Source: a virus
Lineage: Duplodnaviria; Caudoviricetes
Direction: 5' to 3' (one strand)
IMG/VR virus record: IMGVR_UViG_3300042894_001153
Location: 1-60,806 of that record
Length of the DNA: 60,806 nt
Shown here: positions 1 to 60,806 of the stretch, piece by piece
Layout of the letters: every line of letters begins with the position of its first letter
Numbering within the stretch: the first letter of the stretch is position 1
Made by a program: the position numbers and the translations under genes
Notes under the pieces: generated by a model
The model's database searches: none
The model's input: only the letters and a program-made list of their open reading frames with translations
What the model was told of the DNA's origin: nothing

Positions 1-557
1 GACAAACAAGCATTAGGGTCAATAACGGGGATGCCTGGCAATCCTGTTGTGTAATCCCTCCACCCCATTGTCCCACCTGACCCAACAGGTATCCAAGCCA
101 AAGGTTGAGCAATGGTTATACCAAAGTTGCCTGCAGTTCCCGTTGTCGCAGTTAATTGTATTTGCTCAATAGCTTGTATTCCCGAATCTCCTGCTGCTAA
201 AGGTATTCTTTGCATTCTTGTAACCTCACGGAAACCCGTTGCACCTATATTAATAGTTGATGTTCTACTTCCTGTACCTGCTTGGTTTGTATAGGTCATT
301 GTAAGGGTTGTAGATGCTGTTCCTATTATTGTATAAATCTCATAGAATGCAATATTCCCTGCGCCCCCTGTATTACGAGTAAGAGCAGGAGTTGGTGTTG
401 AGCCTTGAATAGTTTGAGCTGCGGTTGAAATTCCCGAAAGTCCGCCTATATGAAATAATCTATCGTATAATAAAAACACCCCTGAAGCATTCGGAGTAAT
501 AGATGCCCCAATTAAATGTTTATCTCTGCCACCACCTGCGGCAGTAAATGGGATTGC
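1..557. repeat. Terminal overlap with 60250-60806 (circular genome; two diverged alleles)
   Basis: 1-107 and 431-557 are identical to the end copy; 108-430 differs mostly at codon third positions. Confidence 0.95.
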
Positions 558-779
558 CCCAATTGTTGTTTTATCTGGGATTACACCAATTGTCGGAACA
601 ATACCGCTTGCAGGCATACCATCATAAGTCCATAAAGAACATCCTCTACCTGATATTATAGCAGTTGCCGCAACACCTGCGACACGAGGGACTTTGTGAA
701 AAAAGATATTTTCAGGTGTACCACTATTGCCGCCTGATTGACGGTTAATTAAATCGGATAAGTCTGTTATTGCTGCCAT
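1..779 (-). CDS. Tail-associated protein, 5' part (continues across the junction to 60180; about 282 aa)
   Basis: ATG at 779 (MAAITDLSDLINRQSGG...), open through position 1 and in frame with the 60180 ORF; paralogous to 59377-60180. Confidence 0.8.
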   Translation of the reverse strand, partial: MAAITDLSDLINRQSGGNSGTPENIFFHKVPRVAGVAATAIISGRGCSLWTYDGMPASGIVPTIGVIPDKTTIGAIPFTAAGGGRDKHLIGASITPNASGVFLLYDRLFHIGGLSGISTAAQTIQGSTPTPALTRNTGGAGNIAFYEIYTIIGTASTTLTMTYTNQAGTGSRTSTINIGATGFREVTRMQRIPLAAGDSGIQAIEQIQLTATTGTAGNFGITIAQPLAWIPVGSGGTMGWRDYTTGLPGIPVIDPNACL

Positions 780-973
780 ATTATTTCATTTTGAATTGCG
801 TGTTCTTTTGCCTCTATAATTAGGGTCGCTAAATTATCAAGGTTAGTACCTGATTGAAATATTAACTGACCTGTTTGTGGAAGGATTTCAAAACTTTCAT
901 TACTAATTTGTAATGCCCAATCTCCCCCATCTGATAGGTATAAGATTGATTCTGTTTTAATAATTGTTTTCAT
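767..973 (-). CDS. Hypothetical protein (tail module)
   Basis: 68-aa ORF packed between tail genes. Confidence 0.6.
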   Translation of the reverse strand: MKTIIKTESILYLSDGGDWALQISNESFEILPQTGQLIFQSGTNLDNLATLIIEAKEHAIQNEIIWQQ

Positions 974-988
974 TTTTTTCTTAATATA

Positions 989-3900
989 TTATACATACTG
1001 TAAATAAATATCTCCGTCACTTCCGCCTGCAGGTGCTGCTGTTCCGCTTGTAATTGCTTTTTGTTTGTCATTAAATGTAGTCCAATCTGATGAATTTAAT
1101 GCTCCTCTATTAGCTGCTGATGCAGTTGGTACATTTAAAGTTATTACAGGCGTTGTGGTACTATTTGCAACCGTAGAACTTAAATCTGTACCCGTTGTAG
1201 CTAAAGTTAAAGCTGCAACCGAAGTAACCGTTCCACTACCACCACCACCACCTACTGCTACCCAAGCTGTGCCATTATACTGATAGAAAGATAAAAGGTC
1301 TGTATCATATACAATTAATCCTGTAGCAGGTGTAGCAATAGCATTTCTTTGAGTGGTAGTCATTCTTGGCAATAAAGCACCTTTAGTAGTGCTTACTACT
1401 TCAAGCATTGACGATGCATTTGGTGCTGTTGTTTGACCTATTGCCATTTGACCATTTGTCGCTAAATTTCCAGCATCATCAAAAGTGATTGATTTAGTAT
1501 TATCGCTATTTTCTACTTTAAAAGAATTAGTTGCTGATGTTGCACCACTACCCTTAATGTGAACGGTTGCAGTTGGTAGCGTTGCTCCAAGACCAAAACC
1601 ACTTAATGTAGTTGGTCTGATTAATAATCCATAATGAGTACCTGTTATTGATGTTAGTGTAGGTGTATATTCAATACCTACTACTCTACCTGTAGCTGTA
1701 CCTGTTTGTTGAATATCAGTATTAATCTGAATATGTGTTAACGTAGCAGTACCACTTGATGGGTTAAATGAATGTTGTGCGTTACTTTGATGATTGTTTA
1801 TAATCGAAAACAATCTATAATTACCACTTGTAGCATTAAGACTTTGAGTCCCCGCCCCGTTGATTATCTGAACTCCATCAAATCTTGTAGCATTTAAGTT
1901 CGAACTTATTTGAAGACCCCTTGTGATATATCTATCTGAAGCTAAACTTGCCCCCGCTATAAGTTCATAGAATGTGTCTCGCATTGACCATTTTGTAGCT
2001 CCCGCAGCCGCAAACGCAAAAGTTCCATCACCATAATGATTAAAACTTGCCGTACCGTCTGAATTTTCGGCCCTAAAATTTGTTGTTGCGGCAGTGTTTC
2101 CACTACCCTTAATGTGAACGGATGCAGTTGGTAATGTAGCACCAAGTCCAAAACCATTTAGTGTAGTTGGCTTAATTAATATTCCATAATGTGCGCCTAA
2201 AATAGATGTTAATGTAGGATTATATGTATAGCCTATTACATTAACAGTTCCACCTGTTTGGTTAATGGTAGGTCTTGATTCAAAAATATTAACAAAACTA
2301 TTACTTGAACCTGCAGTTATGCTAATATTATTATTTATTTTTAATATTGTGCTTTCCACTGGACTACCACCCGCAGAATGTACTATAACACCTAAATTAT
2401 TAAAAGCATAATAAGATGCTGCACTACCTATAGCCCCATTTAAACCAACTGTGGAAGCATTTAAAAAACTAATAGGTGTGGTTGTAGTATTAACACCTTG
2501 CAATACTACATTAGACGTTGATTTTAAAAAGAAATTTCCTGTTTTAGAAATTCCCTCTTCTCCACTAATACTGCCAAAAGTCATCCAAGAAGAACCACCT
2601 CTTTGCAATAATATTAAATCATAATTACTACCTCCACTTAATTGATTTGATGTTATAATACCACTGTCCCCAATTTTAAAGGATGCCGTATTTGTACTAT
2701 TTTCTGTAATAAATGAACTTGTTGCTGATGTAGCGCCTGAGCCTTTAGAATGCAGTGTTGCAGTCGGTACATTTATGCCTACACCTAATCTATTATTGGT
2801 ATCATCCCAAAATAAATTAGCTGCATCAGAACTAAATACACTTCCATTGCTAAATTGTACTGCACCTGCTACCCCACTTGGAGAAGCTGATATAGTAATA
2901 TCCCCACTACCTAAAAGCGTAGTTCCATTGATTGTTTTAATATTAGTGCCACTCACAAGAGTAGGCTGTATCCCTGCTCCTGATAAACTTACACTTGTCC
3001 ATAAGGTCGTAGCAGAATCATATTGAAGGATATCATTATCAACTGCACTATTTACAGATACATTATGCAACTCACCCAACTCATATCCATTATCTACCTT
3101 TACATATATCTGACCCTGCGTTGCGTGCGCCCTAATAACATATCCAATAATCACGGTATGAACAGGAGCAGTAGGCTTTATGTTTGTTATCCTTCCTGAT
3201 ACCGTTCCACTTAGGTATAACACATCTCCATCTGCCCAAGTTTCACCTTGAAGAGAACCCGTTGTATTTACATCTCTAATTAATCCATTTGATGTAATAA
3301 ATCCCTCTTGATTATTAAGAATTGTTTCTGTAACAAGTCCTAACGTCTCTGCGCTATTGGCATCACTATCAGCTAATGCTAAAGCAACTCTTATTCTATT
3401 TCCCTGCGCACCATTAATTCTTACTGCTTGATAATTGGCCTGTAAAAAATCTCCTCCACTCTTATTGACCACTCTTGTTACCTGCTCTTGTCCAACCTGA
3501 AGCGTGACATTGCCACCCTTTAGCACAAGGTCAACAGTTCCATCTGTATCATTCCATCTCATAACACCAACACCATTAGTGCCTGTAGGTGTTTGGTCAA
3601 ATTCAACCTGACCTGCCTTCAATTCAAATTCTCCTAAGTCAACGTTTGCTGTTGCACCTGTGTATGGAACTTTTGTATTTAATGCATTTTGTAAGTCAGT
3701 CTGTGTCGATAGAGTACCTGTTATACTTCCCCACGCTGCTGAGCCACTTATAGTAATATCTCCACTACCTAATAAAGTAACTCCATTAATTGTTTTAATA
3801 TTTGTACCTGATACTAATATAGGCTGAACAGCTAAATCTCCACTACCTAATATAGTAGTTGAGTTAATTGTTTTAATATTTGTACCTGATACAAGAGTTA

Positions 3901-4495
3901 CTTGCTTTGCGTTTAATGCGTTTTGTAAATCCGTTTGAGCAGATAGCGTTCCTGTAATTCCTCCCCAAGCTGCACCACTTGCTGAACCGTAGTCCAATAA
4001 TGCAATTAAGTAGTCCTCGTTAACCTCTAAGCTACCCGCAGAATCAATATGGGTTAGCCCAATGTGATAGAAGTTTGCATCAATCAAATCAACCGTAGAT
4101 GAGTCCCATCTAAAGATAGCCCAATTCGATGGATTCTCTGCGTGAGTAATTAAAATTGTTGAACCAACTAAAGGTGCGTCGTAGTATGTACGTACATCTT
4201 TAACTGTCTTTGAGAATGCACTTATAATCCACTCAGTTATCCCTGAGAATGGAACGCTATCCCCTATGGGAGTCGCAAATGATATAGTTGTTGCAAGTCT
4301 TACGGCATCGTTGTCAGCGTTCTGATATGTGTACCTAAGACTTTGAGCGTCTACTCCACCTGATTTATTGAGATATTCAAATACCTTATCAACGCTGAAG
4401 TTTTTTGTAGCGTTGGCATTATTTATAGAAGTTCCAATCCATTTATCGTTTCCTTGGATATCCGTATCTAATGGATATTGACTTATTCTTCCCAT
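989..4495 (-). CDS. Tail fibre / receptor-binding protein
   Basis: 1168 aa, G/S/T rich; repeats LVSGTNIKTIN..T.LGSGD, WG.ITGTLS.QTDLQNALN and G.G...PTA..H.KGSG; motif LEVVSTTKGALLPRMTTTQRNAI; C-terminal GTAAPAGGSDGDIYLQY. Confidence 0.85.
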   Translation of the reverse strand: MGRISQYPLDTDIQGNDKWIGTSINNANATKNFSVDKVFEYLNKSGGVDAQSLRYTYQNADNDAVRLATTISFATPIGDSVPFSGITEWIISAFSKTVKDVRTYYDAPLVGSTILITHAENPSNWAIFRWDSSTVDLIDANFYHIGLTHIDSAGSLEVNEDYLIALLDYGSASGAAWGGITGTLSAQTDLQNALNAKQVTLVSGTNIKTINSTTILGSGDLAVQPILVSGTNIKTINGVTLLGSGDITISGSAAWGSITGTLSTQTDLQNALNTKVPYTGATANVDLGEFELKAGQVEFDQTPTGTNGVGVMRWNDTDGTVDLVLKGGNVTLQVGQEQVTRVVNKSGGDFLQANYQAVRINGAQGNRIRVALALADSDANSAETLGLVTETILNNQEGFITSNGLIRDVNTTGSLQGETWADGDVLYLSGTVSGRITNIKPTAPVHTVIIGYVIRAHATQGQIYVKVDNGYELGELHNVSVNSAVDNDILQYDSATTLWTSVSLSGAGIQPTLVSGTNIKTINGTTLLGSGDITISASPSGVAGAVQFSNGSVFSSDAANLFWDDTNNRLGVGINVPTATLHSKGSGATSATSSFITENSTNTASFKIGDSGIITSNQLSGGSNYDLILLQRGGSSWMTFGSISGEEGISKTGNFFLKSTSNVVLQGVNTTTTPISFLNASTVGLNGAIGSAASYYAFNNLGVIVHSAGGSPVESTILKINNNISITAGSSNSFVNIFESRPTINQTGGTVNVIGYTYNPTLTSILGAHYGILIKPTTLNGFGLGATLPTASVHIKGSGNTAATTNFRAENSDGTASFNHYGDGTFAFAAAGATKWSMRDTFYELIAGASLASDRYITRGLQISSNLNATRFDGVQIINGAGTQSLNATSGNYRLFSIINNHQSNAQHSFNPSSGTATLTHIQINTDIQQTGTATGRVVGIEYTPTLTSITGTHYGLLIRPTTLSGFGLGATLPTATVHIKGSGATSATNSFKVENSDNTKSITFDDAGNLATNGQMAIGQTTAPNASSMLEVVSTTKGALLPRMTTTQRNAIATPATGLIVYDTDLLSFYQYNGTAWVAVGGGGGSGTVTSVAALTLATTGTDLSSTVANSTTTPVITLNVPTASAANRGALNSSDWTTFNDKQKAITSGTAAPAGGSDGDIYLQYV

Positions 4496-4522
4496 AATGC
4501 AAAGATAAGAAAATAATAGATA

Positions 4523-4807
4523 TTAGATATTGCGCAATATAACAGAACCACTTGCTAAAGTAATTGATGTTAGAGATGAACCATCAACAACAGTTATTAC
4601 TGAGCCTGCAGATAGTGTTACACCTGCCAATCCAATATCAGTTAAAAAATTAACCACGTTGCCATTTTGGTCAAGTCCACTTAATGCAGACACAACGCAA
4701 GCTGCGTTTACAGAAAAACCTCTCCAATTACCTGTTGTAAGTACAGTATTAGCAACTACTTTGCATCCTGTGTACCCTGCTGTATAATTTTGTGCTGCGA
4801 TAGTCAT
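4523..4807 (-). CDS. Small beta-rich virion-type hypothetical protein
   Basis: 94-aa ORF with TATCTTTG upstream (4831-4838). Confidence 0.6.
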   Translation of the reverse strand: MTIAAQNYTAGYTGCKVVANTVLTTGNWRGFSVNAACVVSALSGLDQNGNVVNFLTDIGLAGVTLSAGSVITVVDGSSLTSITLASGSVILRNI

Positions 4808-4844
4808 ATCTTTAAAAATTTATTTAATTGCAAAGATAATAAAA

Positions 4845-5243
4845 TTATATGAATCTATTTCTTATGCCCTCTAAGTGCTTCTTGTACATTGCCTGTCTCT
4901 CTTCGCTTATAGCGTTCCACCTTAGATGGTTTCCATCGTGCCTATCAATGTAGTCAGACAAATACACACAGAAGTCATACACGTTATTCCACTTAATGAA
5001 CGTACGCATTTGCTTCTCTCCCTTCAAGTGATTATCCTTCATCTGAAAGGTGGTGTACGAGTTCTTTGGCAAGTTCTTCCAAGACCCCTCCTCCATACCT
5101 GCAGAACCACTCATCTTATACTGCAATGAACGAAAATGCCTTGTCTCTAACCTTAGCATCTTTTCGATTAGCTTTGCCCTCTCAACACCCTTTATCTGTG
5201 CGAGCTTTAGTATCGCTTCCTTTGCGTTAGCTTCTGTAAACAT
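4845..5243 (-). CDS. Putative endolysin (lysozyme-like fold)
   Basis: Likely start MFTEANAK; RLETRHF.S resembles the catalytic LET motif of glucosaminidase/lysozyme-like enzymes; lies next to holin-like and spanin-like genes. Confidence 0.5.
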   Translation of the reverse strand: MFTEANAKEAILKLAQIKGVERAKLIEKMLRLETRHFRSLQYKMSGSAGMEEGSWKNLPKNSYTTFQMKDNHLKGEKQMRTFIKWNNVYDFCVYLSDYIDRHDGNHLRWNAISEERQAMYKKHLEGIRNRFI

Positions 5244-5469
5244 CTTCCTCCTCCTTTTTATATGTGAAATCACAAACAGCCTGTATAGCTGCAAGTAATG
5301 TTAGATAAGATTGTAATGCAAAGTCCTGTGTTTCCTTATTTGGAAATAATTTTGCAAATAGCATTACCAAGAATGTGCTACCACCAATGTATACCATTAC
5401 CCTACGAGTAATTCTTATCCAATTTGGTGCTTTCTGTTTTCTCTTTCTAATCATAAAATTATTTTCCAT
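5227..5469 (-). CDS. Putative holin
   Basis: Two hydrophobic segments, basic N-terminus, charged C-terminus; overlaps the endolysin candidate. Confidence 0.5.
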   Translation of the reverse strand: MENNFMIRKRKQKAPNWIRITRRVMVYIGGSTFLVMLFAKLFPNKETQDFALQSYLTLLAAIQAVCDFTYKKEEEDVYRS

Positions 5470-5614
5470 ATGGCATCATTTTGTTTAATGCATTTTTTCT
5501 TGCAGTGCAGCCACAGTCTTTACCTGTTTTTTCGGCAACCTTGTCTACAATTCTTTTAATACCTGTGATTGTTGTAATTTTTTCAACTGTATCACCTAAG
5601 CCTTTTGATTTCAT
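5459..5614 (-). CDS. Conserved small phage protein (GLGDTVEKIT...DCGC family)
   Basis: Hand translation MKSKGLGDTVEKITTITGIKRIVDKVAEKTGKDCGCTARKNALNKMMPYGK; ATGA coupling. Confidence 0.75.
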   Translation of the reverse strand: MKSKGLGDTVEKITTITGIKRIVDKVAEKTGKDCGCTARKNALNKMMPYGK

Positions 5615-5769
5615 TTTGTGTTTTTCTTTCGTCCTTCGGCAGCCTTCTTGGCCATTCCTGCCTTGCCATACTTTTTAACGCCAATGCTATACGTGATAGC
5701 ATTGGCTGCTTCCTTACTCAGACCTTGTTTTTTCTGAATTTTAGTGCTTAAGGTTGCAAATTTTCCCAT
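5611..5769 (-). CDS. Small basic protein
   Basis: Hand translation MGKFATLSTKIQKKQGLSKEAANAITYSIGVKKYGKAGMAKKAAEGRKKNTK. Confidence 0.7.
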   Translation of the reverse strand: MGKFATLSTKIQKKQGLSKEAANAITYSIGVKKYGKAGMAKKAAEGRKKNTK

Positions 5770-5770
5770 C

Positions 5771-5887
5771 TTAGCACATTTTTTTGCTCATAGAGCTTGA
5801 CTTTGCTTTAGCTTTAGGCGCAGTTTTTTTGCTTGCGATTTTCATCGGCATAGTCTTTGGCGATTTTTTTGTCATTGTACTTTTCAT
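5771..5887 (-). CDS. Very small Lys/Met-rich basic protein
   Basis: MKSTMTKKSPKTMPMKIASKKTAPKAKAKSSSMSKKMC; TATATTTG 4 nt upstream of ATG. Confidence 0.6.
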   Translation of the reverse strand: MKSTMTKKSPKTMPMKIASKKTAPKAKAKSSSMSKKMC

Positions 5888-5900
5888 TTTGCAAATATAA

Positions 5901-6338
5901 TTATTTTTTGAAATATCGAATAAATATTAAAAACACAGATGCCATCACAATAGCAAACCAAGTGTACTTACCCGATTGCATCCAAAACTCTTGCATACGA
6001 GTTAGCTTATGTGGTACTAATTTAGGGCAATCACTTATAAATATGGTCTCAACTACGGTATCTTTCTTCAATACCTCCTGAAAAACAGTTCTCGTGTTCC
6101 ATTTTATAATGGTCTTAACCTTAATTCCACCACTATCTACTAAAAGTGTGTCAATTTCCCTCTTCTCACTGTACTGAACAAAGGTATCTATCCTAAAACC
6201 CTTTACGGTTACATACTTTACGATAGTATCCCTGCTGATACAGCCTAATTTGGTAGCTTTTGCGTAAGCTTTGTCGCATTGTTTTTGTGCATTGCATCCT
6301 GTTAAAAGAATAAATGCGATTATAATTAAATTTCTCAT
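5901..6338 (-). CDS. Lipoprotein with C-terminal TM helix, putative unimolecular spanin
   Basis: Likely start MRNLIIIAFILLTGC (lipobox); beta-rich middle; C-terminal WFAIVMASVFLIFIRYFKK. Confidence 0.6.
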   Translation of the reverse strand: MRNLIIIAFILLTGCNAQKQCDKAYAKATKLGCISRDTIVKYVTVKGFRIDTFVQYSEKREIDTLLVDSGGIKVKTIIKWNTRTVFQEVLKKDTVVETIFISDCPKLVPHKLTRMQEFWMQSGKYTWFAIVMASVFLIFIRYFKK

Positions 6339-6339
6339 A

Positions 6340-6630
6340 TTAGTATTTACCCTGTCTGCTTTTTGGTGATGCAGTCTTCTCTTTCCCTGGGCCACCCCAA
6401 AGGTTCTTACAAGCCCAATGCCTTGCCGATAACTTATCGTTAGCCTCAGAGCATTTGTGCCTTGCCTTGAATGATTTTCTTGCTGCAGCCGAGTAGTTAT
6501 TCCCGTACCCCTCAGCACCAAAGTGGATTAGCTTCTCCTGTCCGTTAGAGCAAGCCTTAACCATCTTTTTTTTGCCCTCCCTATCACTCTTGACAGGGAC
6601 GTTGCACTTCATTTTACTTTTGTCTGCCAT
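6340..6630 (-). CDS. Conserved phage protein (ARKSFKARHKC...SARHWAC family)
   Basis: Recognisable motif widespread in aquatic phages. Confidence 0.75.
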   Translation of the reverse strand: MADKSKMKCNVPVKSDREGKKKMVKACSNGQEKLIHFGAEGYGNNYSAAARKSFKARHKCSEANDKLSARHWACKNLWGGPGKEKTASPKSRQGKY

Positions 6631-6857
6631 TATTTTTTACTATATCTTGGTAGCTTTGTTTTATTCCCAAGCGTTGATAATCCACTTACGCTAACGGGTG
6701 TCTGTATTTGTCTTCCACCCGTTAACTCAGTCCACTTCATTACGTCCCTGTTCTTAAAGTTTATTGCATCGAAGTTAGGCACTGTACCCTTTAGTGCATC
6801 ACCTGATTGGTACTGCTCGTTCTCTTTTTTTTCAATTGGCTTTTTTTCTTTAGGCAT
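6630..6857 (-). CDS. Hypothetical protein
   Basis: 75-aa ORF, stop overlaps the next start. Confidence 0.55.
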   Translation of the reverse strand: MPKEKKPIEKKENEQYQSGDALKGTVPNFDAINFKNRDVMKWTELTGGRQIQTPVSVSGLSTLGNKTKLPRYSKK

Positions 6858-6913
6858 AATAATGGTATTTTTGTATCTACAATTTAATAGACTACAAATT
6901 TAATCTTTTTTTT

Positions 6914-7372
6914 ATGACAAAATCAAAATACGTTTTTAAGCCATCAACAGACTACCTGAAATATTGGAGAGTGGTTAGGTACTACATCAGGGCAAAGTAT
7001 AAAATCAGCACAGCCGACTTAGATATCCTCCTGTTTTTATACTCAGAGGAATACTTTAGTAAGGATAAGTTTGATGAGTTCGACGAGATTATGTCTTGGG
7101 ACGTGAATAGATTTGATAGACTCCTTAGAGATAGTTGGATTGTTGTGTTCCGTAAAAGAGCCAAAGAAAAAGCGATGTACGAGATATCCTACAAATCTCG
7201 AAGAGTTATAGGATGGATGTATAAGTATCTTTCAGGTGAACCAATTTCCGAGAACAGAACAGTGAATCCACTATTCAAAAAGAATATATCGTATCAGGAT
7301 AAGGTCTATCGCAATATGATTATAGAGATGAATAAGTTTATAAGACAACAACGACATCTCTCTCGACAATAA
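6914..7372 (+). CDS. Putative winged-helix (MarR-like) DNA-binding protein
   Basis: ISTADLDILLFLY helix followed by a wing-like RLLRDSWIVVFRK...YEISYKSRR; the only plus-strand gene in this arm. Confidence 0.55.
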   Translation: MTKSKYVFKPSTDYLKYWRVVRYYIRAKYKISTADLDILLFLYSEEYFSKDKFDEFDEIMSWDVNRFDRLLRDSWIVVFRKRAKEKAMYEISYKSRRVIGWMYKYLSGEPISENRTVNPLFKKNISYQDKVYRNMIIEMNKFIRQQRHLSRQ

Positions 7373-7604
7373 TGGTATAGGTATCACCATTAATTACCAT
7401 AGTGTAGCCTGCTCTACTGTCGTAGTATATCTCATCGCCTTGGTTTATACCAACCACATCAGTGCCTGCCTTTACAATCTTACCTTTCTTGTACCTTAAC
7501 TGATTGGCATCCTCTGCCGATAGCAATAACCCTGAAGAGTGCTTTATCTCCTCCTCAATTGTTTTTATTAATATGTATTTGCCGATGGGTTGAAATTTAC
7601 TCAT
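7338..7604 (-). CDS. groES: Co-chaperonin GroES
   Basis: FQPIGKYILIK...SSGLLL...GKIVKAG...GDEIYY...YTIIVERDVVVVL. Confidence 0.9.
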   Translation of the reverse strand: MSKFQPIGKYILIKTIEEEIKHSSGLLLSAEDANQLRYKKGKIVKAGTDVVGINQGDEIYYDSRAGYTMVINGDTYTIIVERDVVVVL

Positions 7605-8275
7605 TTGTACTTAAATTTAATTTTTTTATTTAATGTTTTACTATTTACTTTATTAGTCTTTCCTTTTAAATTATTGGATATTGATGATTCCAAACAACCT
7701 AACTTATTAGAGGCCTCTCTTATAGAATAAAAACTTTCAATAAAATCACCTGTATAATAATCATAACATAGAACAGGAATAGCTGTTATTATTTTTGATT
7801 TATTAGATAGCCTCATTTTAGCTTTAACAGACTCAGGTGTTTTTTTTCCTATTCTTGATTTAGCTATGTTTTCTCTATGCTCTTTTGATTTTATTTTTCC
7901 CTTGTGAGCTAAAGATATTTTATTTTTCCATTCTTCAGTTCTTATCACAGCTTTTAAAGATTTAATTTTCTTTTTTAAAATATTACAAGAAAGTCCTTCA
8001 ACTGTAATCCCTCCTTTTGTTTGATTAATAAGTTGACCATTTTTTAAATCTATTCTTCCATATTTAGAGATAAGCTCTATTTCCAATTCAGAAGCTTGCT
8101 CCTTAGTAAGTCCATTTTTATATATTTCAACTATGCAACCATACTTATCTACTATTCTATTCCACCAAATAGACCTTTGCTTACAATACGCTCTTTTTAA
8201 GTCTCCCATCCCAATATAAAAAATAGAATTATCCGTTTCCTTTTTGTGAAGATATACAACTTTATTGTTTTCCAT
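7601..8275 (-). CDS. GIY-YIG-type homing endonuclease with NUMOD3/NUMOD1-like DNA-binding repeats
   Basis: VVYLH...FYIGMG...RAY; repeats EEWKNKISLAHKGK and EHRENIAKSRIGK; C-terminal FYSIREASNKLG. Confidence 0.8.
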   Translation of the reverse strand: MENNKVVYLHKKETDNSIFYIGMGDLKRAYCKQRSIWWNRIVDKYGCIVEIYKNGLTKEQASELEIELISKYGRIDLKNGQLINQTKGGITVEGLSCNILKKKIKSLKAVIRTEEWKNKISLAHKGKIKSKEHRENIAKSRIGKKTPESVKAKMRLSNKSKIITAIPVLCYDYYTGDFIESFYSIREASNKLGCLESSISNNLKGKTNKVNSKTLNKKIKFKYK

Positions 8276-8321
8276 TTAGCAAAGATAACATTTTTGTTTG
8301 TATTTTCCTATTGGTTTCATA

Positions 8322-8558
8322 TTACCTAATTATATTAATTTCACCTTCTGTCTCGATTACCACTCGCGCGCCACAACTTAATAATGGCTTTGCATCCACT
8401 CCATCACCACCGTATATTATCCTACTCGGCCCTAATATCTCAACCTCGTTGCAGTAAGTATTCTTCTTGCCCTCCTTTATTGTTATCACAGGTAGGTCAG
8501 TCCCCTTTGATTTGTTGGAACGAATGTGGTGCTGATTTACGTGGATTGATTTTTTCAT
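8322..8558 (-). CDS. Conserved hypothetical phage protein
   Basis: IHVNQHHIR...KPLLSCGARVVIET motif. Confidence 0.7.
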   Translation of the reverse strand: MKKSIHVNQHHIRSNKSKGTDLPVITIKEGKKNTYCNEVEILGPSRIIYGGDGVDAKPLLSCGARVVIETEGEINIIR

Positions 8559-8809
8559 AATTCATCGTCAACCCATATCGGGGTCTGTGGCCCAACGTAA
8601 GCATCAAAGATATTGAACTCAGCGTACTCGATAGCCTCGTACCTATTACCTGTCTCCTTTGTGAGTATCTTAATCACCTTCTTTCTTGAGTACACAATCC
8701 TAAAGGTGTCCTGCTCAATTCCTATTATAGCTAAATCCAATCCATCAGCGAATACTAATCCATCCTTAGCGTAATGCTCGTACGTATCGATTATGTTCTG
8801 CTTCTTCAT
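8555..8809 (-). CDS. Conserved hypothetical phage protein
   Basis: ADGLDLAIIG...YS...EAIEYAEFNI..AYVG..TPI motif. Confidence 0.75.
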   Translation of the reverse strand: MKKQNIIDTYEHYAKDGLVFADGLDLAIIGIEQDTFRIVYSRKKVIKILTKETGNRYEAIEYAEFNIFDAYVGPQTPIWVDDEL

Positions 8810-10401
8810 TCTGCTGAGTAGGTTCTTGCCATTGTGATAATGGCGTTGGTTGATAATATCGTTACTGCCACAGATACTGCGTTCTGAAGCGCACTTTTAG
8901 TTACCTTTAACGGGTCTATTACACCAAGCTCATACATATCTCCCCACACGTTGTTCTTCACATCAAGACCGTAGCTGTAATTCATATTAGCCATAACGAT
9001 ATCCTTTAATCCTGCGTTTCTCAAGATTTGATTCATCGGTGATGCTAATGCCTCGGCAAGTATCTTATCTGCAATAGATTGCTCACTTGTGTTTTTAGAT
9101 AGTATCTTAATAGCTTCTTTAAACAATGCAACTCCACCACCTGGGAGTATACCCTCCTCAAGTGCAGACCTCACAGCACAAACTGCATCATCCACTCTAT
9201 CGTAAAGCTCCTTCTGCTCTAAGTCTGTATTTCCACCTACGTAGATTACACCTACTCCACCTGATAAAGATGCAATCCTTGACAAAATAAATTCCTTATC
9301 AGCTTTCTTCTTAGAAATCCTGTGTGCAGACCATAACTGATTTACACGCTCTGTAATGGCTTCATTATTCTTTATGGACTTATCCCTTACCACGATGGTA
9401 GAATCCTTCTCTACGATGACTTTCTGTGCGTGTCCGAGGTCGTCTACGGTCATTATGCTAAGGTCGTCTCCTGTCTTCTCTGAGAAGTAGGTTGCTCCAA
9501 CCGTTAGTGCAATGTCCTGCATCAGCTCGTGCTGCTTGTAACCGAAGTTCGGTGGCTGTATCGCACATATCTTCAATCCGTTCTTCATCACGTTGGCAGC
9601 CAACGTATTTATCACGTTCTGAGAACACGGTGCTATAATAAGCAACTTCTTACCCTCGTTTATAATTGGTTTAAGTACGTTCTCAATGGTAAGTAAATTA
9701 TTTATCTCTGCATCACTCACAAGTACGTACGTGTCTTCAAAGACACAATCGTCCTTCTCGTGGTCTGTGACAAACAGGTTTGACATATACCCTCTGTCTA
9801 TCTTTAATCCATTGGTGGTCTCGTAGTACGTCTCAGAGGTCTGTGAGTTCGCTATCGTTACAATACCGTTCTTGCCAACTTTCTTGTACACGTCACTTAT
9901 GGTCTTACCCAAAGCTACGTCGTTGTTCGCTGAGATAATCGCAACATTCGCTAAGGTCGCATTTGATACCTTCCTTGAGTTTGCCTTTAGGCTATCAACC
10001 ACACCATTAGTTACAGTTACCATATCCCTTAACACTTGAGTCTTGTTCACACCATCAACGATGTACTTAAAGCCTGCTTTTACCAAGGCCTCGGTCAATA
10101 CTATCGCAGTGGTCGTGCCATCGCCTGCCGATGTCGCAGTCCTGTCTGCTGCCTCCTTCATCATCCTTACAGCCAAGTTTTCAATTGGGTCTAATAACTC
10201 AATCGACCTCGCAACAGTTACACCATCCTTAGTAACAGTAATTCCGTGTGTGTGATGTGGTGACTCTATTAGCACGGTCTGTCCACTTGGGCCAAGAGTT
10301 GACTTTACAGCCTTTGAGATTGTCTCTATACCCTTGAATAACTTTTCTCTTCCTTCCTCATCGAACTTGATGTCCTTTGGTGAGTATCCTAAATTTGACA
10401 T
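8806..10401 (-). CDS. groEL: Chaperonin GroEL
   Basis: TLGPSG, TKDGVTVA, GDGTTT, GGGVAL, VIDPLKV motifs; no GGM tail. Confidence 0.97.
   Translation of the reverse strand: MSNLGYSPKDIKFDEEGREKLFKGIETISKAVKSTLGPSGQTVLIESPHHTHGITVTKDGVTVARSIELLDPIENLAVRMMKEAADRTATSAGDGTTTAIVLTEALVKAGFKYIVDGVNKTQVLRDMVTVTNGVVDSLKANSRKVSNATLANVAIISANNDVALGKTISDVYKKVGKNGIVTIANSQTSETYYETTNGLKIDRGYMSNLFVTDHEKDDCVFEDTYVLVSDAEINNLLTIENVLKPIINEGKKLLIIAPCSQNVINTLAANVMKNGLKICAIQPPNFGYKQHELMQDIALTVGATYFSEKTGDDLSIMTVDDLGHAQKVIVEKDSTIVVRDKSIKNNEAITERVNQLWSAHRISKKKADKEFILSRIASLSGGVGVIYVGGNTDLEQKELYDRVDDAVCAVRSALEEGILPGGGVALFKEAIKILSKNTSEQSIADKILAEALASPMNQILRNAGLKDIVMANMNYSYGLDVKNNVWGDMYELGVIDPLKVTKSALQNAVSVAVTILSTNAIITMARTYSAE
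9731..9746. repeat. Palindrome copy 1 GTGTCTTCAAAGACAC (inside groEL)
   Basis: Read directly. Confidence 0.95.
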
Positions 10402-10480
10402 ATGATTGAATTATAATTAGGCAAAGATACAAACCTTTTCATATTATAAAAAAGAAAAAAGCTAAATGTCAGAATGCAGT

Positions 10481-10617
10481 TTTGCACCTTTCCTATTCTC
10501 TCTATATTAAATTATCTATTTATATATTATTTTTTTGAATAGAATTTGACTTTAAAATCAACATTTTCAACACTACTATTAATAATCAATTAGTTAACTA
10601 TATGGAATTAACATAAA
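10481..10617. promoter_or_regulatory. Origin-like element A (homologous to 22789-22920)
   Basis: TTTGCACC, AT-rich tract, AACATTTTCAACACTA, AATCAATTAGTTA, AACATAAA. Confidence 0.5.
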
Positions 10618-10698
10618 CAGGCCACGATTACTACACAAAAAGTGTCGAAAGTATATACAATTATACGAGAATGATACTGTTCAAAAAATGTACAATTT

Positions 10699-10725
10699 AA
10701 AAAGAGGGGTAATCAGCCCCTCTTT
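10699..10725 (-). terminator. Rho-independent terminator
   Basis: AAAGAGGGG/CCCCTCTTT hairpin with a T-run on the minus strand, downstream of 10762-10944. Confidence 0.7.
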
Positions 10726-10761
10726 AAGAAAACATAAAATATAACCCAATTCAAAAATCGT

Positions 10762-10944
10762 CTAATCTTCTAAGCCAAGTATCTTCATTTTTACCTCAGC
10801 TCGTACATAAGCTTCCTCCATCATAGAGATTTTTTTCTCTCTCTTAATCATCTGCTTTGCATCAATTGCTTGTTGTAATCCTGTTACACCCATAGGTCTA
10901 TTATCAGGCTTTCTTTCACTTGAACCCATTAATCCTTTTTTCAT
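10762..10944 (-). CDS. Hypothetical protein (leaderless candidate)
   Basis: 60 aa; TACCTTTG 4 nt upstream of ATG. Confidence 0.65.
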   Translation of the reverse strand: MKKGLMGSSERKPDNRPMGVTGLQQAIDAKQMIKREKKISMMEEAYVRAEVKMKILGLED

Positions 10945-11093
10945 TTAACAAAGGTAATACTTTTTTTCAGATAATCATAGTGTTTGGATACCCCATAGCG
11001 CTGTGGAAGCCGACCCGATTTGGAAAGTCATTTTATTTTTAGGGGTGGGGGTGCTGATTACCTTGCCCCTTGTCTGATTTTTTGGCTTTTTGC

Positions 11094-11170
11094 TACACGT
11101 GTGCGTGTGTGTACGTGTGTGTGTACGTGTGTATGTGTGTGCGTTATGCGTGTGTGTGTGCGTGTGCGCA
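11094..11170. repeat. Alternating purine-pyrimidine (GT-rich) tract
   Basis: 51 bp plus 26 bp of perfect RY alternation with one phase slip at 11144/11145. Confidence 0.9.
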
Positions 11171-11473
11171 GTTCCTTTTGCTTGCTGTATGGTGTGTGTC
11201 CTTGTCTATTTACTGAGAGACAATATTTTTTATTCAATTGTATTGCATTCTATTTGTGCTGTAATTTTTACCTGATGCATTACCAGTATGCGCATATTTT
11301 CTTGTAACTGATTGATTCTCATTCAAAATGTCGGTTTTATTACCTATTTGCGCTGTCTTAATTATTCGCTCACGTGTTTACTCACTTTGCGCTGTCTTAT
11401 TTGACATAATTTTTAATACTTTTTTCTCTCCTTTGCCGATTTTAAGAATATTTGCACCAAAAATTTATACTTT

Positions 11474-11489
11474 GTGTCCTTGAAGACAC
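11474..11489. repeat. Palindrome copy 2 GTGTCCTTGAAGACAC (non-coding junction)
   Basis: Read directly. Confidence 0.95.
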
Positions 11490-11675
11490 AGTCATATCAA
11501 CAGTCTTCACGTCTTGCACTATCCCTATCCCTTGCTATCACTACATAAACGAAAGATGGTGAACATCGAAATCACATAAAAACATTCTTTTTTAATTTTT
11601 TTTTAAAATCTTTCTCGCTCATTATCAGCAAGTTACAGCTGAAAATCACTTTTTTTTAAAAATATTTTTTTACCT

Positions 11676-11707
11676 ATTGTTTATGTCATATGAATACCCC
11701 ATCTTTG
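11676..11707 (+). promoter_or_regulatory. Early promoter, Bacteroidota sigma-A type (variant)
   Basis: ATTG-N20-CATCTTTG upstream of the first early gene; same spacing as the promoters at 15285 and 19149. Confidence 0.55.
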
Positions 11708-11789
11708 TATTGTTGAATTAGACGAAAAATAAACGAGACATATACTACATATATACTACATATAACATAAACAATTAATAATCAATCAA

Positions 11790-12419
11790 ATGGAACAATT
11801 ACTAACAATCGAACAAAACTTTCTAAGTTTACCAACATCTAAGATGGGATTCAACCTTACTGAAGTTAACAAGGCAAAACGCCTAATTACAAATGCGCAA
11901 AAATCGAAGTTTGCACACACTATGCATTTAGCATCTTGCATCAAAACAGCTGTGGAGTATTTCGAGTCACCACAATGCCAAGCATTAATGCAGACTGAAG
12001 GTATATCTTGGAACAAGGAGGATTTAGGCATCAAGGTATTCGGATATCAAAAAAGCTATTTTCATAAATTGCTTAGGGCATCCAAGGTGAGTGAGCAAAT
12101 ATTGACTGCATACAACAGCAAATGTGACGAGATAGCAGATGCCGAGCGCAGTATTGCAGGACTGCTTGAATTTAGCAAGAACGTGAATGTAGAGGTGAGC
12201 GCAGATGCAACAGCAGAGGAGATTGAAGAAGCAACAGCAGAGGCAATTGAGAGTGCATCAATAGAGAGAACACCGACCATTTTCACAATGTCCTTTAAAA
12301 ATCCAAACGGATGCAATGTAGCTGTAAGGATTGATGCTGACGGCAAATTGAGTACTACCAACAGCACTGAGGATATTATGAACGCAATTGCTTTCCTACA
12401 AGCACAATTGACAGCCTAA
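11790..12419 (+). CDS. First early gene; putative HTH DNA-binding protein with an acidic linker
   Basis: WNKEDLGIKVFGYQKSYFHKLLRASK resembles a ParB/KorB-like HTH; flanked by palindromes on both sides. Confidence 0.55.
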   Translation: MEQLLTIEQNFLSLPTSKMGFNLTEVNKAKRLITNAQKSKFAHTMHLASCIKTAVEYFESPQCQALMQTEGISWNKEDLGIKVFGYQKSYFHKLLRASKVSEQILTAYNSKCDEIADAERSIAGLLEFSKNVNVEVSADATAEEIEEATAEAIESASIERTPTIFTMSFKNPNGCNVAVRIDADGKLSTTNSTEDIMNAIAFLQAQLTA

Positions 12420-12424
12420 AAATT

Positions 12425-12440
12425 GTGTCTTCAAGGACAC
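12425..12440. repeat. Palindrome copy 3 GTGTCTTCAAGGACAC
   Basis: Read directly; 5 bp after the stop codon. Confidence 0.95.
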
Positions 12441-12449
12441 AAACCAAAC

Positions 12450-12496
12450 AGCAGAGTATGGTATCCAAGGATGTTCGATTCGTCCTCTCTGCTCCA
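12450..12496 (+). ncRNA. tRNA minihelix-like element 1 (acceptor stem + T-arm + CCA, no anticodon arm)
   Basis: GCAGAG/CTCTGC, AGGATG-TTCGATT-CGTCCT, then T-CCA. Confidence 0.65.
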
Positions 12497-12517
12497 CAAA
12501 AAATCAAAAAAAATCAT

Positions 12518-13417
12518 ATGGCAACAAAAACCAAAAAAATCGAAGAGTTAGTTTACACTACGGATGGCAATTCAGAAAGAGGCGAAGTACAGCACTATCA
12601 TCGTAAACCACACCCGAGGGAACTGCAAATTGGTGCAAAGCACACCGACATAGCACAGCTAAAGCCAAACCAAAAGCAAAACCTAATCAAGTTTGCCAAT
12701 GGGGACTACAGCTCAAAGTTCACCATCGGTTTTGAGGTCGAGAAAAACAGCCTATCAAGGGGCGCAGTCAAAGAGTATCCATTGTTTTGTGGATTCGAGC
12801 GTGATGGTAGCTGTGGTTACGAGGCAGTGACGAACATTTTGCCTTTGCTTCCATCGGGTAAATGGAGAAACAAAGTTTTCTCAATGATGGTAGATGCAAA
12901 GCGCATCATCGAAGACCAATACAGCCCATCTGATAGGAGATGTGGAGGTCATTGCACCATAGCTGTGGAGGGGATGGATGGTAGAGAGATAATGGAGATG
13001 GTAAGAAAGAATTGTGGTGTTATATGGGCAATGTTCAGAAATAGACTAAGCAATAGTTACTGCTCTCATAACCAAAGACTCATTACGGATTATGACCATA
13101 CACGTGATGGTAGCAGATACCATACAGCCTTAATCAAAGGCAATTGCTTAGAGTTTAGGCTTATTGCAAGGTTTCAATCGGTTAAACAAATGATGCGTAG
13201 GTATGAATTGTTTTATGAATTGGTAAACTTTAGTGTAAACAAGCCAAACGGAAAGTTCAAGGAGTTTTTGAAGATAGTAAAACCAATTGTACTATCTATG
13301 TATGAGGGTGATGTGGCAAAGACTGAAGAGATAATGACCTTATCGGTTAAGATGCAAGATTACATCAACGATGGTACTAACTGCGACGAAATCAGAGAGT
13401 TCGTGAGAGGTTGGTAG
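12518..13417 (+). CDS. Putative amidoligase (COOH-NH2 ligase, Amidoligase_2-like)
   Basis: TIGFEVE, ERDGS, YEAVT, RCGGH, RY, LEFR motifs; likely start MATKTKK. Confidence 0.8.
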   Translation: MATKTKKIEELVYTTDGNSERGEVQHYHRKPHPRELQIGAKHTDIAQLKPNQKQNLIKFANGDYSSKFTIGFEVEKNSLSRGAVKEYPLFCGFERDGSCGYEAVTNILPLLPSGKWRNKVFSMMVDAKRIIEDQYSPSDRRCGGHCTIAVEGMDGREIMEMVRKNCGVIWAMFRNRLSNSYCSHNQRLITDYDHTRDGSRYHTALIKGNCLEFRLIARFQSVKQMMRRYELFYELVNFSVNKPNGKFKEFLKIVKPIVLSMYEGDVAKTEEIMTLSVKMQDYINDGTNCDEIREFVRGW

Positions 13418-13432
13418 TGTCTTCAAAGACAC
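13417..13432. repeat. Palindrome copy 4 GTGTCTTCAAAGACAC (overlaps TAG stop)
   Basis: Read directly. Confidence 0.95.
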
Positions 13433-13433
13433 A

Positions 13434-13482
13434 AGCAAGGTTTGGAAGTTAATGTTGGGTTCGAGTCCCTTCCCTTGCTCTA
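13434..13482 (+). ncRNA. tRNA minihelix-like element 2
   Basis: GCAAGG/CCTTGC, GGG-TTCGAGT-CCC, then T-CTA; same geometry as element 1. Confidence 0.55.
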
Positions 13483-13497
13483 ATTTAATATAATAAA

Positions 13498-13815
13498 ATG
13501 GATACGTTAAACAAACAACAAATCGAAAATGTACTTAATGCCTACAAACAAATGGCTGAGAGTATAAGGTTATCAGACAATGAGACAGCACTTGCAATGT
13601 GCGATGCAAACTTTATGGATTTAGACATCGATAGGTATTGCAAAAAGGTTATGGGCTTGAACATAAACTTACTTGACATCGATGCAATCATCTTTGGTAG
13701 GGCTTATCACCTATATCCTACACCATACGGAATGGTTAATAGGTATAACAAGCATCCTTACGATGCATTGGTAGACAGAATCGTAATTTTAACAAAATAT
13801 TTAAACCAACAATAA
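13498..13815 (+). CDS. Hypothetical early protein
   Basis: 105-aa ORF with an A-rich leader. Confidence 0.65.
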   Translation: MDTLNKQQIENVLNAYKQMAESIRLSDNETALAMCDANFMDLDIDRYCKKVMGLNINLLDIDAIIFGRAYHLYPTPYGMVNRYNKHPYDALVDRIVILTKYLNQQ

Positions 13816-13816
13816 T

Positions 13817-13969
13817 ATGAGAACTATCATCTTTACTTTAGCATCTTTCGTCGGTCTTTGGATGGTCTTCCAAGGCTTAGCGCATCAAAACGGACTAATG
13901 ATTATGGGCGCATTGCTTGTATTCTTTTCATCCTTACTTTTACTTTGGGCAGAAACAAAAAACAAATGA
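13817..13969 (+). CDS. Small two-TM membrane protein
   Basis: Hand translation MRTIIFTLASFVGLWMVFQGLAHQNGLMIMGALLVFFSSLLLLWAETKNK; ATGA coupling to the next gene. Confidence 0.65.
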   Translation: MRTIIFTLASFVGLWMVFQGLAHQNGLMIMGALLVFFSSLLLLWAETKNK

Positions 13970-14340
13970 ACAATAAAAACATCAAGTTCTTTGAGATTGA
14001 GTACAATTACAAAGACAATCCGACAGCAGAAAAAAGGACAGCACTTGTAACCGATGCCGAGTACAGCAAGAAAGTATTTATGGACATCGATGATGAAATC
14101 TTCCACTACGATATGGACGAGGACTACCTGAAGGTATTGGTCGAGTTAGGTGGCAGTACGTTTAACGATTTCATAGTCTACAGCTACAAAGCAATCGAGA
14201 GTGTCCTTGAAGACACAAAGGAAGATAGAATGTACACCGAGATAGAGATGCGATTAGCATTTACGATGGGTAGTCTTCATCAAGTGACGGGAGTTAGTTC
14301 TATCGAGGAGGTATTAGAGAAATTAAATAAAAATATATGA
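13966..14340 (+). CDS. Hypothetical early protein (modular; palindrome internal)
   Basis: Likely start MNNKNIK; C-terminal RMYTEIEMRLAF module follows SVLEDT. Confidence 0.65.
   Translation: MNNKNIKFFEIEYNYKDNPTAEKRTALVTDAEYSKKVFMDIDDEIFHYDMDEDYLKVLVELGGSTFNDFIVYSYKAIESVLEDTKEDRMYTEIEMRLAFTMGSLHQVTGVSSIEEVLEKLNKNI
14201..14216. repeat. Palindrome copy 5 GTGTCCTTGAAGACAC
   Basis: Read directly. Confidence 0.95.
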
Positions 14341-14546
14341 ACAAAATAAATTTTGGCAAGGTTGTGACGATAGTTACAACAGCCGTAGCACTAATGATTT
14401 CAACAAGAGCAATCTTGAGCATCATCAAGGACATCGTATGCAATGAGCATTCATTCTTGGGCATTGCCCATAGGTTGACAATCATTTTCATCATCGCATC
14501 GTTAACATTTTTAGCAATTAAATTCCTAACCTATGAGGACAAGTAG
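14337..14546 (+). CDS. Small membrane protein
   Basis: Two hydrophobic segments. Confidence 0.6.
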   Translation: MNKINFGKVVTIVTTAVALMISTRAILSIIKDIVCNEHSFLGIAHRLTIIFIIASLTFLAIKFLTYEDK

Positions 14547-14952
14547 TATGATAACAATAGAAGATGTATCGAGTGTATGCAGTCAAATGGACTGCACACT
14601 CACACAAGAGCATATGCAATGGATAGTCGAAAACTATTCTCAATTCGAGATGGAAGACTCAACATCCAATTGGTCGGAGATAGTGGAGGATATTATTTAT
14701 AGAAATTTTAACGAACAAATCAAACATTATACGTTGTTAGATATAATGAATACAGAATTAAAAACATTATACGTTGTTAGATATAATGACGTATACGGAA
14801 ACGGAGACAAGCAAAAACTTGAGGTCATTGTTCAGGATAGGAATCAGTTCTTAGAATGGTTAGAAGAACACAATGAGTGCAGAGGTTCTGAGGACGAAGG
14901 CGAGGAAGAGTTCGATTTAATACCATTACCCCTATATAAACCAACAGTATGA
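14533..14952 (+). CDS. Hypothetical acidic protein, apparent fusion with an internal 28-bp duplication
   Basis: ORF track; repeat 14722-14749 / 14762-14789. Confidence 0.6.
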   Translation: MRTSSMITIEDVSSVCSQMDCTLTQEHMQWIVENYSQFEMEDSTSNWSEIVEDIIYRNFNEQIKHYTLLDIMNTELKTLYVVRYNDVYGNGDKQKLEVIVQDRNQFLEWLEEHNECRGSEDEGEEEFDLIPLPLYKPTV

Positions 14953-15182
14953 GCGATGAACAATTGTACGACATAATGTGCATCGACGAGGATGGCTATG
15001 AAATAGCGCACCAAAGAGAGATGTCATACCTGAATGCCCACAAAGAAAAGAATCGCCTTGAGAGTCTGTATCCCAATATTGTATACTACCTATCGTTGTC
15101 AGTGTTAGAGGAAGAGGAGGAAGAGAGGCATTATAACGAACGTGCTGTAGATGGGTGGGAGGATATGTTCCCTGAGTATTAG
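14949..15182 (+). CDS. Hypothetical acidic protein
   Basis: 77-aa ORF, ATGA coupling. Confidence 0.65.
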   Translation: MSDEQLYDIMCIDEDGYEIAHQREMSYLNAHKEKNRLESLYPNIVYYLSLSVLEEEEEERHYNERAVDGWEDMFPEY

Positions 15183-15197
15183 TGTCTTTAAAGACAC
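15182..15197. repeat. Palindrome copy 6 GTGTCTTTAAAGACAC (overlaps TAG stop)
   Basis: Read directly; perfect palindrome. Confidence 0.95.
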
Positions 15198-15284
15198 AAA
15201 ATTGTAGGATAGAGTATACATTAGGTGCAAAAATCAGGCTTAATGTATGCTTTATCATACGTCAAAAAAATAAATAAAAATAAA

Positions 15285-15316
15285 TTTGGATAGTATATAT
15301 AATTGTACTATCTTTG
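15285..15316 (+). promoter_or_regulatory. Bacteroidota sigma-A promoter
   Basis: TTTG-N20-TATCTTTG; near-identical context at 19149-19180. Confidence 0.85.
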
Positions 15317-15340
15317 TACCTTAATTAAACGAAATATAAT

Positions 15341-16426
15341 ATGTGCTTAATAATAATCAAACAAAAATCAAAAGAAGTATCAGCAGATGTACTAAAGTCT
15401 GCATCAAAAATCAACAGAGATGGGTTGGGTGTGGTGTGGTTGGATACCTACGAGGTAAGCTACCACAAGTCTAAGGAGTATGAGATTCTGAATACGGATA
15501 GACCATACATTGCACACTTCAGGTATGCGACGGTTGGTAAGGTCTGCATAGAAAATACTCATCCGTTTGTGTGTGGTAAGAACGAGAACGAATTGCTTAT
15601 GATGAACGGAACGATACGTGGCTTGGGTGATGCGAACAAGACAGACAGTAAGGTTCTTGCAGAGTCACTTGGAGATATCGATAGGGGAGCGTGGAGAGGT
15701 GAGTTAGCTAAGCATCCTTGTAGGTTCGTGACCATCAACAAAAAGACGAAGTCATTCGAGATATTCAATAAGCATCTATACACCCAAAAGAATGGTGTGT
15801 GGTACTCTAAAGACGAGGTGCTTGAGGATAACTATATGGCTGTGTACGGCACACTAAAGAAGGGTAACGGGAACTATTGGTCTTACTTGTATGGTTCAAC
15901 ACACGTTGGCAAGGGCAAGACAAAGGATTTGTATCCATTGCTAATCGAGGGGCTTCCGTATCTAATCAATGAGAAGGGAGTTGGTCATAACGTATCGGTA
16001 GATGTGTTCAAGGTGACTGACAGCGTACTAAAGAAAATAGATGCGTTAGAGGGGCATCCGAATTGGTATAGAAGGGAGCAGATACCAATTGTAGTTGGCA
16101 AGAAGGAGGTTATGTGTTGGGTATACTTTAACCCAAGGGAGTTGCGTTCTGATTCAGTTATGCATAAGTCATTCGAGTGGAGCGCACCACCAAAGAAGAT
16201 TGCGCATCAGCTACCATTGATACCAATTTCAAAGGATAAGAGTTTATTGGACGAGTGTACTCAGTACACGTATTGGGAGGACAAGTGGGATGATTTTGAC
16301 AGCATCAAGACACACAGTCCCGTATGCATTGGTTGTTACGGAGACGTGATAAACGATAACTTTGGTAACTACTACTGTAACAAGTGCGATAGTTGGTACT
16401 CAGAGAGCGAGGTGATTAAGTTTTAG
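15341..16426 (+). CDS. Class II glutamine amidotransferase fused to a gamma-glutamylcyclotransferase (AIG2-like) domain and a C-terminal Zn ribbon
   Basis: N-terminal Cys (MCLII), NRDGLG, AHFRYATVG, NTHPF, MMNG, TDS; VYGTLKKG..N and IDALEGHP.WY.R; CIGC...CNKC. Confidence 0.88.
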   Translation: MCLIIIKQKSKEVSADVLKSASKINRDGLGVVWLDTYEVSYHKSKEYEILNTDRPYIAHFRYATVGKVCIENTHPFVCGKNENELLMMNGTIRGLGDANKTDSKVLAESLGDIDRGAWRGELAKHPCRFVTINKKTKSFEIFNKHLYTQKNGVWYSKDEVLEDNYMAVYGTLKKGNGNYWSYLYGSTHVGKGKTKDLYPLLIEGLPYLINEKGVGHNVSVDVFKVTDSVLKKIDALEGHPNWYRREQIPIVVGKKEVMCWVYFNPRELRSDSVMHKSFEWSAPPKKIAHQLPLIPISKDKSLLDECTQYTYWEDKWDDFDSIKTHSPVCIGCYGDVINDNFGNYYCNKCDSWYSESEVIKF

Positions 16427-16441
16427 TGTCTTTAAAGACAC
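16426..16441. repeat. Palindrome copy 7 GTGTCTTTAAAGACAC (overlaps TAG stop)
   Basis: Read directly. Confidence 0.95.
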
Positions 16442-16541
16442 AATCTTACTGACGCAGAGTAAATGCAATGTAAGTGAGATTACCAACAAAGGGGTGCAGT
16501 ATCCTATAAACTGCATTATAAAAAAATTAAATAAAATAAAA

Positions 16542-16919
16542 ATGAACAAACAATTTGTGCCTTACAAAGAGGCATCTGCCTTAAAAGAACTTGGATTCAA
16601 TGAAAAGTGTCTTGGATATTATGGTATCCAAAATGAATTGAAGATTGAGATTAGTTCTAATTTAGATACTAATTTAACAAGAAGAGATTTCTATGCTGCC
16701 CCAACCTATTCACAAGCCTTCAGATGGTTTAGAAAGAAGTGTAAATACCACCATTACATAGAGCCGATATATAGGGACGGAAAAGTTTATTATGAGTATT
16801 GCGTAGTTAATTACCTTGAAGACGAAAAGAACTTTAACGAAGAAAATATTGCTTCTACATACGAGGAGGCAGAACTTGAGTGCTTGAGAAAATTAATAGA
16901 AATAGTAAAAATTAAATAA
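16542..16919 (+). CDS. Conserved Bacteroidota-phage hypothetical protein
   Basis: FVPYKEASALKELGF.E.C, APTYSQAFRWFR, TYEEAELECLRKLIEI. Confidence 0.75.
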   Translation: MNKQFVPYKEASALKELGFNEKCLGYYGIQNELKIEISSNLDTNLTRRDFYAAPTYSQAFRWFRKKCKYHHYIEPIYRDGKVYYEYCVVNYLEDEKNFNEENIASTYEEAELECLRKLIEIVKIK

Positions 16920-16925
16920 AATAAA

Positions 16926-17453
16926 ATGCTAACAGAATTAACTTGGAACAATATCTTTATAAAGGGTAGTAGTTCCGTATTAGATGGTATTGAAGAAAAG
17001 GTCTTTAGTCCAAATGCAGACGAGTACTTGTACAGTTTTCTTACACTAAATGAGTCGATGCCTAAAAAACTAAAGCTAACGTCATTGGTCTTGGAGAGGT
17101 TATCACCCACTGAGATGACGATTAACGTGGATTCAAATGGAGACCTAATGAATGAGTTCCTATTGAAGCTATCGAGCGTGTATAAGGTTCACATAACGTG
17201 CAAGTACGAGGATGATAGTATGGACATCGGAGGGACATTTGTCTGCAAAAATGGGACAACTTTAAAGGACTTGTCTTACAGCTATTTGGCGCATAGGTAC
17301 ATCGAGGATGGCATTGACGCAATTGCTTTAGACGTTGAGGAGTACATAAAGGAGGGAGAGACCTTTGAGGAGTTTATGTCAGAGCAAGGTCTGTGGACAA
17401 TAGTAACCAAGGATGATAGGGAATTAATTTACGATATGTTTAATCAAGAATAA
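16926..17453 (+). CDS. Hypothetical protein, possibly YubB/ferredoxin-like
   Basis: WNNIFIKG start and YED.SMD.GG pattern. Confidence 0.55.
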   Translation: MLTELTWNNIFIKGSSSVLDGIEEKVFSPNADEYLYSFLTLNESMPKKLKLTSLVLERLSPTEMTINVDSNGDLMNEFLLKLSSVYKVHITCKYEDDSMDIGGTFVCKNGTTLKDLSYSYLAHRYIEDGIDAIALDVEEYIKEGETFEEFMSEQGLWTIVTKDDRELIYDMFNQE

Positions 17454-17455
17454 TT

Positions 17456-17674
17456 ATGATAACACCAAAAGAAAAAGCTGAAGAGTTAGTCCTAAAGTTC
17501 AAGGAAGTCTCTATGGGATATGGATTCAATGATGCAATGTGGTATATACCATCAGATGTGGCAAGGCTATTAGCATTGCGTTGTGTTGATGAGATATTAG
17601 ATGCAGTTACTACCATCGCAGATAAACAGTACGATTATTGGCAAGAAGTAAAACAAGAAATAAAATTATTATGA
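17456..17674 (+). CDS. Conserved hypothetical (TPKEKAEELV...YWQEVKQEI family)
   Basis: Recognisable motif. Confidence 0.75.
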   Translation: MITPKEKAEELVLKFKEVSMGYGFNDAMWYIPSDVARLLALRCVDEILDAVTTIADKQYDYWQEVKQEIKLL

Positions 17675-17901
17675 CAATAAAATTTATAATTTGCGTTCAG
17701 ATAGAGCGATTGCATCGGTACGTATTTGACAATGTATACGTATCAGACAATCGTAGTTGGGGCGCAAGGTATGTGCCAAGGAGATGGGATAAGACAGCAG
17801 TAAGATGCCTTTTTATATTGGCGAAGTTGTTCCCTGACTATAGGAGTTATTTAAGAAAGAATAGTACCAATCCAAAATATTTAAGATATACAATATTATG
17901 A
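17671..17901 (+). CDS. Hypothetical protein
   Basis: ATGA-coupled start MTIKFII. Confidence 0.5.
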   Translation: MTIKFIICVQIERLHRYVFDNVYVSDNRSWGARYVPRRWDKTAVRCLFILAKLFPDYRSYLRKNSTNPKYLRYTIL

Positions 17902-18065
17902 GCAGTAAAGACCATAACATAGAGTACATAAAGCTAAAGGAGAGGTACAGAACACTATCGGAGTTGGATGCATCTGCGAGTAGCGAACACAAAATGCATA
18001 TTAAGATAAACAAATTATTAAAAGAAACACTTAGACAAATTTTAAATTATGACTTCAAAAAATAA
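17898..18065 (+). CDS. Small hypothetical protein
   Basis: Hand translation MSSKDHNIEYIKLKERYRTL...; fills the gap between ORFs. Confidence 0.5.
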   Translation: MSSKDHNIEYIKLKERYRTLSELDASASSEHKMHIKINKLLKETLRQILNYDFKK

Positions 18066-18345
18066 AAGTGTCCTTGAAGACACAAAGCAAACTGCACTAC
18101 AGCAATTGATAGAGAAGCTAAAGATGGACATCGATTACTACGATTCATTATTAAGCCAAGAGGACTACAAGGCTTACCACAAAGGTCTTATTGCTAAAAA
18201 AACACAAGCACATAGCACATTAGACGATGCAGAGAGTCTATTGGGAATAGAGAAAGAGCAGATAGAAAATGCTTATAGAGATGGTAGAATAGAAGCAAAT
18301 ATTCCCAAAGAATTTAATGTAAAAGGAGAACATTATCATAAATAA
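18049..18345 (+). CDS. KQTA...EKEQI family protein with the palindrome encoded at its N-terminus
   Basis: KQTALQQL and EKEQIENAY motifs shared with 25358-25618. Confidence 0.7.
   Translation: MTSKNKSVLEDTKQTALQQLIEKLKMDIDYYDSLLSQEDYKAYHKGLIAKKTQAHSTLDDAESLLGIEKEQIENAYRDGRIEANIPKEFNVKGEHYHK
18068..18083. repeat. Palindrome copy 8 GTGTCCTTGAAGACAC
   Basis: Read directly. Confidence 0.95.
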
Positions 18346-18346
18346 A

Positions 18347-18598
18347 ATGAACAGCTTAAACAAATACCCTAACGGGTTCGACAAGTACCTTAACGCACTA
18401 ATGAAGTTGCTTAGGGTTGATTTTAAAAACGTGTCAGTTAACAGAGGCAGAGAGGCAGTGACCTTCTTTTACTCAGACACAGAGGGAGACCATCAAATGA
18501 GTATATACAACGGGTATATGCAAAAGTGTTTTGAGGGTTCAGTTATGCCAAGGGAGATAGAATACTTACTCATAGAAGGAGATGAGACTAAAGAGTAA
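18347..18598 (+). CDS. Hypothetical protein
   Basis: 83-aa ORF in the operon. Confidence 0.6.
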   Translation: MNSLNKYPNGFDKYLNALMKLLRVDFKNVSVNRGREAVTFFYSDTEGDHQMSIYNGYMQKCFEGSVMPREIEYLLIEGDETKE

Positions 18599-18902
18599 TA
18601 TGAGCTTCAATAAAGAGAACAGACGATGTCCTAAGTGCGATAGCGATTGGGATGGTGGTTCAATTGTAGAAACCTTCAAGGAGAAAAGAGACAATGGAGA
18701 GCAGTTCTATAAGTGTATGAGTGATGATGATATTGATAAGATGGTAGATGAGCTTTACAGACCACCATATAGATGGGGAAGGGAGATAGGCATTGAGTTG
18801 CCGTATGACCATCCAAATCACTACGATGGCATATCGTACATCAAGTGTCCTGACTGTGAGGCTATATTTGATAGATGGAGTGGAGAGGAAACAATATTAT
18901 GA
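18582..18902 (+). CDS. Zn-finger protein
   Basis: CPKC...WDGG...YDGISY.KCPDC...FDRW. Confidence 0.7.
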   Translation: MRLKSNMSFNKENRRCPKCDSDWDGGSIVETFKEKRDNGEQFYKCMSDDDIDKMVDELYRPPYRWGREIGIELPYDHPNHYDGISYIKCPDCEAIFDRWSGEETIL

Positions 18903-19109
18903 AAGGAGTAAAGCCAAGACCAAATGACATTCGGGAGAATGGTGCTGAGAAAAGAGAGAGAACTTTAAATGACTTAATAAAAAAAGCAAAGGAAAAAGGT
19001 TTAATACATTCAATAAAATATGAGCAAGCTAATAGCACGAACGATAGTTCCAAAGAATAGACCTACGTTCAACACTTGGATGAAGTATATCCATAACGAA
19101 ATAAATAAA

Positions 19110-19125
19110 GTGTCTTCGAAGACAC
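19110..19125. repeat. Palindrome copy 9 GTGTCTTCGAAGACAC (perfect)
   Basis: Read directly; 23 bp upstream of the promoter -33 box. Confidence 0.95.
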
Positions 19126-19148
19126 AACAAAAAATACTTAAAAATAAA

Positions 19149-19180
19149 TTTGGATAGTTAATTCTATTATACTATCTTTG
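19149..19180 (+). promoter_or_regulatory. Bacteroidota sigma-A promoter
   Basis: TTTG-N20-TATCTTTG. Confidence 0.85.
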
Positions 19181-19207
19181 TACTTTAATTAAACAAAATA
19201 TAATCAA

Positions 19208-19435
19208 ATGAACATTTTCAGAATCAAAACAACATCGTGGCAGGAGGAAGACTTTATACTAATGACCACATTAACAGAGGAGCAGATAGACAAGGTGCTG
19301 TCTCCAATCGTAGACCAAGAGAGAGAAGGAAGCAGTGAGTACGACAATGACTCATTAGTAAAGGATTTAGAGGATGCGTATCCATTAGCTATAATCGAAC
19401 AGTACAGTACGGAATTAACAACCATAATAATCTAA
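19208..19435 (+). CDS. Hypothetical acidic protein
   Basis: First ORF after the promoter. Confidence 0.65.
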   Translation: MNIFRIKTTSWQEEDFILMTTLTEEQIDKVLSPIVDQEREGSSEYDNDSLVKDLEDAYPLAIIEQYSTELTTIII

Positions 19436-19439
19436 GGAT

Positions 19440-19685
19440 ATGGCAAGATTAATCAAAGCAAACAATTTCATCACCAACGACGTAGATATATCAACGCTTG
19501 AGAGGATGCAGAAGCTTGTCGGTGGGTACATAGAGCTTGTGTACCGACACGCTGAGGGAAAGATACTAATATGTAACGAGGAAGGGTTACTATTAGACCT
19601 ACCCGAAAACGAGCAGATACTAAAGAAGTACGGCATCCATCTATGTGGAGACGTGATAGAGGCAACATCAGAAGAATTAAATTAA
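19440..19685 (+). CDS. DUF3846-like protein
   Basis: LERMQKLVGGYIELV...NEEGLLLDLPEN. Confidence 0.8.
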   Translation: MARLIKANNFITNDVDISTLERMQKLVGGYIELVYRHAEGKILICNEEGLLLDLPENEQILKKYGIHLCGDVIEATSEELN

Positions 19686-19686
19686 A

Positions 19687-20031
19687 ATGAATCAAAAATT
19701 AAATGACCTAATTCTCAAGGAGAAAATGTCAACCAACCCGAACAAGAGCAAGATACTATTCTTGCAGAATGCGATGGACAAAGGTCTATCAATAGAAGGC
19801 TTTCGTAATTCAGGACGCATAGTAACCAAGGAGGACTTCCTTAAGCAGTTTGTTATACCACCACAGTTGGAGAAGAGTTCGACAGACGTGATGGAGTACT
19901 TTGATGGTAGCTATATTCAGATGTTCCCTGATGGACTGTATGGCATCTACGATGAGAGTGGCTTTATGTATATGTCTCACAAGCTAAATGATATTGAGGA
20001 GGTATTGTTCAAGAGATTTAATAATGAATAG
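19687..20031 (+). CDS. Hypothetical protein
   Basis: 114-aa ORF in the operon. Confidence 0.6.
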   Translation: MNQKLNDLILKEKMSTNPNKSKILFLQNAMDKGLSIEGFRNSGRIVTKEDFLKQFVIPPQLEKSSTDVMEYFDGSYIQMFPDGLYGIYDESGFMYMSHKLNDIEEVLFKRFNNE

Positions 20032-20296
20032 TCAATTAGATATAGTCAACACAGTGGAGGAGATACGAGAGTTACTCCTTACAAAGAACAACGCATACGG
20101 AAATTCTGCACTTGAGCCAATCAATGTATTCAGCAAGGGCAACGCAGTCGAGTCATTGTGCGCACGCATCGATGATAAGTTGGCAAGGATAAAGAATAGT
20201 GGACTAAGCGACGTAACTGAGGACACGCTCCTGGATTTGAGTGGGTATATGGTTTTACTAATAATAGCAAAGAGAAATGAAAAAGGAAATTTTTAA
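20024..20296 (+). CDS. Nucleotide-modification-associated domain 1 (DUF1599-like) protein
   Basis: KNNAYGNS...RIDDKLARI...EDTLLDLSGY. Confidence 0.8.
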   Translation: MNSQLDIVNTVEEIRELLLTKNNAYGNSALEPINVFSKGNAVESLCARIDDKLARIKNSGLSDVTEDTLLDLSGYMVLLIIAKRNEKGNF

Positions 20297-20579
20297 GGAG
20301 TACGCAGATAGGATATCCTCTGCGTTTGGAATAGAACAACAGATGCTATTCACAAAAACAAAAAAGAAGGAAGTGGTTGATGCGAGGTTCTTGCTGTACT
20401 ATATGTGCAAGGAGAGACCAATGAAGCTAATCTACATTCAGGACTATATGGGTTCTATGGGATATGACATCAAGCATCCGACAATACTTTACGGGATATC
20501 ACAGGTGGTTAAGAAGATGCAAACAGATTCTGACTACAGAAAAGTTGTTAAGACCATAAGTAAAAATGTTAACCCTTAG
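20277..20579 (+). CDS. DnaA C-terminal-like HTH protein
   Basis: KTKKKEVVDARFLLYYM...HPTILYG. Confidence 0.7.
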   Translation: MKKEIFKEYADRISSAFGIEQQMLFTKTKKKEVVDARFLLYYMCKERPMKLIYIQDYMGSMGYDIKHPTILYGISQVVKKMQTDSDYRKVVKTISKNVNP

Positions 20580-20970
20580 TCAGATATTCGATATTGCGAT
20601 ATCAGATAGCTATGCACTAACGCATAAAGGTAACGGATTCACAGAGGTGTCTCTGTACATCGTAAAGATAGTAAAGGACACAGAGAGTGGCGAGGTCTCA
20701 ATTTACTCAAGCGAGTTGTCAGATAATTGGTACACAGAACTTCAGGACAGAGAGCTAAATATTTTTAAAAATAATGGTTGGAGGTATGGAGTTTATGTAT
20801 TAACTTTGTCGAACTTTAGTCTAAAACACAGAAGGCTGTGTACGATGCTTGAGTTGTTGAAGTTGGGGAAAAAAAGAGGAAAGCATTCTATATCTTATTT
20901 AGAGAATGAGATTAGGATTGTAGAAGAAAAGCAAAAAGAGATTACATTAAAATTAAATAAAATCAAATGA
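20566..20970 (+). CDS. Hypothetical protein
   Basis: 134-aa ORF. Confidence 0.6.
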   Translation: MLTLSQIFDIAISDSYALTHKGNGFTEVSLYIVKIVKDTESGEVSIYSSELSDNWYTELQDRELNIFKNNGWRYGVYVLTLSNFSLKHRRLCTMLELLKLGKKRGKHSISYLENEIRIVEEKQKEITLKLNKIK

Positions 20971-21614
20971 CGAAAGAAACAAAATCATTGTCCGTATTCG
21001 AGAGATTATCGGCAATCAACGTGAACGACAAGGTAGAAAAGAAGGATAACCTTACTTACTTGTCTTGGGCTTGGGCTTGGAGCGAGGTTAAGAAGGCTTG
21101 CCCTGATGCAATCTACAAGATTGGAGAGACTCAGTACACCGACAAGCTTGGCATTATGTGTCACACAGAGGTAACTATTGAAGGAGAGACTCTAACTATG
21201 TGGCTACCCGTGATGGACTCTAAAAACAAGGCTATGAAGACTGAGCCTTATACCTACGCAACAAAGTACGGAGAAAAAACAGTTGATGGGGCTACGATGT
21301 TTGACGTTAACAAGACCCTTATGAGATGCTTGGTTAAGAACTTAGCTATGTTTGGTTTGGGTATATACATATACGCAGGAGAGGACTTGCCTGAGACTGA
21401 GACAGTGGCACAAGCAATGTCTACAGCTACTCCTACAGTAAGCACCCCTGATAATAAGTTAGCCTTAGAGGTTGGTAGTACAAATTGGGATAGAGTTGTA
21501 AAGTATGCAACAGAGAACAAGGGTATTGGTGCTAAGAAGATTATAGAGTCCTTGTCCATTAAGTACAAGATTAGCCCATCTGTAAAGACTGAAATCACTA
21601 AAGTAGTTGCTTAA
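20967..21614 (+). CDS. Sak3/DUF1071-type single-strand annealing protein
   Basis: LTYLSWAWAW, WLPVMD, NKTLMRCLVK.LAMFGLG.YIYAGED. Confidence 0.9.
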   Translation: MTKETKSLSVFERLSAINVNDKVEKKDNLTYLSWAWAWSEVKKACPDAIYKIGETQYTDKLGIMCHTEVTIEGETLTMWLPVMDSKNKAMKTEPYTYATKYGEKTVDGATMFDVNKTLMRCLVKNLAMFGLGIYIYAGEDLPETETVAQAMSTATPTVSTPDNKLALEVGSTNWDRVVKYATENKGIGAKKIIESLSIKYKISPSVKTEITKVVA

Positions 21615-21617
21615 GTT

Positions 21618-22355
21618 ATGTCAGTTGAGATACTTAATCGCTTGCGTGATGATGATGATTATTACGGAGCATTCGGAAAGCAGTTCCTTTCTAATTCAGA
21701 TATCGATGCGTTACTAAATAACCCAAAGGATTTTGGAAAGAAGGGTGGTGGCGACAATACAAACTACGCCAAGGGTAGATACTTCCATCAGTTAATACTT
21801 GAGCCTGAGAAGGCATCAGAGACAAAGTTTGTCGAGGCATCTACACGTACCACGAAAATCTACAAGGACTTCATCGAGCAGAATAAACTACCGTTTGCTT
21901 TGCTTAAGGCTGAGGGAGAGGAGATAAGAGGTTGCGTTCAGTCGATGATTCAGAACATAGCTTTCTTTGATGGTATCAGGCAGGATGGTAATCAGTACGA
22001 AGTCCCTGCTATTGCTGAGATTAAAGGACTTATATGGAAGGGCAAGGCAGATATCGTATGCACAGATAAGTTGATTGACCTAAAGACAACGAGTAACATC
22101 GCTGATTTTAAGTGGTCAGCAAGGAAGTATAACTACGATAGTCAGTGCTACATATACCAAAAACTATTCGGCAAGCCATTAGTCTTCTACGTGGTAGATA
22201 AGACAAGTGGTATGCTTGGTATATTCAGACCCACAGATGAGTTCGTTAGACGTGGCGAGGAGAAGGTTGAGAGGGCTGTCGAGGTATACCATAAGTTCTA
22301 CGGAGATAATCCAACAGAGAGCATAGAGTACTACTTTATAGATGAGATGCTATAA
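21618..22355 (+). CDS. PD-(D/E)XK exonuclease (RecE/DUF3799-like)
   Basis: LSNS, GRYFH..ILEP, KGKAD, IDLKTT, Y..Q..IY. Confidence 0.85.
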   Translation: MSVEILNRLRDDDDYYGAFGKQFLSNSDIDALLNNPKDFGKKGGGDNTNYAKGRYFHQLILEPEKASETKFVEASTRTTKIYKDFIEQNKLPFALLKAEGEEIRGCVQSMIQNIAFFDGIRQDGNQYEVPAIAEIKGLIWKGKADIVCTDKLIDLKTTSNIADFKWSARKYNYDSQCYIYQKLFGKPLVFYVVDKTSGMLGIFRPTDEFVRRGEEKVERAVEVYHKFYGDNPTESIEYYFIDEML

Positions 22356-22357
22356 TA

Positions 22358-22373
22358 GTGTCCTTAAAGACAC
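22358..22373. repeat. Palindrome copy 10 GTGTCCTTAAAGACAC
   Basis: Read directly; follows TAA-TAG. Confidence 0.95.
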
Positions 22374-22430
22374 AAAGTAAACAAAGTTTCAGGAATAGTT
22401 TTTAAAACAAAAGTTAAATAAATAAAAAAA

Positions 22431-22715
22431 ATGTCAGAAGAGAAAATTTTCGCAGAAGGATTCAGTTTCAAGCGTAGAGAAAACGCACCTGAGTTCGTAG
22501 TGGGCAGACAGTCTATCAAGGTAGATGAAGCAGTTGCCTTCCTAAACAAACACGCTAAGAATGGTTGGGTTAACCTCGACATCAAGCAAGCCAAGAACGG
22601 TAACTACTACTGTGAACTTGACAATTGGGAGAAGGGTGAAAGCACCCCACAACCAAAGGTAGAAAAGAAGGTAGCACCTCAATCAAGTAAACCAATTGAT
22701 GAGCTTCCGTTCTAA
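22431..22715 (+). CDS. Putative single-stranded DNA-binding protein
   Basis: Short OB-like region, C-terminal DELPF, follows the SSAP and exonuclease. Confidence 0.7.
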   Translation: MSEEKIFAEGFSFKRRENAPEFVVGRQSIKVDEAVAFLNKHAKNGWVNLDIKQAKNGNYYCELDNWEKGESTPQPKVEKKVAPQSSKPIDELPF

Positions 22716-22736
22716 AACCAAACAAGAAGAAAAGTT

Positions 22737-22763
22737 AAAGGGGAATTTATTCCCCTTTTCTTT
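22737..22763 (+). terminator. Rho-independent terminator
   Basis: AAAGGGGAA/TTCCCCTTT plus a T-rich tail. Confidence 0.75.
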
Positions 22764-22788
22764 CCTCTTTTGTGTGTTAGTTATTACA

Positions 22789-22920
22789 TTTGCACCCCTT
22801 CTATATATATATTATTAATTTATATATATTTATTTTTTCTCTTATATACATAAAGAAAAATTAACATTTTCAACACTAATACTGAAAATCAAATAGTTAT
22901 AATCAAAAAACCAACATAAA
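22789..22920. promoter_or_regulatory. Origin-like element B, upstream of the primase-helicase
   Basis: AT-rich tract, AACA-type repeats, AATCAAATAGTTA; homologous to 10481-10617. Confidence 0.55.
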
Positions 22921-22932
22921 ATCAGCATAAAT

Positions 22933-25350
22933 ATGACATCAACAATCACAATATTCAAAAACATTAAAGAAACAGAGACTCCATTCTATAGAGATGTACA
23001 AGTTGTATTCAATAGAATCAAGGATGGTGCTACTAAGGACTTAGTAAAAAGGATTAGATTAGAGAAGAACAAGACAGAGCGCAACGAACTAAAGAAGATG
23101 CTACCTGCTATTTGTTTTAGTGGTACATTCAATAAGCGCAACGACAATTCACTCATCAAGCATAGTGGTCTTATCTGCTTGGACTTCGATGGATACGAAA
23201 AGACAAAGGAAATGCTTCAGGACAAGGAGAACTTAAGCAAGGACAAGTACGTTTACTCTGTATTTATTTCTCCATCGGGTAATGGCTTAAAGGTATTGGT
23301 TAAGATACCATCAGAATCAGAGAACCACATAAACTATTTTAACTCCCTTGAGAAGCACTTTAATTCAGGATACTTTGATAAGGTAGTCAAGAACATCTCA
23401 AGAGTCTGTTACGAGTCGTATGACCCCTTAATTCACGTAAACGAGCAGTCTTCTGTATGGGATAAGATTGAAGAGTCTGAGTACACAGAGATTAATAAGT
23501 TCAGGGACACACCAACGATACCAATCACAGATGAGAACAAGATTGTAGAGATACTTGTAAAGTGGTGGGTTAAGAAGTATCCAATGGTTGAAGGACAGAG
23601 AAACCAAAATATTTACATATTAGCGATGGCACTTAATGATTATGGTATCAATAAGTCATTGGCAGGATACATAATGTCTCAGTACGCTACCCAAGACTTT
23701 TCTTTGATTGAGATAAACAGAACGATTGATTCTGCGTATTCCCAAACGGGGAACTTTGGAACTAAGTACTACGAGGACGAGGAGAGGGTAAACCAAATAA
23801 AGGTAAAGCTAAGGAGAGGTGTATCAAAAAAGGAAATTCGGTATCAGTTAGAAGAGTCTCGTATTGATTCCGATGTTATTGATTCTGTTATTAGCAGAAT
23901 AGAAGAAGAGAACTCAAGCCAAACTTTTTGGGATAAGAACGAGAAGGGTGTTATAAAGATAGTTCACTTTATGTTCAAGGAATTTCTTGAGGATAATGGT
24001 TTCTACAAGTACTGTCCCGAAGGTAGCAAGAACTATGTGTTTGTTAAGGTTACAAATAATCTAATCGACCACACGTCTGAGAAAGAGATTAAGGATTTTT
24101 GCCTTGACTACCTACAGCAGATTGATGACCTGAGCATCTATAACTACTTCGCTGACCAAACAAGATTCTTTAAGGAAGATTTCCTTACGCTTCTTTCAAC
24201 GATTGACATTTACTTTATCGAGGATACAAACGATGCATCTTATCTGTACTATAGAAACTGTGCCGTTAAGATTACAGCAAACAACGTAGAGCCGATTGAC
24301 TACCTTGACCTTGGTGGATACGTTTGGAAGGAACACGTTATCGATAGAAAGTTTAAGATATGCCCGAACAATGAGTGCGATTATAAAACATTCGTAAGCA
24401 GAATATGTGGTAATAACTTAGCGAGACTTGATACAATGGAGTCTACGATTGGATTCCTAATGCACGGATACAAGAACCTATCTTACTGCCCTGCAGTTAT
24501 CTTAAACGATGAGGTTATAAGCGATAACCCTGAAGGTGGAACGGGAAAGGGATTATTTATGAATGCCCTAAACCAAATGAAAAAACTTGTGGTTATCGAT
24601 GGTAAGCAGTTTGCGTTTGAGCGTTCTTTCCCTTATCAGTTGGTGTCAGCAGACACGCAGATACTTTGCTTCGATGACGTAAAGAAGTACTTTGACTTTG
24701 AGAGATTGTTCTCAGTGGTTACAGAAGGTCTTACCCTTGAGAAGAAGAATAAGGATGCGATTAAGATACCATTTGCCAAGTCACCTAAGATTGCTATCAC
24801 AACGAACTACGCAATTAAGGGTAGTGGTAATTCATTCGCAAGACGTAAGTGGGAGGTTGAGTTGCATCAGCACTACAACAAGAACTACACGCCCCTTGAT
24901 GAGTTCGGTAAGCACTTCTTTGCAGATTGGGATGATGACGAGTGGTGTCAGTTTGATAACTATATGATTGCTTGTCTTCAGCTATACCTAAGAAGAGGAT
25001 TGATTAAGAGTGTGTTTGTAAACCTTGCCGTTAGACAGTTGTCAGCAGAAACGTCTCACGACTTTATCGAGTGGTGTGGTCTACTTATGGATGGACAGAC
25101 TAACCCACACTTGGCTATAGGTCAGAGGATTCATCAGCAGGACGTTTACTACGAGTTTATTCAGGAGTACCCTGACTACGCACCGAAGTCACGTATGAGC
25201 ATCAGCAGAATGAGATTCTACCAATGGCTTGTATCGTATGCACTATACACTACAGGCGTTCAACCACAAGAGGGCAGAGATGCACAGGGCAAGTGGATGA
25301 TGATTAGACCAAAGCCAACACCACCATCACAACAAATTGAATTAATATAA
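22933..25350 (+). CDS. Primase-helicase (VirE/BT4734-like N-terminal, PriCT-like, SF3-like ATPase)
   Basis: LKKMLP...SGTF, HSGLICLDFD, FISPSGNGLK, GQRN, Walker A GGTGKG, Walker B LCFDDV, ITTN. Confidence 0.9.
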   Translation: MTSTITIFKNIKETETPFYRDVQVVFNRIKDGATKDLVKRIRLEKNKTERNELKKMLPAICFSGTFNKRNDNSLIKHSGLICLDFDGYEKTKEMLQDKENLSKDKYVYSVFISPSGNGLKVLVKIPSESENHINYFNSLEKHFNSGYFDKVVKNISRVCYESYDPLIHVNEQSSVWDKIEESEYTEINKFRDTPTIPITDENKIVEILVKWWVKKYPMVEGQRNQNIYILAMALNDYGINKSLAGYIMSQYATQDFSLIEINRTIDSAYSQTGNFGTKYYEDEERVNQIKVKLRRGVSKKEIRYQLEESRIDSDVIDSVISRIEEENSSQTFWDKNEKGVIKIVHFMFKEFLEDNGFYKYCPEGSKNYVFVKVTNNLIDHTSEKEIKDFCLDYLQQIDDLSIYNYFADQTRFFKEDFLTLLSTIDIYFIEDTNDASYLYYRNCAVKITANNVEPIDYLDLGGYVWKEHVIDRKFKICPNNECDYKTFVSRICGNNLARLDTMESTIGFLMHGYKNLSYCPAVILNDEVISDNPEGGTGKGLFMNALNQMKKLVVIDGKQFAFERSFPYQLVSADTQILCFDDVKKYFDFERLFSVVTEGLTLEKKNKDAIKIPFAKSPKIAITTNYAIKGSGNSFARRKWEVELHQHYNKNYTPLDEFGKHFFADWDDDEWCQFDNYMIACLQLYLRRGLIKSVFVNLAVRQLSAETSHDFIEWCGLLMDGQTNPHLAIGQRIHQQDVYYEFIQEYPDYAPKSRMSISRMRFYQWLVSYALYTTGVQPQEGRDAQGKWMMIRPKPTPPSQQIELI

Positions 25351-25357
25351 AAACATT

Positions 25358-25618
25358 ATGAGCAATAAAAAACAAACCGCAGTCGAATGGTTATTTGATA
25401 AGATAACACAAAACCAAGATATTAGATGGAGAGGTACACAATATGAAGATTTATTTGAACAAGCCAAAGCAATGGAGAAAGAGCAGATTGTAGATGAATT
25501 AAAGTTTATAGGTAGTTATTTTGATGTCAGTAAGATGGACGTTTATGAGATAAGACATCATATTAGATTTACGAGCATAATACAAGATAGAATCAATCAC
25601 TATAAGATAAACTTATGA
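25358..25618 (+). CDS. KQTAVEWL...AKAMEKEQI family protein
   Basis: Recognisable motif. Confidence 0.7.
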   Translation: MSNKKQTAVEWLFDKITQNQDIRWRGTQYEDLFEQAKAMEKEQIVDELKFIGSYFDVSKMDVYEIRHHIRFTSIIQDRINHYKINL

Positions 25619-27072
25619 AAGATGTTATAGCACATAGATTCGGTTATACAAACAAGATGATGTACGAGCATTGTCTTGTTCTGTATAACGTACTAAACCA
25701 ATCAATGGAGATTAAGGAAGGTAGAGGCAAGGCAGTTATAACAAAGAGAAAGTTTAAGTACAATAATTCAGATGATGATAGAGAGTTAGTGGAGAACAGT
25801 TTAAGACATTATAAATACAAAATGGAAAACGAAAAAGTAGAGTTCAGAGGCTATCAAAAAGATATCATAGCTAAAGGAATTGAAAAGCTAAAGCAGTACG
25901 GCTTTCTGTACTTGGCTATGGAGGTAAGAACGGGTAAGACACTTACGAGTCTTGGCATTGCAGATGGTATGGGTTGCAGAAATGTTTTGTTCATAACAAA
26001 GAAAAAAGCAATCAGCAGCATCGAGTCTGACTACGATATGCTAAACCCTGCATTTAAAATAGTTGTAATAAACTATGAGTCACTGCATACAATAAAAGCC
26101 TTTGACTTTGATATGATAGTTTGCGATGAAGCCCATAGTATGGGAGCTTTCCCAAAGCCAAGCGAGAGAGCCAAGTTGGTGAAGGAGTTTATTGCTAAGA
26201 ATAAAAACCCTTATGTAATTCTCTTGTCGGGTACGCCAACACCTGAGTCCTACAGTCAGATGTACCATCAGGTCTATGGCATTAAGGGAAACCCATTCAG
26301 TCAGCACAAGAACTTCTATAGATTCTGTGACGAGTACGTTTCCATTAAAGAGCGAATGATTAATAGCTTACTGATTAAGGACTACTCAGGTGGTTCTCAG
26401 AAGATACTGAACGTGATGATGCCGTACACCATAAACTACACTCAGAAGGAGGCAGGCTTTAAGGTTGAGACAAGAGAGCATATCATCAAGGTTAAGATGT
26501 CTGATATGACCTATAGCTTGACCTCTAAACTTAAAAGAGACCTTGTAATCCAGGGAAAGGATGATGTAATACTTGCAGACACACCCGTTAAGCTTATGAT
26601 GAAACTGCATCAGCTGTACTCAGGGACTATAAAGTTTGAGTCAGGCAAGTCAATGATAATGGATTTATCAAAGGCAAAGGCCATATACGATAACTTCTGC
26701 GTGGCTAAGATTGGTATATTCTACAAGTTCAAGGAGGAGCTAAATGCATTGATGCAGGTCTATGGCCCTGAAAATCTAACCACTGACCTTGGTGTCTTTG
26801 AAGACACAGATAAGTCAATCGCTCTTCAGATTGTATCGGGTAGAGAAGGTATCTCGCTCAAGAAGGCTGAGGCGTTGGTGTACTACAACATAGACTTTAG
26901 TGCCACGTCCTATTGGCAGTCCAAGGATAGGATGACCACTAAGGATAGACTTGAGAACGATGTGTATTGGATATTTGCTGAGAATGGTATAGAGGAGAGC
27001 ATATACAAGGCTGTCTCGGATAAAAAAGATTATACCATAAACCATTTCAGAAAAGATTTACTAAATTCGTAG
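25615..27072 (+). CDS. SF2 (SNF2-like) helicase
   Basis: YQ, EVRTGKT, DEAH, SGTP, REGISL, QSKDR. Confidence 0.9.
   Translation: MKDVIAHRFGYTNKMMYEHCLVLYNVLNQSMEIKEGRGKAVITKRKFKYNNSDDDRELVENSLRHYKYKMENEKVEFRGYQKDIIAKGIEKLKQYGFLYLAMEVRTGKTLTSLGIADGMGCRNVLFITKKKAISSIESDYDMLNPAFKIVVINYESLHTIKAFDFDMIVCDEAHSMGAFPKPSERAKLVKEFIAKNKNPYVILLSGTPTPESYSQMYHQVYGIKGNPFSQHKNFYRFCDEYVSIKERMINSLLIKDYSGGSQKILNVMMPYTINYTQKEAGFKVETREHIIKVKMSDMTYSLTSKLKRDLVIQGKDDVILADTPVKLMMKLHQLYSGTIKFESGKSMIMDLSKAKAIYDNFCVAKIGIFYKFKEELNALMQVYGPENLTTDLGVFEDTDKSIALQIVSGREGISLKKAEALVYYNIDFSATSYWQSKDRMTTKDRLENDVYWIFAENGIEESIYKAVSDKKDYTINHFRKDLLNS
26792..26807. repeat. Palindrome copy 11 GTGTCTTTGAAGACAC (inside the helicase)
   Basis: Read directly. 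Confidence 0.95.
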
Positions 27073-27075
27073 TCT

Positions 27076-27363
27076 ATGAAAAGCAAGAGGAATACAAACG
27101 CAGGAAAGCATCCATCGTACGATAAACTTAATATGTCAGCTGAGCGCATCAAGAAGAAGAAGGAGTACGACGCAGAGTACAGTGCCACGCCTGAGCGTAA
27201 GAAGTACAGAGCAGAGCTTAACGCTGAGAATAAGAAACGAGGAACTTACGGCAATGGCGATGGAAAGGATATAAGCCACACCAAGAGTGGCAAGTTAGTG
27301 AGTGAGATTCAATCAAAGAATAGAGCAAGGAACGGACAAAACAAAAAATCAACAAAGAAATGA
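27076..27363 (+). CDS. Basic HNH-like protein
   Basis: GNGDGKDISH...SKNRARN. Confidence 0.55.
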   Translation: MKSKRNTNAGKHPSYDKLNMSAERIKKKKEYDAEYSATPERKKYRAELNAENKKRGTYGNGDGKDISHTKSGKLVSEIQSKNRARNGQNKKSTKK

Positions 27364-27602
27364 CAGAACAACAAATCCAATCAAAAAGAATCAAGGAACT
27401 TGAGGCTGAAGGCTACTACGTTATTAAGCTAATCAAAACCAACAAGAATGGCATTCCTGACCTAATAGCGATACCACCAAACACAAATGTCCTATTCAAT
27501 GAGGTAAAGACTCAAGCAGGAAAGGTGTCTGCCCTACAGCAGTATAGAATTGATGAACTAAACAAATTTGGATTTAACGCGTATGTCTACAGAGGAGAAT
27601 GA
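27360..27602 (+). CDS. VRR-NUC / Holliday-junction resolvase-like nuclease
   Basis: EQQIQ, GIPDL, EVK...G.VS.LQ.YR. Confidence 0.85.
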   Translation: MTEQQIQSKRIKELEAEGYYVIKLIKTNKNGIPDLIAIPPNTNVLFNEVKTQAGKVSALQQYRIDELNKFGFNAYVYRGE

Positions 27603-27939
27603 ATTTTACGTAGACTATTGGTTTGACGTTGAGTTAAGCCGTTTAGATGGGGCTTTGGCTAAAGATATAATGAGACAGCTCGGAAAGATTATGAGGACTC
27701 TCCCTGAGAAGGAAGATGTTTCTCAGGTAATCGGAGGTGTTTCATTAATCGGTGAGCCTGTATACTTTATGGTCGAGTATTTAAACGAGCGCAACTACGA
27801 ACCTGTCTTAGAAAAGCTTTCAATCGTGGACGTAGACACGTATTTAGACCTAATGAACCTATCAAAAACAATCAAAAATGACCCACAAACAATTAAAAGA
27901 AGACGTAGAAATACAACTAAAGTCTATAATAAAGAATAG
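27583..27939 (+). CDS. Hypothetical protein
   Basis: ORF track; likely start MSTEENE. Confidence 0.55.
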   Translation: MSTEENEFYVDYWFDVELSRLDGALAKDIMRQLGKIMRTLPEKEDVSQVIGGVSLIGEPVYFMVEYLNERNYEPVLEKLSIVDVDTYLDLMNLSKTIKNDPQTIKRRRRNTTKVYNKE

Positions 27940-28288
27940 GCTGCGAATAGATATCGACAAATCAACAAGAAAGACAGCTCCTGATGTAGAGGCTAAGATG
28001 ATATACACGAAAATACTAAGGGATGAGAGGTATACGTGGCAGTCAATAGCCAAGAGCATAAGCAGAGACCATTCTACATTAATGTATCAATATAAAACAT
28101 TAAATAATTTGATTAAATTTGACAAGAAATTAGAAAGAGATTACATTCAGGTAAAAGCTGATTTTTCATCAGGGGAGGAATATCTTGAAGGTCAAACCAC
28201 CACCGAATTGAAAAAAATAATTAATACTTTGTCAAGTGATAATAAAATTCTAATTTTGAGAATCAAAGAACTTGAAAATAAAAACTAA
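27878..28288 (+). CDS. Second DnaA C-terminal-like HTH protein
   Basis: STRK...VEAKMIY...TWQSIAKSISRDHSTLMY. Confidence 0.7.
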   Translation: MTHKQLKEDVEIQLKSIIKNRLRIDIDKSTRKTAPDVEAKMIYTKILRDERYTWQSIAKSISRDHSTLMYQYKTLNNLIKFDKKLERDYIQVKADFSSGEEYLEGQTTTELKKIINTLSSDNKILILRIKELENKN

Positions 28289-28293
28289 ATAAT

Positions 28294-28482
28294 ATGTCAA
28301 AACCTTCGGCATTCGATAGGGAGAGATTGGTTCACATTAATCATTTAATGGACACTATCCACGACTCTTCGAATGAGATATACGAGTCCCTTGTTGATGG
28401 AGATATCAAAAAACTTAATGAAGATATAGCAAAGCTGATATTTATATTAAGGGAAATCAATCCATCTGAATTAGGTGATTAG
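28294..28482 (+). CDS. Hypothetical protein
   Basis: 62-aa ORF. Confidence 0.55.
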   Translation: MSKPSAFDRERLVHINHLMDTIHDSSNEIYESLVDGDIKKLNEDIAKLIFILREINPSELGD

Positions 28483-28897
28483 CAATATCCCCGATACGGA
28501 GTACAATTTATACCTATGGCTTAAGTTATATTTTATTCCTGACCTACAGCTATGCACGAATAAAAAGTCAAGATACGACTGCTACTCAGAGAGGTTTAAT
28601 ATAGATATCGAGCTTAAGTGCAGAAGAGTCCACTACGATAAACTTCTTATTGAAAAGTATAAGTACGATGCACTTATTAATCGCTCAAAGAAGGAAGGCA
28701 CTATACCACTTTACATAAACTCAACACCTAATGGTATCTATGCATTTTATCTGCAGTCGATACAGGTAGAGTGGGAGCTTAAGCTAATGCCAAAACAAAC
28801 ATTCTTCAAAGAAAAGCAGAGCATCTTAAAGGTTGTTGGGTATCTTGATATAGAAACATCTGTTGATTTAATTGACTTAAAAAATAAAATGAGTTAG
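28475..28897 (+). CDS. PD-(D/E)XK-type nuclease-like protein
   Basis: YDC...IELKCR..HY..LLIEK.KYD.L. Confidence 0.65.
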   Translation: MISNIPDTEYNLYLWLKLYFIPDLQLCTNKKSRYDCYSERFNIDIELKCRRVHYDKLLIEKYKYDALINRSKKEGTIPLYINSTPNGIYAFYLQSIQVEWELKLMPKQTFFKEKQSILKVVGYLDIETSVDLIDLKNKMS

Positions 28898-28928
28898 CCT
28901 TCTAAATATTATTTCAAAAGGCAAAGAT

Positions 28929-29116
28929 AGTCAGGTGGCGAAATGGTAGACGCAAGTTTGTAGGTTTTATGTTGCGAGTTAAAAACAACCTTAAAAGTGA
29001 AGTTAACCATCACAAGTGCGTATATAGTACCTTATGTGTTCCAAACCTATATATGTTAGTGTGAATTAACACACAAGTTAAATAGCAACTTACAGGTTCG
29101 AATCCTGTCCTGACTG
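28929..29116 (+). ncRNA. tRNA-like RNA with a ~135-nt structured insert replacing the anticodon/variable arms
   Basis: Acceptor AGTCAGG/CCTGACT, Leu-type D-arm GCG-AAATGGTAGA-CGC, T-arm ACAGG-TTCGAAT-CCTGT. Confidence 0.75.
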
Positions 29117-29117
29117 C

Positions 29118-29250
29118 AAACATAGTACAACGAAAAGGACGATGGCTGATTATTGGTCTAAGGGTGTCCAAAACTCTAAGATGCCAACAGAGGTAGAAAA
29201 GACTCCCGATGCAGTATCTGTTAACAATAGTCTGAGTTGTACTATGTTTT
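29118..29250 (+). ncRNA. Structured RNA with nested stems and a possible pseudoknot
   Basis: 14-bp closing stem AAACATAGTACAAC/GTTGTACTATGTTT with three inner helices. Confidence 0.5.
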
Positions 29251-29251
29251 A

Positions 29252-29279
29252 TGTCACAGTTTTTAAAATAATTGTGACA
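29252..29279. terminator. Hairpin where the two transcription arms converge
   Basis: TGTCACAGTT/AATTGTGACA. Confidence 0.5.
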
Positions 29280-29438
29280 CTATCTTGTTCTCTTCGAATC
29301 CCAATATCCCTTTGGGGCTACTCGGTCAGGAAGAGATTCTTGGACTTTATCCCACTTCTCCTCCTGCTCGAATTTCCTCGCCACTTCAGGCTTATTCTCC
29401 ATAAGCCATTTTCTTTGTGCTTTACTCTTAAAAGGCAT
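29280..29438 (-). CDS. Conserved small phage protein (MPFKSKAQRKW family)
   Basis: Hand translation MPFKSKAQRKWLMENKPEVARKFEQEE...; starts 2 nt after the giant ORF stop. Confidence 0.75.
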   Translation of the reverse strand: MPFKSKAQRKWLMENKPEVARKFEQEEKWDKVQESLPDRVAPKGYWDSKRTR

Positions 29439-29440
29439 TG

Positions 29441-32400
29441 TTAAAATGAAGTTTCTCCAAATGTATTTTCAGATTTCTTTTTTCTTTTACTCTTCGGAGT
29501 GTAGTTATACATCTCGTCTTTTAGCTGCTGCTTAATTCTTCTTTTCTCTTTGTCTAAGTCTTTCTTAGCTTTTATTGCATCGTAGTCAGGAGAATTAGGC
29601 CCGTAAGTTCTTTCCCAAAGCTCACGGTCATACCTCTTCATATCGGTTTCACTTTCGTAGCCCTGAAGCATCTCTTCCTTTGCCTTCTTTTTATCCCCTG
29701 CCGTTCTCTCTGCTTTCTCTAAGTCCTTATAGATATTCTGTAGTACAACCTTTCTAATATCTTTATACATTGGAATGAAACCAAGATTACCCAATACCTC
29801 TAATGGTATCCTAACGTACTTTTCATCTTCTTGTCTCTGTCTCGCTTCAGCTGTTTTCTTCTCAGGCTCAGTTGCTTTTCTTACGATTAAGTCTGCAGTC
29901 TTTAAAATAGGGCCATAAGCAGCTGTAAATTTCATCAGAAAGTCTGATATACCTGTCGGTCTTCCTGGTTTTTCAGTAGGCATAATTGTATACTGAATGG
30001 CATCCTTATACGGGTCATAGTCTCCCTCCCTTAAAAAATCTAACTGTTCTTTATTGAACTCCTCAACACCAAAATTAATAATACCCTTTGTAGCGTTACC
30101 AAAATCTCTTCCAAATAATAACGATGTAAATGCAGACGCAAACGCTTGACCTAACTTTTTGTCAATTGATTTGTTCTTAGGTTCAGCTCCATCTAATTCA
30201 TCCTCTTCGTCATCTCCATCAAACATTCCCGTTAGAGACTCTGCCAACATCTGACCGATTAGAGTATATAAAATCATACGAGTCATAACAGCTGCAACAA
30301 CTGCAGCTCCTTGCCTTTGCGACATCTCACCTCTTCCAACCATAGCCATAACACCTGTTCTTGTAGTAGTGTATTCATTAATCAAGAAATTTGACATAAA
30401 GTTATTGAATGCGTTAAATGCTTTTTTGTATATGCTTTGGTTTGGTTTACTTGTCCCTTTAAGCATACCCATAAATGCATTATCGGTAGAACCTGCCATT
30501 ACAGCCCTTTTATCAGCCAACTCTCTTGCTTGCTTTAATGCATCCTGATTCTCATTCATATAAGCCTCATCATTAGCTGCTATTTTAGTAAAGTCAGGAG
30601 ACTTGCCTGTAAGTTCTTTGAATCTATTCTCGAATGCACCAAACCACATTGGCCTCATAATTAATTTGTCGGGAGTAGATATCAATGCATCGGCAGTTAA
30701 CTCAACACCATTAACCCATTTTTGAGCTGTGCTATTCCATAGTTTTGATATAGTATTTGAAAAATTACTTTTTGCTCTACTTCCCTTAGTTCCTTTTGCC
30801 TCATTCAATACACTTGTGTCAACGAATTTACCTGACAGAGAATTAGTTGGGAATATTCTATTGGTCTCAGTACTATTCAAATTATTCATAGCCTGCAACG
30901 CTTCGGGAGATGTGATAAATTTAAACAACTTAGCACCTGCCATAAAACCTTTCGGGTCTACTATAAGTGCGAAACTTGCATTTGATGTTAATTCACCAAC
31001 AAACCTAACGGGACTTGCAAGAATCGCTCTGTATCCTTGCTTCTTAATAAAATTAAATACTTCATCTCCAAACGATGTTTCTGTATATGAGTTCTCTAAT
31101 AAGTTTGATGTAGCCTCATTGAATGCTTCTTTGATTGCATTGAATATAGGTCTGATATTAGAATCCATTCTGTCGTTTTCAGTAAGAGATTTTTCAGTTA
31201 GGTTTAGTGTTCTCCTAGCTGTTCTTATTGGCTCAGTTAAGTGGTAGTCCATCAAAACAAACTTGGCACTTTTTTGAACTGATGAGTAAACATCAAAATT
31301 CAACGCAGATATTTTCCCTGTTCTTTCTACTAATGACTTTGCTTTTGTAGAAGGGTTAAATCTATTTTCTACATTAGCTATAAAAGATGCCGTAGCCATT
31401 ACATCATCTCTGCTTGTGTCAGGTATAACATTTAAGTGGACATAGTTCTCTAATGGCTTAATCTTGTCTCCTCTTATAATTGCTGCTGTATAAACTGCCT
31501 TTGGGCCAAGCTCTAAGTTTATATTTTGAAGAGTATCTATTGACCTTTTCTCAGCATCATTGAACGAGTTATATAGTGCCTCATTGTCAAACACATCACC
31601 GTTAGAGAAATTTTTCAGGATACTTTGAAGCATATCAGCGTCTCCCTTCTTGAAAGAGGTGGTCTCTGTATCTATTCTTTTTATTGTCTCTTTCAAAAAT
31701 CCAATAACATTATTTACTTGTTTGTTATTTGGGTTAGATAAGAACTCCTCTTGAATCATATAAGCCATCTGCTTATACTTAGAGAGTACAAAACTATTAT
31801 GGTCATTACCGAATGAATTAATAACGTCTTGTTCAGCTTTTGAGATTTTATCTTGAACAGTTTTTAACTCGCTTCTAAATTTAGATGATGCTTGAGATGC
31901 CATACCAAGTAAAGAATCGAATATATTTTTTGTCTCATAATTCCCGAAAAGTTGGTCAATGTAAAACAGTGGGTTTCTTCTTACCATCTCCTCGATTGCT
32001 CCCTTCTTGGTTACAATGGATTTTATCCTTGAATATATCGCTGTAATTGGCAATGTCTTAGCTATTTTAATAGAACTCGATAATTGCTTATTGTTATTTT
32101 GAGCATTAATCTGCTCTACAGCTAATTGAGCGTAAGTTGGTAGGTATCCGTTATTGATATTATCCAATACCTTTAAAATATTCTGAAGTTCATTTATAGA
32201 AAGAGACTTCAATCCATCTGTTTTTAATAACCTCTCAAGCCTTCCTGCAAGATTCCTTTCATCTCTACTTGGCAAAGAAGATATTTGCATTACATCAGAG
32301 TTGTTAATTTCTTTTATAAGCTCTTTTTTTATCTCCTCTTTTTCAGCTTCTGTTAATTCTACTGCTGCTTTCTTTGGAAGTATCTTTGACTTATACTTCT

Positions 32401-35400
32401 TCATTAACTCAAGCTCATCCTCAGTAATGTCTTCCTTTATTAGCATCTCTTTTAATGTATCAGCATAATTCAGGCTTCCATCGTCGTTATAGACTTTGTT
32501 CTTTGTTGCGTTAAACCTATCTGCTAATTCCATTGCTGCAGACTCCTCATCTCTTATCGCATTCAATACATCATCTGACATATTAATCATATCAGATAAA
32601 GGTGGCAATGATAAAACTGCTTTCCTTTGGCTAAAAGTATTTACTAACGATATATACTTATCTAACACACTCATTGGTATTAGAGATGGATTGATTGAGA
32701 ATAATTTTTGAAGTTTTGGTGCAAGGATATCAGATATGCCAATCTTAGTACCTACGTTTGCTAAAGCATTTTTCCTTTTTGTATTTGCATTAGCCATCTT
32801 ATTAGCGTAATCAGCATCGTTAAACACCTTAGACATATAGTCAATGAACCTCTCCACGCTCGCAGGGTTGAACATATTAACCTTACTAAACTTAGATAGT
32901 ACATCTGACATCTGAGATGCAGTAATCTTACCTTTCTTTTCTAATTCGCTTACCTCTTCTGCTAATTGCTTGCTCGCATTAGCCCAAGCCTGCTTAGCTG
33001 TCTTAGCACCCTCTTCAAAATCCTTAAGCCTCTTGTATAAAAGCTCCTTCTCAGACATTGTAATGTTTTTGATATCCTTTATGATACCAATTAACCTACC
33101 TGCAGATGGTGCTGACTTCTCTTTCAGACCCATCATCTTACGGGCATCACGCACTAACTTCTCTCTCTGTACATCTGTAGCGTTCTCGTACGCCTTAGAA
33201 CCCATAATGTACTCAATTACATTCTTAGCTATTTGCTCATCTGTTCTGCCTCTTCCCTTTGACTTCTTGATGATACCATCAACCTCAGTCATTAATCTAT
33301 CGTATCCATCAAGCAATGTCTCTGAAATCTCTGTTCTAACCGATGCTTTACCTTTTGCTTTTTCAAGACCACTTACTATATCTTCATTAGATACGCCACC
33401 TCTTCTTAATGTTATTTTTATCGCAGCCTCAGAGATGCCCTGCGCCCTTGCATCCTTTATAAATTTAACTACGTTGCTGTCTTCTGCTAATTGGGCTTTA
33501 GATTTTACTTCAGAACCAAGTTTTCTTATGATACCTGTTTCTGCAGCAATAATTTTAATTTTCTGAGCAGCACTTAATTTGCCTCTTGTTTTTTCTTTGC
33601 CTGTTTTTGCATCAATGAATTTATACCCTTCTTTGTATTTTTCTTTTACAGAGTTAGGCATAATCTCCCAAGAATCCACTTTCTTATCAGGGACTCCTAT
33701 AACTTCACCCCCAATAGCAAATTCATATGTAGAGTGATTTGCCTTTCCTGCTAATCCTGTTGGCTTACCAACGAGCATAATGTCATTCTGAGAAAAATTA
33801 TTCTCTTTATAGAAACCATCCCTTAGTTCATTGTAATCGATAAACGCATTAAACGACTCCAATAGTTCTTTTAATGAACCTTTTAGAGTTGTTTTTAAAT
33901 CTCCAATATTACTTATTGCCAATAAGAATGGCTTTCTGCTTGAACTGTCTGCAAGCTCCTTGAATGAGTTTACTTTATTTAGAGCTTCTTTTAGTGTTTT
34001 TAATTCTACGGTTTCTTTAGGGAAATTATTTATAGCCTCTTTAAATGAATTAAAATCAGATGTTTTATTGATTCTTTCTTCTAATAAATTTATAACTCTT
34101 TTATTAAATAGCTTCGCTTTATCAGGAGAACCACTAATGAAGAATATATAATCTGATTCATTGATGTTATTGGCTAAAGTTTTTTCGGCCAATCCACTTG
34201 CCCATAGAATTTTTTTACTTCTATTTTCAGGGTCTAACGCAAAACTTGGCCCTGCATCTAAGTAATGCTCTCCTTGAATAACTTCATCGTAATAGCTTCC
34301 TCTTCCTAATTGGTCTGCCATCCAAAACCATACTTTTTGTTTTTTTGCAATGATATCATCGATTAATGCTTCGATGTCAATCTTGTCTGCATTTGTAACA
34401 AATGATAATGGTAATGGTTCTTCAGGGAAACTTAGCTTACTATACTTCTGAGCTTTATTTGTAACAACCGTAGGACTTCCAATAGGAACTGATAATCCTT
34501 GCTGTATTGCCTCAATATCTGCAGGATTAACGGCTTCTCCTTTTCTAATTGAAGAAGAGATATTACTAAAGAACTCAATCGCTTGCTTTGTGTCTTTAGT
34601 ATTTTGGAAAGGTTTAAACTTACCATTTGTGACATTGGACACAAATTCGTTAATAATAGATGCTATTTTCTGAATAGTGGATGGAGATAAACTTCCTTCT
34701 TGCTGTTCTAACGCAGCCGTTAGCTCTGCAAGATACTCCTCGTATGAATCAATCTCGGAATATTTATTAGCAAAATCCATTAGTTTCTGATTTGAGCTAT
34801 CAGATAAGACAGATGAAAGCCTATTCCTGAATGTCTTGAAGGTCTCAGGATTTTCGCCAAATGTCTTTAGCATAATACCGTGAGCAACCTCGTGAGCTAC
34901 TGTCCTATTATTTGCTTTATTTAGATTGATGTCAATTCTTCCAACATATGACCCATCCTCATTTTTGCTATATGAGAAATTACCGACTGACTCAGCGTTT
35001 CCATCTATACCACTCATAGCAGCGCCATAGCTATCGTCACTATCGTGTACTATAATATCGAAATTCGGTAAAACTGATTTTAATGTTGTTAGAACTTTTT
35101 GAGCAGAATCTATAATAGATAGTTTTTGCTTATCCCCTATAGTTTCCCTAACTTGGTCTAATGCAGATTTATTTGTTACAGATGTCCCTGTCTGTGTCTT
35201 TGAAGACACAGTTTCTTGTGTACTCTCTTCTGTTTGAACTTGCTCCTGAGTCTCAGTAGGGAATGTCCCTTGCCATATATCTTGCGCTTTCTTATTATCT
35301 TCAGCAAATAGATTAATGGCAGACTGCCTGTCTCCATTAGCCTGCTCTAAGAATGATAGTTGGTCTTCTTCGTCTAATTGGTCAAACTCTTCTTCTGTAG

Positions 35401-37063
35401 TCGCTTCAGGAACTGCTTCAGTTACCTCTTCAGCTTGAGCCACCTCTTGTATAACCTCCTCTTCCAACGGAGCTTCTTGAAGTGCTTTTATCTTTTCCTT
35501 TAACTCGCTTGCTTTAGTTTTAGCGACCTCGGTTTTATTGCCTTCTAACTTATTTAGCTCCAACTGTAATTTAGCCATCTCGTTTAGAGTTGGTTCATTA
35601 ATCTCAGGGTTGGCCTCTTGTATTTGTTTTTTGGTTGAAAGCTCTTCTACTCTATTCTGCAACTTACCTGCTCTTCCATCGTAGTCATTGTCGATTTGTA
35701 TTTTTGCTGCTTGTAGCTGCTCTAACGTCATTGTCTCAATCAAGTTGTCCAATGTCTCGGCAGGAACTTTTTCTCCGTTTACCTTATAGGTTGGCTTAGC
35801 GTATCTTGCAGCAATCATATCCTTTACAGAACCTGGGACTTCAGCAATACCTTCTAAAGCTATCTCTGATATATCCATCTCTTGACCTGCAGCCAATCTA
35901 CCTCCTACCTCACCAATAGAGCCACCTACGGCTTCTACGCCACCTGCAGCAGCAATAGATGCTGCCTTCCTTCCTTTGCTCGCTACATCGGCAGCTATAT
36001 CTCCACCTTTGGTTAATACTTTAGAGCCAATCTTACCACCTAACTTACCCGTAAAGGCATCGATAGCTCCAATTGCAATACCCCTTGCAACTGCTTTATT
36101 TCTTATATCGGTATATACTTCGGGGTTATTTAATAACTCTTGAATTACCTCTTTTGTTAATTCTCTTCCACCTGCTTTCTCTTGAAGCAATTCAGCGAAT
36201 GTACTTCCCATCTCTAATACTGTTCCTGCTGCTGCAAATGCATATGGCAAAGAAGCCAATCCACCTGCTATTGCTCCTGCTCCTAATCCTACCACTGTTC
36301 CTGCAGGCCCTACAACTGTACCTGCTGCTCCTGCAGCTGATGCACCTACTCCTGCCCCTGTTCCAATTACACCACTTGCAGCTAACCAAGCATCTGAGTT
36401 ATTGGCCATAGCTGACATTGAGCTAAGTGTTAGTTCAGCGATAACGCTTGGATTTTTAACTAATCCTAAAACAACACCCATAAAACCTTTTCCATTCTCT
36501 TCGTAGATTCTTTGGTAATCTTGCATCTCTTGAGATGACCCAATTTCAGCTGCGCTTTTTTGAGCATCGATGAAACTTTGGATATCCTCTAAGTTTGCAT
36601 AAGAACCTTTTAGTAGTAAATCAGATGCATTTTCTGCAGCTATACCTTGTCTTCTACCTTGTGCGATACTACGAGCCATATCATCGATAAAGTCTCCCAT
36701 ACCGAGGCCTGTGCCTGCATCGACTGCATTCAATAATTTACCAAATGTTCCTGTAAAATAATCTTCCTCAGTAATTGGAGATACCGATGAACCAACTTCC
36801 AAAGATGAACCCGTATCTCCTTTTTTTTTTAGAGTTCCATTGGATACCAATTCATTGAATCTATCTCCATATTTATTGATTAATTCTTGTTCAGAATACA
36901 CGTTTCCAACAGGTGTAACATATTCCAATGAACTACCCTGAGCCTCTTCTGTTGCAGGGGTCAATATCCCTTGTGATACCAAATCATCAAATCTATCTTC
37001 GTATTTAACTCTTAACTCTTCTTCAGAGTAGATGTTTCCTTTTGGAGTTTTATAATTGCTCAT
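29441..37063 (-). CDS. Giant internal virion / DNA-ejection (polyvalent) protein with a zincin-like motif
   Basis: 2540 aa; N-terminal Y.TP.GN.YSE.EL repeat, Gly/Ala hydrophobic segment, HEVAH...EEYLAE; last of three ejection-type genes. Confidence 0.75.
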   Translation of the reverse strand: MSNYKTPKGNIYSEEELRVKYEDRFDDLVSQGILTPATEEAQGSSLEYVTPVGNVYSEQELINKYGDRFNELVSNGTLKKKGDTGSSLEVGSSVSPITEEDYFTGTFGKLLNAVDAGTGLGMGDFIDDMARSIAQGRRQGIAAENASDLLLKGSYANLEDIQSFIDAQKSAAEIGSSQEMQDYQRIYEENGKGFMGVVLGLVKNPSVIAELTLSSMSAMANNSDAWLAASGVIGTGAGVGASAAGAAGTVVGPAGTVVGLGAGAIAGGLASLPYAFAAAGTVLEMGSTFAELLQEKAGGRELTKEVIQELLNNPEVYTDIRNKAVARGIAIGAIDAFTGKLGGKIGSKVLTKGGDIAADVASKGRKAASIAAAGGVEAVGGSIGEVGGRLAAGQEMDISEIALEGIAEVPGSVKDMIAARYAKPTYKVNGEKVPAETLDNLIETMTLEQLQAAKIQIDNDYDGRAGKLQNRVEELSTKKQIQEANPEINEPTLNEMAKLQLELNKLEGNKTEVAKTKASELKEKIKALQEAPLEEEVIQEVAQAEEVTEAVPEATTEEEFDQLDEEDQLSFLEQANGDRQSAINLFAEDNKKAQDIWQGTFPTETQEQVQTEESTQETVSSKTQTGTSVTNKSALDQVRETIGDKQKLSIIDSAQKVLTTLKSVLPNFDIIVHDSDDSYGAAMSGIDGNAESVGNFSYSKNEDGSYVGRIDINLNKANNRTVAHEVAHGIMLKTFGENPETFKTFRNRLSSVLSDSSNQKLMDFANKYSEIDSYEEYLAELTAALEQQEGSLSPSTIQKIASIINEFVSNVTNGKFKPFQNTKDTKQAIEFFSNISSSIRKGEAVNPADIEAIQQGLSVPIGSPTVVTNKAQKYSKLSFPEEPLPLSFVTNADKIDIEALIDDIIAKKQKVWFWMADQLGRGSYYDEVIQGEHYLDAGPSFALDPENRSKKILWASGLAEKTLANNINESDYIFFISGSPDKAKLFNKRVINLLEERINKTSDFNSFKEAINNFPKETVELKTLKEALNKVNSFKELADSSSRKPFLLAISNIGDLKTTLKGSLKELLESFNAFIDYNELRDGFYKENNFSQNDIMLVGKPTGLAGKANHSTYEFAIGGEVIGVPDKKVDSWEIMPNSVKEKYKEGYKFIDAKTGKEKTRGKLSAAQKIKIIAAETGIIRKLGSEVKSKAQLAEDSNVVKFIKDARAQGISEAAIKITLRRGGVSNEDIVSGLEKAKGKASVRTEISETLLDGYDRLMTEVDGIIKKSKGRGRTDEQIAKNVIEYIMGSKAYENATDVQREKLVRDARKMMGLKEKSAPSAGRLIGIIKDIKNITMSEKELLYKRLKDFEEGAKTAKQAWANASKQLAEEVSELEKKGKITASQMSDVLSKFSKVNMFNPASVERFIDYMSKVFNDADYANKMANANTKRKNALANVGTKIGISDILAPKLQKLFSINPSLIPMSVLDKYISLVNTFSQRKAVLSLPPLSDMINMSDDVLNAIRDEESAAMELADRFNATKNKVYNDDGSLNYADTLKEMLIKEDITEDELELMKKYKSKILPKKAAVELTEAEKEEIKKELIKEINNSDVMQISSLPSRDERNLAGRLERLLKTDGLKSLSINELQNILKVLDNINNGYLPTYAQLAVEQINAQNNNKQLSSSIKIAKTLPITAIYSRIKSIVTKKGAIEEMVRRNPLFYIDQLFGNYETKNIFDSLLGMASQASSKFRSELKTVQDKISKAEQDVINSFGNDHNSFVLSKYKQMAYMIQEEFLSNPNNKQVNNVIGFLKETIKRIDTETTSFKKGDADMLQSILKNFSNGDVFDNEALYNSFNDAEKRSIDTLQNINLELGPKAVYTAAIIRGDKIKPLENYVHLNVIPDTSRDDVMATASFIANVENRFNPSTKAKSLVERTGKISALNFDVYSSVQKSAKFVLMDYHLTEPIRTARRTLNLTEKSLTENDRMDSNIRPIFNAIKEAFNEATSNLLENSYTETSFGDEVFNFIKKQGYRAILASPVRFVGELTSNASFALIVDPKGFMAGAKLFKFITSPEALQAMNNLNSTETNRIFPTNSLSGKFVDTSVLNEAKGTKGSRAKSNFSNTISKLWNSTAQKWVNGVELTADALISTPDKLIMRPMWFGAFENRFKELTGKSPDFTKIAANDEAYMNENQDALKQARELADKRAVMAGSTDNAFMGMLKGTSKPNQSIYKKAFNAFNNFMSNFLINEYTTTRTGVMAMVGRGEMSQRQGAAVVAAVMTRMILYTLIGQMLAESLTGMFDGDDEEDELDGAEPKNKSIDKKLGQAFASAFTSLLFGRDFGNATKGIINFGVEEFNKEQLDFLREGDYDPYKDAIQYTIMPTEKPGRPTGISDFLMKFTAAYGPILKTADLIVRKATEPEKKTAEARQRQEDEKYVRIPLEVLGNLGFIPMYKDIRKVVLQNIYKDLEKAERTAGDKKKAKEEMLQGYESETDMKRYDRELWERTYGPNSPDYDAIKAKKDLDKEKRRIKQQLKDEMYNYTPKSKRKKKSENTFGETSF
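35194..35209. repeat. Palindrome copy 12 GTGTCTTTGAAGACAC (inside the giant protein)
   Basis: Read directly; extends to CTGTGTC/GACACAG. Confidence 0.95.
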
Positions 37064-37072
37064 ATATTATTT

Positions 37073-38950
37073 TTATTTAATTGGTACTCCTTCTGCGTCA
37101 ACTTGAACACCTGAAGTTACTGCTGCTGCAGCTCCTTTTGGGTTTAATACATCTGATAAGAAATTTGACAGGTCTACCTGTGCATCTTTTTCTCCTCCTG
37201 ATGTCCAATTGTTAGCGTCTAAAACAAGTTTTTTATTTCCTACTGTTAAGGTTAATTCATTGCCGTATGTTCCACCTGTAGTCTCAATTACTAAGTCAGG
37301 TATGCTTTGTATCACGTCCATCTTCTCAAGCTCTGCCTTAAGGTCGTCTTCTTCTAAATTAAAATTTAATTTTCCAACCTTTTCTCTGATGTACGCATCT
37401 TTATTTGCTGCATTTGTTAAGCCAACTGACGCTGATGAGGTAGTCCCCGAAGTGGTTGTAGCTTTAAATAACTCATCAAAATTTGAAAATTCTGCATCTT
37501 TAATGTATCCACCTTTTATTAAAGCAGTTGATATATCCTTTTGACCTGTTAACAATGGAGCTGCTGCCTTTATAAAATCTTCTTGACTTAACAAAGAACC
37601 CATTGCACTGTAAAAAGGGATTTTTTTTTGCTCTATTTGTCCATTTTCTTTTGTGTAAACAATAGTTATTCCTTTATTATCCCTTGTTACATCTTTTATT
37701 CCTGGCCTAAAATCTCTAAAATAGTTAACAGCGCTTTCTATATCAGCACTATATCCACCCCAAAGATTACCTATTTGAGATATAGCATCTTTTGTTTCTT
37801 TTTTGGCTTGATTAGCTTGGTACATATACTCAGGTTGATACGTCGGAGCTGTATAATCAGATACCTCTTGCACCTTTTCAGTATGGTCTATTGCACCTCT
37901 TAAAACTGTACGTAAACCATCTTTCGCAATCTCTCTTTGCTTCTTACCAATCTCGCTCTCAAAGTCAGGAACAACATTCCCATCAACCTGTTTCAATAGA
38001 ATGGTATTCTCATTCTGCTCTTCAGCGTTAAATGTAAAGTTGAATTTCTGACCACCAATATTTCTTAGGTTATCAGTAAGTAATGATGTGGTATTGTACA
38101 TAGACAATTGTCCTTCCAACCAAGAATCTTCTACTTTGTCAAATGTAGCCATCTGCGCTGCATCTTCTTGTGTTATCCATCCTTTTTTAAGCCACTCATT
38201 AATCTTTGATTGATTCCTGAACATTGGGTCTGATATAGTTGTAATTGTACCCTTAGCTAATCGACTACCAACTTTTCTTGCAATTGTCTCAAACTTACCA
38301 AAGGATTGCTTTCCTTGAGCAACAGCTGCATCCATATTATACTTATCAAACTTCGCAGTTGTTCTGTTCCTTAAGTTATTTACACCAACTAATTTATTTG
38401 GGTCTGAATCTAATTGTCCTTTTTCATTCTTAAAGCCAACCATAACATTACCTGTCAACGGGTCAATTACAAGCTGCGAGTTATTAAAGTTACCAAATCC
38501 CTCAACAGACTGCATTAGATATACCTCTAACTCTTGAGATGATGCATTCGGGTCGTTTGACTTAAGCCTTGCCATCTTGTTAGCGTATTCATTTTGATAA
38601 TCCTGAAGGACAGAAAAAGTTTGGTCTGTACCATCAGCTAAGTTCTGCCTTGCGATTGTATAGTCCTTTGGTTTTAACTGACCACTCTTAAGCGCAGCAT
38701 TTAACATTAATAAATAACTTTGAGCATCAGCTCCAAATCTTAATCCATATTCACGGACATTCTTAGAATCACCCATAGGAGTGTTCTGAAGAACCTTTAT
38801 TTGCTCACGGGTAGCTCTATCTATCTCAGCCTTCTTCTCTTCTCTTACACGAGCTTCCTCGCTTAGCATTCCTGAAAAGTTCGCCCCTACCTCTGCCCAA
38901 TTTATCTGAGCTGTAGGTGGCTGACTTACGTATCCTATTTTAGTTGCCAT
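37073..38950 (-). CDS. Internal virion / ejection protein
   Basis: 625 aa, helical; position between the small and giant ejection genes. Confidence 0.6.
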   Translation of the reverse strand: MATKIGYVSQPPTAQINWAEVGANFSGMLSEEARVREEKKAEIDRATREQIKVLQNTPMGDSKNVREYGLRFGADAQSYLLMLNAALKSGQLKPKDYTIARQNLADGTDQTFSVLQDYQNEYANKMARLKSNDPNASSQELEVYLMQSVEGFGNFNNSQLVIDPLTGNVMVGFKNEKGQLDSDPNKLVGVNNLRNRTTAKFDKYNMDAAVAQGKQSFGKFETIARKVGSRLAKGTITTISDPMFRNQSKINEWLKKGWITQEDAAQMATFDKVEDSWLEGQLSMYNTTSLLTDNLRNIGGQKFNFTFNAEEQNENTILLKQVDGNVVPDFESEIGKKQREIAKDGLRTVLRGAIDHTEKVQEVSDYTAPTYQPEYMYQANQAKKETKDAISQIGNLWGGYSADIESAVNYFRDFRPGIKDVTRDNKGITIVYTKENGQIEQKKIPFYSAMGSLLSQEDFIKAAAPLLTGQKDISTALIKGGYIKDAEFSNFDELFKATTTSGTTSSASVGLTNAANKDAYIREKVGKLNFNLEEDDLKAELEKMDVIQSIPDLVIETTGGTYGNELTLTVGNKKLVLDANNWTSGGEKDAQVDLSNFLSDVLNPKGAAAAVTSGVQVDAEGVPIK

Positions 38951-38955
38951 AATTA

Positions 38956-39828
38956 TTATTGAAATATTCCTTTAGGTACAAATGGTTGATTCATTGCTTT
39001 CCCTTTATCGGTTAATACATAGTTTGTATCTATTTTTTCCCATTTATTTGTTGTACTGTTCCATACATATCCTTTTCTACTCCAAGCCTTTGTGTCGGGG
39101 TCAAATGTAAATTCATCGTCAGGATTTTGAGGAGCTGGAGGCCCAACAAGTCCTGCGCCAAATGGATTTGTAATAGCATCAACAGGAGGTTTATTTGGGT
39201 CTATCATAGATGGAGCGATTGGAGCATTTTCAGTTTTAGGGCCTTGCGTTAATGTGCCTGCTGCATTGCCCATTGATTGAGGCGTAAATAATGGTATCAT
39301 CTGCAATCCTTGTTGAGCAAAGTTTGCAATACCTTGTATCCCTTGTTGTTTAGCCATCTGAGATGCCAATCTTGCATCAGCAGCTGCCTGTTGATTTCCT
39401 GCAAGTTCTTGAACATCTAACCCAACATTAACATCTCTTAGTCTTGATTCCTCTTCCAAGATAGCGTTCTGAATGTTTTGCATATCCACGCCCTGTCTAT
39501 TGGATATATCCTGTTGCCCTGCTTGCTGAGATGCCAATAACTGACCTGCAACTGCACCTGCGCCTCTCTTACTCTCAGCAGCCGCCTGAGCTATCTGCGC
39601 GCCTGCACTTAGCATCGCTAACCTCTCTTGGTTATACGGTTCTTTATTCACAGACATAGCCTCTGCATAATTTACCTGCAATCTTTGACGAGCTTCGGCC
39701 AATGCCTTTGCCGCATCAGCCTCAAAATCTTGCTGTTTTCTTTTTTGGTTTCCTGCTTGGATAAACGATGCAGCTGTTGTGCCTGCTGTTATTCCTAACC
39801 CAACGATACCTGTTACTAATCCTGCCAT
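38956..39828 (-). CDS. Small internal virion / ejection protein
   Basis: Gly-rich hydrophobic N-terminus and Gln/Ala-rich helices. Confidence 0.65.
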   Translation of the reverse strand: MAGLVTGIVGLGITAGTTAASFIQAGNQKRKQQDFEADAAKALAEARQRLQVNYAEAMSVNKEPYNQERLAMLSAGAQIAQAAAESKRGAGAVAGQLLASQQAGQQDISNRQGVDMQNIQNAILEEESRLRDVNVGLDVQELAGNQQAAADARLASQMAKQQGIQGIANFAQQGLQMIPLFTPQSMGNAAGTLTQGPKTENAPIAPSMIDPNKPPVDAITNPFGAGLVGPPAPQNPDDEFTFDPDTKAWSRKGYVWNSTTNKWEKIDTNYVLTDKGKAMNQPFVPKGIFQ

Positions 39829-40340
39829 AATAATTTTTTATTTAATATAATGTATTCAGGAAGTTCTAGGTAATTCTCTGTATAAATTTCCTTTTCTGCT
39901 TCCTGTACTGTTTTTTTATCTGTTCTATATACGCAAACCCATCTGCAATCCTCGTGCATATAAGCCACTCTTTGAGTTCCAATCTCTGTCATTATCTTCA
40001 TCGGAGCTTTAATTCTTTTAACCTCTCCGTTGTCCATAAGAATAGACATCTCGCCCGACAGAAAAAATGATGGGTGGTTTGTTAGATGGATAAAGCTTAC
40101 CACAAGAGAACCCTTTGGCATAAAGACCTCCCTTGTGTATAGACCATCTTGTATATGGTGTATCAAAGGGAACGCCTCCTGCATCTCAGCTGTGTTATGG
40201 ACTACTGACCCATCTATGCCAATTAAAGTACGCTTAAACTCATCTATAGCCTCCCAAAGAATACCTCTGTTTAAATCAATAAACTTTAATAAATCTTCGG
40301 GTCTATCTTTCTTCTGTTTAAACAAACTTAATATACCCAT
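39816..40340 (-). CDS. Cupin-like protein
   Basis: HH..DGLYTREVFMPKG..V...IH...H; GTQR..Y.HED..W. Confidence 0.7.
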   Translation of the reverse strand: MGILSLFKQKKDRPEDLLKFIDLNRGILWEAIDEFKRTLIGIDGSVVHNTAEMQEAFPLIHHIQDGLYTREVFMPKGSLVVSFIHLTNHPSFFLSGEMSILMDNGEVKRIKAPMKIMTEIGTQRVAYMHEDCRWVCVYRTDKKTVQEAEKEIYTENYLELPEYIILNKKLLWQD

Positions 40341-40363
40341 ATCTTTTCACAAAGATAATATTT

Positions 40364-41161
40364 TTAAGGGAAAGATTTCATTACTTCTGATTCGACAGAA
40401 AATAATTCAACTTTAGTGGTGCTATTGTTCTCAATATCGAATACGCAGTAGTGTCCAAGAACACCCTGAGACTCAGCTATAGAGTTTTTAATAAATAGAA
40501 AGTATGATGTTTGGCCTACTATTGGAGTAGTTCCTACTGCTGTTGTATTTATTATTACGTTATTGATGCCTGCCCTAATATTTATATTTACCTGAGTAAC
40601 CTGTCCCGCCCAAAGAGGACTGATTGTAGTTGTCCCTGTAGAAAAATACAGCATATCACCAACGCTAATAATATTACCAATCTCCATCGTTAACGGAAAA
40701 TCTACCTGAGCTATTCCTGCGCCTATTGCTACAGCAGAGCTTCTTCCGATACCGTCCAATGACCTTAGAGCATACTCAGATGGAGTGGCGGGTGTTGTGC
40801 CTAAATTACGAACAAATCCATACCAAGTCTGCTCCTTCTTCTCAAGCCAATCCCTATCGATGAAGCCTGAGTCTTGGATATCCGTAATTAAGTATGACTC
40901 CCAATTGTTGTCTCCCTCGAATGCTAAGGTCTTAAATAGCTTATTGTCAAGTGGGGCATCGTTTAGCACACTCTTTAGTGTAGATGTATACTGAGTTCCA
41001 TAGAAGTTATTCCTTACCTCATTGACATTATGTCTGTACAGGTTTCCTTGATAGAAGGTGTAGAAATAGTTATTCATCCCAATCATCCAATCAGGATAAT
41101 ATGAGTAAAAGGATGGAAACCCCTTAACCTCTTCGCTGTATGTTAATGTATAGTTTGACAT
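40364..41161 (-). CDS. Tail stabilisation protein, C-terminal part
   Basis: TLTYSE..KGFPSFYSY.PD, NNFYG, K.FKTL..EG. Confidence 0.7.
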   Translation of the reverse strand: MSNYTLTYSEEVKGFPSFYSYYPDWMIGMNNYFYTFYQGNLYRHNVNEVRNNFYGTQYTSTLKSVLNDAPLDNKLFKTLAFEGDNNWESYLITDIQDSGFIDRDWLEKKEQTWYGFVRNLGTTPATPSEYALRSLDGIGRSSAVAIGAGIAQVDFPLTMEIGNIISVGDMLYFSTGTTTISPLWAGQVTQVNINIRAGINNVIINTTAVGTTPIVGQTSYFLFIKNSIAESQGVLGHYCVFDIENNSTTKVELFSVESEVMKSFP

Positions 41162-41170
41162 ATTATATTA

Positions 41171-42085
41171 TTATGGGCATAATCCTTTTAAAATTACAAT
41201 TCCGTCTTGAACTTGCATCCACGCCCCCAATATAGCATAGTATCCGTTAGGTAGTATAAACTGTCCATTTGGGTCAGAGAATACCCAATCAAAATAATTA
41301 GGATTACCTGCTGTCCCTGTAACAGGCACATTATAATACGTCTGAGTTATTGACAATGGGCAAGCCAAAGCAGAACTCGCTTGCCCTATAGATGACGAGT
41401 ATCCCGTAAGTATTGTTGGACAAGACACCTCTAATACAGAACCGAGTAAATCTGTGCAAGGACTTGTTGTTGTTATATTTATAGTGGATGGAGATGCGTT
41501 TATTTTTGGTACAACCATAACACAAAATCCTGGGTTTGTACTTACGCTCAATGAAACATCTCCTGCATTTACGGTAACGGGTACAACGCTTCCTGAAGAT
41601 ACATAAGCCCCATTTGTATAAACATACTCAGGGAGCAAATATGAGCTTCCTGATATACCACAATCATAAACTGTATTACCAATAAAGGTTAACCTTGTAG
41701 GGTCTGTTGATTTGTGTAATCCATCTACGGGTGAGCTTAATTTATTGTAGGTAAGACCATCGTATGTCGCAGCAATTCCATCAGGAATGTTATTTGGATT
41801 AAACCTTATTATTATCGCACCCGTAGAGGCAGTTCCTACATTAACCTGTGTTTGGAAAAACGCAGGGCCAACCAATGAGCTTATAGATACATCACAGGTA
41901 ACAGCACAGGAAGGACATACCTGAGCAGGCAATAGAATACATCCTACCAACTCTCTCGATATTATACCATCTGAATAAAATCCATCCGCAGCACAAACTG
42001 TTAGTGCCGCATCGGTGTATACTGATGTTGAATTTGAAAATGAAGCTCCGTCTATATAAAAATTAGGCATATTATTTAAGGGCAA
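41171..42085 (-). CDS. Cys-rich structural protein
   Basis: VYTDAALT..AADGFYSDG repeat-like motifs; tail module. Confidence 0.6.
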   Translation of the reverse strand: MPLNNMPNFYIDGASFSNSTSVYTDAALTVCAADGFYSDGIISRELVGCILLPAQVCPSCAVTCDVSISSLVGPAFFQTQVNVGTASTGAIIIRFNPNNIPDGIAATYDGLTYNKLSSPVDGLHKSTDPTRLTFIGNTVYDCGISGSSYLLPEYVYTNGAYVSSGSVVPVTVNAGDVSLSVSTNPGFCVMVVPKINASPSTINITTTSPCTDLLGSVLEVSCPTILTGYSSSIGQASSALACPLSITQTYYNVPVTGTAGNPNYFDWVFSDPNGQFILPNGYYAILGAWMQVQDGIVILKGLCP

Positions 42086-45000
42086 TTAATTGGGTCGTTA
42101 CAGGCAAAGGTAAATGGATTCAATATCAATGAGTCAGGAACTAATAAACCTGTGTTTACAATTGTTCCACAGAAGAATGGGCCACCTACAATCAACTCTA
42201 TCTGCACCGTATCTCCTATAGCAAATCCATAGGTGTCAACAGGAGCTACATAGGTCAAACCATCGCTACACCCAACAAGAACATACGATTGAACAGGCTC
42301 TTGGTTAATGCATCCACAACAAGAATCAACAAGGTCAGTGCCAAAGCATAAGTCTATAGGTGTGCTATTTCTATAATCCCAAACCATATACAGATAATTA
42401 CCACTAACGGGCATTGCAAATTGTCCATCGTAAGTTGTGTTCCCCAATGTTGGAGGGTTTATAGGAGTTATAGTAGTAGCCACTGCAAGTAATGCTTGAA
42501 TATCTACAGGAGTATTTGCATAAAGCGTACTTGTTCTGTGGTATCTAAAGTTATTGACAAATTCATTAAATGTAAAATCATCAGGAACAATGGTATTGTT
42601 GAACATAGTAACCGTAGCTCCATCTGTTGGTATTACTCCACCACCCTGACCTCCTGTTATTAGTGAATACTGCGATACTATAGGGTTAAAGTTAGATAAT
42701 GAAAATTGTATATTCTGAGTATGCAACGGTGAGACAAATGTTCCACTTGACCACCTATACTGATTTGTTGTAAATAATCCTGCCTCAGAGTTACTCGTTA
42801 CGGTAACCAATACAATAGTTATCTGTTGCACTATAGGACACTTTAAAGTCAACTGAATAGTTACGCTTCCTGTAGACGTAATATCTAACAGCATCGTTGT
42901 CACGTTAACTATATCCTTAGTAAAGTTTAATATTCCACTTGTTGAAGCATTAATAACTGAATATGTATTTCCGTTATAGTTTGCATTAATTGTAAATGTG
43001 CCTACCACAGATGATACAGAGTACTCAATATCTGTGCTACCAACTAACTCACCAAGGTCTATGCAGGTATTAAATGGATTGGTATTGGTAACTGTTATCG
43101 CTATGGTTTTGCCACACTCATCACATATTTCCTCTAAGGGCAACTGAATATCGTTATTTGTTATAACGTACTCATTCATATATGGGTCGTAGCCACCTAA
43201 CTTCTGAGTATTAAATGAATCTATAAATAAATCCCTAAACCAAGTCCTCATACCAAGCTGAGATATCACTGTCAATTGGTCACTGTTGTACGCTGTACCC
43301 GTTAACTGTATTACAGAACCTCTCTTAGCGTCCGTAAAGAATTTATCCGAACCCCACTGAGCAAAGCTCTCAGGATTATTAGATATGCCAAACTCTTCAA
43401 TCCTTGCAATCTGAGTTCCAAGAACTTCAGGTATTGATGTCAATGCGCTTCCGCCTGCTGCATCTGATAGTAAATTCTTTCCTGCAAGTACGTATGATAT
43501 CTTATCCTCCTGTAGAGTCAGAACATCTGTCTCCCTTCCAAATAATTTATTGATAGGGCCAAACGACGTTTCTAATGGCTTATAGTTTAATAGACCAAGA
43601 TTAAATTCGTTTAGCTTGTTTATGTTTGACTCAGGATTAAAGATACCGCTATAGGTTATATCAGCGAATCTCCTTGATTCCTTATACTCAATAGTTGTGG
43701 TTATGTATGCTCTATTGCCTAATGTTAATTGTTTGCCATTTATAGCGTCCTGTATCTTATAGCTCTCTACTCCGTTACCAAAAGCGTAGCAATTGTAAAA
43801 ATCAGTAAGAACAATAGCAGGTGTATTAGGAAATTGTTGATTTTGAATATTCCCATTATGTTCTCCATTTGTAGTGTCAATGTCAAATACCTCACTTGAT
43901 TCATACCATAAATTAGGAGCAGCATCTAACGGTTGGGTTTCAAATACAATAATATTAGATGTTCTTATTACCTCTATTTTAATTTTATTGTTAGTCTCTG
44001 TTTTTTTTGTTGTAAATCCTATAATACCACTAAAAACAAGATACATTGGCGCACCTACACCTGCTTGCTCAAACTGAAGGTTAACGTCATCGGAACAGGT
44101 ATTTGCTCCACCGCCTGATAGGTTAATGTCATAAATTGCAATTGGTTCAGTTTTATTACAGGTTGCACTTCTTTGAGAGCTTGGGCCATTTAAAGTTGCT
44201 GCAACATTATCACCGTCCCACCAAGCTTTGAAACTTATATAATCCTGTGAAGCTGTAAAACTGCCTTCATATATATATTTTCTTCCCTCTATACCATAGT
44301 TACAGTCCTTGCCAATTCTTATGCTTTCAATATTTATATTTATTTTTGAGCCTGCAGGAATTGGTATATCTACAAAAGCGGGTGAAGGCCCTGCAGGATT
44401 TGGGTAATTTACTGTAAGATTAATTTGACCACAAGGGTTTTGTCTCGTTGTTGTGCTTGATATTTCACCCCAAGTAAAAACACTTGGCAATCCATCTGAT
44501 GTGTCCAATGATGCGCTAAAGTTATTTGCTCTTAACTTCATATATACTCCCTGCGGGACAGGTATAGTTGCACCTGCTCCATCTGTAGGTGGAGGGTTTA
44601 AAAAATCTGCTTGCTGTGCCTGTTTCTCTAATACAGTTGTATAGGCACAGGTATTTAAAGCTCCTGATGTATCTTTTTTTACTATAAGCTCATCTCCAAC
44701 CTCAACCTTCTGAGAGTTCTGTCCCTCAAGTAAAAAGTAATCAGCTCCTGATGTGGGGTCTCTAAAAAAGAACTGAGAGTAAATTGTCTCGTACGTATCT
44801 CTATCTGCCTTTATAACAAACTTATACCTTTTGGCCCAATACGGAGCTACCTGTCCAATTGGTATATTTATTTTTATTTGGTTTTGAAACTCAGATGCCG
44901 AGCAAGGTATGTGTATCGCATTGTTAGGGCCTACTAAAGCAGTAGACGACCTATTAAACTCATCCATATAGACAATACCGACCTCATAGCCTCTGTTACT

Positions 45001-46731
45001 ATGCAAACTTGTAGGATTCCCTATCTCTACATACGTAGCCGCTGCAAACTCTATATCATAGTAAGAATATACATTTTTTGTAATCGTTACAAATGTTGGG
45101 TCATCAACATACCTCATAACAGGCAATTGAAGCCCTATTAAAGAAGATGATGATGGGGTTGAAAATATTGCAATCGGCTGACCTGCTGCAGATATACCAC
45201 TTTCATATTTATAAAAATCTGTAGCCCCTGAAAGAACTTGCTCAACTGAACAGTTAAATACATCTGTAAAGGTTGAACCAAAACAAGAATTAGCTACAGT
45301 TGCTATAGTTGAAACTGTGCCTATCTTTTCTATAAAATCAGAATCTTGAGAAAGCGCATAAGCACTTGCAAAATCCTGCTGCAATATATATGCAAATGAT
45401 ATCGTAGTTGATGGCTGAATCTCTGTTGGTGGTGGAATATAACCTGTATATGAATTATGGTTGTACCTTATGTCGAATTCTATAACAGCTCCTTTAATTA
45501 AATCAATTCCATTAAAATCAAAGTATACAACAGAGTTGGATATAGTTTGGATTCCTCCAAATGTATAGTTACCATTTGATAAGGTATATGATATATCAGA
45601 AGCTCCTATCTCAGTTTGAAACAAAGTTGAAAAATATTCCAATCTAAGTGGCGTACCAACTAAATCAACTAAATCATATCCCTCGATATAGTTGCCATAC
45701 ATAATTCTATTACCCATCATAGTCTGAGCCTTTGATAGCCTTGGCACGTTATCGTACAGTCTTAGTATCTCTGAATCGGGAAGTATGGTAAATATCTTGC
45801 TATTTTGGAATTGGAATGTATACGGTGTATTGTCAGCCAATCCATTTGTATCTTTATTAATTTTTTCAATAATCCTTATTATAGGAGAGTTCATCTCCTT
45901 GAATAATAAATCTATTCCAACCACAAGTGGCCCACCTGATTCATATGTAACCACAGCCATATTAGTCGTGCCTACCATACCACTATTTAGTGCAGTTGAT
46001 ATATTATAATTAAATGCATTAGGCAAGAACGCAGGCTTGCTCCACTGAGATGTTGCTGAGTACTGATTATCATCGTATCTATACCTATACGCAAAGCATA
46101 TAAATCTTTCCTCTAAAAAGTTATCCTGAGTTTGTGTTAGTGTCGGTGCTACTGCAGGAGCAGCTAAAGGTGGTTGCTTTATAACAAGTATCGCCTCCTC
46201 TAAAAATGAATCAATTCCCGCAATTGGATTACCGTAGGTTCTGTTTACATTTATCTGTCTTGGCTGATTATAGTCATCCGTCCAAAACAATAAGTCCTCA
46301 ATCTTATTTACACCTGTAATTAGATAGCTTTTATTAAAGTTTAAAGTGGTATTATTAGTTGCGCCATCCCTTATGCTTATAATATGATATGTCAGTATAT
46401 CTAATTTAACATCATACGATACTATCAAATCAATTTTATTAATAGGCCCTGATAAAAAATCATCATCAGTAACAAACCAATATATAGTCTCATTAGCTCC
46501 ATCCTCATAAGCTCCAATGCACTTAGCACTGCTGCTTAGTGATGCACCCTCAAAAGATAAAGACGTAAGCTCTATGTTCCCCATTGAGTTTTCTATAACA
46601 CCAATCTCAGACTGCTCCGTAGAACCCATTCTGATATTCAATGCATCAATATACTCACCATTAGGCACAAGTCGTTCATCAACGACCTTATTCATCCTAC
46701 CTAACGTAAAATTCCTTGTTAGTTTTGCCAT
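42076..46731 (-). CDS. Tail stabilisation / nozzle protein
   Basis: F..GRMNK..DERLVPNGEY.DALNI, LFWTDD.NQPR.IN, FAYRYRY.D..YS, GNRIMYGNY, GIS.NPESFA. Confidence 0.8.
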   Translation of the reverse strand: MAKLTRNFTLGRMNKVVDERLVPNGEYIDALNIRMGSTEQSEIGVIENSMGNIELTSLSFEGASLSSSAKCIGAYEDGANETIYWFVTDDDFLSGPINKIDLIVSYDVKLDILTYHIISIRDGATNNTTLNFNKSYLITGVNKIEDLLFWTDDYNQPRQINVNRTYGNPIAGIDSFLEEAILVIKQPPLAAPAVAPTLTQTQDNFLEERFICFAYRYRYDDNQYSATSQWSKPAFLPNAFNYNISTALNSGMVGTTNMAVVTYESGGPLVVGIDLLFKEMNSPIIRIIEKINKDTNGLADNTPYTFQFQNSKIFTILPDSEILRLYDNVPRLSKAQTMMGNRIMYGNYIEGYDLVDLVGTPLRLEYFSTLFQTEIGASDISYTLSNGNYTFGGIQTISNSVVYFDFNGIDLIKGAVIEFDIRYNHNSYTGYIPPPTEIQPSTTISFAYILQQDFASAYALSQDSDFIEKIGTVSTIATVANSCFGSTFTDVFNCSVEQVLSGATDFYKYESGISAAGQPIAIFSTPSSSSLIGLQLPVMRYVDDPTFVTITKNVYSYYDIEFAAATYVEIGNPTSLHSNRGYEVGIVYMDEFNRSSTALVGPNNAIHIPCSASEFQNQIKINIPIGQVAPYWAKRYKFVIKADRDTYETIYSQFFFRDPTSGADYFLLEGQNSQKVEVGDELIVKKDTSGALNTCAYTTVLEKQAQQADFLNPPPTDGAGATIPVPQGVYMKLRANNFSASLDTSDGLPSVFTWGEISSTTTRQNPCGQINLTVNYPNPAGPSPAFVDIPIPAGSKININIESIRIGKDCNYGIEGRKYIYEGSFTASQDYISFKAWWDGDNVAATLNGPSSQRSATCNKTEPIAIYDINLSGGGANTCSDDVNLQFEQAGVGAPMYLVFSGIIGFTTKKTETNNKIKIEVIRTSNIIVFETQPLDAAPNLWYESSEVFDIDTTNGEHNGNIQNQQFPNTPAIVLTDFYNCYAFGNGVESYKIQDAINGKQLTLGNRAYITTTIEYKESRRFADITYSGIFNPESNINKLNEFNLGLLNYKPLETSFGPINKLFGRETDVLTLQEDKISYVLAGKNLLSDAAGGSALTSIPEVLGTQIARIEEFGISNNPESFAQWGSDKFFTDAKRGSVIQLTGTAYNSDQLTVISQLGMRTWFRDLFIDSFNTQKLGGYDPYMNEYVITNNDIQLPLEEICDECGKTIAITVTNTNPFNTCIDLGELVGSTDIEYSVSSVVGTFTINANYNGNTYSVINASTSGILNFTKDIVNVTTMLLDITSTGSVTIQLTLKCPIVQQITIVLVTVTSNSEAGLFTTNQYRWSSGTFVSPLHTQNIQFSLSNFNPIVSQYSLITGGQGGGVIPTDGATVTMFNNTIVPDDFTFNEFVNNFRYHRTSTLYANTPVDIQALLAVATTITPINPPTLGNTTYDGQFAMPVSGNYLYMVWDYRNSTPIDLCFGTDLVDSCCGCINQEPVQSYVLVGCSDGLTYVAPVDTYGFAIGDTVQIELIVGGPFFCGTIVNTGLLVPDSLILNPFTFACNDPINCP

Positions 46732-46732
46732 A

Positions 46733-47656
46733 TTATTTTAACCACTTATCTTGTCCTCTAAGATTCATCAACAATCGACCTGGGTGTATGTTGCTTATTC
46801 TAATCTTTGCGTTTCTCAATAGTGCAGTCTTTCTCTTTCTTGACCTGCTTACAATGTACTCCTGAACACCAACCTTTGAGTTTAGTATAGCAAACTCTAT
46901 AGCTGCGTACACATACTCCTCGAATAACTTATTCACGCTTACGCTTGCATCGTTGCCGTTCTCCATACCGTCTGATATGTATTCAAGTACCACTAACTCA
47001 CCCTGTATGCCTGAGCTAAAGTTTATTACACCTGCTTTTTTGTTAATACTAAATGTAGCATTAGCATTTGCAGTCTCAGTATTTAATCCAAATCTTGCAC
47101 CTACCCCTCTTCCAAAGTACCAATCTCCATTATAGTTATAGCCTAAAGAACCATTATAAGGTGATGCATTATTTAGATATATGCTTAGGCCCATTCCAAA
47201 TATCCTCTCATAATCTAAGTCAGAGAACGCAGGAGAAAGTATATTTCCATTTATATCAAATAGTATCTTACCTGTGTTATCCTGAAGATATGCATTTGAC
47301 CAATTTGTCTGAATGTTTTCGCTTAGTGGATGAAGTATTCCGTTTCTTTCAATTGATATCCTAACCCAATTTACAAAATCACTTGGCAATACATACCTTA
47401 ATTGGTCATCTACGCTTAACTCTAAGACCTTAATCTCTTTGAAAGCGTCGTAGTTTAGCTCTTGTATCGCTCTTTTTGCGTGAAATAAAATCTTAAATCT
47501 CTCCTCATTGTTAACCAAGCTATGGTTTCCTGAGTAGATGAGCATAAAGTTATTTACGATATCATATAGTGATACGTATTGATACGAACCCCAATTAGCA
47601 TCTATTGGAGAAGCTCCTGCATTTTCGTAGTATTGGTACTGTGATATATATGACAT
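46733..47656 (-). CDS. Structural (tail ring/adaptor) protein
   Basis: HAKRAIQELNYD, LPSDFVNWVRIS, LEYISDG. Confidence 0.75.
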   Translation of the reverse strand: MSYISQYQYYENAGASPIDANWGSYQYVSLYDIVNNFMLIYSGNHSLVNNEERFKILFHAKRAIQELNYDAFKEIKVLELSVDDQLRYVLPSDFVNWVRISIERNGILHPLSENIQTNWSNAYLQDNTGKILFDINGNILSPAFSDLDYERIFGMGLSIYLNNASPYNGSLGYNYNGDWYFGRGVGARFGLNTETANANATFSINKKAGVINFSSGIQGELVVLEYISDGMENGNDASVSVNKLFEEYVYAAIEFAILNSKVGVQEYIVSRSRKRKTALLRNAKIRISNIHPGRLLMNLRGQDKWLK

Positions 47657-47658
47657 AA

Positions 47659-48645
47659 TTATTGTTGTTGTTGTGCGTTAGCTTGCTCTTGAGCTTGCCC
47701 AAACTGAACTGCAGCAATCTCTCTGATAGACATACCCGCAAGTTGTAATATTTTATTTATCAATGTAGGCTCTTCCTCAAGTCCTAATTCAAAATCTTGG
47801 TAGTCAGGTTGAGATTGGTCAAACGCAGGCTCTCCATTTACCAATGTAATAAATGTCCACTTAGGGTCTTTTGGATACCTTATGTACTGACAAAGAACTT
47901 GACCTATATGGTTAATTGTTGCAGGGTAAGGTGTCATTATAAACTCCTCCTCTGTATACGCAGGATAGGTTAATGTTGGTTTTGCTATTAGCGAGTTATT
48001 CAAGATAGTAATCTTATTTAAAGAAACTTTCTCTGCCTCCTGTAATGAAGGGCTATAGATACTATAGTTAATACCCGTTGCTGTCCAAGGAGCTGCAAGC
48101 GGCAAGTAACTACTTGCTGTTGTTGTTATATCTATTGAGCTATTTACGCTTACCACAGTTGCATACTGAGTTACTCCACCCTTTATAAATGCAACCACAT
48201 CACCTGCCGCAACACCATTTGCTATAAATGCTCCTAAAGAGTCAATTAAAATAAATGTATTTACGTCTACAGCTGTATTTGTTCCGTTTCTCTTATTTGT
48301 TGAGTAAATCAACATCTTACCAATTGTATAGTACTCAGTACCCGTAGTTGATGTGGATGGCATAAAGTATGAATTACTTGCCAATGGACTATTTACATTA
48401 AGAACTAATGCATCTGATATAGAGAAGAACTCAATCTCCTCCATAGTTTTCTTAATATCAGAGTAACCTGTTCCTTGAAGTCTTGAGTTTTCTTTATTTA
48501 TTTGGTAATTATACCTTGGAAAGTATCCTATAAATATATCTAACTGAGCTTGCTTCGCAAACAAATTGAAATCTGATGGAGAAATATACCCATAGTTATT
48601 TTTATTTAATATAGATAATACTGTTGCTCTGACTGAATTTATCAT
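47659..48645 (-). CDS. Structural (tail ring/adaptor) protein
   Basis: V..ILNKNN.GYISP.DFNLFAKQAQLDIF, YIR.PKDPKW. Confidence 0.75.
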   Translation of the reverse strand: MINSVRATVLSILNKNNYGYISPSDFNLFAKQAQLDIFIGYFPRYNYQINKENSRLQGTGYSDIKKTMEEIEFFSISDALVLNVNSPLASNSYFMPSTSTTGTEYYTIGKMLIYSTNKRNGTNTAVDVNTFILIDSLGAFIANGVAAGDVVAFIKGGVTQYATVVSVNSSIDITTTASSYLPLAAPWTATGINYSIYSPSLQEAEKVSLNKITILNNSLIAKPTLTYPAYTEEEFIMTPYPATINHIGQVLCQYIRYPKDPKWTFITLVNGEPAFDQSQPDYQDFELGLEEEPTLINKILQLAGMSIREIAAVQFGQAQEQANAQQQQ

Positions 48646-48670
48646 TTGTAAACCTTTCTACAAAGATAAT

Positions 48671-48708
48671 AAAAAAAAAGAACCCCTTATAACTAAATAA
48701 GAGGCTCT
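48671..48708 (-). terminator. Rho-independent terminator
   Basis: AGAGCCTCTTAT/ATAAGGGGTTCT followed by a long T-run on the minus strand. Confidence 0.75.
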
Positions 48709-48724
48709 AAATTTAATGTTTATA

Positions 48725-49468
48725 TTACAATAACTTTTCGAGTATTTTATAGCTCTCTAAGCCATCATCTGATTGGAAGAATGATGCTACAATTGAGTAT
48801 GCATCCTCTCCAAATGGAATGTTCAATAATTTTGTTTTATTGGTGTTAGTGTTAAACCAAACTTCTTTTTGGCTCTTTCTAAATGTCAATAACCCCTTAT
48901 CAAAGAATAATGTCACGGTTGACTGAAGCTTTAAGCTTGGGTCGTTAACGATATCCAAGAATTGATGTGGGCTATTCTTAGCGTATACCAAGATATCTCT
49001 TTTTAACTCAGCCGTTGTAACCTTGGTCACGTCTCTGTTAAATAAAACCCTTGACACCATCTCAACCTGTTCGATATTCATCTCCCTTGCAGCGATAAGT
49101 GCATCAACCTCGTGGTTTAATCTTTCTACCTCTATTGCTGCATCCTTCTCGTTATCAACCTCAACGAATTTTATTCCGTTTAGTGGGTGGTAATACAAGA
49201 ACTGTTGCAGTATAGGGTTTGTACGAGGAACTGATAAGAAACCATCCTCAAAGATAATTGGCTCTAAGATAACATTACCATCCTGCTCCTCCTCAAAAGG
49301 TGACTTTTGATTTCTTGCGTAACGTAATGTTCTGTTTGTGTTTGTCTCTTCATCGAAATACAACAAAGGGAACTGTGCTGTGTGCCTTGTAGGTATCATA
49401 AAAGATAGTGGGGCTTCAGACTTTGTTAATTTGTAGACCTTGTCTACGCTTACTGTTTGTTTTTTCAT
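48725..49468 (-). CDS. Conserved hypothetical protein downstream of the capsid gene
   Basis: LLYFDEE...RTLRYARNQKSPF..EQ. Confidence 0.75.
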   Translation of the reverse strand: MKKQTVSVDKVYKLTKSEAPLSFMIPTRHTAQFPLLYFDEETNTNRTLRYARNQKSPFEEEQDGNVILEPIIFEDGFLSVPRTNPILQQFLYYHPLNGIKFVEVDNEKDAAIEVERLNHEVDALIAAREMNIEQVEMVSRVLFNRDVTKVTTAELKRDILVYAKNSPHQFLDIVNDPSLKLQSTVTLFFDKGLLTFRKSQKEVWFNTNTNKTKLLNIPFGEDAYSIVASFFQSDDGLESYKILEKLL

Positions 49469-49487
49469 TTGATATGATTTGAATTTT

Positions 49488-49521
49488 AAAAAAGGAAGTG
49501 TGTCTTCAAAGACACACCTCC
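49488..49521 (-). terminator. Capsid-gene terminator containing palindrome copy 13 (49500-49515)
   Basis: Minus strand GGAGGTGTGTC-TTTGAA-GACACACTTCC-TTTTTT. Confidence 0.85.
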
Positions 49522-49532
49522 AATTAAGAATA

Positions 49533-50978
49533 TTAGCTTTGGAACAAGAAGAAGTTATTAGCTCCTAATGTACAAACTGCTCTTTCTGACAAGAAGTTTA
49601 CCTCCATTGCATCAAGGTCACTTGTTTCAGCACCACCTGCAGAACCTGTAATCCAAGTCTTGTAGCGTCTGTTTTCAGTTTCTGATGCACGGTATCTAAC
49701 GTGTAAGAATGGTCTCTTAGCGTTTTTACCTAAGATTTGGTCGTATACGGTTGTAGAACCTGCAGGAACTAACAAACCACTAACCTTACCTGAACCTGCA
49801 GAGGTTGGAAGACCACCACGCATTGTTGGGTCGTTTAGGTATTTCCAATCAGACTTGTAGAAATCGTAACCTCTACGGAATCCTGAGAAACCTAAGTTCA
49901 AGGCCATATCTCTATCGTTCTCGAACAAACCAAATGATGCTGAACTTGCAACACCTGCACCATTATAACCATTTAATGTGGCTAACATATCATCGATACC
50001 AAAGCTAAACGCTCTGTCTACGAAGATTACGTTCTCCTCAATTGCACCTTGCTTATCAAGACGAGAAACAATGGTATCAAAATCAGGTAAAGATACAGGG
50101 AAACCTGCACCCCACACGTTACCTCTTTCGTTAACTGTGTAGAAGATACCTTTAGAACCTTTGTTTCCTACATCACCTGTAGTAGCAGCAGCTCCTGAAA
50201 GAGCTTCAGCAGGAACAGCTTCAATCATTGCGGTCTCTAAGTAGTCATCAAAACGCAAACGAGTTTCGTGTTCAGACTTCAAGTACCACAAGAATCCTGT
50301 AGCACCGTTCTCAGTTGTTACTTCAACCCAACCAATTTGAGCCATATCAGAACCTGATACTGAATACTTGTCTTTGATGATGATTGGAGAGTTATCAAAA
50401 ATCTCATCGTCAGCCTCTAAAGAACCAACCATTCCGTTAGTACCTTTCTTGAACTCAGAACCATAAATGAATACGGTGTAGATGTTACCTGCAGAACCGT
50501 TGGTGATACCTGCTGCGTTGTAGAACGCTACAGTGAAAGTTCTTGCAGTAGTGTCTACAGCTGTAACAATTGCTTTGTAGTTAGAACCACCTGCGTTTGC
50601 TGTAAGCATAACAGTTTGTCCTATTCTAATAGCGATTGAACCACTCGCAGCACTAACAAATGCAGGAACTAAGGTATCGTTAACTGTGAACACAGCAGTG
50701 TCAGCAGTTGTTAATACGGTAGTTGTACAGTTGGTGTACTTAACGTGTAGACGACCTTGTTCTGCCCATTTGATTAGGTCAGAGTTAGAGGGCATTTCAG
50801 CTCCCACCATACGGAGGAAAGAAGAAATTGTTCTATTACCATATCTTTCAAATTCTTTTTCGTAGGTATCAGGAAGATACTGACTCAAGAAGTCGAAGTT
50901 GGTAATGTAGTTTGTTTTTAGTGGGACTTGTTGCGCACTCGGCTGCAACGCAAATCCAGGTACTGATTGTACGGCCAT
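49533..50978 (-). CDS. Major capsid protein
   Basis: 481 aa after portal and scaffold; QYLPD.YEKE.ERYGNR, WAEQGRLH; strongly biased codon use; own terminator. Confidence 0.85.
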   Translation of the reverse strand: MAVQSVPGFALQPSAQQVPLKTNYITNFDFLSQYLPDTYEKEFERYGNRTISSFLRMVGAEMPSNSDLIKWAEQGRLHVKYTNCTTTVLTTADTAVFTVNDTLVPAFVSAASGSIAIRIGQTVMLTANAGGSNYKAIVTAVDTTARTFTVAFYNAAGITNGSAGNIYTVFIYGSEFKKGTNGMVGSLEADDEIFDNSPIIIKDKYSVSGSDMAQIGWVEVTTENGATGFLWYLKSEHETRLRFDDYLETAMIEAVPAEALSGAAATTGDVGNKGSKGIFYTVNERGNVWGAGFPVSLPDFDTIVSRLDKQGAIEENVIFVDRAFSFGIDDMLATLNGYNGAGVASSASFGLFENDRDMALNLGFSGFRRGYDFYKSDWKYLNDPTMRGGLPTSAGSGKVSGLLVPAGSTTVYDQILGKNAKRPFLHVRYRASETENRRYKTWITGSAGGAETSDLDAMEVNFLSERAVCTLGANNFFLFQS

Positions 50979-50990
50979 TTTTTTGTTTTT

Positions 50991-52073
50991 TTAATTTTTA
51001 CTTTTGCTTTTAATTCGTAGACTACGACCTGAGTCTTGGTCTACAGCTCTTATCTGCGTTCCTCCAACCGAAGTGCTTTGTGGTGCTTGACGTGTAGACA
51101 TATTTACATTTTTAGTCTTGCGCATCACATCATCAACCGCCTCTGATTTGCCTTGCTCGTAAAAGAACTTAGCAAACTTTTCAGGATTCATCGCTACCGC
51201 CAATGCCTTGTGATATCCAACAGGGTCTTTTAACAGACCATCCTCGCCAATAAACTTCTTACTGAAGTTTGATGGGTCGCTGTGGATTTTTTTAAGTTCC
51301 GCTGCATCTGCAGGCACATAAACAAGTTTGTTATCCTCAAGACTAAATTCAAAACCTTTGAACTCACTCCCAAAAACCTCGCTTGTCTTTTGCTGATACC
51401 ATTGCTCTCTGCGTTGGTTTTGCTCACTTAAAGACACTGACTCCTGAATGTATTGCCTATACTCCTCCAACTGTTTTGCATCTTCATTTGAAATTGACTT
51501 ACCCACTGACTCAGCAGGTATTTTGTACTTTTCCTTTTCAGATTCAAAAAACTCTTTGGCCTTGGCAACCATTTTCTTTTTTTCTAATTTGACTTTCTTG
51601 ATTGTCTGCTCATCATCAAGGTCTTCATCGAATGAGTACCCATCCATTATAGATTCGATATCATCGTTGTCCAACCCCTTTTCAGTAGCCACAAGATAGT
51701 CTCTTAGTATCTTATCGGGTGTTACGTCATCAAGGTTTCTGTTTAACTTAACAAAGTCCTCGATTCCTCTACCCGTTTCTTTTTTATACTTAAAGTAAGC
51801 AGCGACATCTTCAGGAAGGGCCTCAGCCTCTTCTCTTTCCCTTGTCAACTCCTCTATAGAGCTAATCTGCTTACCATATCTCTTTTCAATATATGAAAGA
51901 ACTTCTTCCTCCTTCAACTCATTTGGTGTAACAACAACCTCAGTATTTATTACTGTTTCAGGCACAATAGGAGCAGTTGTGGTTTGCTCTTCGTGTTTGT
52001 TAAGCAACTCTTGCTCTATTTCCTGTGATGATTTCTCAACTGCTGTTCCAACCGATTTTACTGTAAAACTCAT
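50991..52073 (-). CDS. Capsid scaffolding protein
   Basis: Acidic, helical; FFYEQGK; between portal and MCP. Confidence 0.7.
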   Translation of the reverse strand: MSFTVKSVGTAVEKSSQEIEQELLNKHEEQTTTAPIVPETVINTEVVVTPNELKEEEVLSYIEKRYGKQISSIEELTREREEAEALPEDVAAYFKYKKETGRGIEDFVKLNRNLDDVTPDKILRDYLVATEKGLDNDDIESIMDGYSFDEDLDDEQTIKKVKLEKKKMVAKAKEFFESEKEKYKIPAESVGKSISNEDAKQLEEYRQYIQESVSLSEQNQRREQWYQQKTSEVFGSEFKGFEFSLEDNKLVYVPADAAELKKIHSDPSNFSKKFIGEDGLLKDPVGYHKALAVAMNPEKFAKFFYEQGKSEAVDDVMRKTKNVNMSTRQAPQSTSVGGTQIRAVDQDSGRSLRIKSKSKN

Positions 52074-52128
52074 ATTAAATTAAATTATTTGCAAAGTTAG
52101 TGAAAAAATATTAATATATTTTTCAAGC

Positions 52129-54564
52129 CTATCTTGGGTTAAATTGTGCTAAGTCAAATCCATCTAAGCTATCTTCATTAGACTCAAATGTCATCGGTGG
52201 TAAATTATTCTTTCTTTGGTTTATCAACTTTGACTGCTGAGTGTTCTGAAGTGCTATTCTTTCTGACTTGGCTTTTTCTTTTTCTGTCTCTCTTGCCTGA
52301 AGCGAGGTCACGTCCATACCCTTGATTTGCATATTAAGATTAAACTCTTGCTGCATCAATTGAGACTTCAACTGAGCCTCTATCTTCATCTTCTCTATCT
52401 CGAATGAAATCTCAGCCTGCTTTAATTGCATCTTGCCCTGTATCTCTGCCTGCTGCTTTTGCATAGACATCTCAGCGGCCATCTGTTGTGACTGCATTTG
52501 AGTCTGAGATTGCATAGCCTGTGATTGCATTGCCATCTTTTCTTCTCTGTCCTGCTTAGACTTCCGCTTAAGCTTTAGTAACTGATTCGCTACCTTTATG
52601 TTCTTAATCTCTCTAATGTCTATTGCGTCCTCAAGATTAATATCCCCCTTAGATAAAGCCACTTGAATATTCTGCTCAAGCTGTGCCTTTTGCTCCTCGT
52701 CAGGTGATACCTCAATAAAGATACCAAAGTCATATATGTAAAGGTCTTTAATGCTGTTCAGTATATTTACGTTGTACTTGCCAATTTGGTTTGTAAACTC
52801 ATCTTTAAAGTCAGCGTACTCAAGTATATCAGATACCCTATAGGTTAAAGCCTCTGCCAATGTTCTGTATATGTACAAGCTACTCTCAAGGATATGCCTT
52901 GTAGCTGTATTTGAATTTAATGCGGCTAACTTCTGTACACCAACCAATGCATTAGGGTCAGGCATACTTCCGTCCCTTGCCTCATTCAATCCTGTAACCT
53001 GCCTAATCTGACTTAGGTAGTGGTTATAATTTGACAGTAGCATCTGTGTCTTTGACGCTCCTGAGTTTGATGTTAACTGCGTGATTGGAACTCTTGCATT
53101 ATTAAAGTCTCCATCCTGAGTGAAGCTTCTTCCAATAACACTACCCGTTTGGAAGTATAGTCTTAACGCATCTTCAGGGTTGTACGCTGCACCTGTTCCC
53201 AAGTCAACCTCGTTCAATCCATCGGCATCTATAAATACACCGTCAGGGACTACCTTAGATATTACCTGCTGTAACTTTAGGTGGGTTATTTGAATCAAGT
53301 CAGCAAAAGGAATCATCCTTCTTGTTAGTGACTCAATAACTCCCTTGTACATTCTTGGCGCACAGGCTACGTAGTTTGGCATTGCGTGCTGAGTAGCTGA
53401 CTTTGGTCTAACCATATTCTCAGCAAGTTCCCACTTGATTATGAAATTTGTTCCCATAACCATAACACCCTCATACCATACATCGATAGTTTTTGATACC
53501 TTCTCAAAGTTTCCTTCATCCATCATCTCTTGAGGTGGGTTGAACGTATCATCCTTCTCAATCATCTTAATGTTCCCTGTGTCTGATGTCTTCTTTTTGT
53601 AAACTATATCCTTTGTTGTCTTATAATTAAAGTACAATAAAGTGGTGGTATCCTTAAAAAATATGTCATTACTATAAAACTGTGCTACGTTGTAGTAGTC
53701 CCACCAACTCTGACTGTAATTTGAAATCTCTTCCAAGTCAGCATTAGTTAATGTTGGGTCAATCTTTTTTAGTTCAATAATTGGAACGGTCTTTATCTCA
53801 CCCCAATAGAAGCAATCCTTAAAGAATGGGTCTTCTGTATAGCTATAAATAACATTTGCAGGGTCTACATAAGATATCCTAACTCCATCTCCCTTTAGGA
53901 ACTCGTGTTTTGCAATACCTATTCCTATAACCGTTTGGTCATAATCAACTCTTTTACGAATGTCATCGTAGTGGTTTGCCTCAAATATTGTATTAATAGC
54001 TGTCTCCTCTGCTATCTCAATAGCAGGCTTATAGTTAAGTTGCATATATAAAGACAATTCCTCATCTGTATTTGGCAACTCTTCAGGGTCTGTAACAAAT
54101 GGATTAGCACCTGTCTTATCCATAATTGTTTGAAGGATTGGCTTTGCCACCATCTGCCCCTCAATCATATCTTGGTAAGCACTTCTATGCTCCTGAGACA
54201 TCGCATCCTGTGCGTACGCTTTAACCTTAAATAGTCTATCAGACATACCGTTAACAACGATATCGATAAACTTAGGTATAATTGGAACAGGTGTCCAATC
54301 TAAATTTAGGTAAGATAAGTCACCATCTATAGACAGCTCGTTCTTATACTTTGCAACGGACTGCTCGCCTCTTGCATACAATCGTAATCTATTAAAATCT
54401 TTCCATTGACTGTAAAATCTGCAACCACTACTATCCTTCTTGAACCACTCGTACTGAATGGCTTGGCCTATTTGTAGTCCGAATTCCTCCGAAGCCTTTT
54501 CATTGTCAGAGACAAATTGACTTGGGAATCCTGCAGACGTGATATTTATTTTTACATCTTTCAT
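52129..54564 (-). CDS. Portal protein
   Basis: 811 aa; LRLYARGEQ, LNLDWTPVPIIPKF, TGLNEARDG; Gln-rich C-terminal barrel helix. Confidence 0.85.
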   Translation of the reverse strand: MKDVKINITSAGFPSQFVSDNEKASEEFGLQIGQAIQYEWFKKDSSGCRFYSQWKDFNRLRLYARGEQSVAKYKNELSIDGDLSYLNLDWTPVPIIPKFIDIVVNGMSDRLFKVKAYAQDAMSQEHRSAYQDMIEGQMVAKPILQTIMDKTGANPFVTDPEELPNTDEELSLYMQLNYKPAIEIAEETAINTIFEANHYDDIRKRVDYDQTVIGIGIAKHEFLKGDGVRISYVDPANVIYSYTEDPFFKDCFYWGEIKTVPIIELKKIDPTLTNADLEEISNYSQSWWDYYNVAQFYSNDIFFKDTTTLLYFNYKTTKDIVYKKKTSDTGNIKMIEKDDTFNPPQEMMDEGNFEKVSKTIDVWYEGVMVMGTNFIIKWELAENMVRPKSATQHAMPNYVACAPRMYKGVIESLTRRMIPFADLIQITHLKLQQVISKVVPDGVFIDADGLNEVDLGTGAAYNPEDALRLYFQTGSVIGRSFTQDGDFNNARVPITQLTSNSGASKTQMLLSNYNHYLSQIRQVTGLNEARDGSMPDPNALVGVQKLAALNSNTATRHILESSLYIYRTLAEALTYRVSDILEYADFKDEFTNQIGKYNVNILNSIKDLYIYDFGIFIEVSPDEEQKAQLEQNIQVALSKGDINLEDAIDIREIKNIKVANQLLKLKRKSKQDREEKMAMQSQAMQSQTQMQSQQMAAEMSMQKQQAEIQGKMQLKQAEISFEIEKMKIEAQLKSQLMQQEFNLNMQIKGMDVTSLQARETEKEKAKSERIALQNTQQSKLINQRKNNLPPMTFESNEDSLDGFDLAQFNPR

Positions 54565-56807
54565 CTAATTATTTCACTTATTGTACCTGTATTACTGTAT
54601 TTTGCAAAGTTAATCTTTATTTTCGATTCTTTTTTTTCAGCTAAGTACAGATGTTTTTGAGTCGCCATAATAGCAAGCCCTGAGCTTATCGAGGCATCGT
54701 GCTTTGTTCTATCCGAAATATCAAACTTAGCCCAATCCTCTAACGTCCTTATAAAAATCATATCACCCATATCACCTGCCTCCCTATAACTTCCATCCAT
54801 ATCCATCCCAACGTACTTCTCTATGTAAGACTCAATAGCAGAGGCGTGAGCTTGCTTAATATCTTCACTTGAGTTAGGTATGCCACCAAGCTCTCTTTCG
54901 GTCTTAGAGAGGTTCGTATAGGTCTTGTCAGGCCTATTCATACAGAACCCCCTGTACCCTCTATTCTTGAAGTGGTATAATAACCTTGGTTTGTTGTTCT
55001 CTATTAGGATTGGCATACCGTAAAATACGCAGGCCATTAGAACCTCCTCGTAGAATATCTCTGCTGTCTGTGGTCTTGCTATGTACTCCAAAAAAAATGT
55101 ATTCACAGGTGCTTCATCCATATGGTATCCTGTTAGACCGTGCAGTGAACCATTAGAACCACCACCACCAACTACGCCCGATATGTCATAGCTATCGCAA
55201 CCAAACGCCCCTAAGTGGTCATTAAGTGGATACTTAACTCCGTTCTTTATCATAAACCTATTCTGCATCTGTGGTCTTGGATTCCACGAGATTAAAAATC
55301 TTCCATTATTATTCGGTGAGAACACAACCGTTGTGTCCTTTATCCCATCCTTCCAAGAGAACGAACCCCTTGTCATATGATGCTCCTTTATTAAAGTATC
55401 GTTGTAATCAATCTGCTGATATATCTTAGTCAGGTTAAACAAAGACATCTTGCTCTCATCCCTGAATGCGTGCGACTCCGTTCTTGGGTACTGCCTGTAA
55501 AACTCATTCAATGCATCTGCATCGTTCTTTAGAGCCTCTACCTCATTATCCCAATAAGTTATCGCCCCCTGGGATATCATCTCTCCATTAATACCTTCAA
55601 TCGGTTCTTCAGGTGCATAGAATACAGGCATACCATACCTATCAATGAAGCCCTCCATATTATGCTCCATTGGTATAAACAAAGAGTACATACCACTCTT
55701 GGTCTGACCGTTTGCACTTCTTTTATTTATATCAGAGTCCTCGTATAGCTTCTTAAAGTTATCTCCACCCTTGGCCAATGCATTTGAGGTTGAACCCATC
55801 ATACACTTTCCAATAACCCTACTACCCAATCTTAAGCAGGTCTTTGTTACCCTCCAATTATTTAAAATATTATTTGGCTTAATCCATTTGCCCGATTCGT
55901 CGTGAACCAATAGCCTTAGCTTCTCTCCATCGTAGGAGTTATCGTCCGTATTCTTCCAATCTATGCTCGTATCCAATCCATCGATATCATCGTTGGATAT
56001 GTTATACATATTTTTCTTTGTAATCTTTGCAGCAGGAACTCTAAATGCCAATTCAGTCTTAGGCTTATCCATACCATCCTGTACGGGCTTGAAGAAAAAT
56101 GGAAGCCTGTTATAGATTGGAACAACCTTGTCGGTGAACATCTTCTTGGCATCAGCACCTGTCTTGGATAGTATTCCAATCCTTGCATCCTTTGCTAACG
56201 TGCCAATATTATTGCACTCCGATGAGGACATATACGAAAATCCCGACCTCCTTATCTTGAGGTACGTCATTCCAAATGACCTTGGGTCAGCCTTGCAAGC
56301 CTCCCAAAAAATGTATAGTACTCTATTCGCTTCCCTAAAGTCAGGGTATCCTATGTCAATCGATGACCACTGAAGGTACATATAGTGTGAACCCGTAACG
56401 TACGTTGGTACTCCATTGTTCATAAACCAACACCCATTCTCCCTGTAATCAAACTCAGCCTCTATGTAGTCAACCCACAAGTCCTTAAACTCAGTTGGCA
56501 TATCGTTCCACTGAAATATGGTCTGTATCTTTTCTAATGGCTTTGGTATATCTGCTCTCTCCCAATACTGTTGCTTAGGATTTTTGTGTCTTTGAAGACA
56601 CTCTTTTGGAGCTAATGGCAAGGCTATTTTTAATCCTTGTATAGATATAACATCTCCAATCTCTCCTGTCTTTGATATAACTATGATATCATACTTTTGG
56701 TCGTACCCGTACGCCCACGTCTTAGCCTTATTCTTTACCAACATAGCGTTGGCAGGAATTAAATCTGTTACTACTGAGTATAAGCTATTTTGACCTTCTT
56801 TCTGCAA
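54561..56807 (-). CDS. terL: Terminase large subunit
   Basis: KIRRSGFS (deviant Walker A), LLVHDESGKW, GSTSN, GCDSYD, HDASISS; start uncertain (TTG 56807 or GTG 56837). Confidence 0.9.
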   Translation of the reverse strand: MQKEGQNSLYSVVTDLIPANAMLVKNKAKTWAYGYDQKYDIIVISKTGEIGDVISIQGLKIALPLAPKECLQRHKNPKQQYWERADIPKPLEKIQTIFQWNDMPTEFKDLWVDYIEAEFDYRENGCWFMNNGVPTYVTGSHYMYLQWSSIDIGYPDFREANRVLYIFWEACKADPRSFGMTYLKIRRSGFSYMSSSECNNIGTLAKDARIGILSKTGADAKKMFTDKVVPIYNRLPFFFKPVQDGMDKPKTELAFRVPAAKITKKNMYNISNDDIDGLDTSIDWKNTDDNSYDGEKLRLLVHDESGKWIKPNNILNNWRVTKTCLRLGSRVIGKCMMGSTSNALAKGGDNFKKLYEDSDINKRSANGQTKSGMYSLFIPMEHNMEGFIDRYGMPVFYAPEEPIEGINGEMISQGAITYWDNEVEALKNDADALNEFYRQYPRTESHAFRDESKMSLFNLTKIYQQIDYNDTLIKEHHMTRGSFSWKDGIKDTTVVFSPNNNGRFLISWNPRPQMQNRFMIKNGVKYPLNDHLGAFGCDSYDISGVVGGGGSNGSLHGLTGYHMDEAPVNTFFLEYIARPQTAEIFYEEVLMACVFYGMPILIENNKPRLLYHFKNRGYRGFCMNRPDKTYTNLSKTERELGGIPNSSEDIKQAHASAIESYIEKYVGMDMDGSYREAGDMGDMIFIRTLEDWAKFDISDRTKHDASISSGLAIMATQKHLYLAEKKESKIKINFAKYSNTGTISEIIR
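56586..56601. repeat. Palindrome copy 14 GTGTCTTTGAAGACAC (inside terL)
   Basis: Read directly. Confidence 0.95.
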
Positions 56808-57066
56808 ATCCTTGTTTTGTTTCTGTTTTACTTGCACCTTTCTCGATTGACTCTAACTGCAACTGCTCTGCCTCTATCCTGCTTAGAATCTCAAACGCAT
56901 CAAATATAGCTAACTTTTTTGTCATCGCTGCGTTCTTAAGCCTATCAGCAGATAGCTCATCCTCTGAGTCAAGCTTTATAATATCTTGTTTTGCAACCTT
57001 TATTAGTTGCTCTACTGCTATGTGACCTGCAGCTATTATCTTCTCTTTGATTTCTTTTGATGTCAT
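56785..57066 (-). CDS. Putative terminase small subunit
   Basis: Helical 93-aa protein overlapping the terL start; likely start MTSKEIK. Confidence 0.5.
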   Translation of the reverse strand: MTSKEIKEKIIAAGHIAVEQLIKVAKQDIIKLDSEDELSADRLKNAAMTKKLAIFDAFEILSRIEAEQLQLESIEKGASKTETKQGFAERRSK

Positions 57067-57067
57067 A

Positions 57068-57631
57068 CTAAATAACCATACTAATGTGATGGTCAAACAT
57101 TCTATATAGTTTTTCGCCATCAACATTAAATTCGTATTCCGTATCAGGCAGATATGTAACTAAATCACCTTCCTTAACCCCTTGACTCTTTAGATAGTCA
57201 TTTGCTATAAACATCTTGCCAATTAATGGCTCTTCGCTAAATGGTTTGAATATATACGAGTCCACCGTTGGAATTGGCTTTACAAAGCAGTACCTATCGT
57301 ATGCGTTCCAATCCTTTCCATCGTAGTACATAAAGAACTGCTCTGCGTCCACAAAGAACAAATCATCCTTAAAGTAGCTCCTGCCACTTCGTTGCATACC
57401 CCTCATATCGTTGTAGTACTTGAACACGTTGTGATGCACAAGAAGCACATCGCCAACCTTTATATTGCCTGAGTAGTTTACAGGTGTTCCAACCACCTCA
57501 GCGTATCTATTTGAGAAGTTAAAGTCCTCCTCAGATGTGCTGACAATAAAGTCAGTGCCTCCAATTTTTTTTACGTTGTTGTACCTCTTGCCATCCAATG
57601 GCCTTACAATAAAATCAAATAGTGATTTCAT
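57068..57631 (-). CDS. Tandem GroES-like domain protein
   Basis: Two halves, each with an F.V(K/R)P ... (V/E)GD..V pattern; ends VDGEKLYRM. Confidence 0.6.
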   Translation of the reverse strand: MKSLFDFIVRPLDGKRYNNVKKIGGTDFIVSTSEEDFNFSNRYAEVVGTPVNYSGNIKVGDVLLVHHNVFKYYNDMRGMQRSGRSYFKDDLFFVDAEQFFMYYDGKDWNAYDRYCFVKPIPTVDSYIFKPFSEEPLIGKMFIANDYLKSQGVKEGDLVTYLPDTEYEFNVDGEKLYRMFDHHISMVI

Positions 57632-57633
57632 TA

Positions 57634-57861
57634 CTAAAAATTTATGTTGAACTCGATAGAGATTGGCATAGAGTGGTTAAACTCCTTCCAAAGAAGAATC
57701 TCTTTCTTTGGTGACTCAATCCAAACTTTAATGGAATGGACATCAGAATCATATTTTATAAGGTGAATCTTGTACGCACCATTAAGCACGTCTTGTCCTA
57801 CAATGTAATGCATTGCACTTGACTTGTAGTCAGGCCCTATAGATATCTTTCTGATGTCCAT
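57634..57861 (-). CDS. Conserved hypothetical protein
   Basis: IRKISIGPDYK..AMHY.VGQ...WKEFN..MPISIE. Confidence 0.75.
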   Translation of the reverse strand: MDIRKISIGPDYKSSAMHYIVGQDVLNGAYKIHLIKYDSDVHSIKVWIESPKKEILLWKEFNHSMPISIEFNINF

Positions 57862-57870
57862 TGGGTACGA

Positions 57871-58134
57871 TTACTTAATTACCTCCATAGATGGAATAGA
57901 GGTCTCTTCTTCTTTTTCTGTAATCTCCCCTGTGTCAATGTTGATGGATGCATTCTTGCCGTACACATCAATTAAAGATGCCTCCATTTGAATGTAAGAC
58001 TGTTTTACCTCTTCAATTTTTTTAGCAATTGCGCCCTGATGCATTACCGTGTCTGCAAGCTGAATCTTTAGTGAGTTAAACTCCTGTACCAAGCCTCTAA
58101 TAGTGGCTAATTCGGTTTCTGTTAAATGTGCCAT
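57871..58134 (-). CDS. Coiled-coil hypothetical protein
   Basis: L...EL..I...YG...INIDTGEI; TATATTTG upstream at 58161-58168. Confidence 0.7.
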   Translation of the reverse strand: MAHLTETELATIRGLVQEFNSLKIQLADTVMHQGAIAKKIEEVKQSYIQMEASLIDVYGKNASINIDTGEITEKEEETSIPSMEVIK

Positions 58135-58168
58135 TTTATTTAATTTATTTAAGTTAAGTGCAAATATA

Positions 58169-58525
58169 TTATTTTTCTATCGATTTTATGCTATGGTCTT
58201 CCTCAATTTTACCCAAGACCCAATTCAAAGCTCTTCCAAGGATAGATAATGTATTAGTTAATTGGTTCTTTCCAAGGACACTACTTATAGTCTCATCAGA
58301 GTTTCCAAACCTATGCCCACCCACCTTTATCAAAAAGTCATTGAACAATTTAGATAGGTATGTATTAGCTCTTTGGTCTTCTGCCACAGCACACTTAAAT
58401 AGGTAGCCGTCTACCTCCTTGTACCCACTCTTAAATAAAGTGAGTAGTATGGAGTATGTAAATCCAATTGGATATATAAAGTACGTTAGTACCCTTGCGG
58501 TTATAAATAGTATTAATCCTTTCAT
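58169..58525 (-). CDS. Membrane protein (FGN.DETISSVLGKN family)
   Basis: Hydrophobic N-terminus and a conserved motif. Confidence 0.7.
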   Translation of the reverse strand: MKGLILFITARVLTYFIYPIGFTYSILLTLFKSGYKEVDGYLFKCAVAEDQRANTYLSKLFNDFLIKVGGHRFGNSDETISSVLGKNQLTNTLSILGRALNWVLGKIEEDHSIKSIEK

Positions 58526-58647
58526 CGTCTTTTGCCTTGTCCTCTGTACTTTTTTTCAGGTGGATTGTTTTTTGAATGCACCCCCTTATTACTTTTCTTT
58601 GCCTTTACCTTTAACGGGCTTGTTGCATTGGTTTTTATCTTAACCAT
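58522..58647 (-). CDS. Small basic protein (K.YRGQG family)
   Basis: Hand translation MVKIKTNATSPLKVKAKKSNKGVHSKNNPPEKKYRGQGKRR. Confidence 0.7.
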   Translation of the reverse strand: MVKIKTNATSPLKVKAKKSNKGVHSKNNPPEKKYRGQGKRR

Positions 58648-58822
58648 TGCCCTTTGCCTTAATATAGTAATATCTTATTGCAAATAATCCACTCGCAATA
58701 GCAATTAACCCTGCCAATAAACTTACGATAGGTTGTAGCTGTGTGCTAAAATGAGCAATTGTACTTACAACACTTGTAGTAAACAATGCATCTGCGGTAG
58801 AGTCACTTAAATTTGCCTTCAT
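58640..58822 (-). CDS. Small membrane protein, holin-like
   Basis: Hydrophobic helix IVSLLAGLIAIASGLFAI. Confidence 0.55.
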   Translation of the reverse strand: MKANLSDSTADALFTTSVVSTIAHFSTQLQPIVSLLAGLIAIASGLFAIRYYYIKAKGNG

Positions 58823-58823
58823 C

Positions 58824-59171
58824 TTATGTCAATGCTACAACCTCTACGTTTGCCTCTCCGTAAATCAATACTAAGTCATCGTACACTGCAGTTATCAAAA
58901 GAGTTTCAGCAGGTACTGTTTCAAATGCCTCTACAGGTAACTTTGCGTACGAGAAGGTGGTGTTAAAATCTGCAATACCCTGAAGAGGTTGCTTGCCATC
59001 GACCATTGATTGAATGCTTGCGTACACAAATGTTCCAATCTGTGCAGGTATTAATCCCTCTACTTGGCTTTTTACATCTGCATAGCCCTCTGCGATAATT
59101 ACCGCTGACCCACTTGGAATTTCTACTCCTGAAGTCAAATTTACTGTTGTTTTTATTTTTATATATTTCAT
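58824..59171 (-). CDS. Hypothetical protein (tail module)
   Basis: 115-aa ORF. Confidence 0.6.
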   Translation of the reverse strand: MKYIKIKTTVNLTSGVEIPSGSAVIIAEGYADVKSQVEGLIPAQIGTFVYASIQSMVDGKQPLQGIADFNTTFSYAKLPVEAFETVPAETLLITAVYDDLVLIYGEANVEVVALT

Positions 59172-59180
59172 ATTCTTTAT

Positions 59181-59375
59181 TTATTTCCAAACTCCCGAAA
59201 CTTTTATATTTGGTGTTGCAGTTTTCCATACTCCTGATACCTTTATATAAGCAGTAGCTTGTTTCCATACTCCTGCAACTTTTAACCAAAATATTGAGGA
59301 TACACTTGATGTTCCTACTATTGGTAGTATGTCTAATTCAATCTGCGCCCCATCATATAATCTTCTTGTTGCCAT
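59181..59375 (-). CDS. Small tail-fibre-associated protein with KV.GVWK repeats
   Basis: Three KV(A/S)GVWK repeats. Confidence 0.65.
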   Translation of the reverse strand: MATRRLYDGAQIELDILPIVGTSSVSSIFWLKVAGVWKQATAYIKVSGVWKTATPNIKVSGVWK

Positions 59376-59376
59376 T

Positions 59377-60180
59377 TTATGCTTCTGCTAATATTAATGC
59401 ACCAATAATTGAAAAGTTTACTGCCGTAACAGCACTAAAGGTTAAACAAGCATCAGGATGAATTTCACAAAGTGAACCAATTATGCATCCTGTACTAACT
59501 GAATCTAAAGGCATTGTACCTGTTGCACTTTCAAGTGAAATCATTGATAGTGGTTTAAATAAACAAACCCCAAAGTTTCCTGCTGAACCTGTTGTGGCAG
59601 CAAGAGTTACTGACTCAATACTTCTTATGCCCGTATCCCCTGCTTGTAATGGAATAGGAATTAAAACACCTACTTCTCTATAAAAACCTCCACCGAGTGT
59701 TGTGGCAGTAGATGTTCTACTACTCACTCCCGATGAATTTGTGTAGCTTATTGTGACTGTTGTTCCTGTTGTACCAATAATGCTATAAACTACAATTCCT
59801 GCCATAACACCTTCACCCGATGTATATCTTGTAAGTGCTGCGGTTGGCAAGTTTGTTGTTTGAGGTGTTGTTAAAGTAGCATTCAGCCCTCCGCTAACAT
59901 TTAACAAATCAACCACCATCATTGATGCTGCACTAAGAGTTGAAGTACTAACCCTTGCCCCTAACATTGTCAATCTACCTGTTGAAACTGCAGGTATATT
60001 ACTTATTGATTGTAGAGAATTTTTGTCTAATGCAACGCTTGTCGTTGGTGTAGCAGGGGCAGGATTAAAAGATTGCCAACTTGCATTCGGTCTCAATATT
60101 CTTATTGTGCTGGTGATAAAATCCGCGACACGATTTTCTTTTAGCTTGTCTAAGTATTCGTTAAAATTTGTTAGTGCCAT
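59377..60180 (-). CDS. Tail-associated protein (paralogue of the junction-spanning gene)
   Basis: Shares ALTR.T.G.G, YTN..G...RT, IPL.AGD.GI..IE, ATTG.AGNFG. Confidence 0.75.
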   Translation of the reverse strand: MALTNFNEYLDKLKENRVADFITSTIRILRPNASWQSFNPAPATPTTSVALDKNSLQSISNIPAVSTGRLTMLGARVSTSTLSAASMMVVDLLNVSGGLNATLTTPQTTNLPTAALTRYTSGEGVMAGIVVYSIIGTTGTTVTISYTNSSGVSSRTSTATTLGGGFYREVGVLIPIPLQAGDTGIRSIESVTLAATTGSAGNFGVCLFKPLSMISLESATGTMPLDSVSTGCIIGSLCEIHPDACLTFSAVTAVNFSIIGALILAEA

Positions 60181-60806
60181 TACTTTTCTATTGTTGCTAA
60201 TGAACCGAATATTTCAAGTGCAGTTCCACTATTAGGAATAAACATTAAAGACAAACAAGCATTAGGGTCAATAACGGGGATGCCTGGCAATCCTGTTGTG
60301 TAATCCCTCCACCCCATTGTCCCACCTGACCCAACAGGTATCCAAGCCAAAGGTTGTGCAATGGTTATACCAAAGTTTCCTGCCGTTCCCGTTGTAGCGG
60401 TTAATTGTATTTGCTCAATAGCTTGTATTCCACTATCTCCTGCGGCTAAAGGTATTCTCTGCATTCTTGATACTTCTCTAAAACCCGTATTACCTATGTT
60501 GATTGTTGATGTTCTACTTCCTGTCCCTGCTTGATTGGTATAGGTCATTGTAAGGGTAGTTCCTGTTGTTCCTATAATAGTGTAAATCTCATAAAATGCT
60601 ATATTACCTGCGCCTCCCGTATTTCTTGTTAAAGCAGGACTTGGTGTTGAGCCTTGTACGGTTTGTGCTGCGGTTGAAGTTCCCGAAAGTCCGCCTATAT
60701 GAAATAATCTATCGTATAATAAAAACACCCCTGAAGCATTCGGAGTAATAGATGCCCCAATTAAATGTTTATCTCTGCCACCACCTGCGGCAGTAAATGG
60801 GATTGC
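60180..60806 (-). CDS. 3' part (allele B) of the tail-associated gene that starts at 779
   Basis: Open frame to the window end; overlaps 1-557. Confidence 0.8.
   Translation of the reverse strand, partial: AIPFTAAGGGRDKHLIGASITPNASGVFLLYDRLFHIGGLSGTSTAAQTVQGSTPSPALTRNTGGAGNIAFYEIYTIIGTTGTTLTMTYTNQAGTGSRTSTINIGNTGFREVSRMQRIPLAAGDSGIQAIEQIQLTATTGTAGNFGITIAQPLAWIPVGSGGTMGWRDYTTGLPGIPVIDPNACLSLMFIPNSGTALEIFGSLATIEK

What the first reader, a model, noticed from the sequence alone, without database searches (positions are those of the whole stretch)
9731..56601. Genome-wide 16-bp palindrome GTGTCYTYRARGACAC (14 copies) concentrated near the early-region start
Seen: copies start at 9731, 11474, 12425, 13417, 14201, 15182, 16426, 18068, 19110, 22358, 26792, 35194, 49500 and 56586. 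The arms GTGTC/GACAC are invariant, the 6-bp core always fits YTYRAR, and 13 of 14 are followed by A. Assuming about 35% GC, a rough estimate gives well under one chance copy of GTGTC-N6-GACAC in 60 kb. Ten copies lie in 9.7-22.4 kb around the presumed leading end and only four in the rest. Most are not at promoters, so this is not an ordinary operator set. Inference: it is the binding site of a dimeric protein acting on the whole genome, like parS, matS or NBS. Possible roles are genome organisation, DNA entry, anti-defence marking or recombination. It matches neither parS (TGTTTCACGTGAAACA) nor matS (GTGACRNYGTCAC), and I do not recognise it.
Basis: partly seen in the sequence, partly recalled or inferred. 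Interest (0 to 1): 0.92.

Follow-up and report, generated by a model that had tools for sequence, protein, structure and literature searches.

The report
Phage gene-boundary hairpin palindrome, lineage-specific
A lake-water phage of Bacteroidota carries 14 identical copies of a 16-base palindrome, mostly placed right after the stop codons of its early genes, and its relatives carry their own versions of it, so it looks like a genome-specific punctuation hairpin between genes rather than a chromosome-organising protein site.

Summary
The window is a complete 60.8-kb phage genome with 14 exact copies of GTGTC-N6-GACAC, against 0.03 expected. No degenerate copies exist.

The copies are not scattered:
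- 8 of 14 lie in the 8.9% non-coding DNA.
- 6 abut the stop codon of an early + strand gene.

About a third of the relatives' loci carry lineage-specific 16-mers of the same build. Arms include GTGTCG, GTCTCT, GTCTAG, GTGCAC and GGCGCG, with a 4-base centre.

In relatives the 16-mer tops longer, variable stems that fold better on the sense strand. It is followed by a U-tract, a type III hammerhead or a tRNA-like element.

Best reading (0.45): a transcribed intercistronic hairpin, like REP elements or T4 PeSLs, that marks the 3' ends of cistrons.

The variable positions are two-fold symmetric, and copies have been written into coding sequence. No partner protein was found, and no RNA data could be laid.

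The parts
9731..9746 (.). Motif copy GTGTCTTCAAAGACAC inside the chaperonin (Cpn60) ORF 8806-10401 (-)
   Evidence: It encodes C-V-F-E-D-T. The closest relative keeps the copy (L089), while most relatives have C-I-L-E-D-V with other codons.
11474..11489 (.). Motif copy in the 1.4-kb divergent non-coding region, overlapping a TTTG of a weak promoter-like stretch
12425..12440 (+). Motif copy 5 nt after the stop of ORF 11790-12419 and 17 nt before the ATG of ORF 12458-13417
13417..13432 (+). Motif copy whose first G is the last base of the TAG stop of ORF 12458-13417; followed by a tRNA-like element
13433..13482 (+). tRNA-like element: an acceptor-like stem (AGCAAGG/CCTTGCT) enclosing a T-arm-like hairpin GGG-TTCGAGT-CCC. 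It is not called a tRNA.
   Evidence: 3 of 6 T-arm pairs show double changes in 8 sequences. ARAGORN found no tRNA and Rfam gave no hit. The acceptor-like stem was read by eye.
14201..14216 (+). Motif copy in frame inside ORF 13966-14340 (S-V-L-E-D-T)
   Evidence: orthologous copy in L089.
15182..15197 (+). Motif copy overlapping the TAG stop of ORF 14949-15182; a host-type promoter lies about 90 nt downstream
15285..15316 (+). Bacteroidota-type promoter TTTG-N20-TAtcTTTG upstream of ORF 15341-16426 (GATase/GGACT)
   Evidence: The consensus TTTG / TAnnTTTG is recalled knowledge.
16426..16441 (+). Motif copy overlapping the TAG stop of ORF 15341-16426
18068..18083 (+). Motif copy 2 nt after the stop of ORF 17898-18065
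   Evidence: Flagged terminator-like on the - strand only.
19110..19125 (+). Motif copy in an intergenic gap, about 25 nt upstream of a second copy of the host-type promoter
19149..19180 (+). Second, near-identical Bacteroidota-type promoter TTTG-N20-TAtcTTTG upstream of ORF 19208-19435
22358..22373 (+). Motif copy 2 nt after the stop of ORF 21618-22355 (PDDEXK nuclease); a homology block with relative L007 ends here
26792..26807 (+). Motif copy in frame in the SNF2-type helicase ORF 25615-27072 (G-V-F-E-D-T)
   Evidence: Motif-bearing relatives encode S-V-F-E-D-T here. The one GTCTC-type relative that has a copy in this slot (L023) encodes S-L-F-E-E-T; the other GTCTC-type relative (L067) has none there. 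Motif-free relatives encode E-E-F-N-S-T.
35194..35209 (.). Motif copy inside the 2540-aa virion-protein ORF 29441-37063 (-)
49488..49521 (-). Intrinsic terminator after the 481-aa capsid-module gene. On the - strand it reads GGAGGT-[motif 49500-49515]-ACTTCC followed by TTTTTT.
   Evidence: -19.5 kcal/mol on the - strand, -15.9 on +; z = -4.9.
56586..56601 (.). Motif copy inside the large-terminase ORF 54561-56837 (-), encoding E-C-L-Q-R-H
   Evidence: Kept in L089, L090 and L093; the other relatives have different residues there.

Best explanation
The 16-mer is the conserved tip of a transcribed intercistronic hairpin: a 5-6-bp stem with a 4-6-nt loop, U-Y-R-A in this phage. It punctuates operons transcribed by the host RNA polymerase, above all the early + strand block. 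It sits 0-5 nt after a stop codon and marks the 3' end of the upstream cistron. After termination or processing, the hairpin is left at or near the 3' end of that RNA. There it can block 3' exonucleases and insulate the next gene's A-rich leader. In kind it resembles bacterial REP elements and the stem-loop part of T4 PeSLs. What is shown: placement, family-wide conservation of the build, variable outer stems, sense-strand bias and the downstream neighbours. What is inferred: that the RNA form is the active one, that it sets or protects 3' ends, and that its strict uniformity within a genome comes from an unidentified sequence-specific reader or from copy homogenisation.
For: (1) Placement. 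Eight of 14 copies lie in the 8.9% non-coding DNA, and 6 abut stop codons of early + ORFs. In MW202828.1, 14 copies of GTGTCGTTAACGACAC all lie in the + strand early block. Several start 4 nt after an annotated stop and 32-39 nt before the next ATG.

(2) Stems change, the build stays. Arms seen include GTGTCY, GTGTCG, GTCTCT, GTCTCG, GTCTAG, GTGCAC, GGCGCG and GTGTGT. Both arms always change together, and the centre is mostly YYRR.

(3) Outer stems. In relatives, 31% (of 94) and 38% (of 72) of GTGTC-type sites fold with flank-shuffle z < -2. Flank pairing is 3.56 against 3.04 in controls.

(4) Sense-strand preference. Among sites chosen symmetrically for extended stems, the sense fold is better in 32 and the antisense fold in 13 (P = 3e-4).

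(5) One orthologous slot, three 3'-end makers. Downstream of the GATase and the 319-aa genes, relatives have hairpin plus U-tract (L012, L013, L020), hairpin plus type III hammerhead, or hairpin plus tRNA-like element (L024-L026, window, L023). Rfam RF00008 hits start 3 nt after the motif in L035 and L031 (E = 1e-6 to 2e-5). Of 228 sites, 26 have CTGAYGA within 60 nt downstream.

(6) In relatives a host-type promoter lies upstream of the hairpin in the GATase 5' leader, so the hairpin is transcribed.

(7) Window copy 49500 is the tip of a canonical terminator on the coding strand after the capsid-module gene.
Against: In the window itself, 12 of 14 copies have no outer stem (z > -2). The bare hairpin is weak, -4.5 to -5.6 kcal/mol. 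The early copies are followed by A-runs, not U-runs.

Positions 6 and 11 do not behave as an RNA pair. In 117 early sites I counted from the list: T-A 74, C-G 13, C-A 20 and T-G 10. Mismatches that would be wobbles on the antisense strand are therefore commoner than sense wobbles.

The arms are strictly invariant: 190 exact copies against 14 one-mismatch copies, with 11 in the control. Structure alone does not explain this.

Intragenic copies were created by codon changes in the SNF2 gene (two positions in two clades), GroEL and TerL. A 3'-end hairpin has no obvious use there.

The statistics count related genomes as if independent. No RNA data could be examined.
Confidence: 0.45

Rival explanations
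1. The 16-mer is a double-stranded DNA site for a two-fold symmetric (dimeric) phage or host protein. This could be a regulator that shuts off or road-blocks early transcription at many intergenic sites, working like mycobacteriophage stoperators or the dispersed P1 C1 operators. It could also be a decoy that titrates a host factor. The hairpin tips of existing intergenic stems would simply be the places where a palindrome is tolerated.
For: The degenerate consensus is itself palindromic. Y at positions 6 and 8 is mirrored by R at 11 and 9, and the two halves vary independently (CA, TG, TA and CG centres all occur; C-A commoner than C-G in the window). The arms are all-or-none. Lineage-specific half-sites resemble repressor/operator co-evolution. 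Copies have been written into coding DNA at conserved places by changing residues. Copy 11474 overlaps a promoter-like TTTG in the divergent control region.
Against: No gene family tracks motif presence. The best candidates (209-aa, 319-aa, 361-aa and 114-aa ORFs) are absent from motif-bearing L096, L099, L135 and L146, and present in motif-free L094, L107, L122 and L138. The 152-aa ORF, whose counterpart in MW202828.1 is annotated 'repressor protein', has relatives at 74 loci, most of them without a repeated palindrome. AF2 models of the 209-aa and 114-aa proteins match no DNA-binding fold. A duplex site does not explain the outer variable stems with sense-strand preference. Half-sites as different as GTCTAG, GTGCAC and GGCGCG occur among close relatives while the unread centre stays YYRR. 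Closely related phages have 8 copies against 0 (L067 and L073).
Confidence: 0.25
2. The copies are a self-homogenising or selfish hairpin repeat. They would act as a linker for cassette exchange by the phage's own recombination system (Sak annealing protein plus PDDEXK nuclease), as proposed for PeSLs. Alternatively they are an invading repetitive hairpin element like those of mitochondrial genomes. Uniformity within a genome would then come from copying, not from a reader.
For: Distribution on the primase tree is patchy: sister pairs with and without the motif, and different motif families in neighbouring clades. Copy number ranges from 2-3 to 21. Tandem duplicated cassettes each carry hairpin plus leader (L035 3333 and 3751). 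Two homology blocks between the window and L007 begin or end at a copy (19103/19110 and 22376/22373). The phage encodes Sak and a PDDEXK nuclease. In-frame coding copies of equal length would fit short-patch conversion.
Against: Other block boundaries fall at gene ends that have no motif, so the coincidence is not specific. Sixteen bases is short for homologous exchange. No transposase or recombinase was found among the 38 ORFs scanned in Pfam. Decayed copies, expected for a neutral repeat, are absent. Late-gene copies are kept at orthologous places across the clade: the 7.1-kb TerL-to-capsid spacing recurs, and.
Confidence: 0.2
3. The hairpins are promoters read as extruded DNA hairpins by a virion-packaged RNA polymerase, as in phage N4. 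The giant late protein would be that polymerase.
For: Late-module gene order (terminase, portal, capsid, giant protein last) and a 2540-3859-aa virion protein recall N4-like phages; this comparison is from memory. Small hairpins precede many early genes.
Against: The giant protein gave no Pfam hit and no PDB sequence hit, and only an uncharacterised PHROG. It has no polymerase motifs in simple pattern searches and carries an HExxH-like stretch. Host-type promoters are present, and in relatives they lie upstream of the hairpin. Hammerhead stem III begins within 3 nt of the hairpin. Copies also follow late genes.
Confidence: 0.03

Closest known systems
PeSLs (promoter-early stem-loops) of T4-like phages (PMC2839356, passages read; PMC4122927, abstract read)
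   Same: Both are repeated, conserved intergenic cassettes between the stop codon of one small early ORF and the ATG of the next. Both contain a stem-loop that acts as terminator or attenuator. Both are concentrated in plastic early regions and are proposed to insulate cassettes and serve as exchange points.
   Different: PeSLs are composites of about 100 bp with a strong sigma-70 promoter and G/C-tract stems. Here only an exact 16-mer is conserved, and a host-type promoter follows just 2 of 14 copies. The sequence is lineage-specific with paired arm changes. Copies also occur in frame inside genes. The host is Bacteroidota and the phage is a podovirus.
REP (repetitive extragenic palindromic) elements of bacteria (function recalled; bioRxiv 10.64898/2026.03.23.713779 and PMC12306157 seen only as search listings)
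   Same: Both are many near-identical short palindromes just downstream of genes. They are transcribed into 3' UTR hairpins that affect mRNA decay and termination. The sequence is genome-specific.
   Different: REPs are chromosomal, number in the hundreds, are 20-40 nt imperfect palindromes and are linked to a RAYT transposase. No such gene was seen here; only 38 of about 74 ORFs were scanned.
Stoperators of cluster A mycobacteriophages (PMC9283540 and PMC6550527, abstract starts seen in a search listing; details recalled)
   Same: Both are tens of identical short sites spread through short intergenic gaps of a phage genome, with lineage-specific variants.
   Different: Stoperators are asymmetric 13-mers oriented with transcription and bound by a monomeric immunity repressor of a temperate phage. 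Here the site is palindromic, no repressor tracks it, and no integrase was seen among the ORFs scanned.
RNase III processing hairpins between T7 early genes (recalled, no call)
   Same: Both are intercistronic hairpins in an early polycistronic RNA, and processing leaves a protective hairpin at the 3' end of each mRNA.
   Different: T7 sites are stems of about 20 bp cut by host RNase III. Here the stems are 5-6 bp, and the cutting, where visible, is delegated to adjacent hammerheads, tRNA-like elements or U-tracts.
Repetitive hairpin-forming elements of mitochondrial genomes (PMC2800124, listing only)
   Same: Both are short hairpin repeats that appear patchily among relatives and fill intergenic DNA.
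   Different: The mitochondrial elements are treated as selfish invaders in organelle genomes. Here there is strict conservation of position and sequence, and a functional context.

Membership tests
Intrinsic (rho-independent) terminator | Stable hairpin followed by a U-tract on the transcribed strand | tested here: not met
   Met at 1 of 14 copies (49500, - strand: 6 extra pairs plus TTTTTT). The early copies are followed by A-runs on the sense strand. Copies 12425, 18068 and 19110 are flagged only on the antisense strand. Some relatives' copies do carry U-tracts (L012, L013, L020).
PeSL (T4-like phages) | Composite unit of about 100 bp: stem-loop plus host sigma-70-type early promoter | tested here: not met
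   Only the 16-mer is conserved. A host-type promoter follows 2 of 14 copies, at 15285 and 19149.
PeSL (T4-like phages) | Lies between the stop codon and the next ATG of small early ORFs | tested here: met
   Six of 34 early ORF ends have a copy within -2..+8 nt, and 8 of 14 copies are non-coding.
PeSL (T4-like phages) | Indel or replacement boundaries between close relatives fall in the element | tested here: inconclusive
   Two block ends coincide with copies, while others fall at motif-free gene ends.
REP elements | Multi-copy extragenic palindrome that forms a hairpin in the 3' UTR | tested here: met
REP elements | Cognate RAYT (Y1 transposase) gene | tested here: inconclusive
   No such Pfam hit in the 38 ORFs scanned; about half of the ORFs were not scanned.
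Stoperator / immunity repressor | Asymmetric site oriented with transcription | tested here: not met
   The site is palindromic. There is only a 2:1 bias of the central CA over TG on the sense strand (71 against 35).
Stoperator / immunity repressor | A repressor gene that co-varies with the site | tested here: not met
   No ORF family tracks presence. The 152-aa ORF, whose MW202828.1 counterpart is annotated as a repressor, is common in motif-free relatives.
parS/ParB, matS/MatP, NBS/Noc | Match to the known site, and presence of the binding protein | tested here: not met
No ParB-, MatP- or Noc-type Pfam hit in the 38 ORFs scanned. The host genome is not known.
N4-type hairpin promoter | Virion RNA polymerase that reads the hairpin | tested here: not met
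   Sequence-level searches only. No fold prediction of the giant protein was made.
Hammerhead ribozyme type III (neighbours of the motif in relatives, not in the window) | Rfam RF00008 score and conserved core CUGAUGA...GAAA...GUC | tested here: inconclusive
   Four hits of 40.5-44.7 bits (E = 1.4e-6 to 2.1e-5), below the gathering score of 48.5. The full core is present. There is no hit at gathering threshold and none in the window.

The most novel reading that the evidence does not exclude
The 16-mer is the operator of an unknown sequence-specific reader, a phage or host protein that recognises the hairpin tip or its duplex form. Each phage lineage would then carry its own 'punctuation code' that sets where early transcripts end or are released. 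Different codes (GTGTCT, GTCTAG, GTGCAC, GGCGCG and others) would define regulatory or recombinational compatibility groups among co-infecting Bacteroidota podophages.
Probability: 0.25. Interest if true: 0.8.

Novelty: new variant of a known kind. Interest (0 to 1): 0.6.

Why it matters
Gene expression in phages of Bacteroidota is poorly mapped. These hosts lack Shine-Dalgarno-led initiation and use unusual promoters. This phage family is large: 239 relatives were confirmed in one viral collection. It offers a natural experiment. The same intergenic slot is filled by a genome-specific hairpin combined with a U-tract, a hammerhead ribozyme or a tRNA-like element. If the hairpin marks RNA 3' ends, that gives hammerheads and tRNA-like elements a concrete job in phage operons, namely cutting next to a protective hairpin. 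It would also yield portable insulator parts for Bacteroidota. If the motif instead has a sequence-specific reader, the lineage-specific arm changes are a ready-made specificity series. Either way, the strict all-or-none conservation is a clean handle for experiments.

Tried and rejected
Phage RNA polymerase promoter. No polymerase was found in the early ORFs or in the giant protein. Host-type promoters are present. I rejected this as the main reading.

Partner protein by association.
- All-against-all clustering of 3,777 ORFs from 82 loci and eight sister-clade contrasts pointed to four ORFs: 209, 319, 361 and 114 aa.
- A second set of loci broke the link.
- By its conserved ExE/CGGH/EFR pattern the 319-aa protein looks like an enzyme. 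My reading of it as an amidoligase is recalled, not tested.
- The 361-aa protein is a GATase/GGACT fusion.
- AF2 models of the 209-aa protein (pLDDT 86.8) and the 114-aa protein (pLDDT 93.8) had no PDB fold match; the best E-values were 0.56 and 0.40.
- Profile searches of the PDB found nothing.

Host repeat. It showed single hits in unrelated taxa, roughly what I estimate chance would give. The one multi-copy contig (WTJX01000555.1, 56 kb, at least 5 copies) looks like a relative of this phage binned into a MAG. This is not evidence of absence from the host.

Cultured relatives. Flavobacterium phage elemoD has no enriched palindrome. Other cultured relatives (Maribacter phage Panino, Cellulophaga phi38:1) were not fetched.

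Known RNA families. There is no Rfam family at any copy in the window. The only hit was a chance mir-297 match on a GT-rich stretch.

Terminator scan of 10-29.5 kb. Motif copies are flagged only on the antisense strand.

RNA evidence. One metatranscriptome run holds 6% of the sampled words. Nothing could be laid, so no habitat or expression claim rests on it.

Literature. Five searches listed no paper on this motif in flavobacterial phages. In one search, none of the 10 papers listed (of 1,093 found) contained 'Flavobacterium phage'. This is a weak basis for saying it is unpublished. Supplements were not consulted.

Full report
**What the window is.** It is a whole virus record of 60,806 bases, rated 100% complete.
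- Its portal, terminase and capsid-module proteins relate it to Flavobacteriia podophages. Portal identity is 76% to the uncultured MW202828.1, 49% to Maribacter phage Panino, 45% to the Flavobacterium elemo phages and 35% to Cellulophaga phi38:1.
- Genes run rightward from 11.8 to 28.9 kb. This block holds small early ORFs, a Sak annealing protein, a PDDEXK nuclease, a primase-helicase, an SNF2-type helicase and a VRR-NUC nuclease.
- Genes run leftward elsewhere. That part holds the terminase, portal, capsid module, a 2540-aa virion protein and a chaperonin.
- DNA runs that hold the early block are labelled lake water.

Shuffles give 0.03.
- Relaxing the search to three mismatches adds nothing, although chance alone should add about two.
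- Thirteen of 14 copies are followed by A.
- Ten of 14 fall in 20.8% of the genome (P = 6.6e-5).

**Where the copies sit.**
- Eight of 14 lie in the 8.9% of the genome not covered by my ORF set (P = 7e-6).
- Six of 34 early ORFs have a copy starting between 2 nt before and 8 nt after the last base of their stop codon. Three of these copies share their first G with a TAG stop.
- Two copies (15182, 19110) are followed within about 25-90 nt by near-identical Bacteroidota-type promoters, TTTG-N20-TAtcTTTG. Those copies therefore close one transcription unit before the next one opens.
- Copy 49500 is the tip of a textbook terminator on the coding strand after the 481-aa capsid-module gene. It has six extra pairs and then six U; the fold is -19.5 kcal/mol with a flank-shuffle z of -4.9.
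- Five copies are inside ORFs: the chaperonin, a 124-aa ORF, SNF2, the giant protein and the terminase. A sixth (18068) falls inside ORF 18049-18345 only through an upstream ATG that may not be the real start.

**The family picture.**
- The primase-helicase finds 239 relatives, of which 80 loci were kept. A second query added 74 loci.
- MW202828.1 has 14 copies of GTGTCGTTAACGACAC, all in its early block. Several start 4 nt after an annotated stop.
- About a third of the loci carry an enriched palindrome, and nearly all share one build: six-base arms and four central bases.
- Arm families are GTGTCY, GTGTCG, GTCTCT, GTCTCG, GTCTAG, GTGCAC, GGCGCG and GTGTGT. The centres are mostly YYRR. Three lineages have other builds: CGTTTAAACG (up to 20 copies), GTCGT-N2-ACGAC and GTTCGGT-N-ACCGAAC.
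- Five complete GTGTC-type genomes hold 21, 18, 15, 8 and 15 copies, against 0 for the control pattern.
- Within that type the motif is all-or-none: 190 exact copies and 14 with one arm mismatch, against 11 in a reversed-sequence control.
- Presence is patchy on the primase tree. For example, L067 has 8 copies and its sister L073 has none. The cultured elemo phage has none.

**Evidence for a transcribed hairpin.**
- In relatives the 16-mer is often the apex of a longer stem whose outer pairs differ from site to site. Flank pairing is 3.56 against 3.04 (sd 0.09) in a mismatched-flank control. About a third of sites fold with z < -2 against shuffled flanks.
- When extended sites are chosen by a strand-symmetric criterion, the sense strand folds better: 32 against 13 at the strict cut, P = 3e-4. 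Related genomes are not independent, so this is indicative only.
- The same orthologous slot is filled in different ways (read by eye):
  - Upstream of the GATase gene, relatives have a promoter, then a hairpin with a conserved GAG/CTC base, then a CA-rich leader and the ATG. The apex is the genome's own 16-mer in motif-bearing phages and an unrelated stem-loop in others. The hairpin there is therefore transcribed.
  - Downstream of the GATase and 319-aa genes the hairpin is followed by one of three things: a U-tract (L012, L013, L020), a type III hammerhead (about ten loci), or a tRNA-like element (L024-L026, L023, the window).
- Rfam supports the hammerheads at E = 1.4e-6 to 2.1e-5, just under the gathering score. 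They begin 3 nt after the motif in L035 and L031.
- Of 228 sites, 26 have the CUGAYGA core within 60 nt downstream.
- The closest relative has three motif-plus-tRNA-like units, two of them in tandem within 200 nt. The T-arm of these elements shows compensatory changes.
- Termination, self-cleavage and presumed RNase P cleavage would all leave the hairpin at the 3' end of the upstream RNA. That convergence is the main reason for my preferred reading.

**Evidence that structure alone does not explain.**
- In the window most copies are bare and weak (-4.5 to -5.6 kcal/mol), yet invariant.
- The variable positions are two-fold symmetric and independent. Position 6/11 is T-A in 9 copies, C-A in 4, T-G in 1 and C-G in 0. 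Across 117 early sites, C-A (20) exceeds T-G (10) on the sense strand (my count).
- Coding copies were made by changing residues:
  - SNF2 reads E-E-F-N-S-T in motif-free relatives. It reads S-V-F-E-D-T in GTGTC-type genomes and S-L-F-E-E-T in L023, the one GTCTC-type genome that has a copy in this slot (L067 has none there).
  - A second clade created S-V-F-E-D-T 14 codons upstream.
  - The chaperonin and terminase copies are kept among the nearest relatives at variable protein positions.
  - The 7.1-kb terminase-to-capsid spacing recurs in three further genomes.
They also fit short-patch copy correction.

**The search for a reader failed.**
- No ORF family tracks the motif.
- The two best small candidates fold confidently but match nothing solved.
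- The 152-aa ORF, whose MW202828.1 counterpart is annotated as a repressor, is common in motif-free phages.

**Comparison with what is known.** The element works most like REP elements and like the stem-loop half of T4 PeSLs (PMC2839356 passages; PMC4122927 abstract). It fails the PeSL definition, because there is no conserved promoter composite. It also fails the stoperator definition, because the site is palindromic and no repressor tracks it. I file it as a new variant of a known kind: a lineage-specific, strictly uniform 16-nt boundary hairpin in Bacteroidota podophages.

**Odds.**

| Reading | Confidence |
|---|---|
| Transcribed boundary hairpin | 0.45 |
| Dimeric DNA-binding site | 0.25 |
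| Self-homogenising or exchange linker | 0.20 |
| Hairpin promoter | 0.03 |
| Something else | remainder |

The first three readings are not mutually exclusive.

Noticed in passing
L035:2398-2452, L031:2103-2157, L025:1136-1189 and 2175-2229 (relatives; none in the window): Type III hammerhead ribozymes on the coding strand between early genes. They start within a few nt of the motif hairpin. Rfam RF00008 scores are 40.5-44.7 bits, just under the gathering score.
   Followed up: partly
window 13433-13482; L089:14587-14640, 14691-14746, 15709-15763; L023:1640-1690; L024-L026: Recurrent tRNA-like elements right after motif copies: an acceptor-like stem enclosing a GGG-TTCGAGT-CCC T-arm. ARAGORN does not call them tRNAs and Rfam has no match. 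They may be RNase P substrates.
   Followed up: partly
window 15262-15340 and 19126-19207: Two near-identical copies of a Bacteroidota-type promoter cassette (AAATAAATTTGGATAGT...ACTATCTTTGTAC...TTAATTAAAC) in front of ORFs 15341 and 19208.
   Followed up: partly
window 11093-11170, 11197-11205, 11347-11360 and 11386-11399: The 1.4-kb divergent non-coding region holds a GT-rich low-complexity run, an isolated half-site-like GTGTCCTTG, and a direct repeat TTTGCGCTGTCTTA x2. It may be an origin or control region.
   Followed up: no
window 12458-13417 and 15341-16426: An early enzyme pair. One is a 319-aa protein with invariant ExE, CGGH and EFR motifs; it looks amidoligase-like to me, which is recalled and has no Pfam hit. 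The other is a class-II glutamine amidotransferase fused to a gamma-glutamyl cyclotransferase domain. In the contrasts each occurred only on the motif-bearing side in 6 of 8 pairs; in the second set of loci they are found together.
   Followed up: partly
window 29441-37063 (-): A 2540-aa virion protein with no Pfam family (PHROG 32588 only). It has Gly/Ala-rich and coiled-coil-like stretches and an HEVAHG stretch near residue 723 that looks like a metallopeptidase motif. Relatives reach 3757-3859 aa.
   Followed up: no
window 8806-10401 (-) and neighbouring ORF 8555-8809: A phage-encoded Cpn60-type chaperonin (Pfam E = 7e-58). MW202828.1 and the elemo phages annotate GroEL together with a GroES.
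   Followed up: no
L190 and L237 (WTJX01000555.1, 56,458 bases): A contig filed in a Cytophagales MAG carries at least 5 motif copies within about 8 kb. Its size matches a phage genome, so it is probably a relative of this phage binned with a possible host.
   Followed up: no
L059 and L065: One lineage uses CGTTTAAACG instead, with 19-20 copies in 12-22 kb. It often sits at the top of G/C-rich outer stems and is followed by a conserved TTAAnTAAAATTTATAnTATATG leader.
   Followed up: partly

Follow-up and report, generated by a model that had tools for sequence, protein, structure and literature searches.

An anticodon-less tRNA-like minihelix as a candidate RNase P/RNase Z punctuation signal in the early operons of phages

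What does a tRNA-like fold that has no anticodon arm do between two early genes of a phage? The question is raised by a 47-base element at 12450-12496 (+) of a viral sequence of 60,806 nt (IMGVR_UViG_3300042894_001153:1-60806), the whole of which was analysed and is called the window here. The window is a ~60.8-kb phage encoding GroEL, a portal protein, a terminase and a 2540-aa protein. The closest terminases are those of the Flavobacterium 'elemo' podoviruses (45% identity), followed by those of Cellulophaga phages (35-39%), and the phage is probably a podovirus of Flavobacteriia-like hosts. Its minus strand carries a NUMOD1 homing-endonuclease-like gene (7601-8275) and the gene for the phage-encoded GroEL chaperonin (8806-10401). 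The GroEL gene and gene 1, which are divergent, are separated by a 1.4-kb non-coding region (10400-11790). This region has a GT-rich, low-complexity run (about 11095-11170) and a single copy of a hairpin motif described below, and is probably an early control or terminal region. The element and its immediate surroundings are made up of the following features.

11790-12419 (+): gene 1, the upstream neighbour, 209 aa, no family match
12423-12442 (+): conserved intergenic hairpin with a 16-nt palindromic core (12425-12440) and an 8-bp stem, immediately 3' of the stop codon of gene 1 and separated from 12450 by 7 nt
12450 (+): position -1, an A
12451-12456 (+): 5' strand of the acceptor-like stem, 6 nt; all six pairs covary
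12457-12467 (+): 11-nt linker with A-T-G-G-T, including a D-loop-like GG, standing for the D arm, anticodon arm and variable loop
12468-12486 (+): T arm, a 6-bp stem (12468-73/12481-86) closing the 7-nt T-loop (12474-12480); five of the six pairs covary
12487-12492 (+): 3' strand of the acceptor-like stem, running on from the 3' strand of the T stem, with 12 nt from T-loop to N73
12493-12496 (+): discriminator-like T12493 and CCA (12494-12496), the local form of the family tail N73-C-N-A
12518-13417 (+): gene 2, the downstream neighbour, 299 aa, more than 1000 homologues
13434-13482 (+): second family member, in the spacer between genes 2 and 3 after a hairpin at 13417-13432; tail T-CTA, two U.U mismatches in the T stem

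The element folds into a continuous 6+6-bp acceptor/T helix with a T-loop, a linker, N73 and CCA. The acceptor-like stem (12451-12456/12487-12492) consists of six Watson-Crick pairs, and the T stem (12468-12473/12481-12486) of five Watson-Crick pairs and one U.G pair; the T-loop reads TTCGATT, the canonical consensus. RNAfold gives this fold as both the minimum free energy and the centroid structure at -14.6 kcal/mol (z -2.26), a value equalled by 6 of 200 shuffled sequences. When the upstream hairpin is included, the energy is -24.0 kcal/mol (z -3.58), which none of 200 shuffled sequences matches. The helix, loop, GG-bearing linker and T-CCA end that the original prediction described are thus all borne out by the sequence and by RNAfold. 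A possible 13th pair, A12450:T12493, has no support in the family described below, where it is unpaired in 17 of 29 and in 12 of 16 rows of two alignments. Since this outermost modelled pair (-1:73) is mostly unpaired, the helix has 12 bp as in tRNA. Compared with a canonical tRNA, the element has the T arm, the 12-bp coaxial acceptor/T stack and N73, the 5' strand being divided 6+6 rather than 7+5, and it lacks the cloverleaf and the anticodon stem-loop, the acceptor and T stems being separated by the 11-nt linker only.

tRNA scanners had been expected to overlook such a fold, and this proves correct. ARAGORN finds neither a tRNA nor a tmRNA in the whole window. Rfam gives no gathering-score match in the window, and relaxing the cutoff to E<=10 near the site brings up only a noise match; the tRNA model (RF00005) has no match within 12300-12650 even at E<=10. 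Scanned for a T-loop with a split helix of at least 12 bp and a GG-bearing linker, the window yields one site, and 8 of 200 dinucleotide shuffles yield one or more; the motif by itself is therefore mildly unusual, not decisive. A covariance model, R2, was built from 27 family members without any sequence of the window to avoid circularity. R2 recognises the element with 51.3 bits (E 3.6e-12) and the second copy with 37.9 bits (E 2.7e-8), and there is no further full-length match in the window below E 0.01. It is the family evidence, rather than the lone motif, that is decisive for regarding the element as real.

The family was collected along several routes. With the gene 2 protein as anchor, 29 IMG/VR loci were obtained, five of which carry similar elements in the same region (L001 with three copies, L003, L015, L017 and L018). 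A pattern search for the hairpin followed by GGT and the T-loop gave 22 further loci, most of them with strong model matches, and among 80 gene-2-anchored loci on metagenome contigs 13 carry a total of 21 matches. A hairpin-free pattern search of IMG/VR returned 19 loci, mostly chance, of which the model confirmed only three; an exact IMG/VR search with 29 nt of the 3' part of the element returned no match. A GC-richer member was found in another IMG/VR record. The distinct relatives amount to 43 members (50 rows) from about 32 phage loci.

In an alignment of 29 rows (A3), 94.1% of 370 cells are standard pairs, compared with 48-53% when the partners are slid by 1-3 columns, and in an independent metagenome set of 16 distinct rows (A6), 93.1% are paired, compared with 41-50%; because both alignments are fitted to the model, pairing is somewhat inflated, and the slid controls carry an equal bias. 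Both sides have changed at 12 of the 13 modelled pairs in A3 and again at 12 of 13 in A6, and the covariation score of A3 is reached by none of 500 shuffles. The covariance-model search in related phages that had been proposed as a check has thereby been carried out, yielding many relatives with compensatory changes, and the absence of such changes, which would have spoken against the prediction, is contradicted in both alignments. The closest relative, L098, whose gene 2 protein is 91% identical, agrees with element 1 at 45 of 47 positions; the two changes, one in the linker and one at a variable T-loop position, are both unpaired, and the gene 2 DNA is less conserved (86.4% identity). Element 2 differs from its orthologues in 13 of 49 alignment columns, and three T-stem pairs have been exchanged compensatorily. 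In the window copy two T-stem pairs are lost to U.U, whereas the orthologues in L098, L099 and L100 have a perfect, different T stem. These comparisons indicate that the fold is maintained by selection in the family.

The same data bear on whether the element might be a chance motif or an att-site fragment derived from the 3' part of a host tRNA gene. A T arm followed by the acceptor 3' strand and CCA does resemble attP cores as an excerpt of PMC9897764 presents them, and shuffled sequences now and then contain the bare motif. However, an att site would hold only the 3' part of a tRNA gene, in a single copy and with an integrase, whereas the element has both acceptor strands, which covary, and occurs in 1-4 copies per genome (two in the window) with differing stems. 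No integrase is found among the annotated subset of the window ORFs, and the R2 score was obtained with the window left out of the model. This explanation is barely credible.

The nucleotides that do not vary are those that define a tRNA shape. In A3, the T-loop and its closing G-C pair are invariant, and the linker columns read A in 25, T in 23, G in 29, G in 29 and T in 27 of the 29 rows, a conservation of linker and T-loop that is partly imposed by the hairpin + GGT + T-loop search pattern. The GG is present in all nine members found without that pattern. The family tail is N73-C-N-A, with C74 in 43 of 43 and A76 in 41 of 43 distinct members, a purine at N73 in 31 of 43 and T, A, C and G at N75 in 22, 10, 6 and 5 members, respectively. 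The CCA end that had been noted in the window element is therefore one variant of the tail, which 6 of 43 distinct members have, and does not characterise the family. Real tRNA genes (Arg-TCT, Ile-TAT, Leu-TAA) lie about 1.5 kb upstream in 14 of the 29 IMG/VR loci, and those of sister phages have A73-C74 in 17 of 19 and A at position 76 in 16 of 19 cases, as read by eye; in several loci the tRNA-Arg genes, too, lie a few nt 3' of a small hairpin. The shared tail suggests that the mini-elements copy the local pre-tRNA format, including its CCA-less tail. While the T-loop, the GG linker, C74 and A76 are conserved, the stems and N73 vary freely. Conservation restricted to shape-defining nucleotides, with stems drifting under compensation, fits enzymes that read the shape of a tRNA. 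The view that the core is a mimic of the tRNA acceptor/T arm with an elbow, residing in a transcribed mRNA and having no anticodon arm, is strongly supported by these patterns.

An aminoacyl carrier, one of the roles originally considered, is unlikely, since acceptor stems and N73 vary freely and pair 3:70 is UA in 8, CG in 7, GC in 7 and AU in 6 of the 29 rows of A3, with one gap, and never G.U. The linker also contains an ATG. Of 29 members that have ATGG and an ORF downstream, seven have this ATG in frame and just three have it both in frame and open, indicating that it does not serve as a start codon. In the window, the in-frame ATG at 12458, which would give a 319-aa ORF, was accordingly rejected as the start of gene 2, the relatives of which align from 12518.

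All examined copies are co-directional with the flanking genes and occupy spacers between genes of the early operon. Their distance from the preceding stop codon is 15-30 nt, three copies overlapping the stop, and that to the next start is 15-38 nt, apart from a few larger gaps. A t-element is a non-canonical tRNA-like fold within an mRNA precursor, beside coding regions, and the copies, being intergenic and co-directional, agree with this. In scans of whole records the number of full-length copies per genome is 1-4; all are confined to 1-3.4 kb of the early operon, the rest of the 60-70 kb being free of them. The copies lie between genes 1 and 2, between genes 2 and 3, upstream of gene 1, after the homologue of 15341-16426 and after the homologue of 14949-15182. 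Since these intergenic positions, at least five in number, differ between phages, the element is not tied to gene 2, and the suggested link to a downstream 'amidoligase' is not real. The amidoligase label itself is not confirmed. Gene 2 has no Pfam match even at E<=10 and no PHROG match, and a 21-sequence profile finds no relative among solved structures (best E 0.3); on the other side, an ESM-Atlas feature match (0.96) leads to viral clusters in which 12-61% of members carry PF12224 (Amidoligase_2). Gene 2 lies two genes upstream of a gene (15341-16426) encoding a fused class-II glutamine amidotransferase-like and gamma-glutamyl cyclotransferase (GATase-GGACT) protein, and the language-model match together with this nearby gene makes amidoligase a reasonable lead. 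The two genes may form a phage set for modifying peptides or metabolites.

Most copies lie 0-9 nt 3' of the conserved hairpin, and three precede it instead. The 16-nt palindromic motif of this hairpin occurs 14 times in the window, where 0.21 occurrences are expected (for example at 11474, 12425, 13417, 15182, 16426, 18068, 19110, 22358 and 49500). It mostly overlaps stop codons of early genes, is kept in most relatives and, at five sites (9731, 14201, 26792, 35194 and 56586), lies inside long ORFs; its outer stem covaries among relatives, as judged by reading. The hairpin may stabilise RNA 3' ends, bind a protein or mark a boundary of recombination. It is unlikely to act as a promoter for the element, as the acceptor 5' strand often begins 0-1 nt after the hairpin and yet covaries. 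In L099 (gene 2 identity 91%), element 1 is absent from 440-600 and an element of another type lies upstream of gene 2, flanked by two hairpin copies and accompanied by an extra ORF, which suggests cassette exchange at the hairpins.

Such arrangements raise the possibility that the element is a decaying tRNA gene, or a selfish hairpin + tRNA-like unit spread by recombination without benefit to the phage. The patchy distribution among close relatives, exemplified by the loss of element 1 in L099, the tandem hairpin-element units of L001 and L099 and the mismatches in the second window copy would all be expected of a relic or cassette. Decay, however, does not leave 93-94% of cells paired and both partners altered at 12 of 13 pairs, nor does it explain the invariant tertiary-contact nucleotides or an element more conserved than the flanking coding DNA. 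A unit that spreads selfishly would also depend on machinery that requires the fold, and no such machinery is known. We consider a functionless relic or cassette very improbable.

Intermediates between tRNA and the minimal form do exist. A D arm is kept in L003, L107, L108 and a pair of elements in MW202828; L177 and L162 have a short capped hairpin (a stub of the tetraloop or triloop type) in the linker; and in the 74-nt form of L035 a loop of 3 nt closes the 'anticodon arm'. These forms show that the family derives from tRNA, its decoding loop having been removed repeatedly. The window itself holds a further RNA-like stretch of ~190 nt at 28929-29117 (+) whose ends are those of a tRNA: the acceptor has 7 bp, the 5' part resembles a D arm, the T arm is canonical and the tail reads G-CAA, while about 110 nt stand in place of the anticodon arm; ARAGORN and Rfam are silent on it. 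Its homologues are the L035 form of 74 nt, with the 3-nt-loop stub and a GCCA end, and a form in MW202828 (~523-632) with an insert of ~50 nt.

The family also extends beyond these podoviruses. When R2 was run on Bacteroidota genomes, with only about 41 candidates scored per genome, 2 of 151 sampled genomes had a match. One is a member in the early region of a Mu-like prophage (L205 9814-9861 (-), equal to G141:C2:56813-56860), which carries the markers rve transposase, AAA_22, DUF3164 and Mom; this member is not accompanied by the podovirus hairpin motif. The other is on a small contig of phage-like character that encodes an exonuclease and a DNA polymerase. In the cultured relatives Elemovirus, Cellulophaga phi19:3/phi38:1, Tenacibaculum Gundel_1 and MW202828, no full-length match above 20 bits was found; the matches there are T arms of real tRNAs and two weak tRNA-like stubs, and no ready laboratory model emerged from this set. 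In Cellulophaga phage phi19:3 (L079 ~1440-1620 (-); 67.2-67.4 kb), three T-loop-like motifs stand in a row with weak tRNA-like flanks (best 19.4 bits), and these may be degenerate relatives of the family.

Two functional options had been offered at the outset, a t-element and a released tRNA mimic, and these are the leading readings. According to an excerpt of PMC4919913, RNase P docks on the tRNA elbow, measures the stack of acceptor and T stems and base-pairs with the 3' end, and the D-loop is reported to be dispensable for it. As an excerpt of PMC1920247 describes, plant-mitochondrial t-elements direct cuts by RNase P and RNase Z at mRNA ends, and the excised pieces receive C or CCA. Together with these precedents, the shape-only conservation leads us to read the element as an inter-cistronic punctuation signal, and co-directional copies in short inter-cistronic spacers are the layout expected of processing sites. 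We give about even chances to the reading of the element as a t-element-like RNase P/RNase Z punctuation signal in the early polycistronic mRNA.

In the proposed mechanism, the element would lie within the polycistronic early mRNA, where the GG of the linker would mimic a D-loop and form a tRNA elbow with the T-loop. Host RNase P would cut on the 5' side, at a predicted site between 12450 and 12451, leaving a gene 1 mRNA that ends in the conserved hairpin. The host's tRNA 3' maturation, by RNase Z or by exonucleases, would act at T12493 or CCA by cutting or trimming, thereby freeing a gene 2 mRNA with a short, A-rich leader without a Shine-Dalgarno (SD) sequence, and a minihelix of ~46 nt would be set free, as a by-product or a secondary product. 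The fold with its conservation and covariation, the intergenic position in the early operon and the tail in common with phage tRNA genes are observed. From these we infer transcription through the element, both cleavages and an effect on mRNA stability or translation. An intrinsic terminator is not the explanation of the fold, as a terminator scan gives no plus-strand site at the element, whose CCA is followed by the A-rich leader. A combined sigma-70 promoter and terminator scan of 10400-17500 stays at background level and is uninformative for a host of Bacteroidota type.

Several observations stand against punctuation. Position -1 is mostly A (30 of 43 distinct members), whereas T predominates there in real phage tRNAs. 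The single-stranded leader between hairpin and element is just 0-1 nt long in many members, and this could hinder RNase P. The 5' strand is split 6+6 rather than 7+5, and the second copy has its two U.U mismatches in the T stem. Most relatives have no element, one being present in 5 of 29 and 13 of 80 gene-2-anchored loci. If the D-loop is dispensable, as the excerpt of PMC4919913 has it, the strict conservation of the GG asks for more than a minimal RNase P site. Finally, parts of the window occur in 24 sequencing runs (23 DNA-type and one RNA), of which the four examined are contigs and so show no molecule ends, and one RNA contig, from a relative ~90% identical, crosses the second element unbroken (13142-13700). 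Uncut RNA, or DNA carry-over, therefore exists.

The unbroken metatranscriptome contig is also what would be expected if the element were an uncleaved cis-acting module that stabilises or insulates the cistrons, or recruits a tRNA-binding component of translation to the SD-less leader. The fixed short distances to the next start (15-38 nt) and to the preceding stop, and the company of another hairpin at most copies, agree with such a module. A simple hairpin would suffice for stability, however, and one is already present; no conserved pairing with the start region was seen by reading; and the conserved C74/A76 tail, common with real tRNA genes, points to 3'-end maturation. An uncleaved module is thus an improbable explanation.

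The features that exceed what punctuation demands lead to the second option, in which cleavage is a maturation step and the released, CCA-tailed minihelix of ~46 nt is the functional product, acting as a shape decoy or sponge for proteins that read the acceptor end or the elbow of tRNA. Targets might be, for example, abortive-infection toxins modifying or cutting the tRNA 3' end, tRNA-modifying or tRNA-processing enzymes, or readers of the elbow. Full elbow mimicry by GG and T-loop and the N73-C-N-A tail are stricter than a minimal RNase P site as outlined in the excerpt of PMC4919913. Up to four copies per genome are putatively expressed from the early operon, several lineages have swapped the anticodon loop for a closed stub while keeping the RNA, and members occur in unrelated phage backbones, namely the Mu-like prophage and the DNA-polymerase-bearing phage fragment. 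On the other hand, an RNA without an anticodon is no decoy for anticodon nucleases, no partner is known, and most relatives do without the element. Moreover, the copies always lie exactly in inter-cistronic spacers, which a free-standing small RNA gene would not need. We regard a functional minihelix of this kind as rather unlikely. Carried further, the excised, CCA-ended minihelix might accumulate early and represent a new class of anti-defence or host-takeover RNA; selection would then have removed the anticodon to keep the decoy out of translation, and the spread into unrelated phage backbones would reflect its benefit. That extension seems to us decidedly unlikely.

Several known RNAs share parts of the design. 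The tRNA-like domain of tmRNA has an acceptor stem, a T arm and a stemless D-loop analogue with GG and no anticodon arm, its ends being joined around a body of ~300 nt that contains the tag reading frame, and it is charged through G3.U70. The phage element has the same acceptor stem, T arm and GG without an anticodon arm, but its halves are joined by 9-13 nt in the family and no G.U occurs at 3:70 in 29 rows; with 47 nt it has no tag-encoding body, and ARAGORN reports no tmRNA. With canonical tRNA it has in common the T-loop consensus, the 12-bp acceptor/T stack, N73 and a tail like that of the phage's own tRNA genes. The anticodon arm, which is retained in armless mitochondrial tRNAs, is wholly absent from the phage element, whose 5' strand is split 6+6. 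In mascRNA and MEN-beta RNA (from MALAT1 and NEAT1), cutting by RNase P and RNase Z maturates the upstream RNA and frees a CCA-tailed small RNA; unlike the phage element, these are eukaryotic nuclear lncRNAs with cloverleaf-like folds of ~60 nt. Early-operon spacers of T7 contain RNase III sites, at which cutting by a host RNase leaves hairpin-protected 3' ends. These sites are the nearest phage precedent in function, and they differ in enzyme and in fold, a long irregular duplex as against a tRNA mimic.

The plant-mitochondrial t-elements resemble the phage family in being tRNA-like folds with a conserved T arm beside coding regions, but they are imperfect organellar cloverleaves of ~74 nt with experimentally mapped ends, in the account excerpted from PMC1920247. 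The phage elements are sequence-defined, 43-47 nt long and devoid of an anticodon arm, with borders predicted from sequence. YrlA, as an excerpt of PMC4201824 describes it, is a tRNA mimic without a decoding function, some forms of which are phage-encoded, and the Mycobacterium smegmatis form is cut by RNase P and receives CCA; unlike the phage element, it is larger, has D and T arms together with a Ro60-binding stem and adjoins the Ro60 gene. The window has no Rfam gathering-score match to such an RNA and no Ro60-like gene among the annotated subset of its ORFs. A full-text literature search, confined to main articles, found no description of phage elements of this kind. A tRNA-like processing signal is thus a principle known from organelles and eukaryotic lncRNAs, while a sequence-defined, anticodon-less family of ~45 nt in phage early operons appears to be new. 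We know of no natural tRNA mimic smaller than about 45 nt that has an elbow without D or anticodon arms.

As tRNA finders are blind to these elements and Rfam holds no such family, they are missed in phage annotation. Should the released RNA be the product, phages would have a small RNA of a new kind, whose action depends solely on its tRNA shape. If the punctuation reading is true, the family would be a natural collection of minimal substrates, diverse in sequence, for RNase P, RNase Z and the CCA-adding enzyme, and polycistronic constructs in Bacteroidota would gain a compact tag for processing. Bacteroidota phages would then use the host tRNA-maturation machinery to cut up their early operon, in a phage counterpart of mitochondrial tRNA punctuation and of the RNase III sites of T7.

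Follow-up and report, generated by a model that had tools for sequence, protein, structure and literature searches.

A conserved tRNA-like minihelix at a phage gene boundary: a candidate mRNA processing signal in a slot held by hammerhead ribozymes in most relatives

Minihelices made of the acceptor stem and T-arm of tRNA were reportedly described as model substrates of bacterial RNase P by McClain, Guerrier-Takada and Altman in 1987 and in later work. They are also used as model substrates for RNase Z and the CCA-adding enzyme, and the 3′ RCCA tail of RNase P minihelix substrates pairs with the RNase P RNA. In the mascRNA of MALAT1 and in the tRNA punctuation of animal mitochondria, a tRNA or tRNA-like fold within a long transcript directs cuts by RNase P and RNase Z.

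In plant mitochondria, the ends of t-elements are mRNA ends, and cutting by RNase P and RNase Z was proposed, and partly shown, in the sections of the report cited here (Forner et al. 2007; PMC1920247). Clustered hammerhead ribozymes flanking prophage genes were proposed, in the passages cited, to split long transcripts (Perreault et al. 2011; PMC3088659). Additional work on the purpose of phage self-cleaving ribozymes is called for in the relevant passage of a 2019 review (PMC6765202). A full-text literature search of main texts turned up no description of phage tRNA-like minihelices acting as sites of mRNA cleavage.

The window analysed here, i.e. the whole stretch of 60,806 bases, is a complete virus record (CheckV 100 %) of an uncultured lake-water tailed phage, which is apparently lytic. 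Its first plus-strand gene block, which holds two tRNA-like minihelices, is read here as an early operon. The block opens with a gene for 209 amino acids (11790–12419, + strand, from the ORF list), which has no Pfam or PHROG match. It is followed by a copy of a 16-nt palindrome (GTGTCYTYRARGACAC, 12425–12440, +), which folds as a hairpin of 6–8 bp and lies 10 nt 5′ of minihelix 1 (12451–12496, +), the sister element; by the flanked gene, coding for 299 amino acids (12518–13417, +), with 80 relatives in viral contigs; by a further palindrome copy (GTGTCTTCAAAGACAC, 13417–13432, +), whose first base doubles as the final stop-codon base of the 299-aa gene; and by minihelix 2 (13435–13482, +), identified by sequence inspection and by a covariance model match. 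The downstream gene (13498–13815, +, from the ORF list) encodes 105 amino acids, starts with an ATG 18 nt past T13479 and has no family match in Pfam or PHROGs. The first-pass annotation had placed minihelix 2 at 1 bp after the palindrome; this holds if A13434 is taken as the start, and from position 13435 the spacing is 2 nt.

Minihelix 2 has an acceptor-like stem of 6 bp (GCAAGG, 13435–13440, with CCTTGC, 13473–13478), a linker of 13–14 nt that starts TTGG, and a T-arm (GGTTCGAGTCC, 13458–13468) with the T-loop TTCGAGT at 13460–13466. In the T-stem, the loop is closed by GGG/CCC, followed by two T–T oppositions (U–U in RNA) and the pair G13454–C13472, so the stack has 6+6 positions, 12 in all, and two of the six T-stem positions are U–U. 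The tail consists of a discriminator-like T13479 and CTA (i.e. TCTA). Stem, T-loop, T–T mismatches, the TGG in the linker and the T plus CTA had all been described beforehand, and all are present in the sequence. The T-arm has the TTCRANY loop, the closing pair G53–C61 and the 12-position stack on the acceptor stem. Minihelix 2 is without an anticodon arm, with 13 nt only between the acceptor strand and the T-arm, and does not form the canonical tRNA cloverleaf (D-arm, anticodon arm, anticodon). Minihelix 1 has a 6-bp stem (GCAGAG/CTCTGC), an ATGG linker, a clean T-stem of 6 bp and the T-loop TTCGATT, followed by T and CCA; its tail is thus TCCA, with the full CCA encoded. The changes between minihelices 1 and 2 that had been taken for compensatory set apart two distinct loci, which belong to different subtypes, and are not substitutions at one locus.

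The 12-position acceptor/T stack, the T-loop and the single-stranded 3′ tail are the minimal shape accepted among the minihelix model substrates; these are, however, laboratory constructs trimmed from tRNAs, whereas the phage form is natural and has a GG-bearing linker added. The cuts at mascRNA and at mitochondrial tRNAs define the ends of neighbouring RNAs, as is proposed below for the phage, but these systems belong to the eukaryotic nucleus or organelle, have full cloverleaf-like folds and do not alternate with ribozymes. As described in the cited sections, t-elements resemble the phage minihelices in being tRNA-like, in having the T-arm motif GGTTCRANYCC, which the T-arm of the intergenic, plus-strand minihelix 2 matches exactly, and in lying between or beside protein genes; they differ in being organellar and of independent origin, and mostly in having fuller cloverleaf-like folds (PMC1920247). 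The phage minihelices lack an anticodon arm, are built on a 6+6 stack and are known from sequence, whereas RNA ends have been mapped for t-elements. Prophage hammerheads, in the passages cited, are likewise intergenic, lie on the coding strand and flank single genes of phage operons, and in the present phage family hammerheads occupy the same slots; unlike the minihelices, they are self-cleaving and host-independent and leave 2′,3′-cyclic phosphate and 5′-OH ends (PMC3088659). No hammerhead core is present in the minihelix, which would depend on enzymes of the host. These systems resemble the phage minihelices in the proposed mode of action but not by descent.

For the search of the window, a covariance model (R2) was used whose nine rows all came from other phages and none from the window. 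With filters off and on both strands of the 60,806 bases, exactly two matches were obtained, minihelix 2 (40.6 bits, E 2.7e-9) and minihelix 1 (40.2 bits, E 3.5e-9); the next-best match scored 13.3 bits (E 0.43). Part of these scores is homology, because two of the R2 rows are probable orthologues of the window minihelices. A mechanical scan of the window for an acceptor stem plus T-arm returned many weak AT-rich chance matches, among which only minihelices 1 and 2 lie in an intergenic spacer and have both a TTCGA loop and an acceptor stem rich in G+C; one further TTCGA match lies on the minus strand and is AT-rich. By using ARAGORN, no tRNA genes were found in the window, nor was any Rfam family matched there at gathering score; the Rfam tRNA model (RF00005) gave no match at E ≤ 10 in 12380–13540, where snoRNA and sRNA matches were at chance level only. 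Minihelix 2 is a real, conserved tRNA-like minihelix.

When folded alone, minihelix 1 takes the minihelix as its MFE fold (z -2.26), with a T-arm probability of 0.98. Minihelix 2 alone folds no better than shuffles (z -0.75): the acceptor stem has a helix probability of 0.85, the T helix has 0.21, the same as a rival GAAG/CUUC helix, and the tRNA-like fold lies at -10.6 kcal/mol versus -10.8 kcal/mol for the MFE. Dominance of the GGAAG/CTTCC fold, which had been raised beforehand as a reason for doubt, was not seen; the two folds tie in silico. The orthologue of minihelix 2 in the closest relative (L005:3907–3954; 81 % protein identity) has a perfect T-stem, in which the two U–U positions are A–U and G–C, and between the two orthologues the acceptor stem is intact with a compensatory G–C to A–U difference. 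Minihelix 2 is the weaker of the two copies in the genome, with a degraded T-stem.

The gene between the two minihelices had been labelled an amidoligase gene in the first-pass annotation. This label is kept as tentative: PF12224 is found on 12 % and 61 % of the members of two named protein-atlas clusters neighbouring the 299-aa protein, and a fusion gene for a GATase and a gamma-glutamyl-cyclotransferase, three kilobases downstream, was counted towards it; the protein itself had no Pfam match even at E ≤ 10, no PHROG match and no PDB profile match below E 0.46. It is possibly a distant relative of Amidoligase_2. Otherwise conserved homologues are interrupted by in-frame stops in L018 (=L190) and L201, which could be due to sequencing error, pseudogene formation or recoding.

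Relatives were fetched with the 299-aa protein, 29 viral loci at first and then 80. In the 80 related loci, R2 gave 28 matches (E ≤ 0.1), all 28 on the coding strand. Standard pairs fill 97.2 % of the cells on A2 (6 rows) and 97.8 % on A8 (28 rows), which extends the 6+6 geometry first noted in the window to the family; most of the pairing statistics arise by construction, because scan and models demand pairing. The extra T-stem pair, the GG of the linker, the C that follows the discriminator and the positions, including that of the hairpin on the 5′ side, are free of this demand. The extra pair (G13454–C13472 in minihelix 2), noted in the first-pass annotation and required by neither scan nor model, is standard in all six A2 rows and in 26 of the 28 A8 rows; in A8, where it is col43–col61 and outside the model, it is found as GC 10, CG 8, AU 4 and UA 4. 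Since this sixth T-stem pair is standard family-wide, the true architecture is 6+6, which keeps the 12-position stack of tRNA. Of the linker TGG, the GG recurs in 6/6 A2 rows; a plausible equivalent in tRNA is the D-loop GG, which docks on the T-loop.

The discriminator is followed by C in 6/6 A2 rows and in 27/28 A8 rows, usually then by T or A and then A; CCA at this position is encoded in none of the 28 A8 rows and is encoded in minihelix 1 of the window. The genuine tRNAs of the relatives have a C after the discriminator in 22 of 22 cases, then TA or an A-run in 20 and other trailers in two, and the trailers of minihelices and genuine tRNAs are, by sequence, of the same kind. Acceptor sequences and discriminator vary freely across the A8 rows, which argues against a role needing aminoacylation. 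The canonical palindrome ends 1–10 nt (median 3.5) 5′ of 16 of 30 minihelices; for 44 of 91 hammerheads, the distance from the palindrome end to the predicted cut is 5–34 nt (median 10).

The closest relative (G001) has three minihelices and one weak fourth match (E 0.2). In its spacer before the 299-aa gene (L005:2766–2990), hairpin, minihelix, hairpin, minihelix and hairpin follow in tandem, an array which suggests that the hairpin-plus-minihelix unit duplicates as a module. On a DNA contig with a loose end at 12443, the upstream slot holds another minihelix variant. Similar minihelices were seen in unrelated phage loci (L094/L117, L091). A scan for a hairpin end plus T-loop gave mostly true tRNAs among the matches listed; in the 80 loci listed for it, R1 matches (E ≤ 0.01) occur in at least six, three of them within real tRNAs.

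Several further features of the window were recorded. The 16-nt palindrome has 14 copies in the genome (at 9731, 11474, 12425, 13417, 14201, 15182, 16426, 18068, 19110, 22358, 26792, 35194, 49500 and 56586), against 0 for a reversed control. It often abuts a stop codon, and at least four copies lie within long ORFs (GroEL, helicase, a 2540-aa ORF and terminase), so that a simple role as a 3′-end hairpin leaves those copies unexplained. The phage encodes GroEL (8806–10401, −; E 7.5e-133) and a GroES-like co-chaperonin (57068–57631, −). A sigma-70 promoter scan of the window found 23 sites versus 21.5 expected, i.e. no enrichment; the Bacteroidota-type promoter pattern gave eight matches versus 2.67 expected, a count reached in 2 of 100 shuffles and too weak to name a host. 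Two near-identical promoter-like sites on the plus strand, TTTGGATAG ... TACTATCTTTG, lie at 15285–15316, about 90 nt after a palindrome copy and past a further hairpin, and at 19149–19180, shortly 3′ of a copy; their presence suggests internal promoters dividing the plus-strand block into operons. A tRNA-Leu(TAA)-like gene (28929–29118, +) has an acceptor stem, D-arm, CTTAAAA anticodon loop and T-arm that align with the tRNA-Leu of relatives, with two insertions, one of about 30 nt that follows the D-arm and one of about 75 nt past the anticodon loop; it was missed by ARAGORN and Rfam and could be an intron-bearing tRNA, a decayed tRNA or, where the plus-strand block ends, a further processing mimic.

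By reading the spacers of the relatives, a type III hammerhead was found in most of them, right after the hairpin 3′ of the 299-aa gene. The element at L007:3961–4015 matches Rfam Hammerhead_3 at full length with 47.1 bits (E 6e-9; gathering score 48.5), and at least one Hammerhead_3 match at E ≤ 0.01 is present in 23 of the 29 relatives' records, none of them over the gathering score and all falling just short of it. The closest relative (G001) has no Hammerhead_3 match. The window lacks the hammerhead fold (CUGANGA...GAAA core, three stems, NUH cleavage site): it gave no RF00008 match even at E ≤ 10 and no match to the core regex. For a comparison over 80 loci, hammerheads were called by the core regex, with no covariance model, and minihelices by R2. 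The downstream slot, 3′ of the 299-aa gene, holds a hammerhead in 56 loci, a minihelix in eight and neither in 14, with two not assessable; the count for neither includes two minihelices that start inside the stop codon (hence 8–10 minihelices). The upstream slot, which in relatives too is preceded by the C-terminal coding sequence of the 209-aa gene, holds a minihelix in eight loci, a hammerhead in five and neither in 64, with three not assessable. In no slot were both devices found. A quick ML tree was made from 74 full-length proteins of the 299-aa family (partial rows and two rows with in-frame stops left out); on it, at least six switches between hammerhead and minihelix fall in the downstream slot and at least three in the upstream slot; these counts are approximate because many forks of the tree are unresolved. 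Since neither device is present in 14/80 downstream and 64/80 upstream slots, a cut is not essential at these boundaries.

In two relatives (L006:3960–4010 and L027:3975–4025), the ribozyme/minihelix slot is taken by an unnamed motif, which is found also at L163:1390–1435. Its hairpin covaries and has the loop CAGAAACGG; 3′ of it, the conserved ATTTGGTGG pairs with the 5′ flank. The motif is matched by only three viral contigs and has no Rfam match at E ≤ 0.05 in L006 and L027; it is a candidate for a further cutting device.

Because minihelix 2 stands in the same slot as the hammerhead of most relatives, it is most likely a cut signal for the host enzymes that trim tRNAs. With a probability that we put at roughly 0.64, it belongs to a pair of tRNA-like punctuation marks, at which the mRNA is cut by RNase P and enzymes of 3′ tRNA processing. 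The first-pass annotation had already read both elements as processing signals, and the type III hammerheads at the same two gene boundaries of relatives lend this reading strong, if indirect, support. Cleavage itself, and the enzymes responsible for it, we infer from comparison of the sequences. Within a multi-gene RNA, the minihelix would fold as the upper half of a tRNA, with a coaxial stack of 12 positions, a canonical T-loop and the GG of the linker, which may mimic the D-loop GG docked on the T-loop. Host RNase P would then cut on the 5′ side of minihelix 2, between 13434 and 13435; the upstream mRNA would end 2 nt past the conserved hairpin, which would protect the new 3′ end. The 3′ cut, at T13479 or past it, would be made by a tRNA-processing activity, either RNase Z or an endonuclease with subsequent trimming; RNase Z is possible for minihelix 2 because the tail is CTA and not CCA. 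These cuts would free both a minihelix of about 45 nt and the downstream mRNA, whose leader of 18 nt would be short and rich in A. Minihelix 1 would act likewise 5′ of the 299-aa gene, and both together would free a single-gene mRNA. Among 50 ORFs scanned by using PHROGs, no integrase, RNA polymerase, RNase or tRNA enzyme was recognised; since the phage thus shows no RNase or tRNA enzyme of its own by PHROGs, a host enzyme is the likely actor.

That minihelix 2 might be a decaying relic, either of a tRNA gene or of a once-functional minihelix, and no longer fold or work, is suggested by the two U–U in a T-stem that is perfect in the closest relative, by the T helix probability of 0.21 with z -0.75, and by the presence in the same genome of a tRNA-Leu-like gene broken by two insertions (28929–29118). 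We consider this unlikely: the acceptor stem is intact and differs from that of the orthologue by a compensatory G–C to A–U change, the T-loop, the GG of the linker, the C past the discriminator and the location 3′ of the hairpin have all been retained, and the score of 40.6 bits was obtained with a model built without minihelix 2. Decay of the class as a whole is opposed by family-wide covariation and by restriction to the coding strand. The structure could instead serve in the uncut mRNA, where it would stabilise the 5′ end, enhance translation or, jointly with the hairpin before it, form part of a terminator or antiterminator; the minihelix always follows the hairpin and lies 18–24 nt 5′ of the start codon, and an RNA contig of a relative spans the slot. 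This contig, from an RNA run of a relative with about 90 % identity, bridges 13142–13746 unbroken, which fits uncut RNA or library DNA; assembled contigs show no RNA ends. A role without a cut nevertheless seems improbable, since no T-run is present 3′ and a terminator scan reports no terminator on the plus strand at either minihelix, a plain stabiliser has no need of a T-loop, GG and 12-position stack, and the slot-mate is a self-cleaving ribozyme.

It is equally improbable that the product matters and not the cut, i.e. that the excised minihelix of about 45 nt, tailed with CCA by the host, acts in trans as a small RNA, perhaps drawing off, as decoy or sponge, enzymes or defence toxins that work on tRNA acceptor ends. 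Conservation of the tRNA-like top half, including the GG and the C past the discriminator, the full CCA encoded by minihelix 1 and the tandem duplication of the module in the closest relative would all fit such a product; the same slots are, however, taken many times by a hammerhead, which gives no tRNA-like product, acceptor sequence and discriminator are not conserved, and this genome has two copies only. A still broader picture, which we regard as a long shot, would make the hairpin-plus-minihelix a duplicating punctuation cassette, swapped freely with hammerheads and at least one further unnamed motif, from which CCA-tailed mini-tRNAs of about 45 nt would be excised to do a job of their own, e.g. 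titrating host tRNA-processing enzymes or decoying toxins directed against acceptor ends. Phage attachment sites often copy the 3′ halves of tRNAs, and a site acting at the DNA level, either an origin or an attP descended from the 3′ end of a tRNA, was considered on these grounds. Such a site is extremely improbable: both acceptor strands are present and covary, for which the core of an attP has no need, and 28 of 28 family members lie on the coding strand. The attP reading was dropped, as no integrase was found among the 50 ORFs scanned with PHROGs.

Under the preferred reading of the minihelices as mRNA cut sites, two mechanistically unrelated devices, one self-cleaving and one shaped like a substrate of host tRNA enzymes, swap repeatedly at the same two gene boundaries; the comparison thus speaks for the cut itself as the function under selection. 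The cut would split the RNA of the operon into single-gene messages, each ending in a protective hairpin. For annotators, the minihelices add a class of element that is missed by both tRNA finders and Rfam, and they would extend tRNA-like punctuation of the organelle type to bacteriophages.
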